In this document: positions 1 to 64,000 of the stretch, piece after piece
How the letters are laid out: every line of letters begins with the position of its first letter
How positions within the stretch are numbered: the stretch's first letter is position 1
IMG/VR virus record: IMGVR_UViG_3300028864_000019
Coordinates: 32,001 to 96,000 of that record
DNA length: 64,000 nt
DNA from: a virus
Direction: 5' to 3' (one strand)
Notes under the pieces: generated by a model
The model's input: the letters and a program-made list of their open reading frames with translations, nothing else
Database searches by the model: none
What the model was told of the DNA's origin: nothing
Program-made: the position numbers and the translations under genes

Positions 1-972
1 TCCTGCGATAGAATTAAAAACAATATTAAATGTTGTACAAATCACTTTTTTCTTAACTTCTTTTTTAATATAATTTTCTATATTCATTTTTTTAATACTA
101 TTTATTTTATTTTGAATATCTATATCTGTCATATGTATATAATCTTCATAATAAGCCCAAATCAATCTTGTTCCATCAGGAAATCTACCCGATGTTGATT
201 GTAATCCCCTGCAACATTTTCCTATCGTTCCACTGTCTTTTCTAAAACCACAATAGGTATTGGCATCACCTATACTTAAAAATATTTTTCTATTGTTAAG
301 ACAAACTACCTTTTTAAATTGTACATTTAGTTCTATATCTTCCATTCGTTCTTCCGCTTTATGTATTGTATAATCATTTAAGTACATCCATACCATTTTT
401 TCACCTGTAATTGGATTTAATCCTGCATATCTATATTCTCCTTTACATGCTAAACTAATTGTTTTTCTGTCTATATTATATTTTTTACCAGCTTGTTTAA
501 GTGATAAAAAGGTTTCATTTGTGTTAACACATATAACAGGTAAAGATACTTCCAATTTAGATATTCTATTTTTATTTTTAGATTCCTCAGTATGTTGAAA
601 TCCACAACCACTTCCACCGCCAATATTTTTATTGTATCCATATTTCCTATTATCAGAATCATAATAAGAAATCCAACATTGCTCTTTGATATTTAATTCT
701 TCTTGGGAAAAAGCAATATCAAATACTTCTACTATTTCAAAAGCTTTAAATCCATGTGTTTTTATAGAACTTAATAAATGTTTATTTGCGTCTAATTTTC
801 TTTTTAATCTACCTTTATGGTAATTATATACTCTTTCAATTCCTGTACCTTTGTAATTATATCTTTTATAAAAACCACCTTCTTGTGCGGTTTGTCCAAT
901 ATAAACTTTGCCATTAACAATATTTGTTATTCTGTATATAATCCCATACACTTCTAAATTCCCTATTTTCAT
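1..972 (-). CDS. GIY-YIG homing endonuclease with NUMOD1-like C-terminal repeats (3' end runs off the window)
   Basis: Absent from the ORF track because it is open at the edge. ATG at 972 translates MKIGNLEVYGIIYRITNIVNGKVYIGQT...EELNIKEQCWI...GYNKNIGG; paralogue of 31020..32081. Confidence 0.85.
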   Translation of the reverse strand, partial: MKIGNLEVYGIIYRITNIVNGKVYIGQTAQEGGFYKRYNYKGTGIERVYNYHKGRLKRKLDANKHLLSSIKTHGFKAFEIVEVFDIAFSQEELNIKEQCWISYYDSDNRKYGYNKNIGGGSGCGFQHTEESKNKNRISKLEVSLPVICVNTNETFLSLKQAGKKYNIDRKTISLACKGEYRYAGLNPITGEKMVWMYLNDYTIHKAEERMEDIELNVQFKKVVCLNNRKIFLSIGDANTYCGFRKDSGTIGKCCRGLQSTSGRFPDGTRLIWAYYEDYIHMTDIDIQNKINSIKKMNIENYIKKEVKKKVICTTFNIVFNSIAG

Positions 973-1081
973 GTCTGCACCTTCTTCTATTAATTTATTG
1001 CCAAACCATATAAAGTTAATTATTTTCAAATTTAAGGGAAGCAATTATACTTCCCACATTACCTATAAATAACCCATTTAT

Positions 1082-1840
1082 TTATAATTTGTACCCTAAT
1101 TTACTTAAAGCATAAAATACTGCACATATTCTTGTACTTGTAACTTCCATTGATTTTCTTTTAAATCTAAGTCTTCCATCACATGTTACATCAATATCTG
1201 TATTATCCAGTTCTCTAGATGTTTTTATAAATTCAATCATATCATCACTTGAACAATTGTTTGGAATTAATTTAAATAATGTGTCTTTATCATTGATAAG
1301 TTTTGCATTGTTAACAGCTATATATCTCATATCATCTAAATCTAATTCAACAATATTAGCAAATCCTTTTTCTTGAAGATAATCTACAACTGCTTGACCT
1401 ATATTTATAGTTGGTATAATAATTTTACAATTATCAATTCCTTTTATTGATTCTATCAATTTATCAGCAATATCTTCTAACTTATTTCCAGTAATTTTAA
1501 TAAATCTAATTATTTTTAATTCTGAATTGTTGTTCTCTTCGAATAATACTCCATAATTTGTTCCTTCTCTAGATACATCAAAAGATAAATAATAATTCTT
1601 ACCACTTGGAATATCACTACTATAACTAATTCTTATATCATTATTAAATATAGTTTTAACTCTATTATTTGTAACATTGTCCATTGATGTAATTATTTCC
1701 ACTTCGATAGTTTCGTCTCCATATTGACTCTTTTTAATTTCTCCTATGTATAGATTATCAATGTCTTTCAACTTTAGCATTTTGCCAAAATCACCTTTTG
1801 TAAAAAATACTTTTGCTTTTCCTAATTGTGTACTGTTCAT
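1082..1840 (-). CDS. Protein resembling a stand-alone, degenerate terminase large-subunit nuclease (RNase H-like) domain
   Basis: YYLSFDVSREG, IIIPTINIGQAVVDYL and TRICAVFYAL echo the terminase C-terminal motifs DVAR, IDxNGxG and KDRxxAxxYAL; no ATPase domain. Confidence 0.45.
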   Translation of the reverse strand: MNSTQLGKAKVFFTKGDFGKMLKLKDIDNLYIGEIKKSQYGDETIEVEIITSMDNVTNNRVKTIFNNDIRISYSSDIPSGKNYYLSFDVSREGTNYGVLFEENNNSELKIIRFIKITGNKLEDIADKLIESIKGIDNCKIIIPTINIGQAVVDYLQEKGFANIVELDLDDMRYIAVNNAKLINDKDTLFKLIPNNCSSDDMIEFIKTSRELDNTDIDVTCDGRLRFKRKSMEVTSTRICAVFYALSKLGYKL

Positions 1841-1993
1841 TTAATATCATCCTTTCTTTTACTGCCTTTGCAGTCATCCTTATATTTTTATAATTCACAT
1901 AGATTTTCACTTGTGAACTAATTCTAAAATACCAATATAGATATACTAGAATTACCTCAAAAGGAGGTTTTATCTTTTGTTTGATTATTTAAT

Positions 1994-2422
1994 TTATTTC
2001 TTTTCTTTAAAACTTTCAACTGAATCTTCCTTAATAATATCATCAATTATTTTAATTAATTCTTCTATCTCACTAACAGTTAATTCAATACTATCATCTG
2101 CATTAACTTCATCTTTTAACTTTACCAACTCTTCTTTTATTAATAATTTTCTATTTTCTTCATAATCGACATGTACTCTATTCATTACTCTTTTATAAAA
2201 ATCACTATATCTTTTACCTTCTGATTCATATTCAGACATTTTGCCAGCTTGTTTTAATTTTTCAACTAAATTAAAATCTTTAGGATATCCTATAGTTTGA
2301 TTTGGATTCGTTTTAAATTCATTAATTTCATCTCTTAGTTTATCAAGTTGATAAGTTCTTATATAATCATACATTGCATCAAATATTTTTATGTCCTCTT
2401 TACTTAATATTTTTTCACTCAT
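1994..2422 (-). CDS. hypothetical protein
   Basis: 142-aa ORF with GGAG RBS, co-oriented with neighbours. Confidence 0.7.
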   Translation of the reverse strand: MSEKILSKEDIKIFDAMYDYIRTYQLDKLRDEINEFKTNPNQTIGYPKDFNLVEKLKQAGKMSEYESEGKRYSDFYKRVMNRVHVDYEENRKLLIKEELVKLKDEVNADDSIELTVSEIEELIKIIDDIIKEDSVESFKEKK

Positions 2423-2470
2423 TTATATATCTCCATTCTTTTTAATTTATTAATTATTCTTAGCTGTTTT

Positions 2471-2611
2471 TCAAACTTGTACATTAAATTTAGCTACTAT
2501 TGGCTTAGATTGTTTTGTATTACCTACCGTATAATAGATTTCAACAGTATTTTTATCTATGTATACTGGTTCTTCAAAACTAACGTTAATTGATAATTTA
2601 CTTGTATCCAT
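2471..2611 (-). CDS. small hypothetical protein (46 aa)
   Basis: MDTSKLSINVSFEEPVYID...; AGGTGAG RBS; below the ORF-track cutoff. Confidence 0.5.
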   Translation of the reverse strand: MDTSKLSINVSFEEPVYIDKNTVEIYYTVGNTKQSKPIVAKFNVQV

Positions 2612-3080
2612 ATTTCTCACCTACTTATATTTAATATTAATACATTAATTTGTTGTTATCAATATTTTCTTTGGAATATTTTTCTAAATTTATTTATAAG
2701 AGAGTTTTGATTATTCAATTTTTAAACTTCCATTTACTCTCTCATACTCCAGTTTACTCCGTTTTTCAAACATAAAAACCCTTTAAAATTTCCCTTTTAC
2801 TTAAAAATTGTTATATTAATTTATTTATCTCGTATATGTTTTAAATATTTCATTTTCTCTAATCTCGCATTTAGTTTGTAGTCTACAAAGCGATACAACG
2901 AATAATACTGTAAAACTTATTATTATTCCTAAAATTATTAACATTATTATTTCCCCCTTATTTGATTATTTTTATCTCATATAGAGTTTCATTATCTATA
3001 TCATTAACTGTATGTAGCCCTAATAACTTATCTAATACTATTAACCCTATTACTATCAATATTCCTTCTAACATCTTATC

Positions 3081-3728
3081 TTACACGCTTCCTTTCTTCC
3101 TATTTATTAATTTTACAAATTTCTCTTGTTCATTTAATTCATATTCTGCATAAGATTTTGATACTGAATTTATTAAGTGTTGCTTTTGTTGTAATGATTT
3201 ATATTTAATTTTAACAGTGATTCCTTTTATCTTAGGCAATGTATCAGTTATTCCATAAATATGATCTTCATTAACTTCAATAATATTATCTTTATGTTCA
3301 TGTGAAGGGCTTCTCATATATTCTACTTTTAATATTTCGTCCACTTCATTCAATATATCACCGTTCATTTGTAATTGTCTTTTGTGATATCCGTTTTCAT
3401 AATTCAACTGGGTTAAATGATTATCTTGATTACTTATTTTCTTTTCTTGTACTTGAAATCCACCTAGTTGTCTAACTAGCATTTCCATTGTTTTTAGTTC
3501 ATTCTTTGCCTCTCTCCGAGCTTGTCTAAGTTTTTGTAATGACTTCGCTAGTTGCCACCCTGTATATAAATCGAATTTCCCTAATCCTTCTATCTTATGT
3601 AGTAAATCTTGTTGTACATCATTAAAGACTTTTTCTTTTATCTTAAGTTTATTATAATATTCTTTAGCTTCTATGATATTTGTATTAATTTGATTAGCGT
3701 AACTTGTAGCTTTACACAATTTAATCAT
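3081..3728 (-). CDS. hypothetical coiled-coil protein
   Basis: 215-aa ORF, AAAGGA RBS, preceded by a TTGACA-17-TATACT promoter. Confidence 0.75.
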   Translation of the reverse strand: MIKLCKATSYANQINTNIIEAKEYYNKLKIKEKVFNDVQQDLLHKIEGLGKFDLYTGWQLAKSLQKLRQARREAKNELKTMEMLVRQLGGFQVQEKKISNQDNHLTQLNYENGYHKRQLQMNGDILNEVDEILKVEYMRSPSHEHKDNIIEVNEDHIYGITDTLPKIKGITVKIKYKSLQQKQHLINSVSKSYAEYELNEQEKFVKLINRKKGSV

Positions 3729-3835
3729 TTCCTTTCTTTATATATTAATTTGTTTTGTATTATATATTAAGTATAAGGTTAAATATGGAAGATGTCAATA
3801 GTATTTCTAGTATTTATATTAATTTATTTTATGTA

Positions 3836-4792
3836 TTAGTCCGTTATTTCAACTTTATAGTTAATCATAGCTATGTATAGGTGTTCAGGAATCTGATCTT
3901 TATAATCATTTGCTACTTGCTTAATTCGATTTTCCTTAAATTCTTTATAAGATTGAAATGCTTCTATTTTAGTATCAAATGTCCCAAGATATATACTTTT
4001 ATTATTCTTATCTGTGCCTTTTGCTCTAATTTTCCCATCTTTCTTATTTAAACTAACACCAATAGGAAAATCCCCTCTATAATTCTTTCTATTAATAAAC
4101 AAATTATTTATCCTTTCTGGAACAAAACAACAAGTATCAGGTGAATATATTTTATTTCCCTTAATTAGAATATCTTTATCAAGACACATTTTCTCTCCTT
4201 CTATCTCATAATAATTTTCTTTATACCAGCGTACAAAATTCTCAAAATTGTACCATTCTTCTGCTACAATACAATCTTTATATGTAGGATATTTTTCTTT
4301 ATACTTTTTACTATAACATCTAGTCATCATACTATTCCACTTATAGTATTCTTTACTTGTACTATTGTTTTCGTTTAAAACACTTACCTTATGGGCAATT
4401 CTATTAGTACAATTACTAACTTTTCCTTTTTTAAAATTGTCATATTGCGTTTTAACTCTATATCCACCTTCAAATTCAACTATAATATTTTGTGTATTAA
4501 TGTACTCTACAATAGTCATTTTAATACCATGATTGTTATATTTTACTTCTCCAGTTCTATCAATAAGACATGCCCTTTTAGAATTTTGTTTTTCATAGTC
4601 TGAATTTTTTATTAATCCTCTTTTAAAATTATTATATGTTTTATTATAAGATATGTAACCATCTTCAAACTCAATATCTACATCGTTACATCCTCGATAT
4701 TCTTTAATCCACATCCTTAGCCCTTGAGTGTTAATATTTTCTTCACCTATTCTATTTAATAATTTTTCTTTCATTATTTTTCTCCTTTTCAA
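3836..4792 (-). CDS. HNH/AP2-type free-standing homing endonuclease-like protein
   Basis: W..MMTRCY, CLDKDILIKGNKIYSPDTCCFVP, YLGTFDT..EAF; paralogue of 11186..12145. Likely start is the second Met (MKEKLL). Confidence 0.8.
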   Translation of the reverse strand: MKRRKIMKEKLLNRIGEENINTQGLRMWIKEYRGCNDVDIEFEDGYISYNKTYNNFKRGLIKNSDYEKQNSKRACLIDRTGEVKYNNHGIKMTIVEYINTQNIIVEFEGGYRVKTQYDNFKKGKVSNCTNRIAHKVSVLNENNSTSKEYYKWNSMMTRCYSKKYKEKYPTYKDCIVAEEWYNFENFVRWYKENYYEIEGEKMCLDKDILIKGNKIYSPDTCCFVPERINNLFINRKNYRGDFPIGVSLNKKDGKIRAKGTDKNNKSIYLGTFDTKIEAFQSYKEFKENRIKQVANDYKDQIPEHLYIAMINYKVEITD

Positions 4793-4877
4793 TTTACTTT
4801 TAAACTAACAAGAGAGTAATTCCAAGATTTCTCCCAGTCTTACTCTCTTATTGATACCGACTTCTAATTAATAATGA

Positions 4878-4997
4878 TTATCCACGGTCAGAAGGACCAG
4901 CCCATGCAACTAATGTAGTAACGATCATTGATGTAATTATTATAGCCATCATCATAAAGTATTTAACTCTAGCTTTTGTGTTTTTGCTTATCTTCAT
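4878..4997 (-). CDS. Secreted signalling pro-peptide (AimP/Phr-like), 39 aa, predicted mature peptide GPSDRG
   Basis: MKISKNTKARVKYFMMMAIIITSMIVTTLVAWAGPSDRG*; strong RBS GGAGGAGAGGTG; basic N-region, hydrophobic core, A-W-A signal peptidase site leaving 6 residues. Confidence 0.8.
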   Translation of the reverse strand: MKISKNTKARVKYFMMMAIIITSMIVTTLVAWAGPSDRG

Positions 4998-5090
4998 TTT
5001 TGTTCACCTCTCCTCCATATGTACTATTAGCATAAGATTTACTTATACTAAATTGTAAATATGGAAGAAATTATCTTTTGTTTATTTAAT

Positions 5091-5744
5091 TTAGCTTACT
5101 TTATTATTTCTTTTTTCTTCTTCTTTTAATAACAATACATTTTTATATAATGCAACATCTGTTTTTTTAATTTCTTTTTCAAAACATTCAAATTGATCTT
5201 GATATTGTTTATTATTGTTATGTAATAATATGTCCATTATTTGTAGGACAATATTATCATTACGCTCTAGCAAACTTATATTAAATTTTGCTGTTAATTT
5301 ATTAAAATAACCCATTGTATCATTTGGAGTGCATGTTTTAAACGCATCATAATATTCCTCATATGCTTTTATTTTCTCCTCATTGCTCAATTCATCTTTA
5401 TAACTATCTATATAATTATTAAGGGCTTTACTATACTTGTGTTTATTCTCTTTTTTATAATTAGGAATTGAATTCAATTCATCTAATAGTAATTTCGAAT
5501 GTAATTTTGCTGATTGTAAGTGTTCAGGCTTTTTGGTTAATAGTTCTGCCACAACTAATCCATTTAATAACAATCTCCTGTTTTCTATTTTTTTTAATTT
5601 GTCGTGCATTTGAAGAAATAATTTTTGTAATTCAATTATTGCTTTATCTATATCACCTTTTTTACCATTAACCCCGTCCCAAATATCATATGCCTCATCT
5701 AATTTCTTTTTAAATAGTCGTTCAATGGCATCTTCATTTATCAT
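5091..5744 (-). CDS. All-helical TPR-like protein, candidate RRNPP-type peptide receptor lacking an HTH domain
   Basis: 217-aa helical pattern with periodic Asn (LLLNGLV, KALNNYI, AKFNISL); immediately upstream of the pro-peptide gene. Confidence 0.55.
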   Translation of the reverse strand: MINEDAIERLFKKKLDEAYDIWDGVNGKKGDIDKAIIELQKLFLQMHDKLKKIENRRLLLNGLVVAELLTKKPEHLQSAKLHSKLLLDELNSIPNYKKENKHKYSKALNNYIDSYKDELSNEEKIKAYEEYYDAFKTCTPNDTMGYFNKLTAKFNISLLERNDNIVLQIMDILLHNNNKQYQDQFECFEKEIKKTDVALYKNVLLLKEEEKRNNKVS

Positions 5745-5775
5745 CTTAATGCAACCCCTTTAATCCTCATATATT

Positions 5776-6588
5776 TTACATGACTACAGATTCATCTCCT
5801 GTTTTATATATTTTATAATAATCTCTATAGTCTAATCCATTTTCTTTACAAATGTCTTCTAGTTCCATTAAAAATATTTCTCTTTCTTCTAATAAATGTT
5901 TGACTAAACTTTCAGTCTTTCTTCTTGCTATGGCTTTTTCATAAGTGTGTATGTCTTCTAATTTTTCTTCTAATCTAATTCTTATTTCTTTATTTAATTT
6001 CTCCAATGGCGTTTTCTCTTTTAAATCTCCTAATTGAATGTTTCGGGCATTATCTATGCGTTTCATGGTCAATTCGTCCACAGTACCAACATAAGTAAGC
6101 AAATCATATCTAACGTCTATAGTTGTTATTTGTTCTGTAAGAACTAGAGATTTTTCTTTTAAACCAAAATTCTCAATCTCGACGTGAACAGGAATATTAG
6201 CTTTTGACGATACTTTGCTTGTGATTGGGAATCCATTTACGATAGTTGAATATTGATTACTTAAACTATTTGAGGTTATTAAAAATGGACGTATATTACA
6301 TTGGCAACTACCATTCCTTTTCCCTAAATTAACATACCAAATTTCACATCTTTTTGCTCTTTTAATCTCTCTATATTTTGTTTCGTTATTTAATTTATTA
6401 TTACTATAACTACTCATTAGTTGATCAATTCTTTTGGTGTCCACAACTCCTCCTTTATTTGGAACATCATTTATAGCTATTTCTTTTTCTGCCAATTTAT
6501 CTCTTAATTCTTTTAATCTATTATCATTTTCTAATAAAGTTAGCATTACGACCACCTTCCGCTTAATTAATTCCTTCTTAATTTCCAA
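5776..6588 (-). CDS. PemK/MazF-family endoribonuclease with N- and C-terminal extensions
   Basis: RCEIWYVNLG..NGSCQ..IRPFLITSN...N.YS.IV..FPITSK...IPVHVEI...LKEKSLVLTEQITTID. Probable true start ATG at 6547 (RBS GAAGGTGG). Confidence 0.9.
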   Translation of the reverse strand: MEIKKELIKRKVVVMLTLLENDNRLKELRDKLAEKEIAINDVPNKGGVVDTKRIDQLMSSYSNNKLNNETKYREIKRAKRCEIWYVNLGKRNGSCQCNIRPFLITSNSLSNQYSTIVNGFPITSKVSSKANIPVHVEIENFGLKEKSLVLTEQITTIDVRYDLLTYVGTVDELTMKRIDNARNIQLGDLKEKTPLEKLNKEIRIRLEEKLEDIHTYEKAIARRKTESLVKHLLEEREIFLMELEDICKENGLDYRDYYKIYKTGDESVVM

Positions 6589-6636
6589 TTAAAATTACTT
6601 TTTTATATACTTTAATTTGTTTCATCTCATGTTTAA

Positions 6637-6856
6637 ATTTTACTGCTAATTCCATTTCTTGTCAATACCTTTTTCCAATTATTTATAATTTATTTTTAAC
6701 TTCTTTATTAATTTGTTTTGTCAATTCCTATATTCTTATATTACTACTTATTTCCAAACCTGTCAATAACCTTTTTAAATATTTTTTGTTTATACAATAA
6801 TTTGTTTAATATCTTGTCCATGAGTTAATAATACACCTACCTGAATACAATGTCAA
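6637..6856 (-). promoter_or_regulatory. Three tandem sigma-A promoters upstream of the mazF-like/receptor/peptide operon
   Basis: Minus strand: TTGACA(6856)-17-TATTAT, TTGACA(6766)-17-TAATAT, TTGACA(6665)-17-TAAAAT. Confidence 0.7.
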
Positions 6857-6933
6857 CAACTATTTAATAAATTAATGTAATAAGTTTTAGACTTTAAAAT
6901 ATAAAAGAAAGACTAGAAATTACTTCTAGTCTA

Positions 6934-8091
6934 CTACTCTATATCAACAGCGTCAAAGCCGATTGATGCACAAATATCTTTAACTGTTTGATATGAGTTT
7001 GGATCTATTACTTTAAACTCTGCTGTTTTAGCTTTAAAACTTCCTGTTTGTCGCTTGATAACATTATCTCCAGTCAAACTCTCATATCTCTTTCTCATCA
7101 TAGCGACTGATGTAGCATTAATTTTAGATTCATTGAAAATCTTAATTATAGCTTCAATATCATATGAACTAATCTTTCTCTCTTTTCTAATTTGTAATAA
7201 TAATTCAAACTCTCTAGTAAATAATAAATCGTTAAAAGAAATTCTATCTATTTTTTCTGCATCTATTACTTCTTCTTTTCGTTTTTTATTTAATAATTTA
7301 AACGCAGTAAACACTCTACTATTTACAGTATTATAATTAGCTATTTCTCTCGTATTAATTACATATGCGTCAGATTGGAATAATTGTTTTATTGATTCTT
7401 CTTCTACAATACTATCTACTTCTAATAAAAACTCTATAAATCTATCATCAATCGGCATCAATGTTATAAACTCTTCATTCTCATTATAAACACTGATAAA
7501 TTTGTTTACTACATCTATATCTTTATATCTCAATCGTCTCATATAAATCACTTCTCTACCTAAAACACCATATCGAGCTAATAATAGTGGCTTTATATTT
7601 TCTGAACCAACACACTCTTTCATTTCTCTCATTAAACTATAAAATTCATCCATATTGTATAATTTAGTTTGAAGTAGTTTTTTACTAGATTTTAGAGTCT
7701 TCATAGATTCTACTCCGGACAATGGGTTAACAGATATATCCCCTTTTTCAATATAGTATTCAAAATACTTATTAACAAACAGTTTTATAGTTCCCATTGT
7801 ACTCTCCATAGCATATATGAAGCTATTTAGCATAGATACTACTTCGTTACTCTTAAAGTCTTTTAAATCTTTATTTTTAGCAACTTCATAATCATGGATA
7901 TTGTTATTATAAACCGACCATAAAGGCTTTTTAGTTATTTCGTCCTCATAAGTATTATTTAACCACACAATCTTATCTATTTGAAATTGGTCATATTCAC
8001 CTAAGATTCTTTGCTTTTCCTTTTCTGTTGCTTCAGGTGTATCTCTTTCGTATTTTTGACCTATAAATTCTAAATTTTCTTTAAGCAACAC
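6934..8091 (-). CDS. MrpR/YopR-like phage master repressor (tyrosine-recombinase-like fold)
   Basis: Integrase-like layout (YEVAKNKDLKDF, YFEYYIEKG..SVNPL, LLLARYGVLGREV..MRRLRYKDID) without a clear HxxR/Y set; overlaps a ParB-like gene as SPbeta yopQ-yopR do. Confidence 0.65.
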   Translation of the reverse strand: MLLKENLEFIGQKYERDTPEATEKEKQRILGEYDQFQIDKIVWLNNTYEDEITKKPLWSVYNNNIHDYEVAKNKDLKDFKSNEVVSMLNSFIYAMESTMGTIKLFVNKYFEYYIEKGDISVNPLSGVESMKTLKSSKKLLQTKLYNMDEFYSLMREMKECVGSENIKPLLLARYGVLGREVIYMRRLRYKDIDVVNKFISVYNENEEFITLMPIDDRFIEFLLEVDSIVEEESIKQLFQSDAYVINTREIANYNTVNSRVFTAFKLLNKKRKEEVIDAEKIDRISFNDLLFTREFELLLQIRKERKISSYDIEAIIKIFNESKINATSVAMMRKRYESLTGDNVIKRQTGSFKAKTAEFKVIDPNSYQTVKDICASIGFDAVDIE

Positions 8092-9517
8092 GTAGCACCT
8101 CCACTGTTAAATTTGCAAAATAATTATACACATCTTTATAATTACACGTATTTGGACTATTCTTTAATTTTAATTTTTTTAGTTCAGATTCTGGAATTGA
8201 ATATATATTATCAACAATCTCATCTATCCTATTATAATCTCCTAGTACTCTCATTGTATTTGCAATCGCAAGATAACCAACAAACATATTGCAGTCTAAA
8301 AGACTACTGTTATTTTTCATTTCTTCTATATCATCATTAAAATATTTAAATTTCAATGTATCAATTAATTCATCAATTGTTGAACCCAATTTTTTTGATA
8401 TATCTCTAACTAATCCTTTTTTCTCTACAGGAATTTCGGTTAATGTTAAAGCATCTAATAATATAGTTTTATAAGTTAACTTTCTTACCATTTTACGTTC
8501 TTCAAAATTTAATGCAATTTCGTCTTTTAATACTGTTGAATTCTCTTCAATTAATTTCAAGAAATCTACATCATCGCCTTGTTTAAATCCTTTAATAAAT
8601 TCAGGATTTGTATCTGATCTCTCGAATATTTGTCTGATTAATTCTTGAGCATCAGATAAACTTCTCAATACAACCCTAATATCTAGACCACCTTGTAATA
8701 TAGCACCGTTATTTTGTGCTTTATACTGTTCTACAGCTTGATATACTGCTAACATTCTATGAAAACCATCTAACATATCTATAACTGTGAAAGTCTCACT
8801 ATCTAAATCATAATTCGGACTTACATATAAAGTTCCTACATTTGGGTATTTTTCTTCATCTATTGATTCATAATGGCGATTAGGTTCAAAATTTTCCTCT
8901 CCTTCAGCAAGTCTAATATTCACAATTATTTGAGTATCTTCTAATTTTTTGGTTTTAGACAATAATAAATTTGTCATTGCGTCAACATTTTTCTGATTAA
9001 TATCAATAATTCTAACTGAATCGTCTTTAGTCCCTAACGATTTTGTCTTGTATGCTCTCTGAGATAATTTGTTATATCTGAATAGTACAAATTTAATATA
9101 ATTATAGATTTGTTCATATGTGATTCGCCCAACATAGTTATAATTATCTACTTTTTGCATAAAAGGCAATACTACTTGTGTTACCTTCTTCTCTACATTA
9201 GTAAAACTATTATAGTCTAAAATATCTGTATCGCTAAAATATTTTCTATAGTTTAATTTTTCTAATGCTAAAACCTCATAGCAAACCTTAGTAATAGCAA
9301 TTTTTTCTTCTTTAGATAATTTGTTTAATTTAACTGAACCGTCTAAAAACAATCCTGCTGTGATGTTTGTATTCAAATTCTTTTTAGCCAATTCTACATT
9401 AATTGATTTAATCAGCCCTTTATTTTTAAATTCTTTATTAACCACATTTTCTAATTCTTTATTTAAATTGTCCTGACTATAAATCATGACTTCTTGTTGT
9501 CCTTGTTTAAGTTCCAT
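8081..9517 (-). CDS. ParB/DndB-like (DGxHR) protein, YopQ-like
   Basis: YNKLSQR and MLDGFHR motifs; translationally coupled to the MrpR-like gene. Confidence 0.7.
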   Translation of the reverse strand: MELKQGQQEVMIYSQDNLNKELENVVNKEFKNKGLIKSINVELAKKNLNTNITAGLFLDGSVKLNKLSKEEKIAITKVCYEVLALEKLNYRKYFSDTDILDYNSFTNVEKKVTQVVLPFMQKVDNYNYVGRITYEQIYNYIKFVLFRYNKLSQRAYKTKSLGTKDDSVRIIDINQKNVDAMTNLLLSKTKKLEDTQIIVNIRLAEGEENFEPNRHYESIDEEKYPNVGTLYVSPNYDLDSETFTVIDMLDGFHRMLAVYQAVEQYKAQNNGAILQGGLDIRVVLRSLSDAQELIRQIFERSDTNPEFIKGFKQGDDVDFLKLIEENSTVLKDEIALNFEERKMVRKLTYKTILLDALTLTEIPVEKKGLVRDISKKLGSTIDELIDTLKFKYFNDDIEEMKNNSSLLDCNMFVGYLAIANTMRVLGDYNRIDEIVDNIYSIPESELKKLKLKNSPNTCNYKDVYNYFANLTVEVLRVA

Positions 9518-9679
9518 AAAAATTCACTCCTTCATTAATATATTATTTATATTATTAACATCTATATTAATTATTATACTCGTTCAACAAATTAAATGCA
9601 ACAAAAAAAGTAATAAAATAATTACTATTTTTATTATTTTATTACTTTTTATTATATAATATTAAATTGTTCTTGTCCA

Positions 9680-9970
9680 TCATTTGGTAATTTTAATTCT
9701 TATGACTCTCTTGCCATATTCCAATATTAATATTTCATCTATGTAGTCACATTTTTTAAAGCTATCATTCTCTATTTCTATATCCATTATACTAATTCCT
9801 ATAGTACCCCAGAAATCTTTAGCCTTACACAGTAGATTTTGTCTATTCTCTTCTATTAATAGATTTTTATTATTTTGTTGAGCCATGAAAATATAACCTA
9901 GTATATTATCTACATTTATTCCTCTTTCTTTATTTTGTATTTGTTTAATTTTTTCTACTCTCATTTCCAT
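9680..9970 (-). CDS. hypothetical protein
   Basis: 96-aa ORF with GGGGTG RBS. Confidence 0.6.
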   Translation of the reverse strand: MEMRVEKIKQIQNKERGINVDNILGYIFMAQQNNKNLLIEENRQNLLCKAKDFWGTIGISIMDIEIENDSFKKCDYIDEILILEYGKRVIRIKITK

Positions 9971-10248
9971 TCTCGCACCCCTTTAATTATTTTTTGATTT
10001 TATATATTAAAACAAATTAATGGTTTAAACTTATTTTCAATTTCATTTTATAACAAATTAATATAGTATGTCAAGTTGTTTTTGGAATTATTTACATTTT
10101 GTTCATTGTTATATGAATTAATGATATTTTTCCATTGTAATACTATTTTCGGATATTATTAACGAAAATCGGATTCACTTTTGTAAACATGTTGTAAATA
10201 TTATCCAACATGTTATAGAATAAGAGCAAAGGAGTTGTAAAAGTAAAT

Positions 10249-10458
10249 ATGGTTAGGATGAGGTTACATATTCTGATGGCTGAACGTGGCATCACTCAAA
10301 AACAACTATCTCTTATTGTTGGGATCAGGCAAGGAACATTAAGTGGTTATTGTTCAAATAATTATAAACATATTGTAAATACACATATAAATAAGTTATG
10401 TACTTACTTTAATTGCAGTATTTCAGATTTAATTGAATATAAACAAGATAATTCTTAA
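10249..10458 (+). CDS. Cro/C1 (YozG-like) HTH regulator
   Basis: LMAERGITQKQLSLIVGIRQGTLS...INKLCTYFNCSISDLIEY. Confidence 0.85.
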   Translation: MVRMRLHILMAERGITQKQLSLIVGIRQGTLSGYCSNNYKHIVNTHINKLCTYFNCSISDLIEYKQDNS

Positions 10459-10839
10459 AGATTAGATATTAATATTTTTATCTAGTCTTTTTATTTTCCA
10501 TATTTTAGTACGAATGTTTGTTCTCTATTGTTATTATATTACAGAACGTGCGTTTGGTCAATGCAAATTTTAACTATTCCGTATTTTGATAAATATTTAA
10601 CAAATTTATATACATTAAGATAAATTTTTATCAAGGTATTGTCTAAGTATTATTATGTTCATTATGTTCATTGTCTATGTTCATTTTCTATTATACACTA
10701 ATTATCATGATAATAGTTTGACTCACAGGCAAACTTTAAGCTAAAGATATGTAAATTACCAATATTTATTCATTGATTCGACAATAACTTTCATGATATA
10801 ATAATGAAAATAATAACTTTTGTCGAAAGGGTCTAGTTA

Positions 10840-11133
10840 ATGTATTACTTACCGATAAAAAAGATAAGGCATCTCAAGGGTATGACATTGAAAGAACTAT
10901 CAGAAAAAACTGGATTATCTATTTCTTATTTGAGTAGATTAGAAGACGATAATAGCACTAGAAGTCGGACTCCAACTTTAATAACTTTAGAAAAAATTGC
11001 AATCGGGCTTTCGGTATGTCCAACAGATTTAATCTTTTACTTATGCACTAATTGTCAAATAAACAACTGTAAAAAGAGAGATAGTATAGATTTAAATAAG
11101 TTAATTGAAGAAAATTTAAACTTTTATATTTAA
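10840..11133 (+). CDS. XRE-family HTH regulator
   Basis: KGMTLKELSEKTGLSISYLSRLE...PTLITLEKIA. Confidence 0.85.
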   Translation: MYYLPIKKIRHLKGMTLKELSEKTGLSISYLSRLEDDNSTRSRTPTLITLEKIAIGLSVCPTDLIFYLCTNCQINNCKKRDSIDLNKLIEENLNFYI

Positions 11134-11185
11134 TTATATTATATAAGCTAGGATAAATTTAATAATCCTAGCTTATTTTTATATA

Positions 11186-12145
11186 TTAATCATCAATATC
11201 TACTTCATATCTATACATTGAATCATAAAGTTTCTTCGGTATTTTATCTTTATAATAATCTGCTACTTCTTTAATGTGTTTTTCCTTATATACTTTATAT
11301 CTTTGAAATGCTTCATTTTGATCTGAATATGAACCAAGATAAACTTTATTATTTAATAAGGTATTCCTACATGTTGATATAAACTTACCATTATCATCAT
11401 CAAAATATACCCCTATGGGATATTTTCCTCTTGCTTTATCACATTTAGTAAATAAACTATTAATTTTTTGTGGTACAAATACACATGTTTCTGGAGAGTA
11501 TATTTTATTTCCTTTACATAGAATATCCTTATCCAATGCCATAATCTCATTATTTATTTCATAATAATTCTTTTCGTACCACGTTGCAAAGTTTTGGAAA
11601 TTATGCCACGATTTATCTGCTACGCAATATTTATAAGTTGGTGTTTTTAATTTTTGGTTCTCATTGTAGCATCGGGTCAGCATGCTTTTCCATGTCATAA
11701 ATTGCTTATTATATTTTAATTTAGAATAATCAACATGATATTTACCCTCTCCTAAGTAGCCTATATTAAATACAAATTTGTGATATGGGTTTATAATAGT
11801 CCCTAGTTTAAAACTATTATAAGTTTTATGCTTTACAATAATACCATCTTCGAATTTAACATTTATATCGTTTTGATTTATATAGTTGATTATTTCCATT
11901 TTTTCATTTACTTTATTATAATTTGTTTCACCCGTTCTATCTTTAAATTTATTTAGTAATGCACATTCTGGGCATCCATGACCACATAACAAGTTTAATG
12001 GAATAGATTTCCATTCATGATTACATGACTTGTCCTTTACTAAAATTTTAGTTGTGCTATTAATATACTCTTCGATCACCTCAATATTCGGATTAATAAC
12101 AAACATTTCTTCTTTAAATTGTTCTGTAGTTTTTCTTTTCCCCAT
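11186..12145 (-). CDS. HNH/AP2-type homing endonuclease-like protein with N-terminal zinc ribbon
   Basis: CNHEW...GHGCPEC, WKSMLTRCY, LDKDILCKGNKIYSPETCVFVP, YLGSY. Confidence 0.8.
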   Translation of the reverse strand: MGKRKTTEQFKEEMFVINPNIEVIEEYINSTTKILVKDKSCNHEWKSIPLNLLCGHGCPECALLNKFKDRTGETNYNKVNEKMEIINYINQNDINVKFEDGIIVKHKTYNSFKLGTIINPYHKFVFNIGYLGEGKYHVDYSKLKYNKQFMTWKSMLTRCYNENQKLKTPTYKYCVADKSWHNFQNFATWYEKNYYEINNEIMALDKDILCKGNKIYSPETCVFVPQKINSLFTKCDKARGKYPIGVYFDDDNGKFISTCRNTLLNNKVYLGSYSDQNEAFQRYKVYKEKHIKEVADYYKDKIPKKLYDSMYRYEVDIDD

Positions 12146-12262
12146 ATATTATCTTCTCCTTCATATATATTGTTTTAATTTATTTATATATGTACTAATG
12201 TGATATATAATCTATCAAAAGATAAACATTGTATATCACATAAATATTCATAAATATTTATT

Positions 12263-12433
12263 TCAAAGTAATTTTAAATCATCAATATAGCATTCATGAA
12301 TATCTAATCTATCACCTTCATTAACCTTTACAATTGCTACAGGAAATACCTTACCTAATTGCTCTATTACGCCCTCAACTTCAACTCCATGCAGACTTAT
12401 TCCTTGCACATTATCACCAATTTTATAATCCAT
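12263..12433 (-). CDS. small hypothetical protein (56 aa)
   Basis: MDYKIGDNVQGISLHGVEVEGVIEQ...; GAGGTGG RBS. Confidence 0.55.
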   Translation of the reverse strand: MDYKIGDNVQGISLHGVEVEGVIEQLGKVFPVAIVKVNEGDRLDIHECYIDDLKLL

Positions 12434-12474
12434 ATAAACCACCTCATAATATTATTTTCTATATTATAGCTATT

Positions 12475-12729
12475 TTAGCATAATTTAAATGACATTTCTT
12501 TATTTTCTTTATTACTACTGCAAAACATTAAATTCCACATACAATCACATAAATCAGACAACGGGATCACTTCTTTACTTTTATATTTTTTCTTAACTCT
12601 AAACAATTCTTTAATTTGATCTTCAATCTCACAAGGTTTAATACCAATTATGCTCCCTCTATCTACTTTAACACTTATTCCACTATCCATTTTAAAACTC
12701 ACTATACTTTCATACATACTTAATCTCAC
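12475..12729 (-). CDS. hypothetical protein
   Basis: ORF in co-oriented array. Confidence 0.6.
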   Translation of the reverse strand: MRLSMYESIVSFKMDSGISVKVDRGSIIGIKPCEIEDQIKELFRVKKKYKSKEVIPLSDLCDCMWNLMFCSSNKENKEMSFKLC

Positions 12730-12785
12730 CTTTCTTTTATTTTTAATTTATTAAATTTCATTTAAAAGTAACATTTCATTCTAAT

Positions 12786-12992
12786 TTATCTATATAGTCT
12801 TAACTCTTTTATGCTTCCAATCAACTTAGATATTGAATCAATTCCAAACAATGATACCCATACATGCGAACAGGTTTGTGCAAGCAGTCCGGACACGGAA
12901 TATTTTATAGCTAATCCTATAGTGACAATCGTCAGCCCCGTAGTCACTATTGCTACTACTATAAATGCGTTGTATAGTTCTTTACTATTCAT
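12786..12992 (-). CDS. small membrane protein
   Basis: Hydrophobic segments; GAGGAG RBS. Confidence 0.6.
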   Translation of the reverse strand: MNSKELYNAFIVVAIVTTGLTIVTIGLAIKYSVSGLLAQTCSHVWVSLFGIDSISKLIGSIKELRLYR

Positions 12993-13179
12993 ATTTTCAA
13001 GCTCCTCATAATTATTAAGCTGATTTAATTTTTATAATCTTCTTGTAACCCTAACTTATATTTTAATTCATATAACTTTTCTTGCTTTAAAATTATTTCT
13101 GCTTCTAATTCTATTATATCTTCTTGAATATCATAAATCTCGTCTTTAGTCTCATTAATCATATCTTCTTTATTCATAT

Positions 13180-13470
13180 TTATCCCCTCACCTTATCTTC
13201 CTTTTTATTGATATGCAATAAAAATACTCTTTCGATATCTTTCACATCTTTTTCAAATTGTTCATCATCATAAATATCACCACTATTAACTATATTTATA
13301 AAAGGAACTATTGCTTCTTCTGTATCATTACAATTAATAAATAAGTCTGGATCTAATCCATATTCATTTTGAATCATATCAATAAATTCTTCACTTAATT
13401 CGCTTACTTTCCTAGCAGTATCATTAATTTGTATTAGTTTTCTCTTTAATTTTGATGGCAATTTATTCAA
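13180..13470 (-). CDS. hypothetical protein
   Basis: 96-aa ORF, GAGGTG RBS, TTG start. Confidence 0.65.
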   Translation of the reverse strand: MNKLPSKLKRKLIQINDTARKVSELSEEFIDMIQNEYGLDPDLFINCNDTEEAIVPFINIVNSGDIYDDEQFEKDVKDIERVFLLHINKKEDKVRG

Positions 13471-13543
13471 TTCTCAACACCTCTTAGTATTAATAATATT
13501 ACCAATTTACCTAGACTCTAAACCTATAAAATCAGATTTTTAT

Positions 13544-14089
13544 TCATTTGTCATTTTCTATATATTTAATAATTTCTTCTTTAAATTTTCTTAATTTTTG
13601 CAACTCTTCATCATCAGTTAATCCTAATAAATAATCGATACTAACATTGAGTAATTCAGCCATTAAAATTAGTTTTTCCGTATCTGGATAATTGACTCCA
13701 GTAGTATATTTACTGACTGTAGATTTTGTTATATTTAGTTTTTTTGCTAGTTCAGATTGTGACATATCGTTTTTATATAATACACCAATTAATCTTTTTG
13801 CAAAAATTTCTTTATTATTAGGATTATTTAACGCTTCATTTAAATTATTTTCAACTGTAAAATCTTTATTACTTATTTCTGTTACATATAACAAATCATC
13901 AATACTAATTTTCAATACCTTTGCTATGTTTGAAAGAATTTCCATTCTTGGAGTCCTATTACCTGTTAGATATCTTGATATTGTGGCTTCCGTTACCCCT
14001 ACTTTCTCTGAGAACTCTTTTTGAGTTAAATTAACAATTTCTAATTCTGCCGCAAGTCTTTCAGCAAATGTTTTATTAATGTTTCTCAC
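13544..14089 (-). CDS. Double XRE-HTH regulator
   Basis: Two HTH_3 repeats (LTQKEFSEKVGVTEATISRY; MSQSELAKKLNITKSTVSKY). Confidence 0.9.
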   Translation of the reverse strand: MRNINKTFAERLAAELEIVNLTQKEFSEKVGVTEATISRYLTGNRTPRMEILSNIAKVLKISIDDLLYVTEISNKDFTVENNLNEALNNPNNKEIFAKRLIGVLYKNDMSQSELAKKLNITKSTVSKYTTGVNYPDTEKLILMAELLNVSIDYLLGLTDDEELQKLRKFKEEIIKYIENDK

Positions 14090-14339
14090 TCCTTAACTTT
14101 ATAAAATTCCTATCTTATTTAGATTCATCGTCTTTCCATATACAAGCATAAATATCATCCTTACAAACATAAGTTAGTTTATTAGTATTGTTTAATTGTA
14201 TTTGATATGGACAACAATTATCAGGTTTATGACATTCATATATATTTTTACTCATTACTTCACTTCCTTTATATTTATAATATTATACCATTTTACTAAA
14301 TTTTAGTCACTTTTGATAAAAGATTTAATTTATAGGGTT

Positions 14340-15263
14340 TTATAAATCCTCCATAACGTTTTTCATACGCTCTTCGTCCATTGTTATATATACTCTCGAA
14401 GTGTTGATATTTTCATGCCCTAAAACTTCTGCTACCATTAAAATATCTTTAGTTTTTCTGTATACATTAGTTCCTACGGTATGCCTTGTAGTATGTGTTA
14501 CATATTTCTTATCTGTAAGACGTGCTATTTTGTATAATTTTTTCATCATAACTTGCACTGAACTTTTATCAATACCCCTTCTAAAATTTGATATGAATAG
14601 AACATTCTTATATTCCTCATCAACACCTTCTACTATTCTATTTTCCATATATTCTTTTATTGCTTCTAAACATTTTTTATTTAAATAAACAGAATCTTCT
14701 TTATTTCCTTTTCTTAATATTAGTAATTTATTTTCTTGAATATCATTTAGTTTTATATGAGCAAGTTCTGAAACACGAATACCAGTATTTAATAGTATAG
14801 TCACAATACATTTATTTCTATAATAAAACATATCTTCACGATTCAAAGCATCATATATTTTTTCAACTTGTTCATCTGTAAATGCTATTGGAATTTTCTT
14901 ACCTATTTTGGGGCTATCTAAATCTTCTGCTATATTTGTAGCTACAATATTTTCTTTACGCAAATATTTCCAATAAGATCTTAAACAAGCAACCTTTCTA
15001 GCTCTTGCATATTCTGAATTTTCTAGTTTATTTTTTGAATAGTTTATAAATTTATTTAAATCGTATGTTTGTAATGATTTTAATGTTTTATTGGAAATTT
15101 CTTTTTTATTTTTGTAATCTTTCAAGAATGTAAAAAATACTCTTAAATCTGATTCATACCCTGATATTGTTGTTTTAGCTTTATTATCTGTATTTAATTG
15201 TTCTAAAAAATCCATTGCTGATAATGGTAATTTTATATTATTTTTCTTTTCCATGATTGTCAC
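14340..15263 (-). CDS. XerC/D-like tyrosine recombinase
   Basis: Full catalytic set: TGIRVSEL, RKGNKE, HTTRHT, LGHENINTSRVY. Confidence 0.95.
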   Translation of the reverse strand: MTIMEKKNNIKLPLSAMDFLEQLNTDNKAKTTISGYESDLRVFFTFLKDYKNKKEISNKTLKSLQTYDLNKFINYSKNKLENSEYARARKVACLRSYWKYLRKENIVATNIAEDLDSPKIGKKIPIAFTDEQVEKIYDALNREDMFYYRNKCIVTILLNTGIRVSELAHIKLNDIQENKLLILRKGNKEDSVYLNKKCLEAIKEYMENRIVEGVDEEYKNVLFISNFRRGIDKSSVQVMMKKLYKIARLTDKKYVTHTTRHTVGTNVYRKTKDILMVAEVLGHENINTSRVYITMDEERMKNVMEDL

Positions 15264-15416
15264 TCCTTATTTTTTTGTTTACATATGTAATATTACAATT
15301 TGTTTTAGTAATTATATTTTTTATATTAATTTTATGCAAGTTATAAGAAAAATATTCCTTATAACCTCTGAAAACTAACACTAATAACTTGGTAAATTGA
15401 TAGTTTTAGCATCTTA

Positions 15417-15821
15417 TTACATACCCATTTTAACATCTATACCTTGCCATATTATACTCCAAATACAAGCAAATCCACATAAGATTATATCGCCCCACCA
15501 AAATATATCATTATGAGTTATAAAATTTAATATCAAACTAAGTATTCCTAACATTACACTTATCCAAAATACCATATTTATAAATTTACTATCTTCTTTA
15601 TAAACTTTATTACTATGACACATATCATGCCTATAATTTTTATTTTCACAACATGGACAAATAACATAGTCTGATGATGATTTATTATTTCTATCATTCA
15701 TATAAAAATCATTTTCATGAAAAATGTGACTACATACTTTTTCTTTCCCTTTCTTATTTTTATAGAAACCTCCACAAAAATAAGAACTCTTTGTATAATA
15801 ATTTTCTTCAATACTTTTCAT
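15417..15821 (-). CDS. Membrane protein with Cys/His-rich N-terminus
   Basis: CSHIF...CPCC followed by two transmembrane segments. Confidence 0.65.
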   Translation of the reverse strand: MKSIEENYYTKSSYFCGGFYKNKKGKEKVCSHIFHENDFYMNDRNNKSSSDYVICPCCENKNYRHDMCHSNKVYKEDSKFINMVFWISVMLGILSLILNFITHNDIFWWGDIILCGFACIWSIIWQGIDVKMGM

Positions 15822-15879
15822 AACACTATATCCTTCCTTAATTTATTATATTCTATTAAATCAATGTATTTATCAACTT

Positions 15880-16071
15880 TTATAAAATATGTCCACCTAA
15901 TTCAATGCTCCACTCATTTAATCTAAATATTCCATATGCACCATTGTATTTAACCTCATATCCAATTAAATCATGGTTTGAATTATATAACTCATTACTT
16001 ATTATTCCTTTATAAGTAATTGTTGTACCACCTATTTTCTTAACACATTTGATAGACCTCAATTCTCCCAC
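15880..16071 (-). CDS. hypothetical protein
   Basis: 63-aa ORF in array. Confidence 0.5.
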   Translation of the reverse strand: MGELRSIKCVKKIGGTTITYKGIISNELYNSNHDLIGYEVKYNGAYGIFRLNEWSIELGGHIL

Positions 16072-16310
16072 CTCACTTCCAATGAAATTATGATATTATT
16101 GCCTTATCTATCAACTTCAACTTCCATTCCTAAATCTTCTAATAAATCTTTAATATTACACGCCAACTCTCTTACACCACATTGCGAATCAAATGACCAT
16201 CCATTTACCCAAATCATAGTATCTCCTATTTCAATTATAACCTTTTTCTTTTCATCTTCCATTTTCTCTTTCCTCCTAAACTCAATATTTTAATGACTCT
16301 TCAATTAGCA

Positions 16311-16634
16311 TCAAAACACAAGCAACCCATATTTTTCAATATATCCTTTTAAATCCATAGGCATGTTATCAAATAATCTAAACAAAAAGTATTGATAACT
16401 ATTAACTTTCATTAATTCATCTTTGTGTATACCTACTGTCAGGTTACTAAATTGATATTGAAGATTTTTATCTATAAAAGATATTCCTAAAACTAAATAA
16501 TCTGCATCATTGAATCCTTTAATGTTCATTCCAGAAATTTTTGTATGATTGTAATAGTTCATCCAATCCATAATATTATATTCAATTGTTTGACCAATTT
16601 TTATAACTTTAGCATTCTCTTTAAAATTTTTCAT
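16311..16634 (-). CDS. hypothetical protein
   Basis: 107-aa ORF, GAGAGGA RBS. Confidence 0.65.
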   Translation of the reverse strand: MKNFKENAKVIKIGQTIEYNIMDWMNYYNHTKISGMNIKGFNDADYLVLGISFIDKNLQYQFSNLTVGIHKDELMKVNSYQYFLFRLFDNMPMDLKGYIEKYGLLVF

Positions 16635-17010
16635 ATAAATAATCCTCTCTTATATTTTATTTTATTTGCACTAATTCAACTTCATCAGTTTTCAATCTTC
16701 TAATTCCTCCATATGTAAATAATTCAATGGTATCACCTTTAACAAATCCTATAAATACTTTATCCTTTAGTTTATCATCATTTAATATTTTAAAAGCTCC
16801 CAATGTTATCTTACCTCCTGAATCCCACTATATTTTTTCTTTGTTTATTCTTAGTAACATCTTTATAGCTAATTCATATTCTCCAGCTTCTAATAACCCT
16901 TTTATAATACCTTTCATTTCAACTACCTCCTATTTGTTATTTTCTTAATCTCTTTTCTATATTATAGCATTTATATTTCAATATTGCAATACTTTATATA
17001 TTAATTTATT

Positions 17011-17301
17011 TTAATAATTATACAATCCCAGATCTTTATGAATTGCCTTGTAAAATAACGCCATAACTTCAGCTTCTTTGAGGTAATGACACCTTACATT
17101 TCTTTCACCATCTTGATTACTCATTACAAAATCATACGTTAAGAATCCATCTACTGTTATGCTAATTTTGTAATACTCGTAGCTATCTTCATCTATAATA
17201 TACTCTAAGCAACCGTTTATATACATATTATCTTTTCTATAAGTAACACACCATTCATCTCCTAAGATTGCATTTAACTTTAACATTAAATTATATAACA
17301 T
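17011..17301 (-). CDS. hypothetical protein
   Basis: 96-aa ORF, AAGGAG RBS. Confidence 0.65.
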   Translation of the reverse strand: MLYNLMLKLNAILGDEWCVTYRKDNMYINGCLEYIIDEDSYEYYKISITVDGFLTYDFVMSNQDGERNVRCHYLKEAEVMALFYKAIHKDLGLYNY

Positions 17302-17596
17302 TTCAACTTGCTCCTTATTTAATTTGCTTCTTTGATATATTATATTCAGCTATACTTAAAATAGTACCACAAAAATAATAAATTAATATAATAACTTAAA
17401 AACTATATATAGATAAACTATCCCAACCAATATGCAAATGCTCCTATACTTAAAATTAATAATATAATCAATATCCTAACTATTATTCCCATATAATTAT
17501 AACTCAATTTAACATCAAATATTTTATTGTCTATGTGAAATTTTCTACTTTGGTATAGATACTCACTTATTTCTTTTTTAGATTTCATTATATCGC

Positions 17597-17908
17597 CTAC
17601 TTTCTATTCATTTCCATTTCTAAAATAATATTTACTGTATGCTTACCCATATCATCAAGACTATTATATTTATCTAACAGTTTCTTTTCACTTTCAGTTA
17701 AATAATTATTATTCCAACCCATTAACCAATCAGGAGCGACTTCTAATATATCAGCTAATCTTTCTATCTTATCAAAAGGTATATTTGATATTACACCACT
17801 TTCATATCTTTGTAATGTTGGCTTACTTACTCCTAGTTTTCTAGATACTTCGTCTAATGTCATATTTAATTCTAATCTTCTATTTTTAATATTCTCTTTA
17901 AAACTCAT
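17597..17908 (-). CDS. XRE-family HTH regulator (repressor-like)
   Basis: IKNRRLELNMTLDEVSRKLGVSKPTLQRYESG...PDWLMG. Confidence 0.9.
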   Translation of the reverse strand: MSFKENIKNRRLELNMTLDEVSRKLGVSKPTLQRYESGVISNIPFDKIERLADILEVAPDWLMGWNNNYLTESEKKLLDKYNSLDDMGKHTVNIILEMEMNRK

Positions 17909-18095
17909 AATTTTCTTCCTTTATAACTCTTCTTTGCTCTCTTTGAAGAACTAAATTAGCCATATTCATATAAAAATCCTGTTCTTCCTTTGTTTTTGCC
18001 TCATTAAATAATTCCTTTAACTCTGAATATGAATACTTTAAAAACTGATTATACAAATTAAAATTCGATTTGTTATCCATAATATAATTCTCCAT
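17898..18095 (-). CDS. small hypothetical protein overlapping the XRE gene start
   Basis: 65-aa ORF, coupled to 17597..17908. Confidence 0.6.
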   Translation of the reverse strand: MENYIMDNKSNFNLYNQFLKYSYSELKELFNEAKTKEEQDFYMNMANLVLQREQRRVIKEENYEF

Positions 18096-18338
18096 TCATT
18101 TTATATACATATAATTATATCATATATTTATTTTAATATTATACTATATAATTCTCAAAATATTCCAGTTATTTTTAACGTAAAATACCGAATTTAATTG
18201 CTTATTTTTCTACAGGTCTTATTATATTACCTACCTTATTACAACCTCGTGGTGAGCCTTGTGACGTTACTATATAAGTAATTTCTCTGCAACAAAAAAG
18301 AGTACAAAGATTTTTCTTTATACTCTCAATAATTTAAT

Positions 18339-18863
18339 TTAGAATCCAGTTACTTCTGCTAATTTATACGTTGCAACTGCATCATCTGTATCTATTCCCA
18401 TTGCTTTAAATTTCCATGTACCGTCTTTGGCTAAATTATTTACATTTGCAATAGCTGTTCCTAATTGATTACCATCTTTGTCAAATAAATTATATGTTAC
18501 TTGAACATAATTTAATTCTTTTCCTGAGTTGTTTTTAATTATCCCTTCTATATGAATAGCAAATGAATCTTTTGAACTTGTAACTTCTCCAACAAATTCA
18601 TATTTTTCTTTTGGTTTCTCTTCAACTTTTAGAGTTTCTGTTTTTGTTTCTTGTTTGTCTACACTTGCATTTGTTTGAGTTAAATCTGTTTTAGTCTTAC
18701 TTCCTCCCGATCCTATTGCTCCCAATAAGAAGAATACTACAATAGTAATAAACCACCATCTTAAATAAATAGGCTTTTTATTTTTAGCACCACAACTAGG
18801 ACAAGACTTAGCACTTTTTGCAATTTCAATTCCACAAGTTTTACATTTAATCATTTTAGGCAT
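18339..18863 (-). CDS. Zinc-ribbon + TM + FxLYD-domain surface protein (superinfection-exclusion-like architecture)
   Basis: CKTCG...CPSCG, KKPIYLRWWF-TM, GIIKNNSGKELNYVQVTYNLFDKDGNQLG. Confidence 0.8.
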   Translation of the reverse strand: MPKMIKCKTCGIEIAKSAKSCPSCGAKNKKPIYLRWWFITIVVFFLLGAIGSGGSKTKTDLTQTNASVDKQETKTETLKVEEKPKEKYEFVGEVTSSKDSFAIHIEGIIKNNSGKELNYVQVTYNLFDKDGNQLGTAIANVNNLAKDGTWKFKAMGIDTDDAVATYKLAEVTGF

Positions 18864-18990
18864 TTTCAGCTCTCCTCATTATTTATTATTATAATTTTAA
18901 TTTATTTATATAAGCACAACATACAGTTATGTATCTATTTAAAATACCGTATGTTGTGTTAAAGGTCTTGTTTTTAATGAAATAACGCTT

Positions 18991-19224
18991 TTAAAAGAAT
19001 TTAAATTTATTGTCATGTAAATCAAACCTAATTTCATAATTAATGCTCTTTGGTTCTACATGATTTTCTTCAGATAGCTCTATTATTGATTTTAAATTTT
19101 CAAACACTTCATTAACTACTTCTTTGTCAGTTTTATTATGTTCTTCTATTATTGTTTCTACTATATCTGATATACATATAACTTTAGAAAAATCATTGTT
19201 GTTTATAATCTTGTATTGCTTCAT
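18991..19224 (-). CDS. hypothetical protein
   Basis: 77-aa ORF, AAGGAGTG RBS. Confidence 0.65.
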   Translation of the reverse strand: MKQYKIINNNDFSKVICISDIVETIIEEHNKTDKEVVNEVFENLKSIIELSEENHVEPKSINYEIRFDLHDNKFKFF

Positions 19225-19288
19225 TTTTAATCACTCCTTAATTATTAATTGATAATTATTTTCAATAAAACTCTTGATTTATTGTCTT

Positions 19289-19840
19289 TTATTTTTTTAA
19301 ATCTTCTAAAGCTTTTAATTCTTTTTCATATGCTGACATTTTAGATTCTATATAATCTTTTCTTCTATTAATTGCTTCAACTAATTCATTTTCATACTCT
19401 TCTTTCGTTGCCAACTCATATTCTTTACTATCTTCTAATACATATTCCACTTTTAAACTGCAATTATTCTTAATTTCATATTTCCCATCAAAGTCATAAT
19501 CTAGCCACAATCCACCATAAAATTCTTTTGTTCTATTTAGTTTTAATATTTCTTTCTTGTCTTTAATATACTCAGGTAAATCATCTACAAACTCATATTC
19601 CCAGTCCTTAAGCCATAATTCTTCATCATTATACTGTATACAAATCATTTCTTCATAGTCATAACTATACAAGACATCAAATGTTTTTCCTACTGAATCC
19701 TTATATTCACTATTTAATATAGATTCACATTCTAAAACTTTTGCTTTTCTAAATTTAAATGATTCTTTCTCTAAAATATATTCACCATCTTTTATTAATT
19801 GTTCTACAAAGCCATTTTCATATTTCTTCATGAATATCAA
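19289..19840 (-). CDS. hypothetical protein
   Basis: ORF with GAGGAG RBS. Confidence 0.7.
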   Translation of the reverse strand: MIFMKKYENGFVEQLIKDGEYILEKESFKFRKAKVLECESILNSEYKDSVGKTFDVLYSYDYEEMICIQYNDEELWLKDWEYEFVDDLPEYIKDKKEILKLNRTKEFYGGLWLDYDFDGKYEIKNNCSLKVEYVLEDSKEYELATKEEYENELVEAINRRKDYIESKMSAYEKELKALEDLKK

Positions 19841-19886
19841 CTCCTCAATATTTAATTATATTATAACTCCGATTAAAAGAACTATT

Positions 19887-20666
19887 TTAAGCCAACATAT
19901 TATTTTTATTGTATAAATATCTTAAACCATCAGCTAAGTTCTTTAAAGCTTCTGGTGATGGTTTATTGCATCTTACGGTTATAGTCACTTCTCTACCACC
20001 AATAATTCTCTTATCAACCGTTGTAGTCCACTCGCTTTTATTAACAGATTCAACTTCCTCTAAATCAACTGCCTTTATTTCCTTTTCATTTAATGATTGA
20101 CATACAACATTTATTTCTAATGGAATATTTCTTTTTCTATCTCTATAATTTTTAGAAATGAATCTAGCTATATATTCTATTTTAATATCAACATCTCTAT
20201 ATTCATTGTTATCTTTTACGAAATCATCATATAAGTATTTTATCATAGAATATTCTTTTTGTATTTTTGCTAAATTTAATGACATAAATTTATGTTTATA
20301 ATCATCATATTGTTTAGATGATTTTTTATTGCTCTTTATTAATACAGGAATTAATTTATCTATTATTGTATTTATATAATCACTAATATTTTTATAATTT
20401 TTTGTAACAGCTTTTAATAAACTTGTATTGAAGTCTTTCTCCCAATTATTACATAACTTAATTAACTTGAAAATCTCAAACATTTCATATCCTTCGGTTG
20501 GAATATGAACAAATTTCAAAGGTTCGTATTTTTCAAATTCTGATTTTATAAAGTTAGCATTAATATTATATTTTTCTAGTTCTAATTTTAATCCTTCTAT
20601 AGTTGCGTTTCTGTTCCCGTACATATATTTTTTAACTATAGTCTCATATCTTTTTATTTGTGGCAT
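19887..20666 (-). CDS. hypothetical protein
   Basis: 259-aa ORF, AGGAGG RBS. Confidence 0.75.
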   Translation of the reverse strand: MPQIKRYETIVKKYMYGNRNATIEGLKLELEKYNINANFIKSEFEKYEPLKFVHIPTEGYEMFEIFKLIKLCNNWEKDFNTSLLKAVTKNYKNISDYINTIIDKLIPVLIKSNKKSSKQYDDYKHKFMSLNLAKIQKEYSMIKYLYDDFVKDNNEYRDVDIKIEYIARFISKNYRDRKRNIPLEINVVCQSLNEKEIKAVDLEEVESVNKSEWTTTVDKRIIGGREVTITVRCNKPSPEALKNLADGLRYLYNKNNMLA

Positions 20667-20743
20667 ATCAATATCCTCCTAATTTCATTCTTAATTCTCT
20701 TATGATAGTACACGATTTAACATGTACTAAGCTAAAAGAACTC

Positions 20744-21220
20744 TTATTTATTCATTAATACATTTATTAACATTCTATACTCATTAGGTATTAAACTCAA
20801 TACTAAGCTATTGTCTGTGTACTTTAAAGCCTTATCAAAATTATTTTCTATACTAAAAGTTATGAATGATTTTATATATCTTTCTTGATTATTTCTAGTA
20901 ACACCTTCAAAATTATTTAAATAGCTTTCTAACTCGTTAGTATTAATCTCTAAAATATCTTTATCAATTGCATCTATAAATCTTTTAACTGCACTCTTAT
21001 ATTGAGGTAGGCTTGATTTAGTTTTACCACTGTTACTCTCAAAGTTATTCCAGTATTCTTGATTAATCCCTTTGATTGAATAAAGTTCTTTTCTAACTTC
21101 TAACCCCTTATAAAATTGCTCCCCTTTATGATAATTTCCTTTAGTTGTACTATTTGATGCTATCAAATTATTTGATCTAGATTTATAACTTTCAAAATTT
21201 ACAAGTTCCATATAAAACAC
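20744..21220 (-). CDS. Protein resembling an isolated integrase core-binding (SAM-like) domain
   Basis: KSSLPQYKSAVKRF...DILEINTNELESYL...TRNNQERYIKSFITF; no catalytic domain. Confidence 0.5.
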   Translation of the reverse strand: MFYMELVNFESYKSRSNNLIASNSTTKGNYHKGEQFYKGLEVRKELYSIKGINQEYWNNFESNSGKTKSSLPQYKSAVKRFIDAIDKDILEINTNELESYLNNFEGVTRNNQERYIKSFITFSIENNFDKALKYTDNSLVLSLIPNEYRMLINVLMNK

Positions 21221-21503
21221 TCCTCATTAATATTTAATTACTTTTTATGTAGCATTTCCGTAACTCTTATCTTATATTCATTATAAATCTTTTCTTTATA
21301 AATTGCAATACTTCTTACATTAATTTATTGAATTATTTTTTATACTAAGCAACTTATATTATTCAAAATCCATTCTAATGAAGTACCACGTTCTAATAAT
21401 TCCTGTACTTTTCCCACAAAGCTTAAATTTATATTGATATTTTCCTTTGTACAACTTTCTACAATCTTACTGTATATATTTATACTCATATGTATTACCT
21501 CCT

Positions 21504-21698
21504 TTACCAAACTTGTATATATGGTGTTTTTATAATTTTCTTAGTTGGATTACCTAAAGTACCACCCCACTCAACTTTTACATCAACACATTCTTTTACA
21601 TTACTTAATCTGCAATTACCATTCATCATATCATAAACTTTTATTTCAATATCATCTGGATAATCTTTTATTTTTTCTAAAAATTCACCTTTGGTCAT
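21504..21698 (-). CDS. small phage protein (MTxxELxEKLxxYPDD type)
   Basis: MTKGEFLEKIKDYPDDIEI; AGGAGG RBS. Confidence 0.65.
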   Translation of the reverse strand: MTKGEFLEKIKDYPDDIEIKVYDMMNGNCRLSNVKECVDVKVEWGGTLGNPTKKIIKTPYIQVW

Positions 21699-21752
21699 TT
21701 TATTTCCCTCCTATATTTTACAATTAAAATTTGATTTTTATCAGCTTATTTT

Positions 21753-22241
21753 TTATTTATTACATAAATCTTTTCTAATTTTATCCCTTCTTTCTTCTCT
21801 ACGCTCCTTTAAAGGATGTATAAAGTCATTATTTAAGGAATCTACACAACCATTATTTATACTCCACACATATCCTATTGGAATAATATAATCATTATTA
21901 ATATCATAAAATAAGCCATCATATGTATATTCTAAAACATTATATAAATCATTGGTATTCCACATATCAACTAATAATCCATTATAATTAATTTTATATC
22001 CTCCAAAAGAATTCTTTATAAATTCTAATTTGTGATATTCAGTGAATAATTCAATACAATCTGAATCATTCAGGACTACTATATCTAAATCTTTTGGCTT
22101 TCTATCATTTAAAATATCTTTAACTGCTCCACCTATTAAAAATGTAGGACATTTAAATTCCTGTTCTAATATTATAGGAAATTTTTTTTGTAAATAATTT
22201 TTAATCTTTTCTTTATTTCTATTTAAATCATTATAATTCAT
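21753..22241 (-). CDS. Nucleotidyltransferase, CCA-adding/poly(A) polymerase head domain only
   Basis: LIGGAVKDIL...PKDLDIVV, NSFGGYK, VDMW. Confidence 0.8.
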   Translation of the reverse strand: MNYNDLNRNKEKIKNYLQKKFPIILEQEFKCPTFLIGGAVKDILNDRKPKDLDIVVLNDSDCIELFTEYHKLEFIKNSFGGYKINYNGLLVDMWNTNDLYNVLEYTYDGLFYDINNDYIIPIGYVWSINNGCVDSLNNDFIHPLKERREERRDKIRKDLCNK

Positions 22242-22254
22242 TTTTACTACTCCT

Positions 22255-22737
22255 TTATATTAAAAAATTATCTTTATCCCAATACTTAGCTATATAACCA
22301 TTCTTATATCTATTGTCATTTGTAACTTCTCTACCAAACCAATTTGGAATAATAAAACTATTACTTTTTTCTTCAGACTCAAACTCTACTTCAATTACCT
22401 TTAATGAATTAGTATCATCAACATATACATTCTCATAAAAATCAACTTCTGCTTTTAGATTATTTTTCAAAGGCACTATAAATCTAAATTTACTAATTAA
22501 ACTGTTAGGTTGTCTATTTTTATATAAATCTTCATATGTATTTTGGGATATTTCAAGTTCATATTCTTCTCTAACTTTATCACCTTTACTTTTAACAGTT
22601 AAATAATATTTATCTTGTTTTTCTCTGATCCTTACTTCTGGTGTATATGACAAATAACTTTGTTTTATTGCTTTTACTGGATATGTCCACATTTTTTCTA
22701 TATTACCTTTAAATAAAAATTTCCTTTCTATTTCCAC
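22255..22737 (-). CDS. CYTH-domain (triphosphate tunnel) protein
   Basis: MEIERKFL, EVRIR, LTVK, REEYE, EVDFY, IEVEF, PNWFGREVT..RYKN. Confidence 0.92.
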   Translation of the reverse strand: MEIERKFLFKGNIEKMWTYPVKAIKQSYLSYTPEVRIREKQDKYYLTVKSKGDKVREEYELEISQNTYEDLYKNRQPNSLISKFRFIVPLKNNLKAEVDFYENVYVDDTNSLKVIEVEFESEEKSNSFIIPNWFGREVTNDNRYKNGYIAKYWDKDNFLI

Positions 22738-22808
22738 ATTAGTCTCTCCTTTAATTTATTATTATATAGTATTTTAAACCATTTAAAAGTGGAATTTGAT
22801 TAAAAACA

Positions 22809-23096
22809 TTAATATGCATCCCAAAGCATATATTCACCATTCATAAGTTCACTTAGTATTAAAGTTCCTTCAATTGAAGCACTCCTTAAATAATTTTCTT
22901 TTCCATATTCTTCACGCATAAATTCTTCTTCGTATAGATCTGATATAAGTAAATTTTTATCTTTTTTATATTTTTCAATAACATAGTTTATTGCTTCATC
23001 TTCATCATCAAATATATAAAACATATCATATACATCTTCACCTCGTAATTCTATTGGAATTTCAAAATTATCTTTACATGTTTTCATTAAAATCAT
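22809..23096 (-). CDS. hypothetical acidic protein
   Basis: ORF with AAGGAG RBS. Confidence 0.65.
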   Translation of the reverse strand: MILMKTCKDNFEIPIELRGEDVYDMFYIFDDEDEAINYVIEKYKKDKNLLISDLYEEEFMREEYGKENYLRSASIEGTLILSELMNGEYMLWDAY

Positions 23097-23151
23097 CTCC
23101 TTAAAATTATTTTTATCTGCTTTGCTTTAAAATGCAAGTTTGATTGGAACT

Positions 23152-23391
23152 CTAAACAACAAAATACTTACTATCCCATCTCTTGAAAATTTTATTTTTA
23201 TCTCTTTTCTTTACATGAAATAATATATTCTGTCTTCTAAATTGCATATATCCTTTTGTATTTTTATCTTTATATATTAGTAGTTCTCTATTATATATAA
23301 GATGCTTCAAATCATATGTATAATAGCTTATAAATAATATTAAACGCTGATACCAGTATAAATTCTTTATATCAATTAAATTTTTCCACAT
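23152..23391 (-). CDS. hypothetical protein
   Basis: 79-aa ORF; start may lie further upstream. Confidence 0.5.
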   Translation of the reverse strand: MWKNLIDIKNLYWYQRLILFISYYTYDLKHLIYNRELLIYKDKNTKGYMQFRRQNILFHVKKRDKNKIFKRWDSKYFVV

Positions 23392-23500
23392 ATCGTTAAC
23401 TTCCTGAAGTTATTTTTTTTTCTCAAAAGAGACTATAAACAACCCTGCAAATAATCCCTCCTTACACCTTAATTCTTTATGTAGTACTTTATATAATATA

Positions 23501-24340
23501 TTAAATTGCTGGTGCTAAATCTTCTATTACTTTTTCTAAAGGTTTTTCTATAACCTTGCCGTCCTTTAATAATTTATTATATATGTATGTAATTCCTATA
23601 GGTTTCAAAAGTGTTTTATAGTTAGTTTGTCCTGTCCATTGATTAATTACTGGAATAACTTTAAAATACTTTGTATAAGCTTGATAAGGTACATTATTAG
23701 ACATTAATATCTTTTTATCTTTTAACCAAGCAAATAGTCTTGTTCTCCCTAATTCTTTAGATTCTAATATTTTAGCATATGTACCAATATCATAACAATT
23801 ATTTGTATTTACAAACTTGTCTACCAAACTTACAATAGGTTTCATTTCAGCATTCTCATCTTTTAATAATAAATTTTCTTCTTTCAGTCTAGTTACTTTG
23901 TTTTGTAAAATAGTCATAGCTTGGAGAATAAATTCATCATCTGACATTTCACCACCAGATACTTTTTCTTCTCCATTTATGTACGCTCCATCTTTTCTAA
24001 TTGCAGGGATAACTACTCCTGTGATCCATTTTTTAAAATCTTTAGCTATCTTAAATCTTTCAGGATTTCTTTTAGTTATAGATAATACTGAATTATATAA
24101 TCCACTTTCATTAATTACTAAACATTCTTGCTCCCCTCCAAGGGTAAGCAAAGTTTGCGTATCCTTCTCATCATCATCTAAATTCCTTGTCATATCAGTA
24201 GCTTTGTTATATTGTAATACTTTTGCAACATCTGAACCCATAAACCAAATTACATTGTCAATTTCAATTGCTCTTACCTCACCAAACCTTTCATTTAAAA
24301 ATTCTTGTACTTTATTACCCATAATTCTCTCTTCCTTCAT
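23501..24340 (-). CDS. BRO-N / KilAC phage antirepressor
   Basis: FGEVRAI...WFMGSDVA, INESGLY, FKKWIT..VIPAIRKDGAY, LGRTRLFAWLK. Confidence 0.92.
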   Translation of the reverse strand: MKEERIMGNKVQEFLNERFGEVRAIEIDNVIWFMGSDVAKVLQYNKATDMTRNLDDDEKDTQTLLTLGGEQECLVINESGLYNSVLSITKRNPERFKIAKDFKKWITGVVIPAIRKDGAYINGEEKVSGGEMSDDEFILQAMTILQNKVTRLKEENLLLKDENAEMKPIVSLVDKFVNTNNCYDIGTYAKILESKELGRTRLFAWLKDKKILMSNNVPYQAYTKYFKVIPVINQWTGQTNYKTLLKPIGITYIYNKLLKDGKVIEKPLEKVIEDLAPAI

Positions 24341-24415
24341 ATTTATTAAACATATTTTTTATTTAATATGCCTGTATAAGGATACCCCCGTATAAGATAT
24401 CCTTAAGCCTACATA

Positions 24416-25021
24416 CTATTCTGCATCAATTACCACATCTTCAACTATTGCCCTAGTAATATCAATACTTAACAACTTACAAATTAAATATGTCACATAT
24501 CCGTCCAATAATATATTTTCTTTATTAATTGTAATATCTTTATCAAATTTTTTATTAACTTTATAATAATTTAATCTTTCAGAAATTTTATCTATTGATG
24601 GCGGAGTTAATTTGAATGAATCTTGAATATTAATATTTTTTACATTAATATAAATTTTTTCTTTATTAAATTCATTGCATTTAGACTGTGCTTCTTCTTT
24701 GCTATAGAATAAATTTTCCTCAGCTCTATTTAAATTACTATGTCCACAATATCCTTTATATTTTACAGATGCTTTAAGATTACTATCTAAACTGACTTTA
24801 TAAGATGTTATTTGGAATGGTTCATCACAAACTACATGAATTTGCTTGTTAGATACAAACTTACCTTGTCCCATACATTCAGGACATCTCATAACTTTAT
24901 CATTGTATGTAATTGTCTTTTTACCCTCGCATACATGACAAACTTTTTCTTCTTTGATTTGCTTTATTGTATAGAATATCTCACCTTTTTCAAATTTAAC
25001 TGGTATTATTAATTCTTTCAT
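24416..25021 (-). CDS. DnaJ-type Zn-finger plus ParB-like C-terminal domain protein
   Basis: CHVCEG...CPECMGQG; ILLDGYVTYLI. Confidence 0.6.
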   Translation of the reverse strand: MKELIIPVKFEKGEIFYTIKQIKEEKVCHVCEGKKTITYNDKVMRCPECMGQGKFVSNKQIHVVCDEPFQITSYKVSLDSNLKASVKYKGYCGHSNLNRAEENLFYSKEEAQSKCNEFNKEKIYINVKNINIQDSFKLTPPSIDKISERLNYYKVNKKFDKDITINKENILLDGYVTYLICKLLSIDITRAIVEDVVIDAE

Positions 25022-25137
25022 TTTACATTTCTTCTTCTTACTTTAATTTATTTTTATTAATATTAGTATAAACTTTCCATTTTTAATTGTCAATTGCTTT
25101 TTATATTAATTTATCATAACCTATTCAAATGAGTAAT

Positions 25138-25662
25138 TTAATTACTCCATAAACAAGTTAAATTACCCATTGAATTATCAAAACAACCATATAAAAAGTT
25201 TAAATCTAAGTAATTATTTTCATTATTTAATCTTTCTTTTAAGAATCCATTATCTTCATTCTCTATATCATCTATAAAGTTATTCCAGCTACTTGATATA
25301 AAGTTAATAAATCCTTCATCGTTTCCACGCTCTTTAAATCTTCTTATCCATTCTACTTTTAAATCTTTATTAGGATATACCATAATAACTTTAATATTAT
25401 TCTCTTTTAGAGCTTTCCTAACATTATCATGGCTTGATACAAATATTACATCAACTTTTCCTATATTCTCTTTGATATGCTTAATATAATTCGTAGGAAA
25501 CTCAGGATTCCTCTCTTTAGTATTATTACTATTCTCGTCTTTAACCCAACTAAATTCACTACTGTCGCTATCTAACATAGCATATATATCTTGATGATTC
25601 CTAAAACAATAACTCTTTCCACATGCAGGAAATGCACTAATTACAAATGTTTGTTTTCTCAT
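25138..25662 (-). CDS. Small P-loop NTPase/kinase
   Basis: VISAFPACGKSY, DSDSSEFSW, FPTNY. Confidence 0.75.
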   Translation of the reverse strand: MRKQTFVISAFPACGKSYCFRNHQDIYAMLDSDSSEFSWVKDENSNNTKERNPEFPTNYIKHIKENIGKVDVIFVSSHDNVRKALKENNIKVIMVYPNKDLKVEWIRRFKERGNDEGFINFISSSWNNFIDDIENEDNGFLKERLNNENNYLDLNFLYGCFDNSMGNLTCLWSN

Positions 25663-25697
25663 ATTTTTATACCTCTTTCTTTTTTATTTTTTTTAAT

Positions 25698-25967
25698 TTA
25701 GTCTATTTCAATATTAATATTATAATCGTTTTTGATATCCATAAATTCATGATCTTGAATATCAAATATTCTATATAAAATATCCCCAATTATTTCATCT
25801 TTATTAATTAATTCAAGTCTAATTTGACAATCTTCTTTTCTGTAACAACCACCCATATTATTTATAGATTTTCTAATATTCATCCTTTCTTGTAATAATG
25901 TTTCCATTGCTCTTTCTACATCTCTTTTACTTTGTGTAATTTTTAAAATTCCATTTTCAATTTTCAT
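25698..25967 (-). CDS. hypothetical protein
   Basis: AGGAGG RBS. Confidence 0.65.
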   Translation of the reverse strand: MKIENGILKITQSKRDVERAMETLLQERMNIRKSINNMGGCYRKEDCQIRLELINKDEIIGDILYRIFDIQDHEFMDIKNDYNINIEID

Positions 25968-26097
25968 TTTCTTCCTCCTAATTTTAATTGATAATTATTA
26001 TTGATAAAATTCATGTTTTATTTACTATTGATTATTATTTTCAATTAGTTCTATGTAAAAGAAAAGGAACTTATTAAAAGCTCCTGAATTATAATTA

Positions 26098-26343
26098 TTA
26101 CTTATCTACTGCATTTGCTAAAGCTTCAGCAAAATCAAAACTCTCTCTATATTCCTTACAATTAAATTGAATCTTTTCGTCTGTTATGCCGTCTTCAATA
26201 CATCTGCAACAATCACCAGTTAACCAATCACCACATGCAGTTGCTCCATGTTTATGAATATATTTTTTAAATACTTCTTCATTTACAGAAATTTTATCTT
26301 CACCTAGACTAATTGTTTTCTTAAATTCAAATAGTTTATCCAT
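26098..26343 (-). CDS. small Cys-rich hypothetical protein
   Basis: ACGD...DCCRC...C; AAAGGA RBS. Confidence 0.65.
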   Translation of the reverse strand: MDKLFEFKKTISLGEDKISVNEEVFKKYIHKHGATACGDWLTGDCCRCIEDGITDEKIQFNCKEYRESFDFAEALANAVDK

Positions 26344-26537
26344 TTTTATATTCCTTTCTTTTTTATATACTTTTTATTACGGTTTATTTTACTAATTTTA
26401 ACATACTATTTCATATTCTTCTAATATTATTTTATACGCTCTAGACCTTCTTTTGTTAACTATATAAAATCTTTATTAGTTTTTATTAGATTTTAAAAAG
26501 GAACTACAAAAAAATAGTAGTTATCTCTTTATTACTA

Positions 26538-26981
26538 TTACCAATCTAACCCAACTAATTTATCGCCCTTTACTTCCCAACATAGATTTTTTAATTGTTC
26601 TAACAAACTCATATTATACCATTGGATACTTCTATTTCTAAAACTTGATGCAGAATGAGCATATATTTTTTGTTCCTTTAACCATTTTTCTAACTCTGAC
26701 ATGTTATTATTGAAATCTTTTAAATTTATATTACCTTTATAATTTGCTTTTATATCAAATGTTATATAAACATCTCTATCAACATTTTCTAGACTTAAAA
26801 CATTTTTTGTAAATTTTTTTTCTATAATGTCTCTATCACTTTCTTTTTGTTTCTTCAATTCTTCTCTCTTTTTATCTAAAATTATTTTTAATAAAGTTTC
26901 TCTCTTTTCTATTTCTCTTAACTCTTTTTCCATTTCTTCAACTTCATTATTTAATTTATTACTTAGCATATTAACAACCAC
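26538..26981 (-). CDS. hypothetical protein
   Basis: 147-aa ORF with its own promoter. Confidence 0.7.
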   Translation of the reverse strand: MVVNMLSNKLNNEVEEMEKELREIEKRETLLKIILDKKREELKKQKESDRDIIEKKFTKNVLSLENVDRDVYITFDIKANYKGNINLKDFNNNMSELEKWLKEQKIYAHSASSFRNRSIQWYNMSLLEQLKNLCWEVKGDKLVGLDW

Positions 26982-27130
26982 CTTTATATTTAATTTATTT
27001 CTTTTATGTATCTCTTATCTATGTACTTAGTATATCATGGTTTAATCTAATTGTACATAGATTTTAAACAAATTAATAGAAAACTAATCTACATATTCCC
27101 TTAAAATAATCAGTTTATCATAATATTCCT

Positions 27131-27331
27131 TTACACTATAACTAATATATTATCATTATTATTAAAAATTATATCTTTTACAGTTGCGAAAATTATTGTC
27201 TTATTATATTCTTTTGCTAACTGTTTTAACATCTCTTTATCTGCCTTGTTAAGTTGTGCACTTCCTACCATTAAAATATCTTTTTCATTTTCTTGTAGTT
27301 CTTTTAATACTTTAGATACATATATATTCAT
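27131..27331 (-). CDS. hypothetical protein
   Basis: 66-aa ORF with RBS. Confidence 0.55.
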   Translation of the reverse strand: MNIYVSKVLKELQENEKDILMVGSAQLNKADKEMLKQLAKEYNKTIIFATVKDIIFNNNDNILVIV

Positions 27332-27384
27332 CGTTAATAACTTCCTTTTCTTTTGATTTAATTATTTCACAGTTTTAATTTATT

Positions 27385-27576
27385 TTAATCCTCCAACTTA
27401 CCTACTAATCTTTCAAGCTCATCAATTGATAAGTTAAATGTTTCGGGTTTGCCTTTATATCCTATGTATTGATGCACTCTTACTGCTACTTTGCCTAGTA
27501 CTATTATTTTTATAGCTCCTAATTTTTTAGTTTCATATATATTGCCTTGTTTCATATTCAACAACCCCTTAATCAC
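27385..27576 (-). CDS. hypothetical protein
   Basis: Follows a TTGACT-17-TATAAT promoter. Confidence 0.6.
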   Translation of the reverse strand: MIKGLLNMKQGNIYETKKLGAIKIIVLGKVAVRVHQYIGYKGKPETFNLSIDELERLVGKLED

Positions 27577-27845
27577 ATTAATTTATTTCCGTGGTATCTC
27601 TTATCTATGTATTAATTATAATGCTATATTAAATCAAAGTCAATAACAAATTAATATATAAACAAAAATTATTTTCTGGTGGTTTTGTAGTCAATATAGA
27701 AGTTTTAAGCGTGTTTTGTTTTTAATGGTAACTTATACTATATTTTGATTTGTGAGCGTTCTGTGGCTTATATGAGCTTAATTTTATCTATATATAAGGT
27801 TGTTAGTATTAACTAGTATTTATATTAACAACCTTATTTTTTATT

Positions 27846-29066
27846 TTACATTTCATCAATGAACTTTTTAGTTCTTTCAATTCCTGCATTGTAATCTGCT
27901 TCTGAATTGTAAACTTCTGCTATGAAATCACCCTCGCAATAAGTCAATATTGTTTTTAATTCATTGTTATATATATTCATTTGGTAATATTCAATATATA
28001 AATCCCTATAGCCCTTGTTTTGATAAAGTTCATACAATATACCTTTATCTATTGATCCTCTGTAAATCGTTCTAGTAGCTTCTATTGTTTCATTATCTGC
28101 ATAGATATTAATTACCTTTTTAAGTTCCTCATTATCTGTATTTATTTTAAATGGTAATATTTCATAGTTATCTAACATCTCATCATATTTGTTATGAGTA
28201 ACTTTGTTTTTGTTTTCTTGTTTGTCTGCTGATACTTCTAAATTATTTAATGTATAGCCTTTATATAAATTCCATTGGAATAGTTCGCCTGCTCCAATAC
28301 TATTAATTTCTATATCGTGTTTATGATGTCCACTTATTCCAATTGTTACAACTATTTTATTATCTTTATATATTAATACTTCTTGTAGGTTGATCCAATA
28401 TTTATCACAACTTAAAACATACTCTTGAATTTCTTGAGGTAGTTCGTTCCAGTTTGTAATATATACAGTTTTTAAAGTTTCAATATTATTAAAATCGTTA
28501 GCATTTGGACAAATTTGTTTTTCTATCATTTCATCTAATAAACTATAGTAATATTTTAAATGATTTGCAATTCCTTTTAATTCTATTTCGTTTTGTTCAT
28601 TTTCAAAATTATATTCTTCAATAGTCTTATATATTTTATCTATAAAAGTGCTAACAACTTCAAATGATTCTTTTTGAGTTTCTAAAGATTCAGTATTGAT
28701 TGATAAAATTACCTTTGAAGATTCTTTTTTTAATTCTTCTAATACTGAAGGTTCAACTTCTACAATTTCTTGAACTACTTCAACTGGATTAAGTTCTTTT
28801 ACTGCTATTATAGTGTCGTTTCTTATAGTTCTTGTATCTTCTTGCATTTCAGAAATCCATTTACCATCTTCAAGTCTTGCATGTTCATTGATATATTCAC
28901 AAGTAACTATTACACTTTTACCAGTTTTATTAGATTCAATTCTTATTATTTTTTCAGTTGATCCAAAATTAAAAACTCTTTCATCTCCAACCTTTAAGTT
29001 AATAGCTTTGATTCCTTCAACTATTCCAATTCCTTGTAGTCTTAAAATTCCTTCAAATTCTCTCAT
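27846..29066 (-). CDS. hypothetical (probably early) protein
   Basis: 406-aa ORF, AAGGAG RBS, consensus promoter upstream. Confidence 0.8.
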   Translation of the reverse strand: MREFEGILRLQGIGIVEGIKAINLKVGDERVFNFGSTEKIIRIESNKTGKSVIVTCEYINEHARLEDGKWISEMQEDTRTIRNDTIIAVKELNPVEVVQEIVEVEPSVLEELKKESSKVILSINTESLETQKESFEVVSTFIDKIYKTIEEYNFENEQNEIELKGIANHLKYYYSLLDEMIEKQICPNANDFNNIETLKTVYITNWNELPQEIQEYVLSCDKYWINLQEVLIYKDNKIVVTIGISGHHKHDIEINSIGAGELFQWNLYKGYTLNNLEVSADKQENKNKVTHNKYDEMLDNYEILPFKINTDNEELKKVINIYADNETIEATRTIYRGSIDKGILYELYQNKGYRDLYIEYYQMNIYNNELKTILTYCEGDFIAEVYNSEADYNAGIERTKKFIDEM

Positions 29067-29189
29067 TTTGATCTCCTTATATGCTTTTCAGGATTAAGCA
29101 TAACCATATATTTTTTACTTTTAATATTAATTTGTTTTATTCCTATGTAAGTTACAAGTTGTAACTTGTTTCTGTTCTCTATATATACT

Positions 29190-29218
29190 ATTATACGCTC
29201 GTGTTTAGATAATGTCAA
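29190..29218 (-). promoter_or_regulatory. Perfect-consensus sigma-A promoter
   Basis: TTGACA-17 bp-TATAAT on the minus strand, flanked by AACAAATTAAT operator-like boxes. Confidence 0.85.
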
Positions 29219-29556
29219 CAAATTAATGTAGAAACAACTGATATTTTTTAATTATTTTTAGGCAATAAAAAGAAGCTTTTTCAAGCTCCAGTTATTTATA
29301 TTATAGTCAGATAATATTTTAATAAATTTTATCTCTTAAATACTCTCTTATGCTTCCAAATGCTCTAGTTTTCAAGGGTATAATTAGAATAAAATGGATA
29401 TTTTAAAGATATATGTAAAGCTCATATGGACGTTTTAAGATTATATATTTTTATATGTGTTATTCGTTGCTGAATTGATTTAATGTTGATCTGGTGGTTT
29501 GTATGATGTTTAGTTTATTAATTTTAGACATTAAAAAAGAAGGTCTTTTAACCTCC

Positions 29557-29946
29557 TTAATTATTAAACCATTCTATTAATTCATTTTCGTTATTACACT
29601 CGAACAATAATTCATCAAAATTATTGTCCCACCCATAAACCACAAATTTAAAATTATCTGCATCATCTATATTAATTGAATATATAAGTTGACCATCTGC
29701 ACCTGAAATATTGAGTTCATCGTAAGCTCTGTGATTTTTAAACCAAATATGCATATCTTGTGAGTCAAATTTTGAATCTTTAATATTTTTAATTATATTC
29801 CCCATGTAAATTGTTTTATCCCTTAATTGTCCATCTTTACAGTTCCAATCAAACCAGCCTGCATCAATTTGTGTATCTATTTTCTTTTTATTAAAATCTC
29901 CATTGTTAAATTTTTCAATCCATTGATTCATGTTTATTTTTATCAT
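29557..29946 (-). CDS. hypothetical phage protein
   Basis: QIDAGWFDWNCKD..L..KT motif; AAGGAG RBS. Confidence 0.75.
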   Translation of the reverse strand: MIKINMNQWIEKFNNGDFNKKKIDTQIDAGWFDWNCKDGQLRDKTIYMGNIIKNIKDSKFDSQDMHIWFKNHRAYDELNISGADGQLIYSINIDDADNFKFVVYGWDNNFDELLFECNNENELIEWFNN

Positions 29947-30114
29947 TATTAATTTACTCCTTTATATCTTAGTTGTTTTGCTTCTTTAATATATTATATG
30001 ATTTATGCACCTAAAAGATTCCTATTTAAATTAAATATATTAATTTATTTCTGACTACTTAAAAGTTGAAATTTATTAGCTGACAAACTAAAAAGAAGCC
30101 TTTCAGCTTCTTAA

Positions 30115-30330
30115 TTAATTTATACATATTGTTTTTAATGGTCTTGGTGCTACCATATCATCACTCATAAGTGATAAACTAAAATGTTTTGAAAAACGTT
30201 GGCTATTTTTGAAATTGTTATACATCTTTTTAGCTTCTGCAATAGTTGAACATTCAATATTGAATGATTGTACTTGATCAAAATTTCTTCCCCTTCTGCA
30301 AGATATTGAGAATGTTGATATTTTATTCAT
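30115..30330 (-). CDS. small hypothetical protein
   Basis: AAAGGAG RBS; followed by a terminator hairpin. Confidence 0.65.
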   Translation of the reverse strand: MNKISTFSISCRRGRNFDQVQSFNIECSTIAEAKKMYNNFKNSQRFSKHFSLSLMSDDMVAPRPLKTICIN

Positions 30331-30386
30331 TTTAAAAACTCCTTTGATATATACCTTAACCGCCTTGTAGGTCGGTGGTGTTTTTT

Positions 30387-30445
30387 GTAAGTGACCACTT
30401 TTTCAAGTGGTTTCGTATCAATTTTCAGATACTCTTCAGACTTAC
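30387..30445 (-). ncRNA. Type I hammerhead ribozyme
   Basis: Minus strand GUAAGU-CUGAAGA-GUAUC(ugaaaauu)GAUAC-GAAA-CCACUU(gaaa)AAGUGG-UC-ACUUAC: complete core and three perfect stems; cleavage after GUC (between 30393 and 30392). Confidence 0.93.
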
Positions 30446-30577
30446 TTATTTTACTCTGTTTATATATTCCATTCGTTTGATACTATTTAAACTGCTCCAA
30501 CTTGGATAAATTCCTAAACTTTCACATTCTGCATAATATAAATCAATTGCTTTTTCTCTTATTTCTAAAGTTATCAT
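30446..30577 (-). CDS. small hypothetical protein (43 aa)
   Basis: MITLEIREKAIDLYYAECESLGIYPSW...; AAGGAG RBS; stop codon abuts the hammerhead. Confidence 0.65.
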   Translation of the reverse strand: MITLEIREKAIDLYYAECESLGIYPSWSSLNSIKRMEYINRVK

Positions 30578-30822
30578 TTTAAAATCTCCTTAATATTTGC
30601 CTTAACCACTATTTCTAGTTGGTGGTTTTTAATTTGCTTTATCTTTATAATTTATTATATGCTTATTAGATTATAATTACCACAACTTTTTAATAGATTA
30701 ATGTATAAACCATTCGACAAATTGCGATAAAACTGAGTTTTTATTTGGATATTGATTATTTATTTCAATTAAAATAGGAATAAAAAGAAAAGGATATATA
30801 AAAATATACCCTCAATACCTTT

Positions 30823-31035
30823 TTAACTAACTTGATTTTTAAATGCAAAATATAATGATTTACTTTTAAAATATTTGTGACAATCAAACTTAGTATATAC
30901 TTTCCAATTCCCCTTAATACATGCTATTTGTTTGTCTGTTGGCTTGTCTTTCTTCCATTTAGCATTCTTATCTATAAAACTACTTCCATATGTATAAGCC
31001 ATATTATCAACATTATCTACTAACAATATTCCCAT
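30823..31035 (-). CDS. Short ORF, possibly the C-terminal remnant of a larger gene
   Basis: Overlaps the end of the GIY-YIG gene; AKWKKDKPTDKQI is reminiscent of SF2 helicase C-terminal tails. Confidence 0.35.
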   Translation of the reverse strand: MGILLVDNVDNMAYTYGSSFIDKNAKWKKDKPTDKQIACIKGNWKVYTKFDCHKYFKSKSLYFAFKNQVS

Positions 31036-32081
31036 ACTAAAAGAGTTCCATCTTCTAAACTACCACATGATTTTTGATGACTTAAACAACATTGACTTAT
31101 ACCACTTCTATCACAATTATAAAACTCTGAGGCTTCTCCTATACTGTTAAATTCTTTATTAGTTGTAATACATTTTACTTTCTTTTTTCTTTTTATACTT
31201 TGTAATTCAAGTGCCTTTTCTTTTGAATTCGCTTCATATATTTTTAAGTTTATATCAGCTTGTGTCATTTTTATAAAATCACTATATCTCACCCAAATAC
31301 AAGGTTTATTATTCAGCATTCCTGCATATCTTTGTTTATTATCACAACATTTTAATATTGTACCTATACTTATATTTTTTATATCTTTTTCATTATTAAT
31401 TATATCTGATGGTCTATCATATATAATTTTTGTTTCAATATTTACAATTCTTTTATCATTAATTGAACATTCCAATTCATATATTTTATCTTTTATCTTT
31501 TCAATATCTTCATTAGTTAATTTAGAATATTCTGATTCGTATATAAAATACATTTTTATACCTTTACCTTGTACTATATAAGCATTATTCATTGCCTTAT
31601 ATATACTCTTATAACTAGTATTGTAATATATTTTTGCAGTCTCTATAAGTTCAAAATGCTTATTATCTATCACATTAACTATTTGTTTTGCATTGGGATT
31701 TTTATTTCCATCAAATACTCCTTGTTTCAATTCTGACATTCTTTTTCTAGTTTCTTCATTTTGTACACCGTTATGTCCACCATCATCATTATTATAACCA
31801 TATAATCTATTATTGCTCTTATATAATACTATGTAGGATTTTTCTTTAATATCTAATTCATCTTTACTAAAAGCATAATCAATAATATCTAATTTAAAAT
31901 TATCTACTCCATATTTTTTAGCAGAATCCTTTAAATGCTTATTCTTTGAATATATCCACCATTCTCCTGCTGGATATCTCCTATTAAACTTATTTTTAGT
32001 TTGTCCAATATAAACTTTTTTATTAATTTGGTTTGTAATTCTATATATGATACCATATATTTTTAAATTACCTATTTTCAT
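31020..32081 (-). CDS. GIY-YIG homing endonuclease (NUMOD3/NUMOD1 repeats)
   Basis: GIIYRITNQINKKVYIGQT, ELDIKEKSYI, GYNNDDGG, EETRKRMS, FNSIGEASEFY. Confidence 0.92.
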   Translation of the reverse strand: MKIGNLKIYGIIYRITNQINKKVYIGQTKNKFNRRYPAGEWWIYSKNKHLKDSAKKYGVDNFKLDIIDYAFSKDELDIKEKSYIVLYKSNNRLYGYNNDDGGHNGVQNEETRKRMSELKQGVFDGNKNPNAKQIVNVIDNKHFELIETAKIYYNTSYKSIYKAMNNAYIVQGKGIKMYFIYESEYSKLTNEDIEKIKDKIYELECSINDKRIVNIETKIIYDRPSDIINNEKDIKNISIGTILKCCDNKQRYAGMLNNKPCIWVRYSDFIKMTQADINLKIYEANSKEKALELQSIKRKKKVKCITTNKEFNSIGEASEFYNCDRSGISQCCLSHQKSCGSLEDGTLLVWEYC

Positions 32082-32187
32082 GATGCATCAACCTTCCTTT
32101 TTTAATTTATTATCAACCTATTTAATATATAAGGGAAAACGTAGGTTGAAACGTCTTTCATTCAATTGATCAGATTGAACTATCCCT
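32082..32187 (-). ncRNA. Structured 5' leader (three-way junction plus pseudoknot) of the GIY-YIG gene
   Basis: Covaries with the copy at 42627..42737; see findings. Confidence 0.7.
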
Positions 32188-32480
32188 CTTATATAATACA
32201 ACATAGCTTTCTATTTTGGGTACTTTTTTATAATTTTTTAATTTATTTTTACTTGAAAACGTCAATCTATTAGATACTAATAAATGAAAGTTTCGCTATT
32301 TATTAGTATCTATAAATTTGACTGTTTGTTTTTATAGATACTAATAAATCAAAGTCTTACCATAGCGTCAATACTAATACGCCAGTATAGTGTAGTAATA
32401 TAACTAAATAACAATATAATCCATCAGTAATAAAATCCATAAGAAGATGAATTTACAGTTTCGCTAAAGCTCAACCCCTG

Positions 32481-33407
32481 CTACGCCTTTTCGTTTGGTT
32501 TCTTTTCTTCTTTTTCTTTTGTTAGTTCTTCATATTGTTCTGTTAGTAGCTTTATATTTTCAATATCAATTATGTTTGCTTGTCCTTCTTCTTGTCTTTT
32601 CTTTAGATATTTTAATTTGTTTGTAATTGACCTTTTTAAGTTACTCTTATCTTTGTTTCTTTGATTTACTTTTATAAATCCTTTTTTGATTCTTTCAATA
32701 TTTAATCTTTGTAATAGTAGATCTTCATTTCCTGTTCTAGTATAAAACATATTGCCATTCTTAATTTGTCCTTTTGAAGTCTCTTTAAATCCTGCATAAT
32801 CAAATACAAATATGTTTAAATCTCTAAGTATATTTATGTATTTTAAAGCTGTCTTTTCTGTTATTTCAGACATCTCAGCTATTTTAATTATACTTGGAAA
32901 TCCTAATAAATAATCTTCAGCTTGTACATTGTTATTAAAGGTACTGCATATGTATATGTAAGTTTTGATTAATGAATATGTATCAATTTTGTTTTTATTA
33001 CTATAATTTATTAATAACTCAATTTCACTATCTAGTATCATTGTAAAACCACTATCACCTATTTCATTAAATAACTCTGCAAAGATTAAGTCATTTTTGT
33101 TATAATCAATTATACTTTCTATAGTATCTTTGTCTTTTAAATATATATTATTGTAGTAAACTAATATTTCATCATTATAAAATGTTTGTAATATAGTTCT
33201 TATTTCCTTTTTGCCATATGTATTATTAGATTTTATTTGTAAAGATTTATATAACCATTCTAAATTAAAAATGCATGTGTCCTTTGAGTTCCTAGACATA
33301 TATAATAATGTTAAAACCGTTAATTCTTTAGGATCAAGCTCCTTATCATCTTTAATTAAATTATTAGGTATTCTTGTAAATTTTCCTTGTAGTTGTCTTT
33401 CTTCCAT
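32481..33407 (-). CDS. Winged-helix replication-initiator-like protein
   Basis: FTRIPN N-terminus; GFPSIIKIAEMSEITEKTALKYINILRDLNI HTH; paralogue of 48708..49739. Confidence 0.6.
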   Translation of the reverse strand: MEERQLQGKFTRIPNNLIKDDKELDPKELTVLTLLYMSRNSKDTCIFNLEWLYKSLQIKSNNTYGKKEIRTILQTFYNDEILVYYNNIYLKDKDTIESIIDYNKNDLIFAELFNEIGDSGFTMILDSEIELLINYSNKNKIDTYSLIKTYIYICSTFNNNVQAEDYLLGFPSIIKIAEMSEITEKTALKYINILRDLNIFVFDYAGFKETSKGQIKNGNMFYTRTGNEDLLLQRLNIERIKKGFIKVNQRNKDKSNLKRSITNKLKYLKKRQEEGQANIIDIENIKLLTEQYEELTKEKEEKKPNEKA

Positions 33408-33453
33408 ATATTTTTATATCTCCTTTTGCTTTTTGATTATTTGATTTATGTAA

Positions 33454-33651
33454 TTATTTTTCTAATCCTTTATATTGACTCATGGCTTCAGTAAGTTCTG
33501 GCGTATTTTTGAATAACCATACAACTTTTTTAGGTTCGAATATATTGGGTAAAGTATCAACTATTTCAAAACCCTTATCAGTTAAAAATTTAGTCATTGC
33601 TATAGTTCTAATTACATAATTCTCTTTATTGTTATTATTTACTTTATTCAT
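33454..33651 (-). CDS. DUF5659-like small protein
   Basis: YVIRTIAMTKFLTDKGFEI...PN...PKKVVWLFKNTPEL. Confidence 0.65.
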   Translation of the reverse strand: MNKVNNNNKENYVIRTIAMTKFLTDKGFEIVDTLPNIFEPKKVVWLFKNTPELTEAMSQYKGLEK

Positions 33652-33968
33652 AATACTTCATTCCTTCTTTTATATATTCTTTATCCTCTCTTATTCTGTA
33701 TTAATTTATCATTCATTCAGCATCTTATCAGCAACCTTTCAATGTTATTTATACTTATCATATATAATACAAAAGTTTTCTGTGATTTGGGTACTTTTTA
33801 TATATTAATTTATTGAGTTACTATCATTTGTTTATAGATTACTTAAAAAGTAGTCACTTCTCCCTTCAACTTTTATTGTACTACTAAAGGATTATATTGT
33901 CAAGCTTGCTTTAATTTGTTATATATTATTATAAAGCTAAATAAAAAGACCAACTATAAAAGCTGATC

Positions 33969-34691
33969 TTAATTATATAGATTTTGATTTATAGATACAT
34001 GAGAATGAAGTATACCTTCTTGACCATAATTACTTATAGAACCTTTTGCAATTACTTCAGTTTCAAAAGTATTTGTTCCATCATTATATTCATTACCTTG
34101 TTTTGCCATCTCATAATGTACAAGTTCATGAATTAAAACTTTTTCCGCTTTAATTTGATTTAAGTTACCTGATAAATCTGAATCTATAATAATTTGTATT
34201 GGTTTATTGTCTATTGTAAAAGTTGTTAATCCATTTATTTTCATATTAGAATCTGAGCTATTATATACCTTATTGAATACAATTGGAATGTTTAAAGTAT
34301 CATTATAATTATCTTTTAGGAATTGTTGAGCGTATTGTGTTAATTCTGCGTCAGTTTGTAAGCTATTAGTATATGTAGTTCCGTCTGTTCCTAAGTTATA
34401 TAGTTCTCTAAAATTTATAGCTGATCGCATTTGAATGATTTCATTATCTTTTAGTGTGATTGTAGCTTTATCATTTACTTGCCATCCGTCAGAACCTTCT
34501 TCATTTTCCATTAGATAAGTTTTATTATTGTCTGATTGGATTGTTACTGTTGAGTCTGTTACGCTTGTTATAGTTGCATTATGATTCTCTATTGTAGTTG
34601 CTTGGACTAATTGAGTTGGTGATATGATTATTAATAGTGTAATAACTCCTGTAAATATAGTTGCTTTTATTAGAGTTGATATTGATTTCAT
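33969..34691 (-). CDS. Secreted SprT-like zinc metallopeptidase
   Basis: N-terminal signal peptide ending VQA; VLIHELVHY (HExxH). Confidence 0.7.
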   Translation of the reverse strand: MKSISTLIKATIFTGVITLLIIISPTQLVQATTIENHNATITSVTDSTVTIQSDNNKTYLMENEEGSDGWQVNDKATITLKDNEIIQMRSAINFRELYNLGTDGTTYTNSLQTDAELTQYAQQFLKDNYNDTLNIPIVFNKVYNSSDSNMKINGLTTFTIDNKPIQIIIDSDLSGNLNQIKAEKVLIHELVHYEMAKQGNEYNDGTNTFETEVIAKGSISNYGQEGILHSHVSINQNLYN

Positions 34692-35372
34692 TATGATTAC
34701 TCCCCTTTATTTATATATTAATTTGTTATATTTATTATTATACTCTCATTATATGCGTTAATCAAATAAATTATAAAATAAATATATACATATATAATGA
34801 AGAGATTCTTTAAGTGTTGGTTATTAAGTGATCCAATATAGATTGTTAGCATTGTATTATTTATGTTATTAGTTCCATTACAAGGTAGTATATAAGGATT
34901 ATATGAGGTTCTATTGATTAAGTTATACAATTGTACTGTTATCTAGTTAATTGTTATATAGCCTTTATATATGTACATCTTATTAATGTTATTAGTACAA
35001 TTGGATCTGCTTTATAATGTATACTATTGTTATTGGTATAATAGTATTGTTTGTAATAAGTTATAATAAAGTTGTGCTTCATATTGACGTTGTATGAGGT
35101 CTTAGAGTTGTTAGTAATGTAATTGGTTGTCTTGATAGCTAAGTGTTGTATAAGGTTGTTAAGTTAGTTATAATAGATTTGTTATATTGTAGTGTTATTG
35201 TATCATTTATTACTGGTATTAGTGTATTGAGTTCATATAGTGTTTGATTATAATTATATGTTAGTGTTTGCTTTTATTATGATATACTATATAAATATAT
35301 GTGTTATACTAATTATGTATTGTGATATACTATATAGAAGAGTATTTATATTGTACTATTGTGTTAATACAA

Positions 35373-35565
35373 TGTGTATAAGTCTATCTATATTGTGGAT
35401 AACTATTTTAATTTGTTATACTTATATTGTATTGGCATTATCGGTTACCTGTTATTATGCTTAATTATGTGCTATTATAAAGGTTATTTGTATAATGTTA
35501 GTTATATTGGTTGTGGATAAGTCTGTTGATAACTTGTTCTTTATATGTTGATAACCTGTGTATAA
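35373..35565 (-). promoter_or_regulatory. Cluster of co-oriented DnaA boxes
   Basis: TGTGGATAA at 35394 and 35512, TGTGTATAA at 35373 and 35557, TGTTGATAA at 35524 and 35546 (reverse complement of TTATNCACA, or one mismatch). Confidence 0.7.
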
Positions 35566-36896
35566 GTTTAGTTAGTATAATATTGATTATAAGTGTTGCA
35601 ATCATCGACAACATTTGTCCACGATTATTCAAGTCAACTTCAAAACAATCAATCGTATTTTTAAATTGTATTCAATCAAACTGTCTCTTACTATCTATTC
35701 AGCTTATACTGGTCAAGTGATCCAATGTCACCTATTTAAGTTAAGATAAAAGCAACATTTTAACAATAGATGATATAAGTTATCAATTAAATAGTGTTCG
35801 TATCTGTTCAAATTATTCAACTAAATATGTATTTAATGGAATTGTTGTTGAAGTGTTGGTATGACTTGTCTGTAGGGTTTTATGTTGTGAATTAGTGGTT
35901 ATTTAATGTGGTTGATAATGGTTATTAATGTTTGGTTATTTGTTTTAATACATAGTATTCCTATAGGGGCGGTGCATTTACATTGTTATGTTCATTATCT
36001 GAACGCAATAGTCGGACATCACATATATCGGCATACCAACTTTGGAGTGTAGCGATTGGTAAAACACGAACGTTAATCAAAATGTGTATCGGTTGTGCTT
36101 TCGTTCAGCCTTGTTATACCAATACTTTAACTTATTTTTAAGTCATATATTTTACCATATTTACTACCCAATAACCCTCAAACCCACTAATACCAACCAC
36201 TCACACGAACTCCACTCTATAACAGTTATATAGCACACATCGTAAAATAAATTCAAACAACCTCAACCTGTTACTATCACTACTCTAACACCAATTATTC
36301 ACACCCTATTAAAACCCCGTCACGACAACTCCCTATCGTTAATTAAAATTCAAAAGATAATTAAAAAACAATTCAAAATAAAAAAGAGCCTACAGAAAAA
36401 TATTCTGCAAACTCAATTTGCTAATTATTTAATTATTAATATAAACTCAAAATATCAAAATCAACTACAACCACTCTCTCACAAATTCTAAACCCTATCT
36501 ACACTTATACCTAAAATAATCTATACCCTACTTACAATCCATCTCTAAGCTTGTCTAAATTACAAATCTATAAAAATAAATATACCAATCAAATAATTAA
36601 TTCAGCAAACAAAAAAGAGACTGCTCTAAATTAATTAAAATTCAAAACAGTCCCAATTGGAATAGAATGTTTACACAACTACATTATATCATTTTGTCTA
36701 TATCTTAACAACATCCTATATAGGATAAGGGAGGGGGTATATTTTTAAATCCAGAATCTAAGTACCTAATATATAATACCCTACCCTATATAAAATTGGA
36801 CATAAAAATAAGACCATACTAATTAAATATGATCTCAACTTAAATACTAAAAGCCAATACATTATTACTCCTACTATATAATCTACCAACCAATAA

Positions 36897-37202
36897 TCAA
36901 ATCCTAGCAATTTCAATATAACTTTTCATTAACTCCTTAACATCAGTATCACTAAGCCTATTTACAATATCAACTGTAATATCATTGAATTGGTTTACCT
37001 CATTACTCATAAAAATTAAAACCAATACTTGTACTAAAAACATTAATTCTAATCCAACTATACCAATTAGATTCTTATTTGTTATTATCTTAATTAAACT
37101 ATTATTCATTTTATTGCTATGTTCTTTTCTTATTTCCTTTAATGTAATTTCACCTGATTTATATTTATTGTATTGGGCTATTGTCATTGTTGTTGTTTTC
37201 AT
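36897..37202 (-). CDS. small membrane protein
   Basis: One TM segment; GGAGAG RBS. Confidence 0.65.
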   Translation of the reverse strand: MKTTTMTIAQYNKYKSGEITLKEIRKEHSNKMNNSLIKIITNKNLIGIVGLELMFLVQVLVLIFMSNEVNQFNDITVDIVNRLSDTDVKELMKSYIEIARI

Positions 37203-37325
37203 ATTAATATTCTCTCCATTACTTTATTATAGTATATACTATGAGTCAAACTTTTAATTTGTGCTATATTGTTAAATTAAATTTCTAGTATCTAAATCTC
37301 ATAATAATATAGTATTAAATAACTT

Positions 37326-37646
37326 TTAACTTTCGTTTGTAATAAAGTATTCATTACTACTTTCCTTAACTAATACTATCTTAGATTTAGTTCTTTCTGT
37401 TAATAAAAAATATCCTTCTAAAATGCACACCTTATCATAGATTAATATTTGATACCAGTCTATCTTTTCCATAAGTAACCTAATAACTTGAACCTTATCA
37501 TAATTATTAAAATCTTCTATATTTATGTTCTTTAATGTAAATTTAAAATCTCCAATAGTAAATTCAATATTTGTATAAAAAGATACACCTTCTTGTATCT
37601 CTTCATCTGTCATTTCTTTTATTGATTTAGTTTGTCCTTTCGCCAT
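37326..37646 (-). CDS. hypothetical protein
   Basis: 106-aa ORF. Confidence 0.6.
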   Translation of the reverse strand: MAKGQTKSIKEMTDEEIQEGVSFYTNIEFTIGDFKFTLKNINIEDFNNYDKVQVIRLLMEKIDWYQILIYDKVCILEGYFLLTERTKSKIVLVKESSNEYFITNES

Positions 37647-37711
37647 ATATAATACAACTCTTTATATAATTAATTACTATATAGTATATGCAATAGTATA
37701 CTTAAAGTTTC

Positions 37712-38122
37712 TTAAAATAACCTTAACGCCATATCAAAAACACAAATAACTAATAATACCCATCCAACAATCTCAATTGCTTTATCAAAGATTCCACCTG
37801 TTAAGAATAATCTCAATCCATATCTCTTATTTTTTAATGGCATAAATAATGGTATTCCACTTCTAGTCATGCTATCCAATACTAAATGACTTGAATAGGA
37901 CACAAACCAAATTAAGGCAATTTCTTTGCTAAATATATTTATAATTAATGTTGTAAATAACAAAAATATCAAACTATGTGTAAATGTTCTATGGAATGTC
38001 ATACCAAGTTTACAATCCAAATCTGGAGCAATTGAACCAAAAATTCCCAATAACCCTAATGGACTTGCCAGCATGGGAATACTTACCAATGTACCTATAA
38101 CTAAATGTGTTTTCTTTGTCAT
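37712..38122 (-). CDS. YdjM-family membrane metal-dependent hydrolase
   Basis: MTKKTH..G, GSIAPDLD, HRTFTHSL, SHLVLDSMTRSGIPLFMP. Confidence 0.9.
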   Translation of the reverse strand: MTKKTHLVIGTLVSIPMLASPLGLLGIFGSIAPDLDCKLGMTFHRTFTHSLIFLLFTTLIINIFSKEIALIWFVSYSSHLVLDSMTRSGIPLFMPLKNKRYGLRLFLTGGIFDKAIEIVGWVLLVICVFDMALRLF

Positions 38123-38612
38123 CGTAAAATCACGCTCCTTTTGTCGCTACGCAAGCCATGCCACTCCTACCCTTCCTATCGCTTAGGCTTTTTATTAGGT
38201 TAAATAGGGCTTTATACTTGTACTATTTGTCTAGTTATACTTTATGTCCTATAGTCTATATTTCCGTATCTATCGTATTACTGTACCTTATATCGTAGTT
38301 TACTATATAAAGCTTATTGTATTATTTCTTATCTTCTATATAGTATTCTCTATTTTACTTAAAACTATACTATGTATTTAAATTTAAACGCAAAAAATAA
38401 GACCATAACTTAATATGATCTTAATAATTTAAGTATTATATAATTTAAAATAGTACCTGACTAAACAACAATGCATAGTATTATAATTAATATTGTAAAT
38501 AATAAATGTGCTATTGTTTACATATCTAGTTTTCTTTCTATTTTATAGATTACAAGCATCATAAATTACTTTTTTAAGTTTATACGTATAATTTTCCTAT
38601 CTCTTAAAACTA

Positions 38613-38837
38613 TTAACTTGCAAAACTAGCTAACCATTTTATAAAACTACCAACCCAACCTTCACTTATACTGAAGCTAACACTATTTAACCATGTAAAA
38701 AGGTATATTCCTGTTCCAACCCAACCACATAACACCATTAATTCTCCAAATTCTTTTTTACCCATACATTTAAATATTTTAGATGATATAAAACTAGCTG
38801 ATCCAACTACTATGACATTTGATATCATATTAAACAT
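38613..38837 (-). CDS. SpoIIIAC/AD-like small membrane protein
   Basis: VG...ISSKIFKCMGKKEFGELMVLCG pattern (two TM segments around GK.E). Confidence 0.5.
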   Translation of the reverse strand: MFNMISNVIVVGSASFISSKIFKCMGKKEFGELMVLCGWVGTGIYLFTWLNSVSFSISEGWVGSFIKWLASFAS

Positions 38838-38845
38838 ATTATCAC

Positions 38846-39052
38846 CTATCCTATATGTGAAATTACTTGAATTAATTTTACTACTCCAGCAATTGCACTT
38901 ATAGCTATTTGACTATACCCTGCAATGCTTACATATTGTCCCATTTCTGTTTTCCCTAAATTGTTTAATATTTTTTCTCCTACTATTGAAGCTACTCCTA
39001 AAGATGTTAAACCTGCTATTACTACTGCGTTCATATTATATCTCTCCCTCAT
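38846..39052 (-). CDS. SpoIIIAC/AD-like small membrane protein
   Basis: LGVASIVGEKILNNLGKTEMGQYVSIAG resembles the SpoIIIAC pattern xLxxAG(K/R)EExAxxVTLAG. Confidence 0.55.
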   Translation of the reverse strand: MRERYNMNAVVIAGLTSLGVASIVGEKILNNLGKTEMGQYVSIAGYSQIAISAIAGVVKLIQVISHIG

Positions 39053-39344
39053 TATTATTTATTATTTAATACAATTCTATTATTTTTCTGTCATAATCTA
39101 CCTCATAAGATTCCACACTATATAAATCATAAATTACTTCTTCCATATCTTGTTCAGTGTTTATTTTAAAATCATTACATTCATTATAATATTCTCTATA
39201 GTCTTTTATAAAATTTTTAAAAGCAATTGTTTTCATATTTATTTCACCTCACATGTATATTATCTAAATTTAAGGTAATACTATTTATCATAAGGGATAC
39301 AAGAATTTGAATATCATCAGTTTTCAAATTCTTGTATATGAACA

Positions 39345-39689
39345 TTATTTTACGTTGGCTTTTGGAAATTGAATCACATTAGATTTAGCCTTGGACTGAG
39401 ATTGGGACTTTTTAGTTTTAGTCTCAGTTTTTGCTTTAACTTTTTTAGGTTGCTCAATTTCTTTATAATTTGCACACATGTTCTTGACAACTTTCCTAAG
39501 TTGAATTGTTACAAAATGAGTAACTTTATATGCAGTTTTAAATGTTCCTATAATTAATCTTCTTACGCTTCTTGGTACAAGTAATAATGCTACATTGACA
39601 AGAACCATCATTAATATTAATTGACCTAGTGAGTTTATTATGTATTTCATAAGAAATACCTCCTTCTTAAAGTTTATTTCATATCTCAA
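39345..39689 (-). CDS. membrane-anchored basic protein
   Basis: N-terminal TM segment, Lys-rich tail ending NVIQFP; likely start MKYIIN after AGGAGG. Confidence 0.65.
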   Translation of the reverse strand: MRYEINFKKEVFLMKYIINSLGQLILMMVLVNVALLLVPRSVRRLIIGTFKTAYKVTHFVTIQLRKVVKNMCANYKEIEQPKKVKAKTETKTKKSQSQSKAKSNVIQFPKANVK

Positions 39690-40032
39690 AAAGTGAGATA
39701 GCTTATCGTAAGTTTACTGAAATTGATTTGCTAATTACCAATAACTTATAATATAAATATCATTACAATGATTCATCTAGTATATAGTCAACTATTTATA
39801 CTGAATACCAATTAAGATTAAGTATTCAAACTTGACTTTCATTGCATATCTAGTATAAATAATCAAGCCATATACTAGATAAATATTGTAGTGATACCAT
39901 ATCATAAGTCTAGTAATTACATATCAATTCTTAAACTTATGATATATATCTATCTTTTGAAATTAGAATAATCTTATTCAGAATATTCTTTCTTTTGTGA
40001 TATGTATTCCTCCTTCAAGGAGGGGTATTTTA

Positions 40033-40659
40033 TTAATAGCATAATACTTTTGCTATATCTTCCATATTCACATCTAATTGAGTTATTTTAAATTGAGTAT
40101 CATTTTCTGCTTCATAATCTTTATTTGTATTTTGGATTATTATAAGTCGTGGCATTGTTAGTTCTTCTTCCCCTGTTTCTTCGTTTATTGCCCTTGTTTT
40201 ATCCAATATGGCATTTATAGTATCGTTATCTTTAAATCGTTTTAAATCTATATAATCATGTCTAATTTGCATTTCTACAATTTGATAATACATGTTTCCA
40301 TCAAATTTAAAAGATACATATAGATCTGGTTTAATATTATTAAATACAGGTTCTATCTCTATTTCTTGAATATCACATCCTAAAGTTTTCAATCCACACA
40401 AATATTCTAAAACTTTTATATTATGAATAGATACTCTTTTTATTTTAGAATCATATGGTACATAAACGAGTTCGTTGGTTTCTTGATTTTTAAAAACTCT
40501 GATATATTCTCCCATTTCAGCAATCTTTTTAAGTCTCTTTCTTGCAACATCATATGCATAACGTTTTTTTGTAAAATACATATCTGCTATATTTTTTATT
40601 GTTGCGTAGCCAATAGTCTCTATAAAATCTATTATCAGTTTATCTCTTTCAACTATCAT
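40033..40659 (-). CDS. Replication-relaxation (Replic_Relax)-like protein
   Basis: ERDKLIIDFI...ARKRLKKI wHTH, H...., IKPDLYV...IVEMQ nuclease-like motif; coupled to FtsK. Confidence 0.65.
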   Translation of the reverse strand: MIVERDKLIIDFIETIGYATIKNIADMYFTKKRYAYDVARKRLKKIAEMGEYIRVFKNQETNELVYVPYDSKIKRVSIHNIKVLEYLCGLKTLGCDIQEIEIEPVFNNIKPDLYVSFKFDGNMYYQIVEMQIRHDYIDLKRFKDNDTINAILDKTRAINEETGEEELTMPRLIIIQNTNKDYEAENDTQFKITQLDVNMEDIAKVLCY

Positions 40660-42146
40660 AATTTTCTTTTCCCTTCATTAATTGATTTTTTAGTATTACT
40701 AGGTAATTTAGTCTTATCAATAATAGTCATTCCTGTATAATTATCATAAGGAACACAATTAGGTATCTTAGACATGCCTTCTTCTAGCATTTCCTTTTCT
40801 GTTTTAATACGAGTGCCTACTTCTACTAACTTTCTCTTTCCTTGTTTAACTCCATCCCTATGTTGTAATTTCTCTAAGTCATCAAACAATGTTCTGTGAT
40901 TAGGTTTAATAAAAGGTTTTATATATTCATATATTTTTTTATTATCAACTATTGGAACTAATCCGTATTCCCATGAATCCAAATGATAAACTATTTCTCT
41001 TCTCTTTAAATCTAACGCCCTTTTGCTATCATCTGTGGCTATTTCACTTGACTTCTGATTTGCCTGTCTATATGATATATTTATATTTGACATTGCTTTT
41101 ATGAAGCTAGGGATATTATCAACTGTACTTCTTTGTACACTACTATAAAGAAAGACTGAAAGTGAAGCCCCGTATTGTGCAATGGATTCGATATATCCAC
41201 TTATTTCTTCTTTAAGTTTCTTTTCATCACTACCATTACCTTTTGTTTGAAAAAGTGCCATCATTTCATCAAAAGCAATCAGTATCATAGGTTCTTTTGT
41301 AAAAACCTTCTTTAACTCATTATATTCAAAGATATTATCAACTATTGCTTTTTTCCTATAAGGTTTTATTTTTGAAATTCTATCAGGTATAATTACTTCT
41401 TTTATATATTTCAATACGTCTCTTGTTTTCTCTAAAGTATCTGCAAAAGCTTTAGTATGAATTACATCCTCATATAGGCAGAGATCATTTTTTGCCACTT
41501 GACACAAGTACAATTGTAAATCTTCTGGACTACAATTTACTATTAAATTAGTTATCGTACAATCTTCTCCTTTTGATTTTCCGCTTCTTGTAGTTCCTGA
41601 TACTAATAGATGTGGATTTTTTCTCAAATCTCCAAATATAGCATTTCCAGCAAAATCATTGCATATAAATAGCTTATAAGGACTTTTCTCTTTAATAATT
41701 TCAAATCCCTTTTTGTCATTTTGATTAAATATAAACTTAGCATTTATCCATTTACTAGCCTTTGAATGATTAAATATAATACAACAACCTAAATTCTCTT
41801 CTATCATATCTCTTTGAGAGTCTAATTTATCAAATGTTAAAGGTGGAACTATATATATCTGTCCAGATAAACCGTAGGGTGTGAATTTGATTTTATTAAG
41901 AGCATAAGTAAAATACATTTTGTTATAAAGCCCTGATAAAGTCATAATATCTAACCATGTATTTTTAAATTTATTTATAACCGAAGATTTTTTAGATTCT
42001 TTTATTTCTTCTTTTTCCATTATTGCTATACATATTTTTTTGATTTGTTGTTCTAGTCGCCCTTGGCATTCTTTTTCTTCAGTGTTATCAGGTATTGTTT
42101 TAGGTTCTTTTACTTCTTCTTTTATTTCTTGTTTTAATAATTGCAT
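40656..42146 (-). CDS. FtsK/SpoIIIE-domain ATPase
   Basis: PHLLVSGTTRSGKS (Walker A), LIAFDE (Walker B), SVQR. Confidence 0.9.
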   Translation of the reverse strand: MQLLKQEIKEEVKEPKTIPDNTEEKECQGRLEQQIKKICIAIMEKEEIKESKKSSVINKFKNTWLDIMTLSGLYNKMYFTYALNKIKFTPYGLSGQIYIVPPLTFDKLDSQRDMIEENLGCCIIFNHSKASKWINAKFIFNQNDKKGFEIIKEKSPYKLFICNDFAGNAIFGDLRKNPHLLVSGTTRSGKSKGEDCTITNLIVNCSPEDLQLYLCQVAKNDLCLYEDVIHTKAFADTLEKTRDVLKYIKEVIIPDRISKIKPYRKKAIVDNIFEYNELKKVFTKEPMILIAFDEMMALFQTKGNGSDEKKLKEEISGYIESIAQYGASLSVFLYSSVQRSTVDNIPSFIKAMSNINISYRQANQKSSEIATDDSKRALDLKRREIVYHLDSWEYGLVPIVDNKKIYEYIKPFIKPNHRTLFDDLEKLQHRDGVKQGKRKLVEVGTRIKTEKEMLEEGMSKIPNCVPYDNYTGMTIIDKTKLPSNTKKSINEGKRKL

Positions 42147-42213
42147 ATCGTTTCCTCCTTTCTTTTAATATATACTATGATATTTCTTATTGATGTGTTA
42201 CAACTTTTTTATT

Positions 42214-42387
42214 TTAGAATGTGGAATTTTTAGATTCTTTATTTAGTCTATCTATTTTCCTTACTCGTGATCTAACATTCATCATTTCTATTTTATTCTC
42301 TTTGCTATTACCTTTAAAACAATAAACTGTATATGCAATGGTCATAGAAGCTAACCATCCACCTGCTAATATTAATATTTGTTGCAT
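42214..42387 (-). CDS. small single-TM protein (57 aa)
   Basis: MQQILILAGGWLASMTIAYTVYCFKG...; AAGGAG RBS. Confidence 0.6.
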   Translation of the reverse strand: MQQILILAGGWLASMTIAYTVYCFKGNSKENKIEMMNVRSRVRKIDRLNKESKNSTF

Positions 42388-42590
42388 TGTCTTTAACTCC
42401 TTATTGATTTCTTATAATATATACTATTCGATAATGATTTAAATGATACCCATTTAATGAAAATAATCATTAAATAATTACAAAAATCAGTCAAAAACAT
42501 CTAAATTTACATAATTTTTAGTAGTTTTAAATGATTATTTTGATTAAAATAGATATAAACTATAATCAAAACAAATTAATATAATAACAA

Positions 42591-42619
42591 TTGACAAGTA
42601 ATATTCTTTGTGATATACT
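42591..42619 (+). promoter_or_regulatory. sigma-A promoter of the endonuclease gene
   Basis: TTGACA-17-TATACT with extended TG. Confidence 0.8.
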
Positions 42620-42626
42620 AATCTTA

Positions 42627-42737
42627 AGGGATAGTTTAGTCTGATCAACTAAATGATAAAGGAGTATCAATCGCCCTTCCCTACTATATTTAGGATTGAT
42701 AACAAATTAAAATACATATTGAAAGGATTGATTGTTA
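42627..42737 (+). ncRNA. Structured 5' leader, second copy
   Basis: AGGGATAG-TTTAGT-CTGATCA-ACTAAA...TATCAATC...CCCT...GATTGATA. Confidence 0.7.
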
Positions 42738-44147
42738 ATGGAAGAAAAGAAAATTAAACAAGAAAAATTTAAAAAGGTGTTTTTAGATGATTTACCACAT
42801 GGAGGTAAAGGTGTTAAAAATTCAAGTATAAATTGGTTGGAATCTAAAAATTATAAAGTAAGATTCATTTATAACAATGTTGAAGGTTGGGTAGAAATTA
42901 CAGAAGTTAAAAGAGAAAATGGAAAAACTATGTTAGGTATAAAATATTTAGATAATGATATATTTTATATATTTACAGGTCACTTTCAACAATGTAAATT
43001 AAAAGAATTACTTGGACTAATAAACCATGATTACGTATATAAAGTTAATGAAATAATAAAAGACGAAAAAAGAAATCTATTAATATTAGAACAATTTTAT
43101 ATAAACGGATATAGATATTATAAATATGAATGTTTGAATTGTAGATATATTGGTACTATAGCTGAAAGTCATTTAAAAGAAGGAAAAAATTGTTCAATTT
43201 GCTCACATCAAAAAGTTCAAAAAGAAATTAATTCAATATGGGCAACTGATAATGAATTAGTTAAATATTTTGTTAATGAAGAAGAAAGTTATAAATATCC
43301 ACATTATAGTGAACAATCTATTAAAGTAAAATGTCCTGATTGTGGGTCTATACGAAAAATATCAATAATATCTTTATATATAAATGGATTCACTTGTCCA
43401 AAGTGTGGTGATGGAATTTCTATGCCTAATAAAATGATGTTTAACGTATTAGAACAATTATTAGAATTAGACAATTTCAAAAGAGAATATTCACCAGAAT
43501 GGATAGGCAGAAGATTATATGATTTTTACTTCATATATAATGAAAAAGAATATATAATTGAAATGGATGGTGGTTTAGGTCATGGTAATATGGTATATAA
43601 TGAAAATAATATGACTTCAGAAGAATCCTTAGAAATTGATGACTACAAAGATAAAATGGCTGTTGAACATGGAATGCAAAAACCTATTCGAATTGATTGT
43701 AATCCCAGCAAATTTGATTATATAAAAAATAATATATTAATGGATGATAGACTAAATAAACTATTTGATTTGTCTAAAATTGATTGGAATAATGTTTTTC
43801 AATATACTTTAACAAATCAAATGAAAGAAGCTTGTGATTTATGGAATGATGGTAAAAATGTTAAAGAAATAAGTAATGTTTTTAAAATTAGTACAGGTGC
43901 GATTCGTAGATATTTGAATGATGGAAATAAGTTAAATTTGTGTCATTATAATGGATCTGAAAATAGTAAGAATAGTAATATAAGAAATGTAATATGTATA
44001 GAATATAATTTGATGTTCAATTCCATAACAGAATGTGTAGAACAATTATCAAAAATGTTAAATTTAAAATTCAATATATGTAATATATCAGAGGTATGTA
44101 AAGGTAATAGAAAAACTCATAATAAATTACACTTTGAATTTGCATAA
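42732..44147 (+). CDS. Zinc-ribbon / PD-(D/E)XK-type free-standing endonuclease with NUMOD1-like tail
   Basis: Several CxxC pairs, REYSPEW..RRLYDFYF, IIEMDGGLGH, DDYKD.MA..HG..IRIDC, FNSITEC. Confidence 0.8.
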   Translation: MLMEEKKIKQEKFKKVFLDDLPHGGKGVKNSSINWLESKNYKVRFIYNNVEGWVEITEVKRENGKTMLGIKYLDNDIFYIFTGHFQQCKLKELLGLINHDYVYKVNEIIKDEKRNLLILEQFYINGYRYYKYECLNCRYIGTIAESHLKEGKNCSICSHQKVQKEINSIWATDNELVKYFVNEEESYKYPHYSEQSIKVKCPDCGSIRKISIISLYINGFTCPKCGDGISMPNKMMFNVLEQLLELDNFKREYSPEWIGRRLYDFYFIYNEKEYIIEMDGGLGHGNMVYNENNMTSEESLEIDDYKDKMAVEHGMQKPIRIDCNPSKFDYIKNNILMDDRLNKLFDLSKIDWNNVFQYTLTNQMKEACDLWNDGKNVKEISNVFKISTGAIRRYLNDGNKLNLCHYNGSENSKNSNIRNVICIEYNLMFNSITECVEQLSKMLNLKFNICNISEVCKGNRKTHNKLHFEFA

Positions 44148-44253
44148 ATTTTTAAAGCTTAGATTAATTTCTAGGCTTATTTTTTAATTGAAAACAAAAA
44201 AGCACCTACAATTAAAAAATGTAAGTGCTTGGACTGTTATTATTTATATTTGT

Positions 44254-45336
44254 TTAACTCCAAAAATCTGCATTCATCATATCTCGTAATTTTTGTTTTG
44301 TTGCAACTGGCTCTTCCTTGTTTGTATCTTTAGATGTGGTATTATTACTTTTATTTTTACTACCATTTTCTCTAAATTCAAATACTTTTTCTTCATCTTC
44401 TAATTCTTCGTCTTTCATATTATCATAAGCTTCTTGAAGAGTTTGTATATATTCATCTGGACTTGTTACCCCACCAAGTACCATTAAATTCTTACTGCCA
44501 TAATCGGTCTTTCCCCACATTTTAGCTTTAAATAATTCTTTCCATTCATCTTTATCATATATACCCTTTTCAAATATACCTCCCATATAAGAACAATCTA
44601 AATTATTAGGCATTACAAAAGGAGAATTATCCATACTATAATCTACTGCATCTACTAATGATTTGAATTTATCAGCCAATGGTAATATTACTTTATATTT
44701 GTTTGCTGAATTAATCATTTTAGTATCATTAATATCTACTGCCCCTTCTTGTAATTCATATGAATCTAAAATTAATTTCATACATAGTTTGTTAAATTCG
44801 TCTTCATTTTGCATTTTGTCATTGTCTATATATTGATAAGAATTGACTACCCCTTGAACTCTTAATTTTGTAATTTTTGAATGTAATTTAAGTGCATTTC
44901 CTATTGTTGTCTTTCCTTCTGACAATGCTGGCATAGCAACAACTAAATTAATTGCTAATTTTGAATTTAAATGCCTTAATACGTTAGTTAATGTTGTAAG
45001 TGAACCACCTCCAAATCCGCCACCACTAGCTAGATATATTGACGCAACATCATAATTATCTGTTTTATTAGCAAGGAAATTTATAAATTTACTTCTATCT
45101 TTTGATATGCTTTCTTGTGCTACATCTTGATTCCTTCCTGTACCACCACCATTTATTGCCAAGCCATTAATAGTTGAATTATAGTGTTTTAATCTCTTCA
45201 TTTCATTTATGTTAGAGTTCACAAATACACCATCGTATACCGATTGTAATACGTTTTCTGAATTATCTAATAAATCCATGAAAGTATCTAATAGTTTATT
45301 ACCTGTACCACCTGTCCCAATATTTAGTACGTTCAT
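44254..45336 (-). CDS. tubZ: TubZ tubulin/FtsZ-like partition GTPase
   Basis: IGTGGTGNK, GGGTGRN, SGGGFGGG tubulin signature; tubR upstream and tubY divergent, as in phage c-st. Confidence 0.9.
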   Translation of the reverse strand: MNVLNIGTGGTGNKLLDTFMDLLDNSENVLQSVYDGVFVNSNINEMKRLKHYNSTINGLAINGGGTGRNQDVAQESISKDRSKFINFLANKTDNYDVASIYLASGGGFGGGSLTTLTNVLRHLNSKLAINLVVAMPALSEGKTTIGNALKLHSKITKLRVQGVVNSYQYIDNDKMQNEDEFNKLCMKLILDSYELQEGAVDINDTKMINSANKYKVILPLADKFKSLVDAVDYSMDNSPFVMPNNLDCSYMGGIFEKGIYDKDEWKELFKAKMWGKTDYGSKNLMVLGGVTSPDEYIQTLQEAYDNMKDEELEDEEKVFEFRENGSKNKSNNTTSKDTNKEEPVATKQKLRDMMNADFWS

Positions 45337-45339
45337 TTC

Positions 45340-45603
45340 TTAACACATCCCCTTTAATTCTAATAATTCTTTCATTCCCTTTTCAGTAACAATATAACTT
45401 TTTGCATTTTTAACTGATAATCCGTTTTCAATCAATCCTTGGTTGAAAAAATTCAATAATGTATTAGTTACTTTTGTTATACTCATTCCTGTTTTATCCA
45501 TAATTTCTTTTTTAGTAGTACCATTTGTTTTTATATTACCTTTGGTTTTATCATTTTCACTTAAAATACTTTGAAGTATTTTAAAATCGTTTTGCGTTAT
45601 CAT
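45340..45603 (-). CDS. tubR: TubR centromere-binding wHTH protein
   Basis: 87-aa wHTH (GTTKKEIMDKTGMSITKV...SYIVTEKG) directly upstream of tubZ. Confidence 0.85.
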   Translation of the reverse strand: MITQNDFKILQSILSENDKTKGNIKTNGTTKKEIMDKTGMSITKVTNTLLNFFNQGLIENGLSVKNAKSYIVTEKGMKELLELKGMC

Positions 45604-45659
45604 TATTGTGATTTCACCTCACTTTTAGATAAGTATAACAAATATATAATTATAAATCA

Positions 45660-45900
45660 ATAGTAATTTTAAAAATATCGTATCTGTATAGTATTTTAAT
45701 TTTGTAACTGTTTTAATATACTATATGTTTAATATACAAATAGTGTTACTATAGTTGTTAAATACTTTATAAATAGTGTAACTATAAAAGTATAGTAGTT
45801 TATATATACTATATGGATAGTGTATGATTAGTTTATAAATAGTGTGTAAGTAAATCTAAAGTATCTCATTTAGTAAGTAAAGTAAAGTGAAACTTAAAAT
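45660..45900. repeat. Candidate tubC/tubS centromere and divergent promoter region
   Basis: Repeated ATAGTGT and ACTATA motifs between tubR and tubY. Confidence 0.5.
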
Positions 45901-46019
45901 ATCAAAAACTTAACTAAATATAAATTATCATAAAAACAAATATAATAATAGTGATTACTTTTTATTACTTTATGGTATACTTATAATATAATTAGAATTC
46001 ATAAAGGAGTGATTTAGAT

Positions 46020-46763
46020 TTGGATAACTTTAATGATAATGACAAACATATTGTAGATACTGACTTTATAGAAGTTGACATAGAAGAGAAATTAGAAAAT
46101 ATGAATATAAATAAAGAACCGTTATATTACACAAGGGTTCAAACAGCTAAAATATTAGGAGAGAATGAAAGTACTATTTCATATTGGAGCAAGCAATTTC
46201 AACCATTATTAAATTTAAAAATTATTAATATGACTAGGAAATATACAAAAATAGACATAGAAAACTTAATGTTTATTCAAAAATTACTTAGACAGGATCA
46301 TTTAACTATCCAACAAGCACTGGAGTACTGCTCAGAAAAAGGTTTTAATTCAGAATCAGGCTTAGTTGATAGTTCAAATCCATTAGCTGTTCAAACATTT
46401 ATATCAGCTATGACGGTAGAGTTTGATAAAAAGGTATCAGAAATGCAGAATACTATTATTCAGCAACAACGAGAAATGATAGAAAATTTACAGAGTATAA
46501 TCCTTCAAAATAATGAAGAACTCAAGCAAGAAATTTGTTTAACAGTAGATGAGGTGGTCACAGAAAAAATTAATGATTTTGAAAAGAATCTTATAGAAGA
46601 TCAGTCACAACAAATCCAAAATAACTTTAATAACATGAGTAATAAAATCATTAATGAAAATACTAAAATGATGAATGAGTTCAAATGTATCAAATTAGAA
46701 GAAATTCAAAAACAAGAAGAACCAAAAGGATTCTTTAGCAAAATATTCAATTTTAAGAACTAA
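46020..46763 (+). CDS. tubY: TubY, MerR-like HTH plus coiled coil plus amphipathic tail
   Basis: YYTRVQTAKILGENESTISYW..F, RKYTKIDI, coiled coil, KGFFSKIF C-terminus. Confidence 0.85.
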   Translation: MDNFNDNDKHIVDTDFIEVDIEEKLENMNINKEPLYYTRVQTAKILGENESTISYWSKQFQPLLNLKIINMTRKYTKIDIENLMFIQKLLRQDHLTIQQALEYCSEKGFNSESGLVDSSNPLAVQTFISAMTVEFDKKVSEMQNTIIQQQREMIENLQSIILQNNEELKQEICLTVDEVVTEKINDFEKNLIEDQSQQIQNNFNNMSNKIINENTKMMNEFKCIKLEEIQKQEEPKGFFSKIFNFKN

Positions 46764-46929
46764 TAACTCAACATAAACATTAAATATAATATTAATGTCG
46801 AATATGGTATTAATTTCTAACCATCAGACAGGTCGTAAGAATGGAGATAGGATTAAAAGAGTATTAGTTGTTGTCTTAAAATTTTAAGTCTCAGATTTGA
46901 CGAGAAGGGCAATACAAGCGATATCTAAT

Positions 46930-47283
46930 AAACAGGACTAATGTAGGACGAAAAATTCAATATTAACTCTTTACATTGCAATATTGTGATTAAAACTATT
47001 AATAATTATAGTTTCGTACTATATCCGTCCTTTTTATCTACCCCAAAAAGCCTTTTTACGTACACCTAGAGTAGCTTTCATGTACTATATCCGTCCTTTT
47101 TATAAATATAGAACCGTTGATATCACTTAATTAGAAGTGTATGGTAATATAGAATAATTAAAGTTGTTGTAAAGCAACAACAAATATATTTATTAATAGT
47201 GGCTTAAAAAGGATTGATTTAGTAGATAAAAAGGACTAATATAGGACGTGACAACAATAAAAGGGACTGATGTAGGACGAAAA
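46930..47283. repeat. Iteron array / plasmid replication origin
   Basis: ~23-bp repeat AAAAAGGACKRATRTAGKACGAAA at 46930(+), 47012(-), 47078(-), 47228(+), 47259(+) plus degenerate copies, directly upstream of the rep gene. Confidence 0.85.
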
Positions 47284-47303
47284 TATATTGAGGTGGGCTA
47301 TTT

Positions 47304-48473
47304 ATGGCATATGAACAAATATCAATGTTAATGGATAATACAAAACAATTAAATAACGTAAACTATACTTATAAATCATCGGCACTTATAGAAAGCTCTT
47401 ATGAATTAACAATTACAGAACAAAGAATAATCGCATTAGGATGTAAAAAATTACAGCCAATATATATAGAAAACAGACTAACACCGAATGATTTACAAAA
47501 AGTTTTAGGAGCAATGAAATTCAGTTTGATTGAAATATCTGTGTCGGAATACAGAGAAGAATATGGAATTGTTGGTAATAAAGTATATGATTCAATACAA
47601 AATGCTACTGATGATTTATATGAAAAAGAAATAGTATATTTTGATGATAATGGTAAACTTTGCAAAAGACGATGGATGTCATCGGTTAATTTTGATAGAA
47701 AAAATGGCAACGTACAAATAACCTTTAATATAGATCTTATTTTAGATTTATTAGTTTTTAACGGTAAATTTGTTGCTTTGTTTTTTGATATGTCGCAAGA
47801 TATAAAAAGTAAATATTCATTTCGTATGTATGAAATATTGAAAAATAGTGCTTATTTAGGAAAAATGAAAATTTCAGTCGAAGAATTTAAATTTAAGCTA
47901 AAGATAACGGATAAGTATACTGATTTTGCAGATTTAAATAAAAAGATAATAAAGCCCAATTTAGAAGTAATAAATTTATATAGTGATATATCTCTAGAAT
48001 ATAAAACAATTAGGTCTGGAAGGAATGTAAAGTGGTTATGTTTTAATATAACTAAAAAAAGAAATACTACTTTTTCAGTAGATAGCAAGTTTAAAGAAAA
48101 GATACCTTCGGCATTTAATGAAATTTCTACTGCATTAGAAAAATATAATTGTGAATTAACTTCTACTGACGCACAAACATTATTCGATACAGCTATTGAA
48201 GTGACTAAAGAGAAATATCCAGATACAAATCCTGTTAATTACATTTTAGAAAAAATCAACTATATGGATAGCTATATTACAAAAAAACCTATAGATAATA
48301 TCATTGGATTCTTAAAAAACGCAATGGAAGAAGATTATGGATTAAAATCAATTGAAGTTCAACAAAAACAAACTAAATTCAATAATTTTGAAGGAAGAGA
48401 ATATAATTTTGATAAACTTGAAGCTGGGTTATTAGGATATGAAGAAGTTGCAATAGAAGATGTAACTAAATAA
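47304..48473 (+). CDS. Rep_3 (RepB-type) plasmid replication initiator
   Basis: KSSALIESSYELTITEQRII, KSKYSFRMYEILK, ISVEEFKFKL...Y..FADLNKKIIKP...IN; FNNFEGREY tail. Confidence 0.92.
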   Translation: MAYEQISMLMDNTKQLNNVNYTYKSSALIESSYELTITEQRIIALGCKKLQPIYIENRLTPNDLQKVLGAMKFSLIEISVSEYREEYGIVGNKVYDSIQNATDDLYEKEIVYFDDNGKLCKRRWMSSVNFDRKNGNVQITFNIDLILDLLVFNGKFVALFFDMSQDIKSKYSFRMYEILKNSAYLGKMKISVEEFKFKLKITDKYTDFADLNKKIIKPNLEVINLYSDISLEYKTIRSGRNVKWLCFNITKKRNTTFSVDSKFKEKIPSAFNEISTALEKYNCELTSTDAQTLFDTAIEVTKEKYPDTNPVNYILEKINYMDSYITKKPIDNIIGFLKNAMEEDYGLKSIEVQQKQTKFNNFEGREYNFDKLEAGLLGYEEVAIEDVTK

Positions 48474-48707
48474 CCCTTACATTAAATTCATTTACTTAAA
48501 CGCCAAAATACGCCTCAAATTTAAGACTTGTCCTATCAAAGGTAATAGTTGTTGTCTAAAATTAGAACGTCTTAGAGAGTCGAATAAGGGTAAATAAATC
48601 CTATATATAGATATATGAGAATGTAGTAGAAATTATTACATTCTTTTTTTATGTTTTGAATTAAATTGATAATTATATTATTTTAAAACAAATTAATGTA
48701 TAAATGA

Positions 48708-49739
48708 TTGACAAATAACTTCAACAGGTTTAATATGGTAATTGAGGAAGGAGGGGAAAATATGGACGAAAATCTATTCGCAAAGATACCAACAATTTTA
48801 TTCTATGAAATAATTGAAGATGAAATAACAGAAAGAAACAAATGCGTAAAAGAGAATAGTATCTTAACTAATATAAGAGATAGTAAGGTTCTACTAATAC
48901 TATATCAATTATATATAAGAACAAATTATACTAATGAATGTGATACATCTGTCAGCAAGCTAATAAATAAATGCAACTATTTCAGTAATACTAAAACCAA
49001 AGATGAATTTAAATCTATATTAAATAATCTGTGCAATTTAAAATATATTAATACAAGTGATGATATAAATAAATTAAAGCATAATGATTTAATAACATTT
49101 GGCACAAGTAAGTTAATTGATATGGATAGCTTTGTAATACTAGAACAAAAAGAATTAAATACAATAACTTCAAGTAGTACAAGTAATAAAGAAATATTAA
49201 ATCTTTTAAAAGTATATTTATATCTCAAGTGCAAATGTAATAAAAGAAAAGATGGAGATAATATTCAAAAGGCTGGTGGAAGGGCACAAGTTGCTTATCC
49301 TAGCTATAATAACATAACTGAATATACATATACTAGTGAAAGCCATATAGTTGAATACATAACCAAACTTAAAGAGTTAGGGATGATAGAATATAGAAAT
49401 CTAGGTAAAAAGTATCTTGAGAATGATCCTAATAAGAAAATAACTGATTGCACTAATTTATATGTTATAACAAATTTAGTGCAGGGAGAATATGTTGATT
49501 TAGAATTTAAAGAAGGATTAAAACAACAAAGAAATTTTTATGAGAAAGATGGATATATAATAATTAATGATAATAGCATAAATGATAAATCTATATATGG
49601 ACGCAAAGGTTATTTAACTAAGAAACTAAATAATAATACTATAACAGAAAAAGAAATAAAAGAACTTGAATTGATAGATACTGATATAGAAGAATATAAA
49701 ACAAAATACAAACCTAAAAAAGAAAAGAAGAGAGAATAG
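48708..49739 (+). CDS. Winged-helix replication-initiator-like protein
   Basis: FAKIP N-terminus; AYPSYNNITEYTYTSESHIVEYITKLKELGMI. Likely start MDENLF after GGAGG. Confidence 0.6.
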   Translation: MTNNFNRFNMVIEEGGENMDENLFAKIPTILFYEIIEDEITERNKCVKENSILTNIRDSKVLLILYQLYIRTNYTNECDTSVSKLINKCNYFSNTKTKDEFKSILNNLCNLKYINTSDDINKLKHNDLITFGTSKLIDMDSFVILEQKELNTITSSSTSNKEILNLLKVYLYLKCKCNKRKDGDNIQKAGGRAQVAYPSYNNITEYTYTSESHIVEYITKLKELGMIEYRNLGKKYLENDPNKKITDCTNLYVITNLVQGEYVDLEFKEGLKQQRNFYEKDGYIIINDNSINDKSIYGRKGYLTKKLNNNTITEKEIKELELIDTDIEEYKTKYKPKKEKKRE

Positions 49740-50031
49740 TCTGGGCGACTTCCAAGGCGAACAGGAGAGTCTTACTAATTCTTATTATATATTTATTAGT
49801 TCTTATTACACCTCCATTGTAGTCTTGTCATAAGACTGTTACATTAAGGGTAAGCTTGAACTAATAGTCTTGTAATGAGACTAGAATTGAATTCGGCTTG
49901 AGAAGTGTGATTAAATGGTGAATAAAACAAATTAATATATAAAGTGTTGACAAATTAATAGAATTATGGTAAGATAATACTTGTAAGGAGGAAATAAGAA
50001 ATTTAGTAATTCAACACATTTAAATAAATTA

Positions 50032-50220
50032 ATGTATAAAAAGGTGGTGAAAGATATGAGTAATGTAATAGAGTTTAAATCAAGAAGTAATGATATTATA
50101 GAAACGCACTTAATCAGGTTTTATCAATTAAAGGTTAAAAATTTCAGTGGAACTCTTGAAGATAATGAGATAATAGAGTTTGATAAAGAGTGTGAATGGT
50201 TAAAAATACATATAGGTTAG
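50032..50220 (+). CDS. small hypothetical protein
   Basis: Likely start MSNVIEF after AAGGTGG. Confidence 0.55.
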   Translation: MYKKVVKDMSNVIEFKSRSNDIIETHLIRFYQLKVKNFSGTLEDNEIIEFDKECEWLKIHIG

Positions 50221-50260
50221 TAGTAAATAATAAAATAATACAAACAAAGGAGATTAAAAA

Positions 50261-50869
50261 GTGAAAATAGTTATTGATATAGATAGTTCAACCATAGATA
50301 CTTGCAGGAGTATAATAAACTTACATAACAAACTGTATGATAATAAAATTGAATATCAGGAAGATTATTCGTGGAATTTCTACCCCATGATAAAAACTAT
50401 AGAAGAATTAAAGGAATTATTCAAGTTATTTGACCACAAAGATTTTTATAAAAGTGATACATTGGTTGTTTTTGACAAAGCTATTCAAGTTATAAATGGA
50501 TTATCTATGCAGAATAAAGTGATTTTTTGTAGTAAACACGATATAGCTAGAAGACCTATAACGAGTAAATGGATATATGAGATATTCCCAACTGCCAATT
50601 TAGAATTCACAGACACGTTTAATAAAAGTATAGTTGGAAAAGTTGATATAGTTATCGATGATAAACCTGAAGCACTTTTGAGTGTAGATGCTGATTATAA
50701 AATACTGTTTGGAACATATGACTGGAATAAAGACTACAATGGACTAAGAGCAAATAATTGGAAGGAAGTAGATAATATGATTAAAATAATAGAAAATACA
50801 ACTAGAAATAACAAATTAAATGACAAAGTAATAAATAATAAAAGGATGGTAGGAGACAATGAAAGATAA
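50261..50869 (+). CDS. HAD-family 5'(3')-deoxyribonucleotidase (NT5C-like)
   Basis: IVIDIDSSTIDT, NKSIV, VIDDKP, YDWN, RANNWKEV. Confidence 0.88.
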   Translation: MKIVIDIDSSTIDTCRSIINLHNKLYDNKIEYQEDYSWNFYPMIKTIEELKELFKLFDHKDFYKSDTLVVFDKAIQVINGLSMQNKVIFCSKHDIARRPITSKWIYEIFPTANLEFTDTFNKSIVGKVDIVIDDKPEALLSVDADYKILFGTYDWNKDYNGLRANNWKEVDNMIKIIENTTRNNKLNDKVINNKRMVGDNER

Positions 50870-51077
50870 TTACGGTTGTACAAATGAGAAGTTTGCGAAT
50901 GAATTTAGACAATACATAGATGGTTTTAACGATACATATGATAAGGACGAGCACTATAGCAATAATGATAGAATTACTGAAGCGTTTCTAATTGGGGCTG
51001 ATATAAGTGATTATAATTTGAGTAGATGGGACAAAGGTAAGTTAGCAAGATATAGAAATGATATGGATAAAAGATAA
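50859..51077 (+). CDS. hypothetical protein
   Basis: AGGAG RBS, overlaps the upstream gene. Confidence 0.6.
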   Translation: MKDNYGCTNEKFANEFRQYIDGFNDTYDKDEHYSNNDRITEAFLIGADISDYNLSRWDKGKLARYRNDMDKR

Positions 51078-51116
51078 TACATATTACATAAATTAATACA
51101 TAAAGGAGAGAATAAA

Positions 51117-51590
51117 ATGAATAAATACATAGGTACATATAGAATATCATGTGAGTTTGATAGAAGAAATTTAGAACCAATAAAAGAAGATACATTTATA
51201 ATTTGTGCTAGTAATGGACAAATATACAGAGTAAGTGATAATTTACTCGCTTATTATAAGCCAAAGCGAGGTAATTCAGAACAGTTTGCAACTAAACTAA
51301 TAGATAAGGGAGTTAAAAGTGTTAATAATTGTTCTAGCGATGGAGATATGTTGATTTATTTTAGTGAAGATAGTTTAGACATAGTTGCTGAAGAAGTAGG
51401 TGCTAGTACAAATGGTGCAGATATAAAACCAAGCAGTATAAAAAACCTTAGAAAATTAGATTGGTTCAAAAAGAATAAACAATATTATATAGATAAAGGA
51501 TATTATAAAGAAAAAGAAGAATTGACCGAAGAAGAGAAAGAAGTTTATAGACAACGATTTGTAAATAATATTAATAAGAGTGTGGAGTAG
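51117..51590 (+). CDS. hypothetical phage protein
   Basis: 157-aa ORF, AAGGAG RBS. Confidence 0.75.
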   Translation: MNKYIGTYRISCEFDRRNLEPIKEDTFIICASNGQIYRVSDNLLAYYKPKRGNSEQFATKLIDKGVKSVNNCSSDGDMLIYFSEDSLDIVAEEVGASTNGADIKPSSIKNLRKLDWFKKNKQYYIDKGYYKEKEELTEEEKEVYRQRFVNNINKSVE

Positions 51591-51950
51591 TTAAAATTGT
51601 TCGATAGAAAGTCGATTACAGGCTTAAGATGAGGTTTTAGAGTAAATAAGGTACAAGTTGTCTAGTTAAGAATCTAAATCGAAATAAGGCATTATTTTTG
51701 AGTTTCTTGTAATAAACTTTAGATGCCGATGAAGAGTTAAAAATATGGGTTGGTTTTAATTTTAAAATGTAAGGTGATAAGTTCTTCGTTAAATTGTGTA
51801 GAACGTCTTAGAAAGTGGGAAGTCGAGTTTTTGTCGAAGAATGTGGATAAGGTATGATAATAGTAAAAGCATTAAGCATTATTATAAAACAAATTAATGT
51901 ATAAAATAAAACCCGATATAATGCGTGTTTTATTGGGATTTTGAAATGAG

Positions 51951-64000: not shown

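Follow-up and report, generated by a model that had tools for sequence, protein, structure and literature searches.

Introduction

To our knowledge, the established cases of peptide communication among phages are so far arbitrium and a small number of Rap-Phr systems carried by phages, all of them in Bacilli. Rap proteins possess an N-terminal three-helix bundle, and AimP, the arbitrium pre-peptide, needs a further processing step. Antitoxins of the MazE type consist of a DNA-binding N-domain and a disordered C-tail, and their gene usually lies upstream. A short peptide has also been connected with MazF in Escherichia coli, where EDF (NNWNN) is said to enhance the toxin with cell density, a claim that is debated; EDF is reported to bind MazF itself and to originate from a housekeeping protein.

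In the SPbeta group, arbitrium works through the MazF of the host, as recently described for phi3T (PMC10769878), and this is the precedent on which the original prediction for the present locus had drawn. In SPbeta, the aimR promoter carries a repeated element to which MrpR binds (PMC10516654). Receptors of the RRNPP family are searched for by RRNPP_detector in a size window of 250-500 aa (PMC10075063).

The following sections concentrate on a cassette of three genes encoded in a stretch of 64,000 nucleotides (the window; positions 32,001 to 96,000 of the virus record IMGVR_UViG_3300028864_000019). The phage that harbors it is a large SPbeta-like phage. The chances appear evenly balanced that the cassette is a phage-borne three-gene signaling-and-toxin unit, composed of a MazF RNase, a TPR protein as its docking partner, and an exported hexapeptide.

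Organization and conservation of the cassette

Read along the minus strand, a YopQ-like and an MrpR-like gene are followed by a terminator, three promoters, the genes of MazF and the TPR protein, a small ORF, and a hairpin (Table 1). The small ORF, the 217-aa ORF, MazF, the promoters, and the neighboring genes had all been named in the original prediction, and each was found on this strand where it had been placed.

Table 1. Features of the cassette and of the adjoining lysogeny-control region (positions in the window)
Feature	Position	Strand	Basis or remark
YopQ-like gene, 478 aa	8081..9517	-	tblastn and phrog_5732; upstream border of the lysogeny-control region
MrpR/YopR-like gene, 385 aa, integrase-fold repressor family	6934..8091	-	Pfam MrpR_N_CB and phrog_5830
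Terminator-like hairpin with T-run	6910..6932	-	closes the yopQ/mrpR-like unit
Three tandem sigma-A-type promoter units, TTGACA-17-TAnnnT	6637..6856 (at 6856, 6766, 6665)	-	
AAACAAATTA element after each promoter	6798-6807, 6709-6718, 6613-6622	-	
MazF/PemK-family endoribonuclease, 256 aa	5776..6546	-	PF02452, profile against PDB, fold
TPR-only protein, 217 aa, candidate receptor for the peptide and candidate docking partner of MazF	5091..5744	-	
Small hairpin between TPR gene and peptide ORF	5029..5049	-	dG -9.8 kcal/mol, z -4.3
Pre-peptide ribosome-binding site (RBS)	5004-5016	-	GGAGGAGAGGTGA, 6 nt 5' of ATG
Pre-peptide gene, 39 codons and stop	4878..4997	-	conserved in 8/8 loci
Predicted signal peptide, ends A-W-A	4899-4997	-	
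Predicted mature hexapeptide GPSDRG	4881-4898	-	
Strong terminator-like hairpin at operon end	4811..4848	-	dG -21.5 kcal/mol, z -4.6

The proposal that YopQ/MrpR-like genes adjoin the cassette is borne out by two matches. The 478-aa protein had tblastn matches only at yopQ of SPbeta-group Bacillus phages (E 2e-11). The 385-aa protein matched MrpR_N_CB of Pfam with an E-value of 6e-5, weaker than the curated cut-off, and the integrase family phrog_5830 of PHROG with one of 6e-10. The YonO-like RNA polymerase is nearest to that of Clostridium phage D-1873, which is the only pointer to the host and a hint that it may be clostridial.

The cassette order was found in seven further loci, six on viral contigs of 115-229 kb and one on a metagenome contig of 28.6 kb. 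Throughout these loci (n=8 only with flanks, all in metagenome-derived assemblies), the genes of the MrpR-like protein, MazF-long, and the TPR protein, the small ORF, and the hairpin are consecutive, with the MrpR-like gene upstream of the module and TPR identities of 25-60%. The peptide ORF begins 37-96 nt downstream of the TPR gene and ahead of the operon hairpin (five loci measured). Past this hairpin, both the window and L002 have a homing-endonuclease-like gene, and the remaining loci have different genes; a conserved small output gene of the aimX type was not seen after the peptide ORF in the compared loci. Searches of viral, metagenome, and genome collections with the TPR alignments A1 and A3 re-found L002 and no new locus, those with A9, A10, and A12 gave no new locus, and a search of species-representative genomes with A6 returned none. 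GenBank phages, searched with the DNA of the region and with the TPR proteins of the window, L003, and L087, gave no match, nor did plasmids with the TPR protein of L087. In the literature searched, the cassette was not found described.

The three tandem sigma-A promoters postulated ahead of the cassette match the consensus at 11/12 (6856), 10/12 (6766), and 11/12 (6665) positions and, while promoter-like matches in general are not more frequent than in shuffled sequence, an array of two or three units is kept in all eight related loci. The AAACAAATTA 10-mer occurs in 20 copies in the window, against 2.4 expected. A hairpin equivalent to the one that closes the yopQ/mrpR-like unit opens the intergenic region in the other loci. 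The small hairpin ahead of the peptide ORF is also present in L002, where base changes preserve the pairing (judged by eye). Of the other loci, three were folded (L002, L004, and L087), and each has an equivalent of the operon-end hairpin after the peptide ORF; in L003, an inverted repeat with a T-run stands at the matching position (by eye).

The TPR protein

The AF2 model of the 217-aa protein is all-helical, with 11 paired helices and a pLDDT of 91.4. A fold search placed TPR proteins on top (Z 12-14), so that the TPR fold suspected for this ORF stood up; the matches include PlcR (2qfc, Z 13.1) and the Rap protein of phage phi105 (8rte, Z 11.5), with scores that tie with those of unrelated generic TPR proteins. 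Structural neighbors in the Atlas are TPR families, and its feature search led to unnamed clusters only. Foldseek against the PDB and a viral structure library returned only weak, generic helical-repeat matches. By sequence, the protein matched nothing in Pfam (including the TPR and Rap models) or PHROG, and a solved relative was not found in the PDB. In an exhaustive profile search, the family comprises 64 representatives, all of at most 229 aa.

With regard to the RRNPP family, model and fold search give the protein a solenoid of the TPR type that binds peptides in these receptors, and a small gene for a predicted exported pre-peptide is adjacent in each of the eight loci. At 217 aa, however, the protein falls short of the receptor size of this family and lacks an effector part, be it an HTH or the N-terminal bundle of Rap. 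Between the TPR profile A8 and SPbeta AimR, hhalign gave a probability of 0.45%, i.e. no detectable homology. SPbeta AimR had no match in the virus record, an empty answer that is uninformative at a completeness of ~54%. The label "arbitrium-like" refers to the logic of the system alone.

MazF-long and its predicted contact with the TPR protein

The MazF ORF (5776-6588) opens at a TTG at 6588, but translation more likely begins with the ATG at 6546, preceded by GGAAGGTGG, and so yields the 256-aa form present in the protein database. In the AF2 map, a PemK core (~6031-6354) is followed by a family-specific C-terminal helical hairpin (~5800-6015, residues ~178-249). PF02452 of Pfam was matched with an E-value of 9e-20 and 71 bits (cut-off 23), and a profile search of the PDB led to Bacillus MoxT/EndoA/YdcE (E 1e-41 to 7e-43); the fold agrees with that of YdcE (1ne8) at a TM score of 0.89 and an rmsd of 1.7 A. 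R86 and T109, which we take to be the catalytic Arg and Thr corresponding to R25 and T48 of the B. subtilis enzyme, are invariant across 19 sequences (alignment A7). Homology shows the core to be an intact EndoA-type RNase core, and the gene is the only PemK match in the 112 kb virus record. It ends 31 nt before the TPR gene. The lack of a MazE-like partner that had been remarked on was reproduced, as an ORF search between the promoters and MazF came up empty for such a gene. A fused MazE in the N-terminal 60 residues of MazF-long was considered and rejected, this part being variable, of low complexity, and predicted to be disordered.

In complex models, the C-terminal helix of MazF lies in the groove of the TPR protein, with ipSAE values of 0.70, 0.68, and 0.70, the best control scoring 0.07; for comparison, 58 of 80 solved complexes and 2 of 110 mismatched pairs attained the mark applied to this score. 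The partner has a pLDDT of 87, and at least 86% of the contacts agree between runs. Residues 209-231 of MazF face residues 19-32, 58-69, 100-106, and 142-148 of the groove. Such a pass is unlikely to reflect a memorized structure, since the TPR protein has no solved relative by sequence. The TPR protein is hence predicted to dock the MazF hairpin in its concave groove. This agrees with the binding of receptor and toxin that had been envisaged, and the co-divergence of the two is consistent with it: distances in the C-terminal extension follow those in the TPR protein (r 0.90, Mantel p 0.0008), those in the PemK core do not (r -0.08), and PemK cores have been exchanged between loci. Physical linkage alone could explain this co-divergence, given that the two are neighbors on the DNA and that a recombination breakpoint separates the extension from the core. 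Inhibition of the RNase does not follow from the model, because MazF is predicted to be contacted at its extension and not at its active site.

The docking bears on a reading in which the TPR protein and the peptide form a Rap/Phr-like quorum system directed at a host protein or another phage protein, MazF being cargo and the modeled contact a false positive. Rap-type receptors do bind proteins and carry no DNA-binding domain, and the phage Rap of phi105 (8rte, Z 11.5) is among the fold matches. The exchange of PemK cores would also suit a cargo gene, as would L085, where an A8 run interrupts the reading frame of MazF and the TPR and peptide genes are intact; this break, however, may be an artifact of assembly, given its place in a homopolymer. 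Moreover, the complex score is far above the controls, the part of MazF that co-diverges with the TPR protein is the extension and not the core, the MazF-long gene immediately precedes the TPR gene in 8/8 loci, and the 217-aa protein is devoid of the three-helix bundle of Rap. Taken together, we judge this reading to be quite unlikely.

The pre-peptide gene

The 39-codon ORF with a strong ribosome-binding site, a signal, A-W-A, and GPSDRG was read as anticipated (Table 1); its product consists of a basic N-region, a hydrophobic core of ~20 residues, A-W-A, and the hexapeptide. The RBS, the basic N-region, the hydrophobic core, a (-3,-1) site, and a polar end of 6-7 residues are kept in 8/8 loci, with A-x-A directly before a six-residue end in five of them. 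From these features we infer that the pre-peptide is exported by Sec and cut after A-x-A by signal peptidase. The variant P0102, in which a Lys precedes the predicted end, fits a signal-peptidase site poorly. Neither Pfam nor PHROG gave a match to the peptide, and the possibility of a lipoprotein gene was rejected because no Cys is present.

A filter for these features, run over 864 kb on both strands (1.7 Mb), returned only the ORFs of the cassettes and the AimP of SPbeta. This outcome and the same position of the small ORF in eight divergent loci place it beyond chance. An untranslated ORF, i.e. a conserved RNA or DNA feature such as a leader or part of a terminator next to a peptide-free MazF-TPR pair, thus seems highly improbable to us: short ORFs are common in AT-rich DNA, but the features at the protein level, including a well-spaced RBS of the AGGAGGTGA type, are kept despite strong nucleotide and amino-acid divergence, and the filter gave no false positives over 1.7 Mb besides the true AimP.

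The peptide ORF had been expected to accompany homologues of the TPR gene and is present at every homologue recovered with flanks, with diversified ends. The 25 pre-peptides at hand (database and locus variants) have 11 different six-residue ends, SGNGWG and GTSTRG among them, all closing with [R/K/W]-G. A signal that differs at 8/22 positions goes with an identical end, one that differs at 5/22 with an end changed at 3/6.

These patterns have to be weighed against the view that MazF-long and the TPR protein are a toxin-regulator (antitoxin-like) pair, next to which the small ORF specifies a separate exported or membrane peptide acting, e.g., in superinfection exclusion or envelope modulation. 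Neither the docking model nor the co-divergence needs a peptide, and a two-gene form exists: in L016, another long MazF is followed by a 202-aa protein, unrelated to the TPR family, without a peptide ORF. Yet none of the eight loci has the TPR gene without the peptide ORF, which precedes the operon hairpin in the five measured, few roles other than signaling can be imagined for an exported product of six residues, and the ends are either strictly kept or altered at several positions together, in the manner of pherotypes. Furthermore, a TPR groove protein beside a short exported pre-peptide is the defining layout of RRNPP systems (PMC10075063). We regard a mere toxin-regulator pair as unlikely.

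Proposed switch and significance

In the three-gene signaling-and-toxin unit that we favor, transcription would start from the strong tandem promoter array just 3' of the YopQ/MrpR-like lysogeny genes, and the repeated AAACAAATTAA element at each promoter may serve the MrpR-like repressor as its operator. Docking of the TPR protein on the MazF hairpin would hold or regulate the RNase, and Sec export followed by the signal-peptidase cut after A-x-A would free GPSDRG. The peptide would then build up as infected or lysogenic cells become denser, re-enter via an oligopeptide permease, and bind the TPR protein as in RRNPP receptors, altering its hold on MazF. The likeliest direction would be that the apo-TPR protein restrains MazF and the peptide-bound form frees it, with a bias between lysis and lysogeny or abortive infection as candidate outputs. 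This direction is proposed by analogy with phi3T, where a high peptide level keeps the host MazF active and favors lysogeny. We tentatively suggest, with slightly less than even confidence, that the receptor is the keeper of the toxin, gripping it by the C-terminal hairpin as a dedicated adaptor, and that the hexapeptide displaces or re-sets this hold, whereby the RNase activity, and with it abortive infection or the choice between lysis and lysogeny, would track the density of phages or lysogens, as a protein-level counterpart of arbitrium in these large SPbeta-like phages.

We read the cassette as a form of phage peptide signaling distinct from arbitrium, its receptor not being an AimR homologue. 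If this is true, a separate and much smaller family of TPR receptors has been recruited to phage signaling, the MazF step has been taken over by the phage and coupled to the receptor with no transcription factor in between, and the logic of toxin-antitoxin systems and quorum sensing is fused in one unit of three genes. Current detection pipelines would miss the cassette because the receptor is below the 250 aa limit and has no TPR HMM match, and systems of this kind may be widely overlooked. The three-gene cassette is small enough for direct reconstitution.

Comparison with known systems

With arbitrium, the cassette shares a location on phages and in the same lysogeny-control neighborhood (in SPbeta, the order is aimR-aimP-yopM..yopQ-yopR), a pre-peptide gene directly after the gene of a TPR-type protein, and a hexapeptide (predicted for the cassette) that contains Arg-Gly. 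Both have a repeated element at the receptor promoter, the one in SPbeta being bound by MrpR (PMC10516654), and the arbitrium pathway likewise leads to a MazF RNase (PMC10769878). The differences are considerable. The TPR protein has 217 aa and no helix-turn-helix, whereas AimR (~386 aa) combines an HTH with TPRs; an equivalent of aimX was not identified; and in the cassette the phage supplies its own MazF, with an added docking extension, to which the receptor is predicted to bind without an intermediary. Its peptide would need signal peptidase alone, in contrast to AimP. The cassette lies downstream of the yopQ/yopR-like genes, the arbitrium genes upstream of theirs. Its peptides end in [R/K/W]-G and those of arbitrium in RGA or GG-type sequences, although such peptides are too short for a judgement on homology.

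Rap-Phr systems resemble the cassette in that both have TPR proteins without a DNA-binding domain and a peptide encoded just downstream as a Sec-exported pre-peptide (predicted for the cassette); the phi105 Rap (8rte) is a fold match at Z 11.5. Rap binds and inhibits its partner, which is released by an imported short peptide, and the cassette may act alike. However, its TPR protein is about half the size of Rap and without sequence similarity to it, and the proposed partner is a toxin RNase instead of a response regulator.

In comparison with type II MazEF/PemIK modules such as EndoA-EndoAI of B. subtilis, the PemK/MazF core is closely related, and a binding partner, here a predicted one, is encoded in the same operon. 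In the cassette, the partner gene is located downstream, its product has a TPR fold and no DNA-binding domain, MazF is predicted to be touched at the added C-terminal hairpin and not at the RNA groove, and a third gene specifies a peptide predicted to be exported. The likeness to EDF is that, in both proposals, a short peptide outside the cell adjusts MazF activity to cell density; unlike EDF, the cassette encodes a dedicated pre-peptide and a TPR intermediary beside the toxin, on a phage.

Architecture and conservation of the module

The module consists of a MazF/PemK gene, a gene for a 217-aa TPR protein and a 39-codon pre-peptide gene, and resides on a virus record of 111,869 bp (IMG/VR) with a completeness of about 54% (CheckV). 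All elements named in the original prediction (gene order, coordinates, tandem promoters, YopQ- and MrpR-like neighbors) are present in the window, as is the small ORF with its strong ribosome-binding site and a signal ending in A-W-A ahead of GPSDRG. The MazF gene, whose 256-aa product is the form stored in the protein database, was proposed to lack a MazE-like partner, and no MazE-like ORF was found upstream of it. The pre-peptide ORF is followed by a strong hairpin (dG -21.5 kcal/mol, z -4.6). The spacer separating the TPR gene from the peptide ORF contains a small hairpin (dG -9.8 kcal/mol, z -4.3). This hairpin persists in the related locus L002, where base changes preserve the pairing, and loci with short spacers lack it.

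Features of the module and its surroundings (window coordinates unless a locus is named)
Feature	Position	Strand	Remarks
YopQ-like gene, 478 aa	8081-9517	-	GenBank phage matches only SPbeta-group yopQ genes
MrpR/YopR-like gene, 385 aa	6934-8091	-	matches Pfam MrpR_N_CB and an integrase PHROG
Hairpin terminator	6932-6910	-	3' of MrpR/YopR-like gene
Three near-consensus promoters, TTGACA-17-TAnnnT	6856, 6766, 6665	-	between terminator and PemK/MazF gene
PemK/MazF gene, 256 aa	likely ATG at 6546	-	GGAAGGTGG precedes ATG
217-aa ORF (TPR protein)	5091-5744	-	starts 31 nt after MazF gene
Small spacer hairpin	5029-5049; L002 about 7435-7455	- (window)	
39-codon pre-peptide ORF	4878-4997	-	93 nt after 217-aa ORF; ribosome-binding site GGAGGAGAGGTGA
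10-mer sites (examples)	3746-3755, 6613-6622, 6709-6718, 6798-6807, 42569-42578, 48686-48695, 49925-49934		
HNH-endonuclease-like gene	3836-4792; L002 7701-8663	- (window)	phrog_953, E 2e-64
Similar HNH-like gene	11186-12145	-	C-terminal part alike by eye
38-42 aa ORF	2958-3074; L004 8233-8352; L086 4917-5045; L087 5004-5123; L088 4941-5060	- (window)	
YonO-type RNA polymerase, 942 aa	54699-57527	+	
Rep3-type replication initiator	47304-48473	+	
FtsK/SpoIIIE-family protein	40656-42146	-	
A8 run with frameshift	L085 3374-3381		in MazF gene
Long MazF and partner	L016 5926-7234		

Locus searches recovered seven further loci with their flanks, namely L002, L003 and L004 via the MazF profile, L085, L086 and L087 via a TPR sub-alignment, and L088 from a metagenome. 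Six of them are located on viral contigs of 115-229 kb and one on a metagenome contig of 28.6 kb. The expected synteny, with a peptide ORF beside each homolog of the candidate receptor, is conserved: 8/8 loci show the order MrpR-like gene, intergenic promoter array, long MazF (carrying a C-terminal helical hairpin extension), TPR gene and small ORF, at TPR identities of 25-60%.

In the window and L002, HNH-endonuclease-like genes, which look like homing-endonuclease insertions, separate the peptide ORF from the conserved gene that comes next; the other loci have none at this place. Shortly downstream of the module, five loci harbor a conserved 38-42 aa ORF with one hydrophobic helix and the C-terminus ..E(L/I)KIIK, which may encode an unannotated small membrane protein. 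The YonO-type single-subunit RNA polymerase homolog (best GenBank phage match Clostridium phage D-1873, 35% identity over 98%, SPbeta-group phages next) places the virus, as judged by homology, in an SPbeta-like lineage; the Rep3 and FtsK/SpoIIIE genes hint at a plasmid-like or phage-plasmid lifestyle.

The pre-peptide and its variants

According to its sequence, the small ORF encodes an exported-type pre-peptide, in which a basic N-region is followed by a hydrophobic stretch of ~20 residues and by A-W-A, after which GPSDRG alone remains. Cleavage sites were assigned by the (-3,-1) signal peptidase rule.

Assigned cleavage sites and predicted ends in the window and the seven related loci
Locus	Site and end
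Window	AWA-GPSDRG
L002	AFA-TTGSGRG
L003	VFS-SGNGWG
L004	ILS-SGGGWG
L085	VLA-TTGSKG
L086	AMA-GTSTRG
L087	ASA-GSIGRG
L088	AWA-TGSPRG

A filter (ATG start, Shine-Dalgarno motif, at least two basic residues early, hydrophobic 13-mer, (-3,-1) site, polar end of 5-8 residues) was applied to both strands of all fetched loci (864 kb). Apart from 7/8 syntenic ORFs, the only match was SPbeta yopL, which is the true AimP; the filter thus picks up a bona fide arbitrium pre-peptide. Since matches are limited to the syntenic ORFs and AimP, this ORF type is specific to this position. Searching with a profile built from the eight pre-peptides extended the set to 25 sequences, whose last six residues come in 11 versions. 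The window pre-peptide differs from the database sequence P0088 at 8/22 signal and 0/6 end positions; relative to another one, P0097, the values are 6/22 and 0/6 for L086, and 5/22 and 3/6 for L087. In these comparisons, the ends resemble pherotypes in their behavior. One variant, P0102, has Lys at -1 of the predicted cleavage site.

MazF and the TPR protein

The window MazF harbors a strong PemK domain (PF02452, 71 bits), the family profile matches the Bacillus MoxT/EndoA/YdcE structures (E 1e-41 to 7e-43), and the model superposes on YdcE with a target-normalised TM of 0.89 and an rmsd of 1.7 A. R86 and T109 are invariant in 19 family members and align with the catalytic Arg25 and Thr48 of B. 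subtilis. Homology thus indicates an intact EndoA-type RNase. The AF2 model (pLDDT 75) begins with an N-terminal helix of low confidence; a disordered linker (22-58) connects this helix to the core (65-172), and a C-terminal helical hairpin predicted with confidence (186-249, pLDDT about 90) forms the fourth part. In L085, on a 229 kb viral contig, a frameshift splits the long MazF into 91-aa and 170-aa frames, with TPR and peptide genes intact. This break may come from faulty assembly, slippage or genuine decay, or it may indicate that MazF is dispensable for the working of TPR protein and peptide. Another locus, L016, encodes a 226-aa phage MazF whose C-terminal extension is related. The gene 20 nt further on codes for an unrelated protein of 202 aa; a tyrosine recombinase comes next, and a peptide ORF is missing. 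This arrangement suggests a wider class of pairs of long MazF and partner.

The 217-aa protein has no sequence match in Pfam, PHROG or PDB. Its AF2 model (eleven helices, pLDDT 91.4) is TPR-like, as claimed beforehand: TPR proteins rank top in an exhaustive structural search (Z 12-14), including PlcR with PapR (Z 13.1, rank 3) and, further down, phage phi105 Rap with peptide (Z 11.5, rank 19). Unrelated TPR proteins score equally, so the fold is TPR-like and may or may not be specifically akin to RRNPP receptors. When 1.8 billion representatives were searched with the family profile, 64 members emerged, all of at most 229 aa and none with a helix-turn-helix fusion, in agreement with a receptor devoid of a DNA-binding domain. 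NCBI is listed as source for no TPR or MazF family member looked up, and for two small pre-peptide ORFs.

Predicted contact between MazF and the TPR protein

Binding of MazF by the candidate receptor, as originally suggested, is predicted by complex modeling, with ipSAE values of 0.70, 0.68 and 0.70 (best control 0.07), a partner pLDDT of 87 and contacts agreeing by at least 86% between runs. The ipSAE mark is reached by 58/80 solved complexes and 2/110 mismatched pairs (approximate counts, with own alignments). As nothing comparable has been solved, this outcome is unlikely to reflect a memorized structure. The concave TPR groove (residues 19-32, 58-69, 100-106, 142-148) is predicted to hold the second helix of the MazF C-terminal hairpin (209-231), away from the RNase active site; the contacts include several of the most conserved TPR positions (Y/F19, W/F22, L58, Asn at 61/62).

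As independent evidence from sequence, pairwise identities were compared for the seven loci with intact MazF (the L085 frame being broken). Identities of the MazF extension and of the TPR protein rise and fall together (r 0.90, Mantel p 0.0008), whereas the PemK core shows no such relation to the TPR protein (r -0.08); L004 and L088 share 80% identity in the core, 26% in the extension and 32% in the TPR protein. The co-inherited unit therefore appears to be extension and TPR protein, with the peptide gene, and the alignments indicate exchange of PemK cores beneath it. Such co-divergence is the pattern expected of an adaptor-receptor pair; physical linkage alone could also produce it. TPR positions 23 and 171 carry acidic residues in every receptor paired with an [R/K]-G peptide, and Ser/Gly and Arg/Lys in the two with W-G peptides. 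These columns are a weak lead to peptide specificity, with two W-G members only and confounded by phylogeny; D23 is predicted to touch MazF R209 and K210.

Regulation and proposed mechanism

In 8/8 loci the terminator is retained along with two or three promoter units in tandem, each unit with a AAACAAATTAA-like element 15-25 nt downstream of the -10 box. The 10-mer core AAACAAATTA, often lengthened to AAAACAAATTAATRTATAAA, occurs 20 times in the window (2.4 expected), mostly intergenic and beside sigma-A-type promoters. In SPbeta, early promoters, among them that of aimR, contain a repeated element, SPBRE, to which MrpR binds (PMC10516654), and the AAACAAATTA element may be the counterpart of this operator. 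This analogy suggests probable repression of the cassette in the lysogen and strong firing early in infection or induction.

The TPR groove is predicted to grip the MazF C-terminal helix. It is further supposed that signal peptidase would release the hexapeptide, which would re-enter the cell, bind the TPR protein and alter its hold on MazF. In phi3T, the MazF of the host is inactivated by AimX and YosL, and at high AimP levels it is able to promote lysogeny (PMC10769878), in line with the earlier statement that arbitrium acts through host MazF. Here, the phage supplies its own MazF, and the TPR protein may stand in for AimX. We regard the full peptide-gated MazF model as about evenly poised between right and wrong. 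Findings that tell against it are the position of the predicted contact away from the RNase active site, the broken MazF frame in L085 and the Lys at -1 in P0102, together with L016, where a long MazF occurs with an unrelated partner and no peptide ORF.

Comparison with known systems

No description of a MazF-TPR-peptide module was found in the paper library searched on MazF/TPR/quorum sensing/prophage or SPbeta-like/Clostridium/arbitrium. The label "arbitrium-like" holds for the similar working layout and not for membership: the TPR protein has no detectable AimR homology, and the module lacks aimX. With 217 aa, the candidate receptor also falls below the RRNPP size window of 250-500 aa (PMC10075063), and, unlike RRNPP receptors, it has no effector domain. 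By the tests run, the module belongs to neither arbitrium nor Rap-Phr, yet it appears to work alike.

Follow-up and report, generated by a model that had tools for sequence, protein, structure and literature searches.

The window analysed here is a 64,000-nt stretch of viral DNA (positions 32,001 to 96,000 of IMG/VR record IMGVR_UViG_3300028864_000019). The phage is SPbeta-like and carries YonO, YopQ/SroE-like and YopR/MrpR-like genes. Between its gene blocks, and in its relatives, lies a short palindrome, TAAAA-N6-TTTTA, which we call the dyad. The dyads of the window and three proteins considered as their possible partners are collected in Table 1, where G001, G002, G004 and L003 are, with SPbeta, among the relatives compared with this phage's genome (G000).

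Table 1. Dyads and candidate partner proteins in the window; numbers in brackets after a genome are positions in that genome
Feature	Position	Strand	Core	Remarks
YopR/MrpR/SroF-like recombinase-fold protein, 385 aa	6934..8091	-		Pfam MrpR_N_CB 6e-5
YopQ/SroE-like protein, 478 aa, DndB/DGQHR-like	8081..9517	-		tblastn to SPbeta yopQ 2e-11
Xer-type tyrosine recombinase, 307 aa, candidate catalyst	14340..15263	-		Pfam Phage_integrase 6e-33, SAM-like N-terminal domain
Exact dyad	2784..2799	.	TTTCCC (+)	Intergenic; then a conserved leader-like element on the sense (-) strand
Exact dyad	6590..6605	.	TTACTT	Between YopR-like and MazF-like genes, ~30 nt downstream of promoter-like TTGACA-17-TAAAAT; identical syntenic 16-mers in L003 (6442), G004 (42406)
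One-mismatch dyad	12763..12778	.	GTAACA (+), TGTTAC (sense, -)	Syntenic with a perfect same-core dyad in L003 (870), G004 (36043)
Exact dyad	13527..13542	.	TCAGAT (+), ATCTGA (sense, -)	16-mer identical in G001 (133511), G004 (35381), L003 (111); flanks unrelated
One-mismatch dyad	14317..14332	.	GATTTA	7 nt past stop of Xer-like gene; perfect same-core dyads in G001 (132092), G002 (37154), G004 (33844)
Exact dyad	19874..19889	.	GAACTA	TAA of dyad is stop codon of ORF 19887..20666; identical 16-mer in G002 (41612)
Exact dyad	21725..21740	.	TTTGAT	Identical in G002 (42740), G004 (25716)
Exact dyad	26005..26020	.	TTCATG	Downstream of terminator-like hairpin and promoter-like site
One-mismatch dyad	27102..27117	.	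TAATCA	Perfect same-core dyad in G001 (122989), slightly out of order (weak support for orthology)
Exact dyad	29390..29405	.	TGGATA	Exact pattern match
Exact dyad	30728..30743	.	CTGAGT	Identical in G001 (126605)
Exact dyad	35747..35762	.	GCAACA	Identical in G001 (104938)
Exact dyad	42770	.		Single copy in coding sequence
Exact dyad	57592..57607	.		After YonO-like gene
Exact dyad	58584..58599	.		TAA of dyad is stop codon of ORF 58116..58586
Exact dyad	60933..60948	.		Exact pattern match

Abundance and geometry of the dyad

In the whole 112-kb genome the dyad occurs 27 times with a spacer of six nucleotides, against 0-6 times with any other spacer. All but one of these copies (26) are intergenic, compared with 0-2 intergenic copies for other spacings. 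Within the window, 13 exact copies are present at N6 vs. 0-5 across spacings 0-14; the looser pattern of the first-pass annotation yields 14 vs. 0-4. The 25 strand-matches observed there compare with 6.65 ± 3.0 after shuffling, and when all 5-mer dyads were scanned de novo, TAAAA-N6-TTTTA was the sole outlier. The seven relatives checked whole have 23-45 dyads each and SPbeta has 33, compared with 0-14 for other spacings or a reversed-pattern control, and no N6 excess was found in a control set of 486 kb (66% AT) drawn from 61 unrelated viral loci. With a GC content of 26% for the genome and 24% for the intergenic DNA, AT-richness could in principle produce the pattern by chance. However, the spacing, shuffle, unrelated-locus and cross-genome controls refute this reading, to which we assign practically no probability. 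The first-pass annotation had named two tests that could refute it, on enrichment over controls and on breakpoints between relatives, and both have come out in its favor. The over-representation of the dyad is real, beyond what that annotation could demonstrate. We did not find a published description of the dyad in the literature.

The strictly conserved stretch is only 5 bp per arm, and the half-site logo reaches -6, which gives an 11-6-11 geometry: a full site of about 28 bp in which two inverted 11-bp arms (T-Y-Y-n-n-W-TAAAA) flank a 6-bp core. As a class, dyads with one mismatch are not enriched at N6 (27, vs. 28 at N5 and 37 at N7), so several of the one-mismatch sites annotated earlier are probably due to chance. 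The annotation had given 20 sites, of which seven are exact (2783, 13526, 19873, 21724, 26004, 29389, and 30727), 12 have one arm mismatch and one (15856) has two. Three of the mismatched sites (12762, 14316, and 27101) are nevertheless supported by orthology to perfect same-core dyads in relatives, and additional one-mismatch sites of G000 have the same core as a perfect, syntenic dyad of a relative. The annotation had missed the exact copies at 6590, 35747, 57592, 58584, and 60933, and the coding copy at 42770. The array had been placed at 12762-30744; the dyads are spread genome-wide, also outside 12.7-30.7 kb. They are indeed close to stop codons, though mostly as a consequence of lying between genes in a tightly packed genome.

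In co-directional operons many dyads are squeezed in after one stop codon and ahead of the following RBS, and some lie near terminator-like hairpins. Such positions would suit a hairpin between cistrons that acts in RNA, whether to terminate transcription, to stabilize cistrons or to mark processing sites. Against this, eight window dyads, each taken with 8 nt of flanking sequence, have folding energies of 0 to -2.7 kcal/mol (z ~0), no better than shuffles, and genuine GC-containing terminators occur separately nearby. The sequence itself is conserved, not merely its pairing, and a hairpin leaves the conservation of the loop at each site unexplained. We regard a role in RNA as improbable and have rejected the hairpin as the identity of the dyad.

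Conserved cores and the turnover of genes between them

The arms of the dyad are invariant and the core is unique at every site within a genome, as the first-pass annotation had noted for the window. No duplicate or palindromic core was found among 105 sites in three genomes (27, 45, and 33). Between genomes, the opposite obtains: G000 has 10, 7, and 8 identical 16-mers in common with G001, G002, and G004, respectively, all of them collinear and of matching relative orientation; chance alone would give about 1.7, and SPbeta, as a control, shares two. The 60-bp flanks of these 16-mers are merely 25-60% identical, and the alignable DNA between the compared genomes amounts to only about 10 kb. 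As read from these comparisons, the six-base core is an "address" particular to each copy of the dyad and is kept even in distant phages, whereas the intervening genes are swapped. The analogy drawn earlier with Tn916, whose integrases tolerate heterologous cores, runs opposite to the data, since the cores are conserved site by site.

The slots between shared addresses differ in size and mostly have no homologous ORFs. For example, the cargo of the 764-bp slot between 13527 and its lower boundary at 12763 is unlike that of the same slot in L003, and slot 19874-21725 contains no ORF homologous to those of the G002 slot. The slots range from 0.3 to 30 kb and usually hold several ORFs, rather than the single-gene cassettes envisaged at first. 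Where only one flank is conserved, divergence begins 0-5 bp from the dyad, the core being identical in 15 such pairs and different by 1 nt in three. Homology blocks end within 10 bp of a dyad in 29 of 257 cases (2.9 expected) and, for intergenic ends, 18 of 115 are at dyads (5.6 expected). One cassette indel falls on dyads: an 853-bp methyltransferase cassette has a dyad at both ends. Breakpoints in gene content between relatives do fall on the motif, as the interpretation given in the annotation required: same-core dyads recur in the same order with non-homologous ORFs between them. The dyad looks like a joint where SPbeta-like phages trade gene modules. Some 85-90% of the homology-block ends are away from dyads.

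Proposed recombinase core sites or possible operators

We tentatively favor the view that the dyads are core sites of a phage tyrosine recombinase and that the core is the address for in-register module exchange, a reading whose chances we put just short of even. The dyad would be a core-type docking site, and the candidate enzyme here is the 14340..15263 protein. Its best solved relatives are XerA, XerD, and XerH, and the catalytic R, K, HxxR, H, and Y are all aligned, so that its description as an intact Xer-type recombinase stands. With a monomer on either arm, strand exchange would take place over the 6-bp core. Same-core counterparts in a co-infecting or resident relative could thus recombine, and a pair of these events would replace, in register, the module that two addresses enclose. 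Strand exchange by tyrosine recombinases requires identical cores. Since all cores in a genome differ, its sites would not recombine with each other, and deletions and inversions would not arise.

Each of the seven family genomes tested has one or more PF00589 genes. The recombinases are highly divergent while the arms are invariant: identity is 25-36% among G000-type genomes and about 21% to SPbeta YopP. In YopP, K replaces the second catalytic Arg (as read by eye), and the Bacillus-type phages show the same junction pattern despite this substitution. We infer binding and cutting of the dyads by a recombinase, the identity of that enzyme, the need for identical cores in the exchange, and a recombinase rather than short-homology recombination as the exchange agent; the footprints expected from short-homology recombination over 16-28 identical bp are the same.

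The dyad could instead be an operator or nucleation site of an SPbeta-family repressor, SroE/YopQ or SroD/YopP, the crossovers there being incidental. A dimer at many intergenic sites would silence or insulate early operons, and exchange would be a by-product of short-homology recombination between the sole conserved sequences of the accessory region. SroD/YopP is a recombinase-fold auxiliary repressor, and SroE/YopQ is here DndB/ParB-like; the parallel would be KorB, which binds OB sites on RK2. The candidate binder would be the 8081..9517 protein, one of the few proteins common to SPbeta and this phage; among its homologs, Pfam DndB matches 5 of 15 and the DGxHR motif is invariant. A preprint describes SroE as a second repressor required for lysogeny whose mechanism is unknown (bioRxiv 10.1101/2025.11.27.690993), and in SPbeta-type phages SroE and SroD are said to bind many sites. 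The 5-6-5 geometry, in which the half-site centers are 11 bp apart, is a typical one for HTH dimers and would suit one like CRP equally well, and certain dyads adjoin promoters, SPBRE sites or terminators. The majority of breakpoints away from dyads also fits a repressor. However, a spacer that is not read should drift, yet the cores are identical in all six bases at syntenic sites whose flanks are randomized. The dyads squeezed between a stop and the next RBS leave no room for a promoter, no fixed distance from the dyad to any -35/-10 was found, and the YopQ-like proteins are just 26-31% identical across lineages that have the same arms. On balance we hold the repressor reading to be somewhat less probable than the recombinase, and its main and serious rival.

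The master repressor YopR/MrpR/SroF is a very unlikely binder. A YopR-like gene is present (6934..8091; homologs carry PF22822 and PF22823), and the MrpR binding element of SPbeta, SPBRE, is also dispersed, intergenic and bound by a recombinase-fold protein (PMC10516654), so the dyad might be its equivalent in this phage. But SPBRE (ACAAATACAAAAAATATGTATA) differs from the dyad in sequence, has no 5-6-5 dyad, occurs as about 10 near-identical copies at promoters, and coexists with the dyad in SPbeta, where the two are separate elements side by side upstream of aimR. About 10 MrpR ChAP-seq peaks were reported (PMC10516654), compared with 33 SPbeta dyads. As a monomer, SroF recognizes a box of 24-26 bp, with a specificity that differs even between SPbeta and phi3T, and identity of the YopR-like protein to relatives (21-61%) drops to 21-33% while the dyad is invariant. 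SPBRE was rejected as the identity of the dyad.

Comparison with known site systems

Heterospecific lox/FRT cassette exchange is a laboratory method in which sites have the same arms and differing spacers and only same-spacer sites recombine, so that whatever lies between two unlike sites is exchanged in register and nothing is deleted. The dyads, with the same arms and site-specific spacers, would be a natural equivalent. The lox/FRT sites are engineered, 13-8-13, and used with Cre or Flp, whereas the dyads are natural, 11-6-11, with dozens of addresses per genome and a candidate enzyme. The pdif (dif) modules of Acinetobacter plasmids are also bounded by 28-bp 11-6-11 Xer-type sites, which enclose discrete accessory gene modules found in differing contexts (PMC13141974, PMC6449649, PMC9947245). 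They differ in having distinct XerC and XerD arms, alternating orientation, host XerCD and modules that change position; the dyads have symmetric arms, fixed order, site-specific cores and belong to a phage element. At difH/XerH and difSL/XerS, one recombinase acts at a central region between near-palindromic arms ending inwardly in GAAAA (PMC5357621), and XerH is among the matches of the window recombinase. Those are single chromosomal dimer-resolution sites beside the xer gene, not dozens dispersed, and their inner base is G vs. T in the dyad.

In T4-type phages the PeSL, a repeated intergenic motif, likewise flanks variable, mostly unknown genes and marks points of modular shuffling. A PeSL consists of a promoter and a stable stem-loop terminator in about 50 bp, and its near-identical copies recombine by homology. 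The dyads are 16-28 bp, without folding or a fixed promoter, and have site-specific cores. As regulatory cassettes that mediate shuffling, PeSLs provide a precedent for the repressor reading (PMC2839356, PMC4122927).

The dyads were first likened to integrons, whose attC sites are imperfect palindromes at gene 3' ends with a tyrosine recombinase (IntI) encoded nearby. An attC is 57-141 bp, is recognized as a folded single strand, travels with its cassette and inserts at attI, and a cassette is as a rule one gene lacking a promoter. The dyads share none of these traits: their order is fixed while the cargo changes, no attI/attC architecture is present, and the integron was rejected. Overall, the first-pass interpretation is partly supported. 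The Xer-like gene is not bracketed by good copies of the motif, as had been thought: of the two sites, 14317 is degenerate, though its address is a conserved one, and 15393 lacks support from orthology. A dyad with the GATTTA core adjoins the Xer-like gene in G002 and G004 too.

A dyad with fixed spacing

The dyad TAAAA-N6-TTTTA, in which invariant arms enclose a core of six variable bases, is present in 13 exact copies in the window, as against 0 to 5 at all other spacings from 0 to 14. Over the whole genome (G000) there are 27 copies, and other spacings give 0 to 6. When all 5-mer dyads were scanned at all spacings, this was the sole outlier. The looser pattern by which the first-pass annotation had described the element gave 25 strand-matches in the window vs. 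6.65 ± 3.0 in shuffles, so the enrichment over shuffled controls was borne out, and it proved specific to N6. In a control set of unrelated viral DNA (61 loci, 486 kb, 66% AT) there was no N6 excess. We reject chance on these grounds: the shuffles, the spacing specificity in the whole genome and the lack of excess in unrelated A+T rich viral loci.

The same annotation had listed 20 sites and placed the possible array at 12762-30744. Seven of the sites match exactly, 12 deviate at one arm base and one at two; the one-mismatch class is not enriched, but three of its members are supported by orthology. The dyads are not confined to that span: they recur every 1-7 kb along the entire genome. Almost all (26/27) are intergenic, compared to 0-2 at other spacings, fractions that are approximate because genes were called with a crude custom ORF caller (19% intergenic).

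Folding over all half-sites reveals conservation beyond the 5-bp arm, up to position -6 (T-Y-Y-n-n-W-TAAAA). Position -6 is T (or A), -5 and -4 are C or T, and -1 is A or T; C and G are nearly excluded at -6 and -1. The unit is thus about 28 bp long, laid out as 11-6-11. SPbeta prefers TCT in the arm, and G000-type genomes TCC or TTC. The first base of the core is T or G at most sites. That arms are conserved and the core differs each time, as originally noticed, holds for 105 sites in three genomes: no core is repeated within a genome, and none is palindromic.

The dyad is not peculiar to this phage. A profile search with YopR-like proteins led to a single IMG/VR genome of 196 kb (G001) and to L003, a metagenome contig of 12 kb; searching IMG/VR for YopR-like loci with one protein, and scanning genome contigs, returned nothing. 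One exact 16-mer scanned against IMG/VR gave 81 loci, some from Bacillus relatives of SPbeta; about 20 of the loci contain between three and six dyads each, with zero at any other spacing. Six relatives have 45, 39, 27, 32, 28 and 23 dyads in their whole genomes (G001 to G006, in that order), and the reversed-pattern control gives 0-7. SPbeta itself (NC_001884) has 33, vs. 0-3 at other spacings. These are unannotated in the record; several abut SPBRE sites (the MrpR operator) or stem-loops that the record does annotate. Upstream of aimR, the order of elements is terminator, dyad, SPBRE and promoter. A description of the dyad was not found in reviews of SPbeta, nor by a literature search with the dyad as pattern, which returned an unrelated archaeal regulator only. 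Although it occurs 33 times in a model genome that is 25 years old, the motif appears to be undescribed.

Cores, cargo and junctions

Alignable DNA between G000 and G001 amounts to only about 10 kb, and only 36 of the 181 G000 ORFs have a blastp match. The two genomes have 10 dyads in common, each an identical 16-mer, with order and relative orientation preserved, and the 60-bp flanks of these dyads agree at 25-60% of positions, close to random. G002 shares seven such 16-mers with G000 and G004 eight, all collinear; about 1.7 are expected by chance, and SPbeta, used as an out-group, shares two. Throughout, the shared sites have a single orientation relative to synteny. At additional G000 sites, where one arm base deviates, the core equals that of a perfect dyad at the syntenic position of a relative's genome. 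Across these genomes identity falls to 21-33% for YopR-like, 29-31% for YopQ-like and 25-36% for Xer-like proteins, while the arms and many cores stay identical.

The order of dyads is fixed while what lies between them changes. ORFs between consecutive shared addresses (cores) are mostly non-homologous, and they differ in number and length. Since the slots mostly hold several ORFs, the single-gene cassettes first proposed are not what is found. An example from the window is the 764-bp slot 13527 to 12763, with ORFs of 96, 50 and 68 aa; its counterpart in the metagenome contig (111-870, 759 bp) has ORFs of 72, 40 and 60 aa. Only the two dyads can be aligned between these slots, and the neighboring YopQ/YopR genes are 86-89% identical.

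The edges of homology were also located. In 15 pairs of sites with the same core, identity over 100 nt reaches 85% or more on one side of the dyad and does not exceed 50% on the other, and divergence begins 0-5 bp from the dyad. Without preselection of cores, the one-flank-only pairs numbered 18: 15 with identical cores, three with cores 1 nt apart and none with unrelated cores, near-identical loci giving non-independent junctions and the distinct junction dyads numbering about 5-6. Of 257 distinct ends of homology blocks, 29 are no more than 10 bp from a dyad vs. 2.9 expected at random positions, and of the intergenic ends 18 of 115 vs. 5.6, BLAST HSP ends being imprecise. Dyads are thus preferred as junctions, yet they are not the sole ones, and the expectation that breakpoints between relatives would fall at the motif is true of part of them.

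One relative's locus (L079) has an 853-bp methyltransferase cassette that is missing in another (L044). It is bounded by a dyad (core TTGATA) and a dyad-like site (GAGATA), and the 9-bp direct repeat at the cassette, GATATTTTA, consists of half the core plus arm. In G001, two dyads with different cores lie 6 bp apart (26709-26746), just downstream of a tyrosine-recombinase gene, and several slots are only 240-500 bp long; these look like empty slots.

We consider it likely that the dyads are the joints of module exchange and that the core serves as a position-specific address. Phage genomes are mosaics, and it has long been asked why their junctions coincide so neatly with gene boundaries; linker sequences, selection after random joining and relaxed homologous recombination are commonly invoked. 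SPbeta-like phages offer a discrete and countable junction sequence, with an address better conserved than the surrounding genes, and this opens the question to direct tests in a tractable model (SPbeta or phi3T in B. subtilis).

What may act at the dyad

Our best reading is that the dyad is the core site of a tyrosine recombinase, a reading held with slightly more doubt than belief. In core-type sites of these enzymes, two inverted arms, each about 11 bp long and bound by recombinase, enclose a central 6-8 bp. The dyads agree in geometry, in that the 6-bp spacing is strict and the half-site is conserved to -6. Genes with the recombinase domain PF00589 are present in all seven family genomes tested. 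The catalytic residues of such enzymes are R-K-HxxR-H/W-Y; SPbeta YopP apparently has K in place of the second Arg. An intact Xer-like recombinase gene had been reported inside the array, and it is there, Xer-type by its best matches; its product is the candidate enzyme. Xer sites served by a single recombinase have arms ending in GAAAA (PMC5357621).

In the proposed mechanism, each 28-bp site would combine shared arms with a slot-specific core, and a phage tyrosine recombinase would swap whole gene modules, in register, with co-infecting or resident relatives, the phage's own genome staying unscrambled. In this enzyme family strand exchange requires identical central regions, and this rule would explain why cores differ within a genome and match between genomes, and why exchange is in register. 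That SPbeta-like phages, SPbeta included, carry such a natural address-coded system of cassette exchange, run by a tyrosine recombinase on dozens of 28-bp sites, is conceivable, but we would sooner bet against it. If true, phage mosaicism and accessory-gene turnover would have a mechanism dedicated to them, and if a recombinase does the exchange, the sites would form a natural orthogonal set for multiplexed cassette exchange.

A different view is that the dyad is an operator, of YopQ (SroE) or of the recombinase-fold protein YopP (SroD), and that exchange goes by short-homology recombination, as at the PeSLs of T4. We hold this with appreciably more doubt than belief. SroE has been called the second repressor, its mechanism unexplained, and in this phage YopQ is DndB/ParB-like: Pfam DndB is matched, weakly, by five of 15 homologs (best 1.3e-5), and the DGxHR motif is invariant. 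Judged from sequence, the YopQ-like protein is of the DndB/DGQHR (ParB-fold) kind, a kinship that may give a clue to the working of the second repressor in arbitrium phages. Operators of the ParB/KorB type are palindromes of 13-16 bp scattered over many places and served by a ParB-fold protein that the element itself encodes. A dispersed 16-bp palindrome is present here, but parS and OB sites have no variable 6-bp core. The logic that only identical joints get exchanged could keep the core under an operator as well; an operator alone, however, leaves 6/6 identity of an unread spacer unexplained. If SroE or SroD does bind the dyads, they would be the missing operator of the second repressor.

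Other candidates were rejected. A sigma-70 promoter or UP element does not fit, since -35 and -10 are at no constant distance from the dyad; many dyads also lie in the gap from stop codon to RBS, which is too tight for a promoter. Nor does an intrinsic terminator or RNA hairpin, the predicted folds having energies from 0 to -2.7 kcal/mol and z-scores close to 0. The same two features set the dyad apart from the PeSL, a unit of strong sigma-70 promoter and stable stem-loop terminator. A promoter for YonO, the single-chain RNA polymerase of SPbeta, is contradicted by numbers (one start site known in SPbeta vs. 33 dyads). The MrpR operator is a separate element in SPbeta: the SPBRE consensus, derived from that phage and bound by MrpR in ChAP-seq, is ACAAATACAAAAAATATGTATA, and the arms are identical where YopR-like identity is as low as its floor of 21-33%. 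The ComK box (A4-N5-T4) and Type I restriction targets have the wrong spacing or half-site length, and they leave the intergenic bias unexplained.

Returning to the recombinase reading, the closest known system in working is recombinase-mediated cassette exchange with heterospecific spacers, and the closest in look are pdif modules and Xer core sites. However, pdif sites have distinct XerC and XerD arms, alternate between C/D and D/C orientation and use host XerCD, whereas the dyads have symmetric arms and, where shared, one orientation relative to synteny. The likeness to integrons proposed in the first-pass annotation was not sustained. An attC is 57-141 bp long with R''-L''/L'-R' boxes and moves with single-gene cassettes, attI and Pc lying beside intI; dyads are 16-28 bp long with perfect arms and fixed in order, their slots are usually multi-ORF, and the recombinase is Xer-like by its best matches.

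The phage and its other elements

The window covers bases 32001-96000 of one viral contig. The contig is 111,869 bp long with 25.9% GC, and nearly all genes from window position 1 to about 42 kb are on the minus strand. It has both a YonO homolog and the YopQ-YopR repressor module, as expected of an SPbeta-like phage; it is a distant relative of SPbeta, because a threshold of 1e-4 leaves only nine ORFs with a match in that phage. No close DNA relative turned up when the window was compared with the phage collection by megablast and blastn. The nearest named protein relatives are from Clostridium, and from sequence the host is probably of Clostridium type. The YonO-type polymerase thus belongs to a phage of 26% GC with a probable Clostridium association.

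Coordinates of features (window positions unless G000 is stated)
Feature	Position	Strand	Basis or remark
Xer-type recombinase gene	14340..15263		intact; best matches
YonO homolog	start about 54699-54759, end 57527	+	922 aa; 33.6% identity over 910 aa, E = 7e-130
YopQ/SroE homolog	8081-9517	-	ORF match to SPbeta YopQ
YopR/MrpR/SroF-like recombinase-fold protein	6934-8091	-	beside YopQ-like gene, co-oriented
HNH endonuclease gene	3836-4792	-	PHROG 953, E about 1e-60
HNH endonuclease gene	11186-12145	-	PHROG 953, E about 1e-60
tRNA gene	61568-61654	+	Rfam RF00005, 51 bits
Non-coding stretch, 210 bp	2419-2626		86.7% identity to G001 143813-144020
Leader-like repeat	about 2700-2770 and 29320-29389	- (sense)	cTTGAAAAAC.GAGCA...GAGAGAGT
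AGAATGWGGCTATRACTAGGTTGTAGC repeat	G000 about 20-60, 4270-4310, 7250-7290, 30130-30170, 111790-111830		adjoins dyads

The two HNH endonuclease genes are paralogous, lie one on each side of the repressor module and match the same single G001 gene at 51-54% identity.

The leader-like repeat follows three dyads (window 2784 and 29390, and G000 27656). The non-coding stretch is conserved in G001 though the genomes barely align. Neither had an Rfam match, the tRNA being the only one in the window; a non-coding RNA is one possible identity, an alternative-sigma promoter another. Among 127 dyads of G000-type genomes, about 18 (those at G000 4252, 7228 and 14921, for example) are followed on the sense strand by a conserved TTAATAAATTAA box, at a fixed offset of 11-12 nt downstream and ahead of the RBS, which may be an accessory binding site or promoter element. 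The AGAATGWGGCTATRACTAGGTTGTAGC repeat adjoins five dyads near both ends of the G000 contig, outside the window, and is also found beside the orthologous dyad in G001. Finally, the contig begins with one base and then a dyad at 2-17 (ATAAAAGACATCTTTTAT), which may be coincidental or may reflect either a physical end or the point where the assembler cut the sequence.

What the first reader, a model, noticed from the sequence alone, without database searches (positions are those of the whole stretch)
32082..42737. Same pseudoknotted leader RNA upstream of two unrelated endonuclease genes
Seen: 32187->32082(-) AGGGATAG-TTCAAT-CTGATCA-ATTGAA-TG-AAAGACGT-TTCAACCT-ACGTTTT-CCCT...AGGTTGA...GGAAGGTTGA-ATG, and 42627->42737(+) AGGGATAG-TTTAGT-CTGATCA-ACTAAA-TGAT-AAAGGAG-TATCAATC-GCCCTT-CCCT...GGATTGATA...AAAGGATTGA-start. 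The CUGAUCA loop is invariant and its stem shows two compensatory changes. The second loop covaries with two downstream complements (UCAACC/GGUUGA vs UCAAUC/GAUUGA), the second of which overlaps the RBS. The genes encode different nuclease families (GIY-YIG vs Zn-ribbon PD-(D/E)XK). Known: T-even phage homing endonuclease genes are held down by RBS-sequestering structures. Inference: a portable two-state translational switch (decoy vs RBS pairing) used by toxic mobile nucleases.
Basis: partly seen in the sequence, partly recalled or inferred. Interest (0 to 1): 0.7.

Follow-up and report, generated by a model that had tools for sequence, protein, structure and literature searches.

The report
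Folded leader RNA before phage nucleases
Two selfish DNA-cutting-enzyme genes of this uncultured peat phage start with the same small three-armed RNA fold, a divergent relative of the catalogued but unstudied int-alpA RNA, in which one loop matches the gene's ribosome landing site plus a nearby decoy and another loop matches itself, so it most likely limits how much nuclease is made.

Summary
Both copies (32187-32132, minus strand; 42627-42682, plus strand) fold into a three-way junction at the predicted 5' end of the transcript. The P3 loop is complementary to two downstream sites, and the second site abuts the Shine-Dalgarno sequence. I found 50 distinct relatives in phage and metagenome contigs, with strong covariation in all three helices. 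Of 37 unique members tested, 27 keep the two-site plan, against about 4 for permuted loops. Downstream genes are mostly homing endonucleases of at least four families.

- The CUGAUCA loop is not invariant. Across the family it changes but stays self-complementary (UGAUCA, UAAUUA, UUGCAA, UAGCUA, UCAUGA), like the HIV-1 dimerisation loop. This suggests leader-leader kissing.
- The motif is not wholly uncatalogued. Rfam int-alpA (RF02996, function untested) matches two GC-richer family members full-length below threshold and has the same plan. It misses the window copies.

This scan has noted the family before on other DNA (67 notes, 46 genomes).

Best reading: a cis-acting translational brake with two states, decoy pairing versus RBS pairing, possibly set by RNA dimerisation. 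Function is inferred, not shown.

The parts
32132..32187 (-). Leader core, copy A. P1 is 32187-32184 with 32135-32132. P2 is 32179-32174 with 32166-32161, and its loop CUGAUCA is 32173-32167. P3 is 32157-32151 with 32142-32136, and its loop UUCAACCU is 32150-32143.
   Evidence: Sequence. CM R1 48.9 bits. CM R2 56.8 bits. The MFE fold reproduces the three-way junction.
32113..32120 (-). Site 1 (decoy) of copy A, UAGGUUGA, complementary to the P3 loop.
   Evidence: Duplex energy -10.3 kcal/mol.
32088..32094 (-). Site 2 of copy A, AGGUUGA. It overlaps the 3' part of the Shine-Dalgarno GGAAGG and ends 6 nt before the AUG.
   Evidence: Duplex energy -9.7 kcal/mol.
31020..32081 (-). Gene A: GIY-YIG homing endonuclease, 353 aa.
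   Evidence: Pfam GIY-YIG 30.8 bits against a cutoff of 22.6. PHROG homing endonuclease families. TIGR01453 52.2 bits, below its cutoff.
42591..42619 (+). Sigma-70-type promoter of copy B: TTGACA, 17 nt, TATACT with an upstream TG. It ends 7 nt before the leader's first base.
   Evidence: 11 of 12 matches, the best in the region. This is a consensus match only; the transcription start is inferred.
42627..42682 (+). Leader core, copy B. P1 is 42627-42630 with 42679-42682. P2 is 42635-42640 with 42648-42653, and its loop CUGAUCA is 42641-42647. P3 is about 42659-42664 with 42674-42678, and its loop is 42665-42673.
   Evidence: Sequence. CM R1 50.9 bits. CM R2 58.2 bits.
42694..42701 (+). Site 1 (decoy) of copy B, GAUUGAUA.
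42726..42732 (+). Site 2 of copy B, GAUUGAU. It overlaps the 3' end of the Shine-Dalgarno AAGGA and ends 5 nt before the AUG.
42738..44147 (+). Gene B: 469-aa homing-endonuclease-like protein with Zn fingers, a Vsr-like/EDxHD-like nuclease domain (residues 224-344), a helix-turn-helix and an I-HmuI-like C-terminal DNA-binding domain.
   Evidence: phrog_4538 E = 2.5e-60. 497 homologues, some carrying DUF4379 or NUMOD domains, or named very-short-patch-repair endonuclease by JGI. Invariant D262, E275, D301, K304 and near-invariant D277, H282. AF2 model pLDDT 88.8. I-Bth0305I Z 7.9, Vsr Z 7.8, I-HmuI Z 8.2.
44155..44178 (+). Terminator-like hairpin followed by a T run, just after gene B.

Best explanation
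Each element is the 5' leader of its nuclease mRNA. It belongs to a large phage RNA family that is a divergent branch of Rfam int-alpA.

Structure. The RNA folds into a three-way junction. P1 is formed by the very 5' end of the transcript and stacks on P3. P2 branches off through the conserved UAG/UGA letters.

Mechanism, inferred. The P3 loop is an anti-RBS sequence. When it pairs with site 2, at or next to the Shine-Dalgarno sequence and 0-12 nt before the start codon, the 30S subunit cannot bind and the nuclease is not made. When it pairs with the equally good decoy site 1, 8-19 nt after P1, the RBS is free.

The input that sets the balance, more weakly inferred. I take it to be leader-leader pairing through the self-complementary P2 loop. 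Output would then depend on the concentration of the message: a self-contained dose limiter, or a timer, that needs no protein specific to any nuclease family. Which state the dimer favours is not known.

Shown here: the fold, its covariation, the two complementary sites and their positions, the self-complementarity of the loop, and the link to nuclease genes. Inferred: transcription start, translational effect, dimerisation and its direction.
For: Fold:
- In 38 aligned members, 96.6% of cells are paired against 70.5% in shuffles, 13 of 16 pairs change on both sides, and 0 of 500 shuffles reach this.
- A second set found through protein homology gives 94.6% against 68.2%.
- In the first five P2 pairs G-U cells number 14 against 1 other mismatch, as expected for RNA made from this strand.

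Anti-RBS loop:
- 27 of 37 unique members have two separate perfect complements of at least 5 nt to their own P3 loop within 75 nt. Permuted loops give a mean of 3.8 and a maximum of 10 in 2000 trials.
- Site 2 ends 0-12 nt before the start codon.
- In phages with a Bacteroidetes-type TAnnTTTG promoter box and no Shine-Dalgarno sequence, the sites are arbitrary words (GUUGACA, UAAACGC, CUCAGUUC). The match is therefore not a by-product of SD-like composition.
- The two sites are equally strong: -9.1 against -8.8 kcal/mol.

Self-complementary loop:
- 12 of 18 distinct loops hold a palindrome of at least 6 nt. Shuffles give a mean of 1.3 and a maximum of 7 in 20000.
- 11 of 12 distinct loops in the independent set do too, by my reading of the loops printed (the parser missed one); they include a new palindrome, UCAUGA.
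- L377 and L381 are about 95% identical over 275 nt, yet differ by four adjacent loop changes (UAAUUA to UUGCAA) that keep the palindrome.
- No second cis copy of the palindrome is present: 3 of 33.
- L548, a close relative of copy B, keeps the promoter, P3 and both sites but has UAAUUA.

Context:
- A promoter-like -10 element or Bacteroidetes -7 box lies just upstream in 30 and 8 of 48 members. Copy B has an 11/12 promoter ending 7 nt upstream.
- Among 33 downstream ORFs: NUMOD4+HNH_3 in 8, DUF4379 in 4, GIY-YIG in 4, HNH_repeat in 3, HNH in 1.

Precedent:
- RBS-sequestering RNA structures control T-even homing endonuclease genes (PMC2988022).
- Six-nucleotide palindromic apical loops drive dimerisation of HIV-1 and oskar RNAs (PMC7357161).
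Against: - No expression data exist for this DNA.
- The transcription start is inferred from consensus matches, and copy A has no clear -35 element.
- The pseudoknot and the kissing contact cannot be scored by the folding tools here.
- The sites are equal in strength, so nothing in the sequence says which state is the default, and the direction of any dimer effect is a guess.
- 10 of 37 members lack the two-site plan. Most of these are leaders without a nuclease gene behind them.
- Some loops are not clean palindromes: GUCGCUC in L449, GUUGUGA only with G-U pairs, and L544.
- The strictly conserved junction letters (A-UAG, UGAYAAG, CUUC) are not explained by this model and could mark a binding site for a ligand or a host factor.
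- Rfam types int-alpA as an sRNA gene. L165 carries promoter, leader and site 1 followed directly by a terminator-like hairpin and no nuclease gene, so a trans-acting role is possible.
- Most homologous nuclease genes lack the leader: 32 of 46 and 61 of 76 loci.
Confidence: 0.55

Rival explanations
1. The element is mainly a trans-acting small RNA, as Rfam types int-alpA. Short leader-only transcripts would find nuclease mRNAs through the kissing loop and mask their RBS with the P3 loop. This could allow one genome to silence a nuclease gene carried by a co-infecting relative.
For: Solo leaders exist. L165 has promoter, leader and site 1, then a terminator-like hairpin, where its relative L153 has site 2 plus a 430-aa nuclease gene. 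L134, L168 and L169 are also leader-only. Two P3 loops in a dimer would match the two sites on one message. Many AT-rich members have a U-rich run right after P1.
Against: In most members the leader is contiguous with the nuclease ORF, with no terminator between them, and sites 1 and 2 lie in cis. The U-rich run is absent from GC-rich members (L145, L268). Solo leaders have mostly lost the sites, as expected of remnants.
Confidence: 0.15
2. The three-way junction is an aptamer for a small molecule or a universal host factor (ribosomal protein, RNase, ribosome). Binding of that factor, not dimerisation, decides whether the P3 loop takes the decoy or the RBS.
For: The junction letters (UAG, UGAYAAG, CUUC) are nearly invariant from 24% to 69% GC and across Firmicute-type and Bacteroidetes-type promoters. 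That degree of conservation is typical of a binding pocket. Anti-SD versus anti-anti-SD logic is classic riboswitch design (established knowledge).
Against: The junction is very small, with about 5 unpaired letters. No ligand is suggested by the gene context: selfish nucleases, integrases. The model leaves the self-complementary loop unexplained.
Confidence: 0.15
3. The fold acts on RNA stability or processing rather than on initiation. A base-paired 5' end would protect the message. A kissing dimer would stack P2, the kiss and the partner's P2 into about 24 bp, long enough for RNase III, giving concentration-dependent decay.
For: P1 pairs the predicted first nucleotides of the transcript. P2 plus the kiss plus the partner's P2 would give about 9+6+9 bp. 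RNase III is present in all the inferred host phyla (established knowledge).
Against: It does not explain why the P3 loop tracks the RBS region and a decoy in 27 of 37 members. No cleavage data exist.
Confidence: 0.1
4. It is a DNA-level signal: an operator for a dimeric repressor, a recombination site, or the homing target itself.
For: P2 is an inverted repeat placed at about +8 to +30 of a promoter. In two phage groups the leader stays while the ORF behind it is lost or exchanged.
Against: The stems covary freely instead of keeping a sequence. In the first five P2 pairs G-U pairs are common and A-C pairs are nearly absent: 14 against 1 other mismatch. The 6-nt loop palindrome is offset from the stem's symmetry axis. 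P1 and P3 also covary, and P3 tracks downstream sites.
Confidence: 0.03

Closest known systems
Rfam RF02996, int-alpA RNA motif (typed 'Gene; sRNA'). By my recollection it is one of the candidates of Weinberg et al. 2017, PMC5737381. Its function is untested, and the only paper in the held library that names the RNA (PMC12370729) merely lists it.
   Same: The plan is the same in the Rfam consensus printed: P1, UAG, P2 hairpin, GAAAAG, P3 hairpin, CU, the 3' strand of P1, then a tail ending in AgGG that can pair with the CCuU of the P3 loop. The Rfam model aligns end to end (positions 1-71) with two family members that my own models also find: L268 at 26.6 bits and L035 at 28.3 bits.
   Different: Neither window copy is found by RF02996 even at E <= 10, and no member tested reaches the gathering score of 35.8. 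The context here is homing endonuclease genes in AT-rich phages, not int/alpA. P1 is 4-5 bp here against 8 bp in the Rfam consensus. The anti-RBS and decoy reading and the self-complementary P2 loop are not part of the Rfam record as far as I can see.
RBS-sequestering RNA structures of T-even homing endonuclease genes (I-TevI, I-TevII, I-TevIII, segB, mobE of Aeh1), PMC2988022.
   Same: A toxic mobile nuclease is held down by pairing of its ribosome-binding site with an upstream sequence in the same message.
   Different: In T4 a simple hairpin forms only on long early transcripts, and a late promoter inside it releases the RBS. Here the promoter lies upstream of the whole fold. The anti-RBS sits in a hairpin loop of a conserved three-way junction (a pseudoknot), there is a decoy copy, and the fold is shared across nuclease families and host phyla.
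Kissing-loop dimerisation sites: the HIV-1 DIS and the oskar 3'-UTR loop (PMC7357161).
   Same: An apical loop carries a six-nucleotide palindrome, and its sequence may change as long as self-complementarity is kept. The 9-nt versions here (AG-UAAUUA-A, AG-UUGCAA-A) have the DIS layout of two 5' purines, the palindrome and a 3' A.
   Different: Dimerisation is not shown here. The context is a phage mRNA leader, and the palindromes are AU-rich, of the form U-NN-N'N'-A. The review notes that functional RNA oligomers have rarely been observed in nature.
SD-sequestering pseudoknot expression platforms of riboswitches (for example preQ1-II, SAM-II) and inert primary transcripts of type I toxin mRNAs (hok, aapA1). 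This item rests on my own knowledge.
   Same: A loop or upstream anti-SD sequence pairs with the SD to shut off initiation. Alternative pairings decide between ON and OFF.
   Different: No ligand or antisense partner is known here. There is one anti-RBS sequence with two targets, rather than two anti-SD sequences with one target.

Membership tests
Rfam RF02996 int-alpA | Scores at or above the curated gathering score (35.8 bits) with the Rfam covariance model. | tested here: not met
   The window copies give no match even at E <= 10. The best family members reach 26.6 bits (L268) and 28.3 bits (L035), both below the cutoff.
Rfam RF02996 int-alpA | Three-helix junction with conserved UAG after P1, a GA(A/U)AAG linker before P3, CU(U) before the 3' strand of P1, and a 3' tail complementary to the P3 loop. 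| tested here: met
   The Rfam consensus and structure line were compared with alignments A5/A6 and with the window sequences.
Rfam RF02996 int-alpA | Continuity through intermediate sequences that both models recognise. | tested here: met
   L268 and L035 are found by R1, which was built from AT-rich members only (33.7 and 41.8 bits), and by RF02996 full length. Only two bridges were found. L145 is not hit.
Rfam RF02996 int-alpA | Genomic context next to integrase or alpA genes. | tested here: not met
   The window copies precede GIY-YIG and Vsr-like nuclease genes. Among 33 downstream ORFs only one is an integrase, most likely L268's (the tally does not name the member).
T-even type RBS-sequestering hairpin of homing endonuclease genes | The RBS is complementary to an upstream segment of the same transcript. 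| tested here: met
   Site 2 overlaps or abuts the SD in both copies and lies 0-12 nt before the start codon in the family.
T-even type RBS-sequestering hairpin of homing endonuclease genes | An internal (late) promoter gives a shorter transcript that lacks the inhibitory strand. | tested here: inconclusive
   The only strong promoter match for copy B lies upstream of the whole leader. No match was seen between the P3 loop and site 2, but the scan covers sigma-70 consensus only.
DIS-like kissing-loop dimerisation element | An apical loop with a self-complementary hexamer, maintained through sequence change. | tested here: met
   five different U-NN-N'N'-A hexamers; 12 of 18 and 11 of 12 distinct loops (the latter from my reading); the L377/L381 four-base swap.
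DIS-like kissing-loop dimerisation element | The RNA forms dimers that depend on the palindrome. | not testable with these tools
   This needs native gels, AUC or SEC-MALS with loop mutants and compensatory pairs.
Riboswitch | A conserved aptamer that binds a metabolite and changes the expression platform. | not testable with these tools
   The junction letters are conserved, but there is no candidate ligand.
GIY-YIG homing endonuclease (gene A) | GIY-YIG catalytic domain above the Pfam cutoff. | tested here: met
   PF01541 scores 30.8 bits against a cutoff of 22.6. PHROG homing endonuclease families E = 5.7e-18.
Vsr-like / EDxHD (I-Bth0305I-type) homing endonuclease (gene B) | Vsr-like nuclease fold with conserved acidic and histidine residues. 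| tested here: inconclusive
   Residues 224-344 align with I-Bth0305I (Z 7.9, rmsd 3.7, 97 aligned), Vsr (Z 7.8, rmsd 3.7, 111 aligned), VRR_NUC and NGO0050. The Z values are middling by the tool's own note. D262, E275, D301 and K304 are invariant and D277 and H282 near-invariant in 40 homologues. JGI names some homologues very-short-patch-repair endonuclease.

The most novel reading that the evidence does not exclude
The leader is an RNA-only sensor of its own concentration. Two copies of the message kiss through the self-complementary P2 loop, and the dimer shifts the P3 loop between decoy and RBS. A selfish nuclease gene would then carry a protein-free, host-independent dose limiter (or gene-dosage timer) that works in any genome it lands in. 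The frequent change of the palindrome, and the differing loops of the two copies in 4 of the 5 two-copy loci whose loops I read (L240, L473, L377, L449; the window's two copies share one), would then serve to keep different leaders from cross-pairing.
Probability: 0.3. Interest if true: 0.9.

Novelty: new variant of a known kind. Interest (0 to 1): 0.6.

Why it matters
Homing endonucleases must be made in small, well-timed amounts, and how free-standing ones outside the T-even phages are controlled is largely unknown.

This work points to a single small RNA fold that heads nuclease genes of at least four unrelated families in phages of several host phyla. It also gives the orphan Rfam family int-alpA a concrete, testable function: anti-RBS loop, decoy and RBS.

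The self-complementary loop, kept through repeated sequence change, would be a rare natural case of regulatory mRNA dimerisation in phages if confirmed. It would also be a compact, portable part for expression control.

For this window itself the finding is one more instance of a family that the scan has met repeatedly.

Tried and rejected
- Rfam at gathering threshold on the whole window gave only a tRNA. At E <= 10 on both leader regions it gave only chance-level snoRNA/miRNA rows and a 15-bit DUF2815 row.
- blastn of both leaders against 50,697 phage records gave only short chance matches. The L377 leader and the TubZ/Rep region of the window had no match.
- Hammerhead, tRNA-like, CsrA-site and 16S-tail-mimic readings of CUGAUCA/GAUCA were considered. 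I dropped them once the loop proved variable.
- Intrinsic terminator reading of P1/P3 plus a U run: the run is absent from GC-rich members.
- Cis partner for the palindrome: none found.
- A tiny UUG-started ORF at site 1 in copies A and B is not seen in other members.
- Literature searches for the motif, CUGAUCA, homing endonuclease plus kissing or dimerisation, and int-alpA found no paper that describes the leader's function. The supplement of PMC5737381 is not held.
- No RNA holder was listed among the sequencing runs; all are peat metagenome DNA contigs.
- Laying contigs of four runs gave fragmentary cover. One relative contig jumps from 31022 to 32742, letters between not known, which is too uncertain to define the mobile unit.
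- The search for related loci found no viral-contig relatives with protein B alone, and alignment A9 was too diverse to use.
- Foldseek of the whole B model against PDB gave nothing below E = 0.001.
- Complex prediction was not used, because no protein-protein claim is made.


Full report
**What is in the window**

The window is part of a 111.9-kb IMG/VR virus record, about 54% complete, of about 25% GC. It was recovered from peat metagenomes. It carries plasmid-like genes: a tubulin/FtsZ homologue, a Rep3 initiator and an FtsK-like ATPase.

The two claimed elements are present as described.
- Copy A, minus strand, is 32187-32132. It is followed by site 1 (32120-32113), site 2 (32094-32088) and the AUG of a 353-aa GIY-YIG protein at 32081.
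- Copy B, plus strand, is 42627-42682. It is followed by site 1 (42694-42701), site 2 (42726-42732) and the AUG of a 469-aa protein at 42738.
- A 29-nt pattern spanning the conserved 5' half occurs twice in the window and never in 100 shuffles. A relaxed 20-nt pattern and a covariance model find just these two copies in the whole record.
- Copy B is an autonomous unit. An 11/12 sigma-70 match with an extended -10 ends 7 nt before the leader, and a terminator-like hairpin follows the ORF.
- Copy A has only a -10-like TATTAT upstream.

**The genes**

Gene A is a GIY-YIG homing endonuclease.

Gene B has no Pfam hit but matches phrog_4538 over its whole length. It has 497 homologues, some with DUF4379 zinc fingers or NUMOD domains, or JGI's name 'very-short-patch-repair endonuclease'.

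An AlphaFold2 model of B (pLDDT 88.8) gives these matches:
- Residues 224-344 align with the catalytic domain of the homing endonuclease I-Bth0305I (Z 7.9), with Vsr (Z 7.8) and with VRR_NUC.
- Residues 412-469 align with the C-terminal DNA-binding domain of I-HmuI (Z 8.2).

Acidic residues D262, E275 and D301 and K304 are invariant, and D277 and H282 near-invariant, in 40 homologues.

The catalytic domains of A and B are unrelated. However, the last 70 aa or so of A match the C-terminal end of phrog_4538, the family of B, at E = 1e-8.

**A large family**

Exact-pattern scans of viral, genome and metagenome contigs, filtered for a complementary P2 stem, gave many relatives. From these I built two covariance models.

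Two protein-first searches, blind to the RNA, added more:
- 14 of 46 loci encoding relatives of one NUMOD4-HNH nuclease carry the leader.
- 15 of 76 loci encoding relatives of gene B carry it.

In all there are 50 distinct cores. The consensus is: N-GGG-A-UAG-[P2]-UGA-Y-AAG-[P3]-CUU-CCC-N'.

All three helices covary:
- 96.6% of cells are paired against 70.5% in shuffles, 13 of 16 pairs change on both sides, and 0 of 500 shuffles do as well.
- The independent set gives 94.6% against 68.2%.
- P1 itself changes from GGG/CCC to AAG/CUU in some members.
- G-U pairs are common and A-C pairs nearly absent in P2, so this is RNA of this strand, not a DNA palindrome.

A -10-like hexamer or the Bacteroidetes TAnnTTTG box lies just upstream in 30 and 8 of 48 members. 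The first base of P1 is therefore probably the 5' end of the transcript. This is inferred, not shown.

**The P3 loop and its two targets**

In 27 of 37 unique members the P3 loop has two separate perfect complements of at least 5 nt within the next 75 nt. Loops permuted among members give a mean of 3.8 and at most 10 in 2000 trials.
- Site 1 starts 8-19 nt after P1.
- Site 2 ends 0-12 nt before the start codon.
- The two duplexes are equally stable on average: -9.1 and -8.8 kcal/mol.
- In members with Bacteroidetes-type promoters and no Shine-Dalgarno sequence, the repeated word is arbitrary (GUUGACA, UAAACGC, CUCAGUUC, UUCGGU). This rules out a by-product of SD-like composition.

Members without the sites are mostly leaders with no nuclease gene behind them.

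**The P2 loop is self-complementary, not invariant**

- Twelve of 18 distinct loops in the first set hold a Watson-Crick palindrome of at least 6 nt. Shuffles give a mean of 1.3 and a maximum of 7 in 20000.
- 11 of 12 distinct loops in the protein-first set do too, by my reading of the loops printed (the parser missed one).
- The hexamers are UGAUCA, UAAUUA, UUGCAA, UAGCUA and UCAUGA, all of the form U-NN-N'N'-A. Some 4-nt cases also occur (GUAC, CGCG, GGCC).
- L377 and L381 are about 95% identical over 275 nt but differ by four adjacent loop substitutions that turn UAAUUA into UUGCAA.
- L548, a close relative of copy B with the same promoter, P3 loop and sites, has UAAUUA.
- The palindrome has no second copy in cis: 3 of 33.
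- Its axis is offset from that of the stem.

The natural reading is an intermolecular kissing contact, as in the HIV-1 DIS and the oskar loop (PMC7357161). Exceptions exist: GUCGCUC in L449, GUUGUGA only with G-U pairs, and L544.

**Relation to a catalogued family**

Rfam 15 gives nothing for the window copies, even at E <= 10. Notes of earlier agents of this scan (67 notes in 46 genomes) pointed to int-alpA, RF02996. I tested this.
- RF02996 finds nothing in this virus record.
- It aligns over its full length with the leader of L268 (26.6 bits) and with that of L035 (28.3 bits). The tally of downstream ORFs holds one integrase, most likely L268's. Both scores are below the gathering score of 35.8.
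- The printed Rfam consensus has the same plan and junction letters, including a tail that can pair with the P3 loop.

So the nuclease leaders are a divergent, sub-threshold branch of int-alpA. The only paper in the held library that names the RNA merely lists it (in the other hit, the term is the int-alpA-pri gene module), so its function is untested. No paper found describes this leader's function.

**Gene context and mobility**

Of 33 downstream ORFs, 8 are NUMOD4+HNH_3, 4 DUF4379, 4 GIY-YIG, 3 HNH_repeat, 1 HNH, 1 integrase and 1 RuvC; the last sits behind a solo leader.

The leader does not always travel with the ORF.
- L165 lacks the 1323 bp (site 2 plus ORF) present in L153, between short direct repeats. 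It keeps promoter, leader and site 1, now followed by a terminator-like hairpin.
- In L484-L498 the leader, both sites and the first 25 codons or so are nearly identical, while the rest of the nuclease diverges.

**Mechanism**

I commit to a cis-acting translational brake. The P3 loop masks the ribosome-binding region (OFF) or is held by the decoy (ON). I put about 0.75 on RBS masking as such.

The input that sets the balance is most likely leader-leader kissing through P2 (about 0.5). This would make output depend on message concentration without any family-specific protein. That would fit a device shared by unrelated nucleases and host phyla. The direction of the effect is unknown.

Rivals, in order of weight:
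- a trans-acting sRNA;
- a ligand or host-factor aptamer at the conserved junction;
- a stability or RNase III element;
- a DNA-level signal, which is disfavoured.

Compared with the T-even paradigm (PMC2988022), the logic of hiding the RBS is shared. The differences are the conserved junction, the loop-borne anti-RBS, the decoy and the self-complementary loop.

**Verdict**

This is a new variant of a known kind: a sub-threshold branch of a catalogued orphan RNA, working like known RBS-masking leaders. Its untested dimerisation feature would be remarkable if true.

Noticed in passing
window 44254-45336 (-), 47304-48473 (+), 40656-42146 (-), 46020-46763 (+): The virus record carries a tubulin/FtsZ-family GTPase (TubZ-like), a Rep3-type replication initiator, an FtsK/SpoIIIE-like ATPase and a MerR-type regulator. 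This suggests a phage that is kept as a plasmid.
   Followed up: no
window 32262-32321 and 32340-32270 (upstream of copy A): The word UUUAUUAGUAUCU occurs three times, once inverted, forming a long AT-rich hairpin between the upstream ORF (32481-33407, minus strand) and copy A. It may be the terminator of the upstream gene or an operator.
   Followed up: no
window 61568-61654 (+): A tRNA gene with a long variable arm: 51.1 bits, 87 nt.
   Followed up: no
L083:575-808 (+): A full T-box leader (RF00230, 128 bits) lies about 150 nt downstream of a solo, decayed leader in a bioreactor metagenome contig.
   Followed up: no
L153:3096-4418 versus L165: A presence/absence polymorphism of a 430-aa DUF4379 nuclease gene. 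The 1323-bp segment (site 2 plus ORF) is flanked by a short direct repeat (AUAUAUU..ACU). The allele without the nuclease gene keeps promoter, leader and site 1 and then runs into a terminator-like hairpin.
   Followed up: partly
L240, L377, L449, L473, L495 (two leader copies each): Five loci carry two leader copies. In the four whose loops I read, the P2 loops of the two copies differ: UGAUCA/GGCC, UAAUUA/UAGCUA, GUCGCUC/UUAUAG and UGAUCA/UUGCAA. L495's second loop was not read. Both window copies have UGAUCA. There are too few cases to test for avoidance of cross-pairing.
   Followed up: partly
window 31023-32741: In two peat metagenome runs a higher-depth contig of a relative matches up to 31022, the stop of gene A, and resumes at 32742. 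That relative may lack gene A, its leader and the intergenic region. The letters between are not known.
   Followed up: no
window 31020-31230 (C-terminus of protein A) and 43970-44147 (C-terminus of protein B): The two nucleases appear to share a C-terminal module of about 70 aa (phrog_4538 C-terminal end, E = 1e-8 for protein A). In B it resembles the I-HmuI DNA-binding domain.
   Followed up: partly
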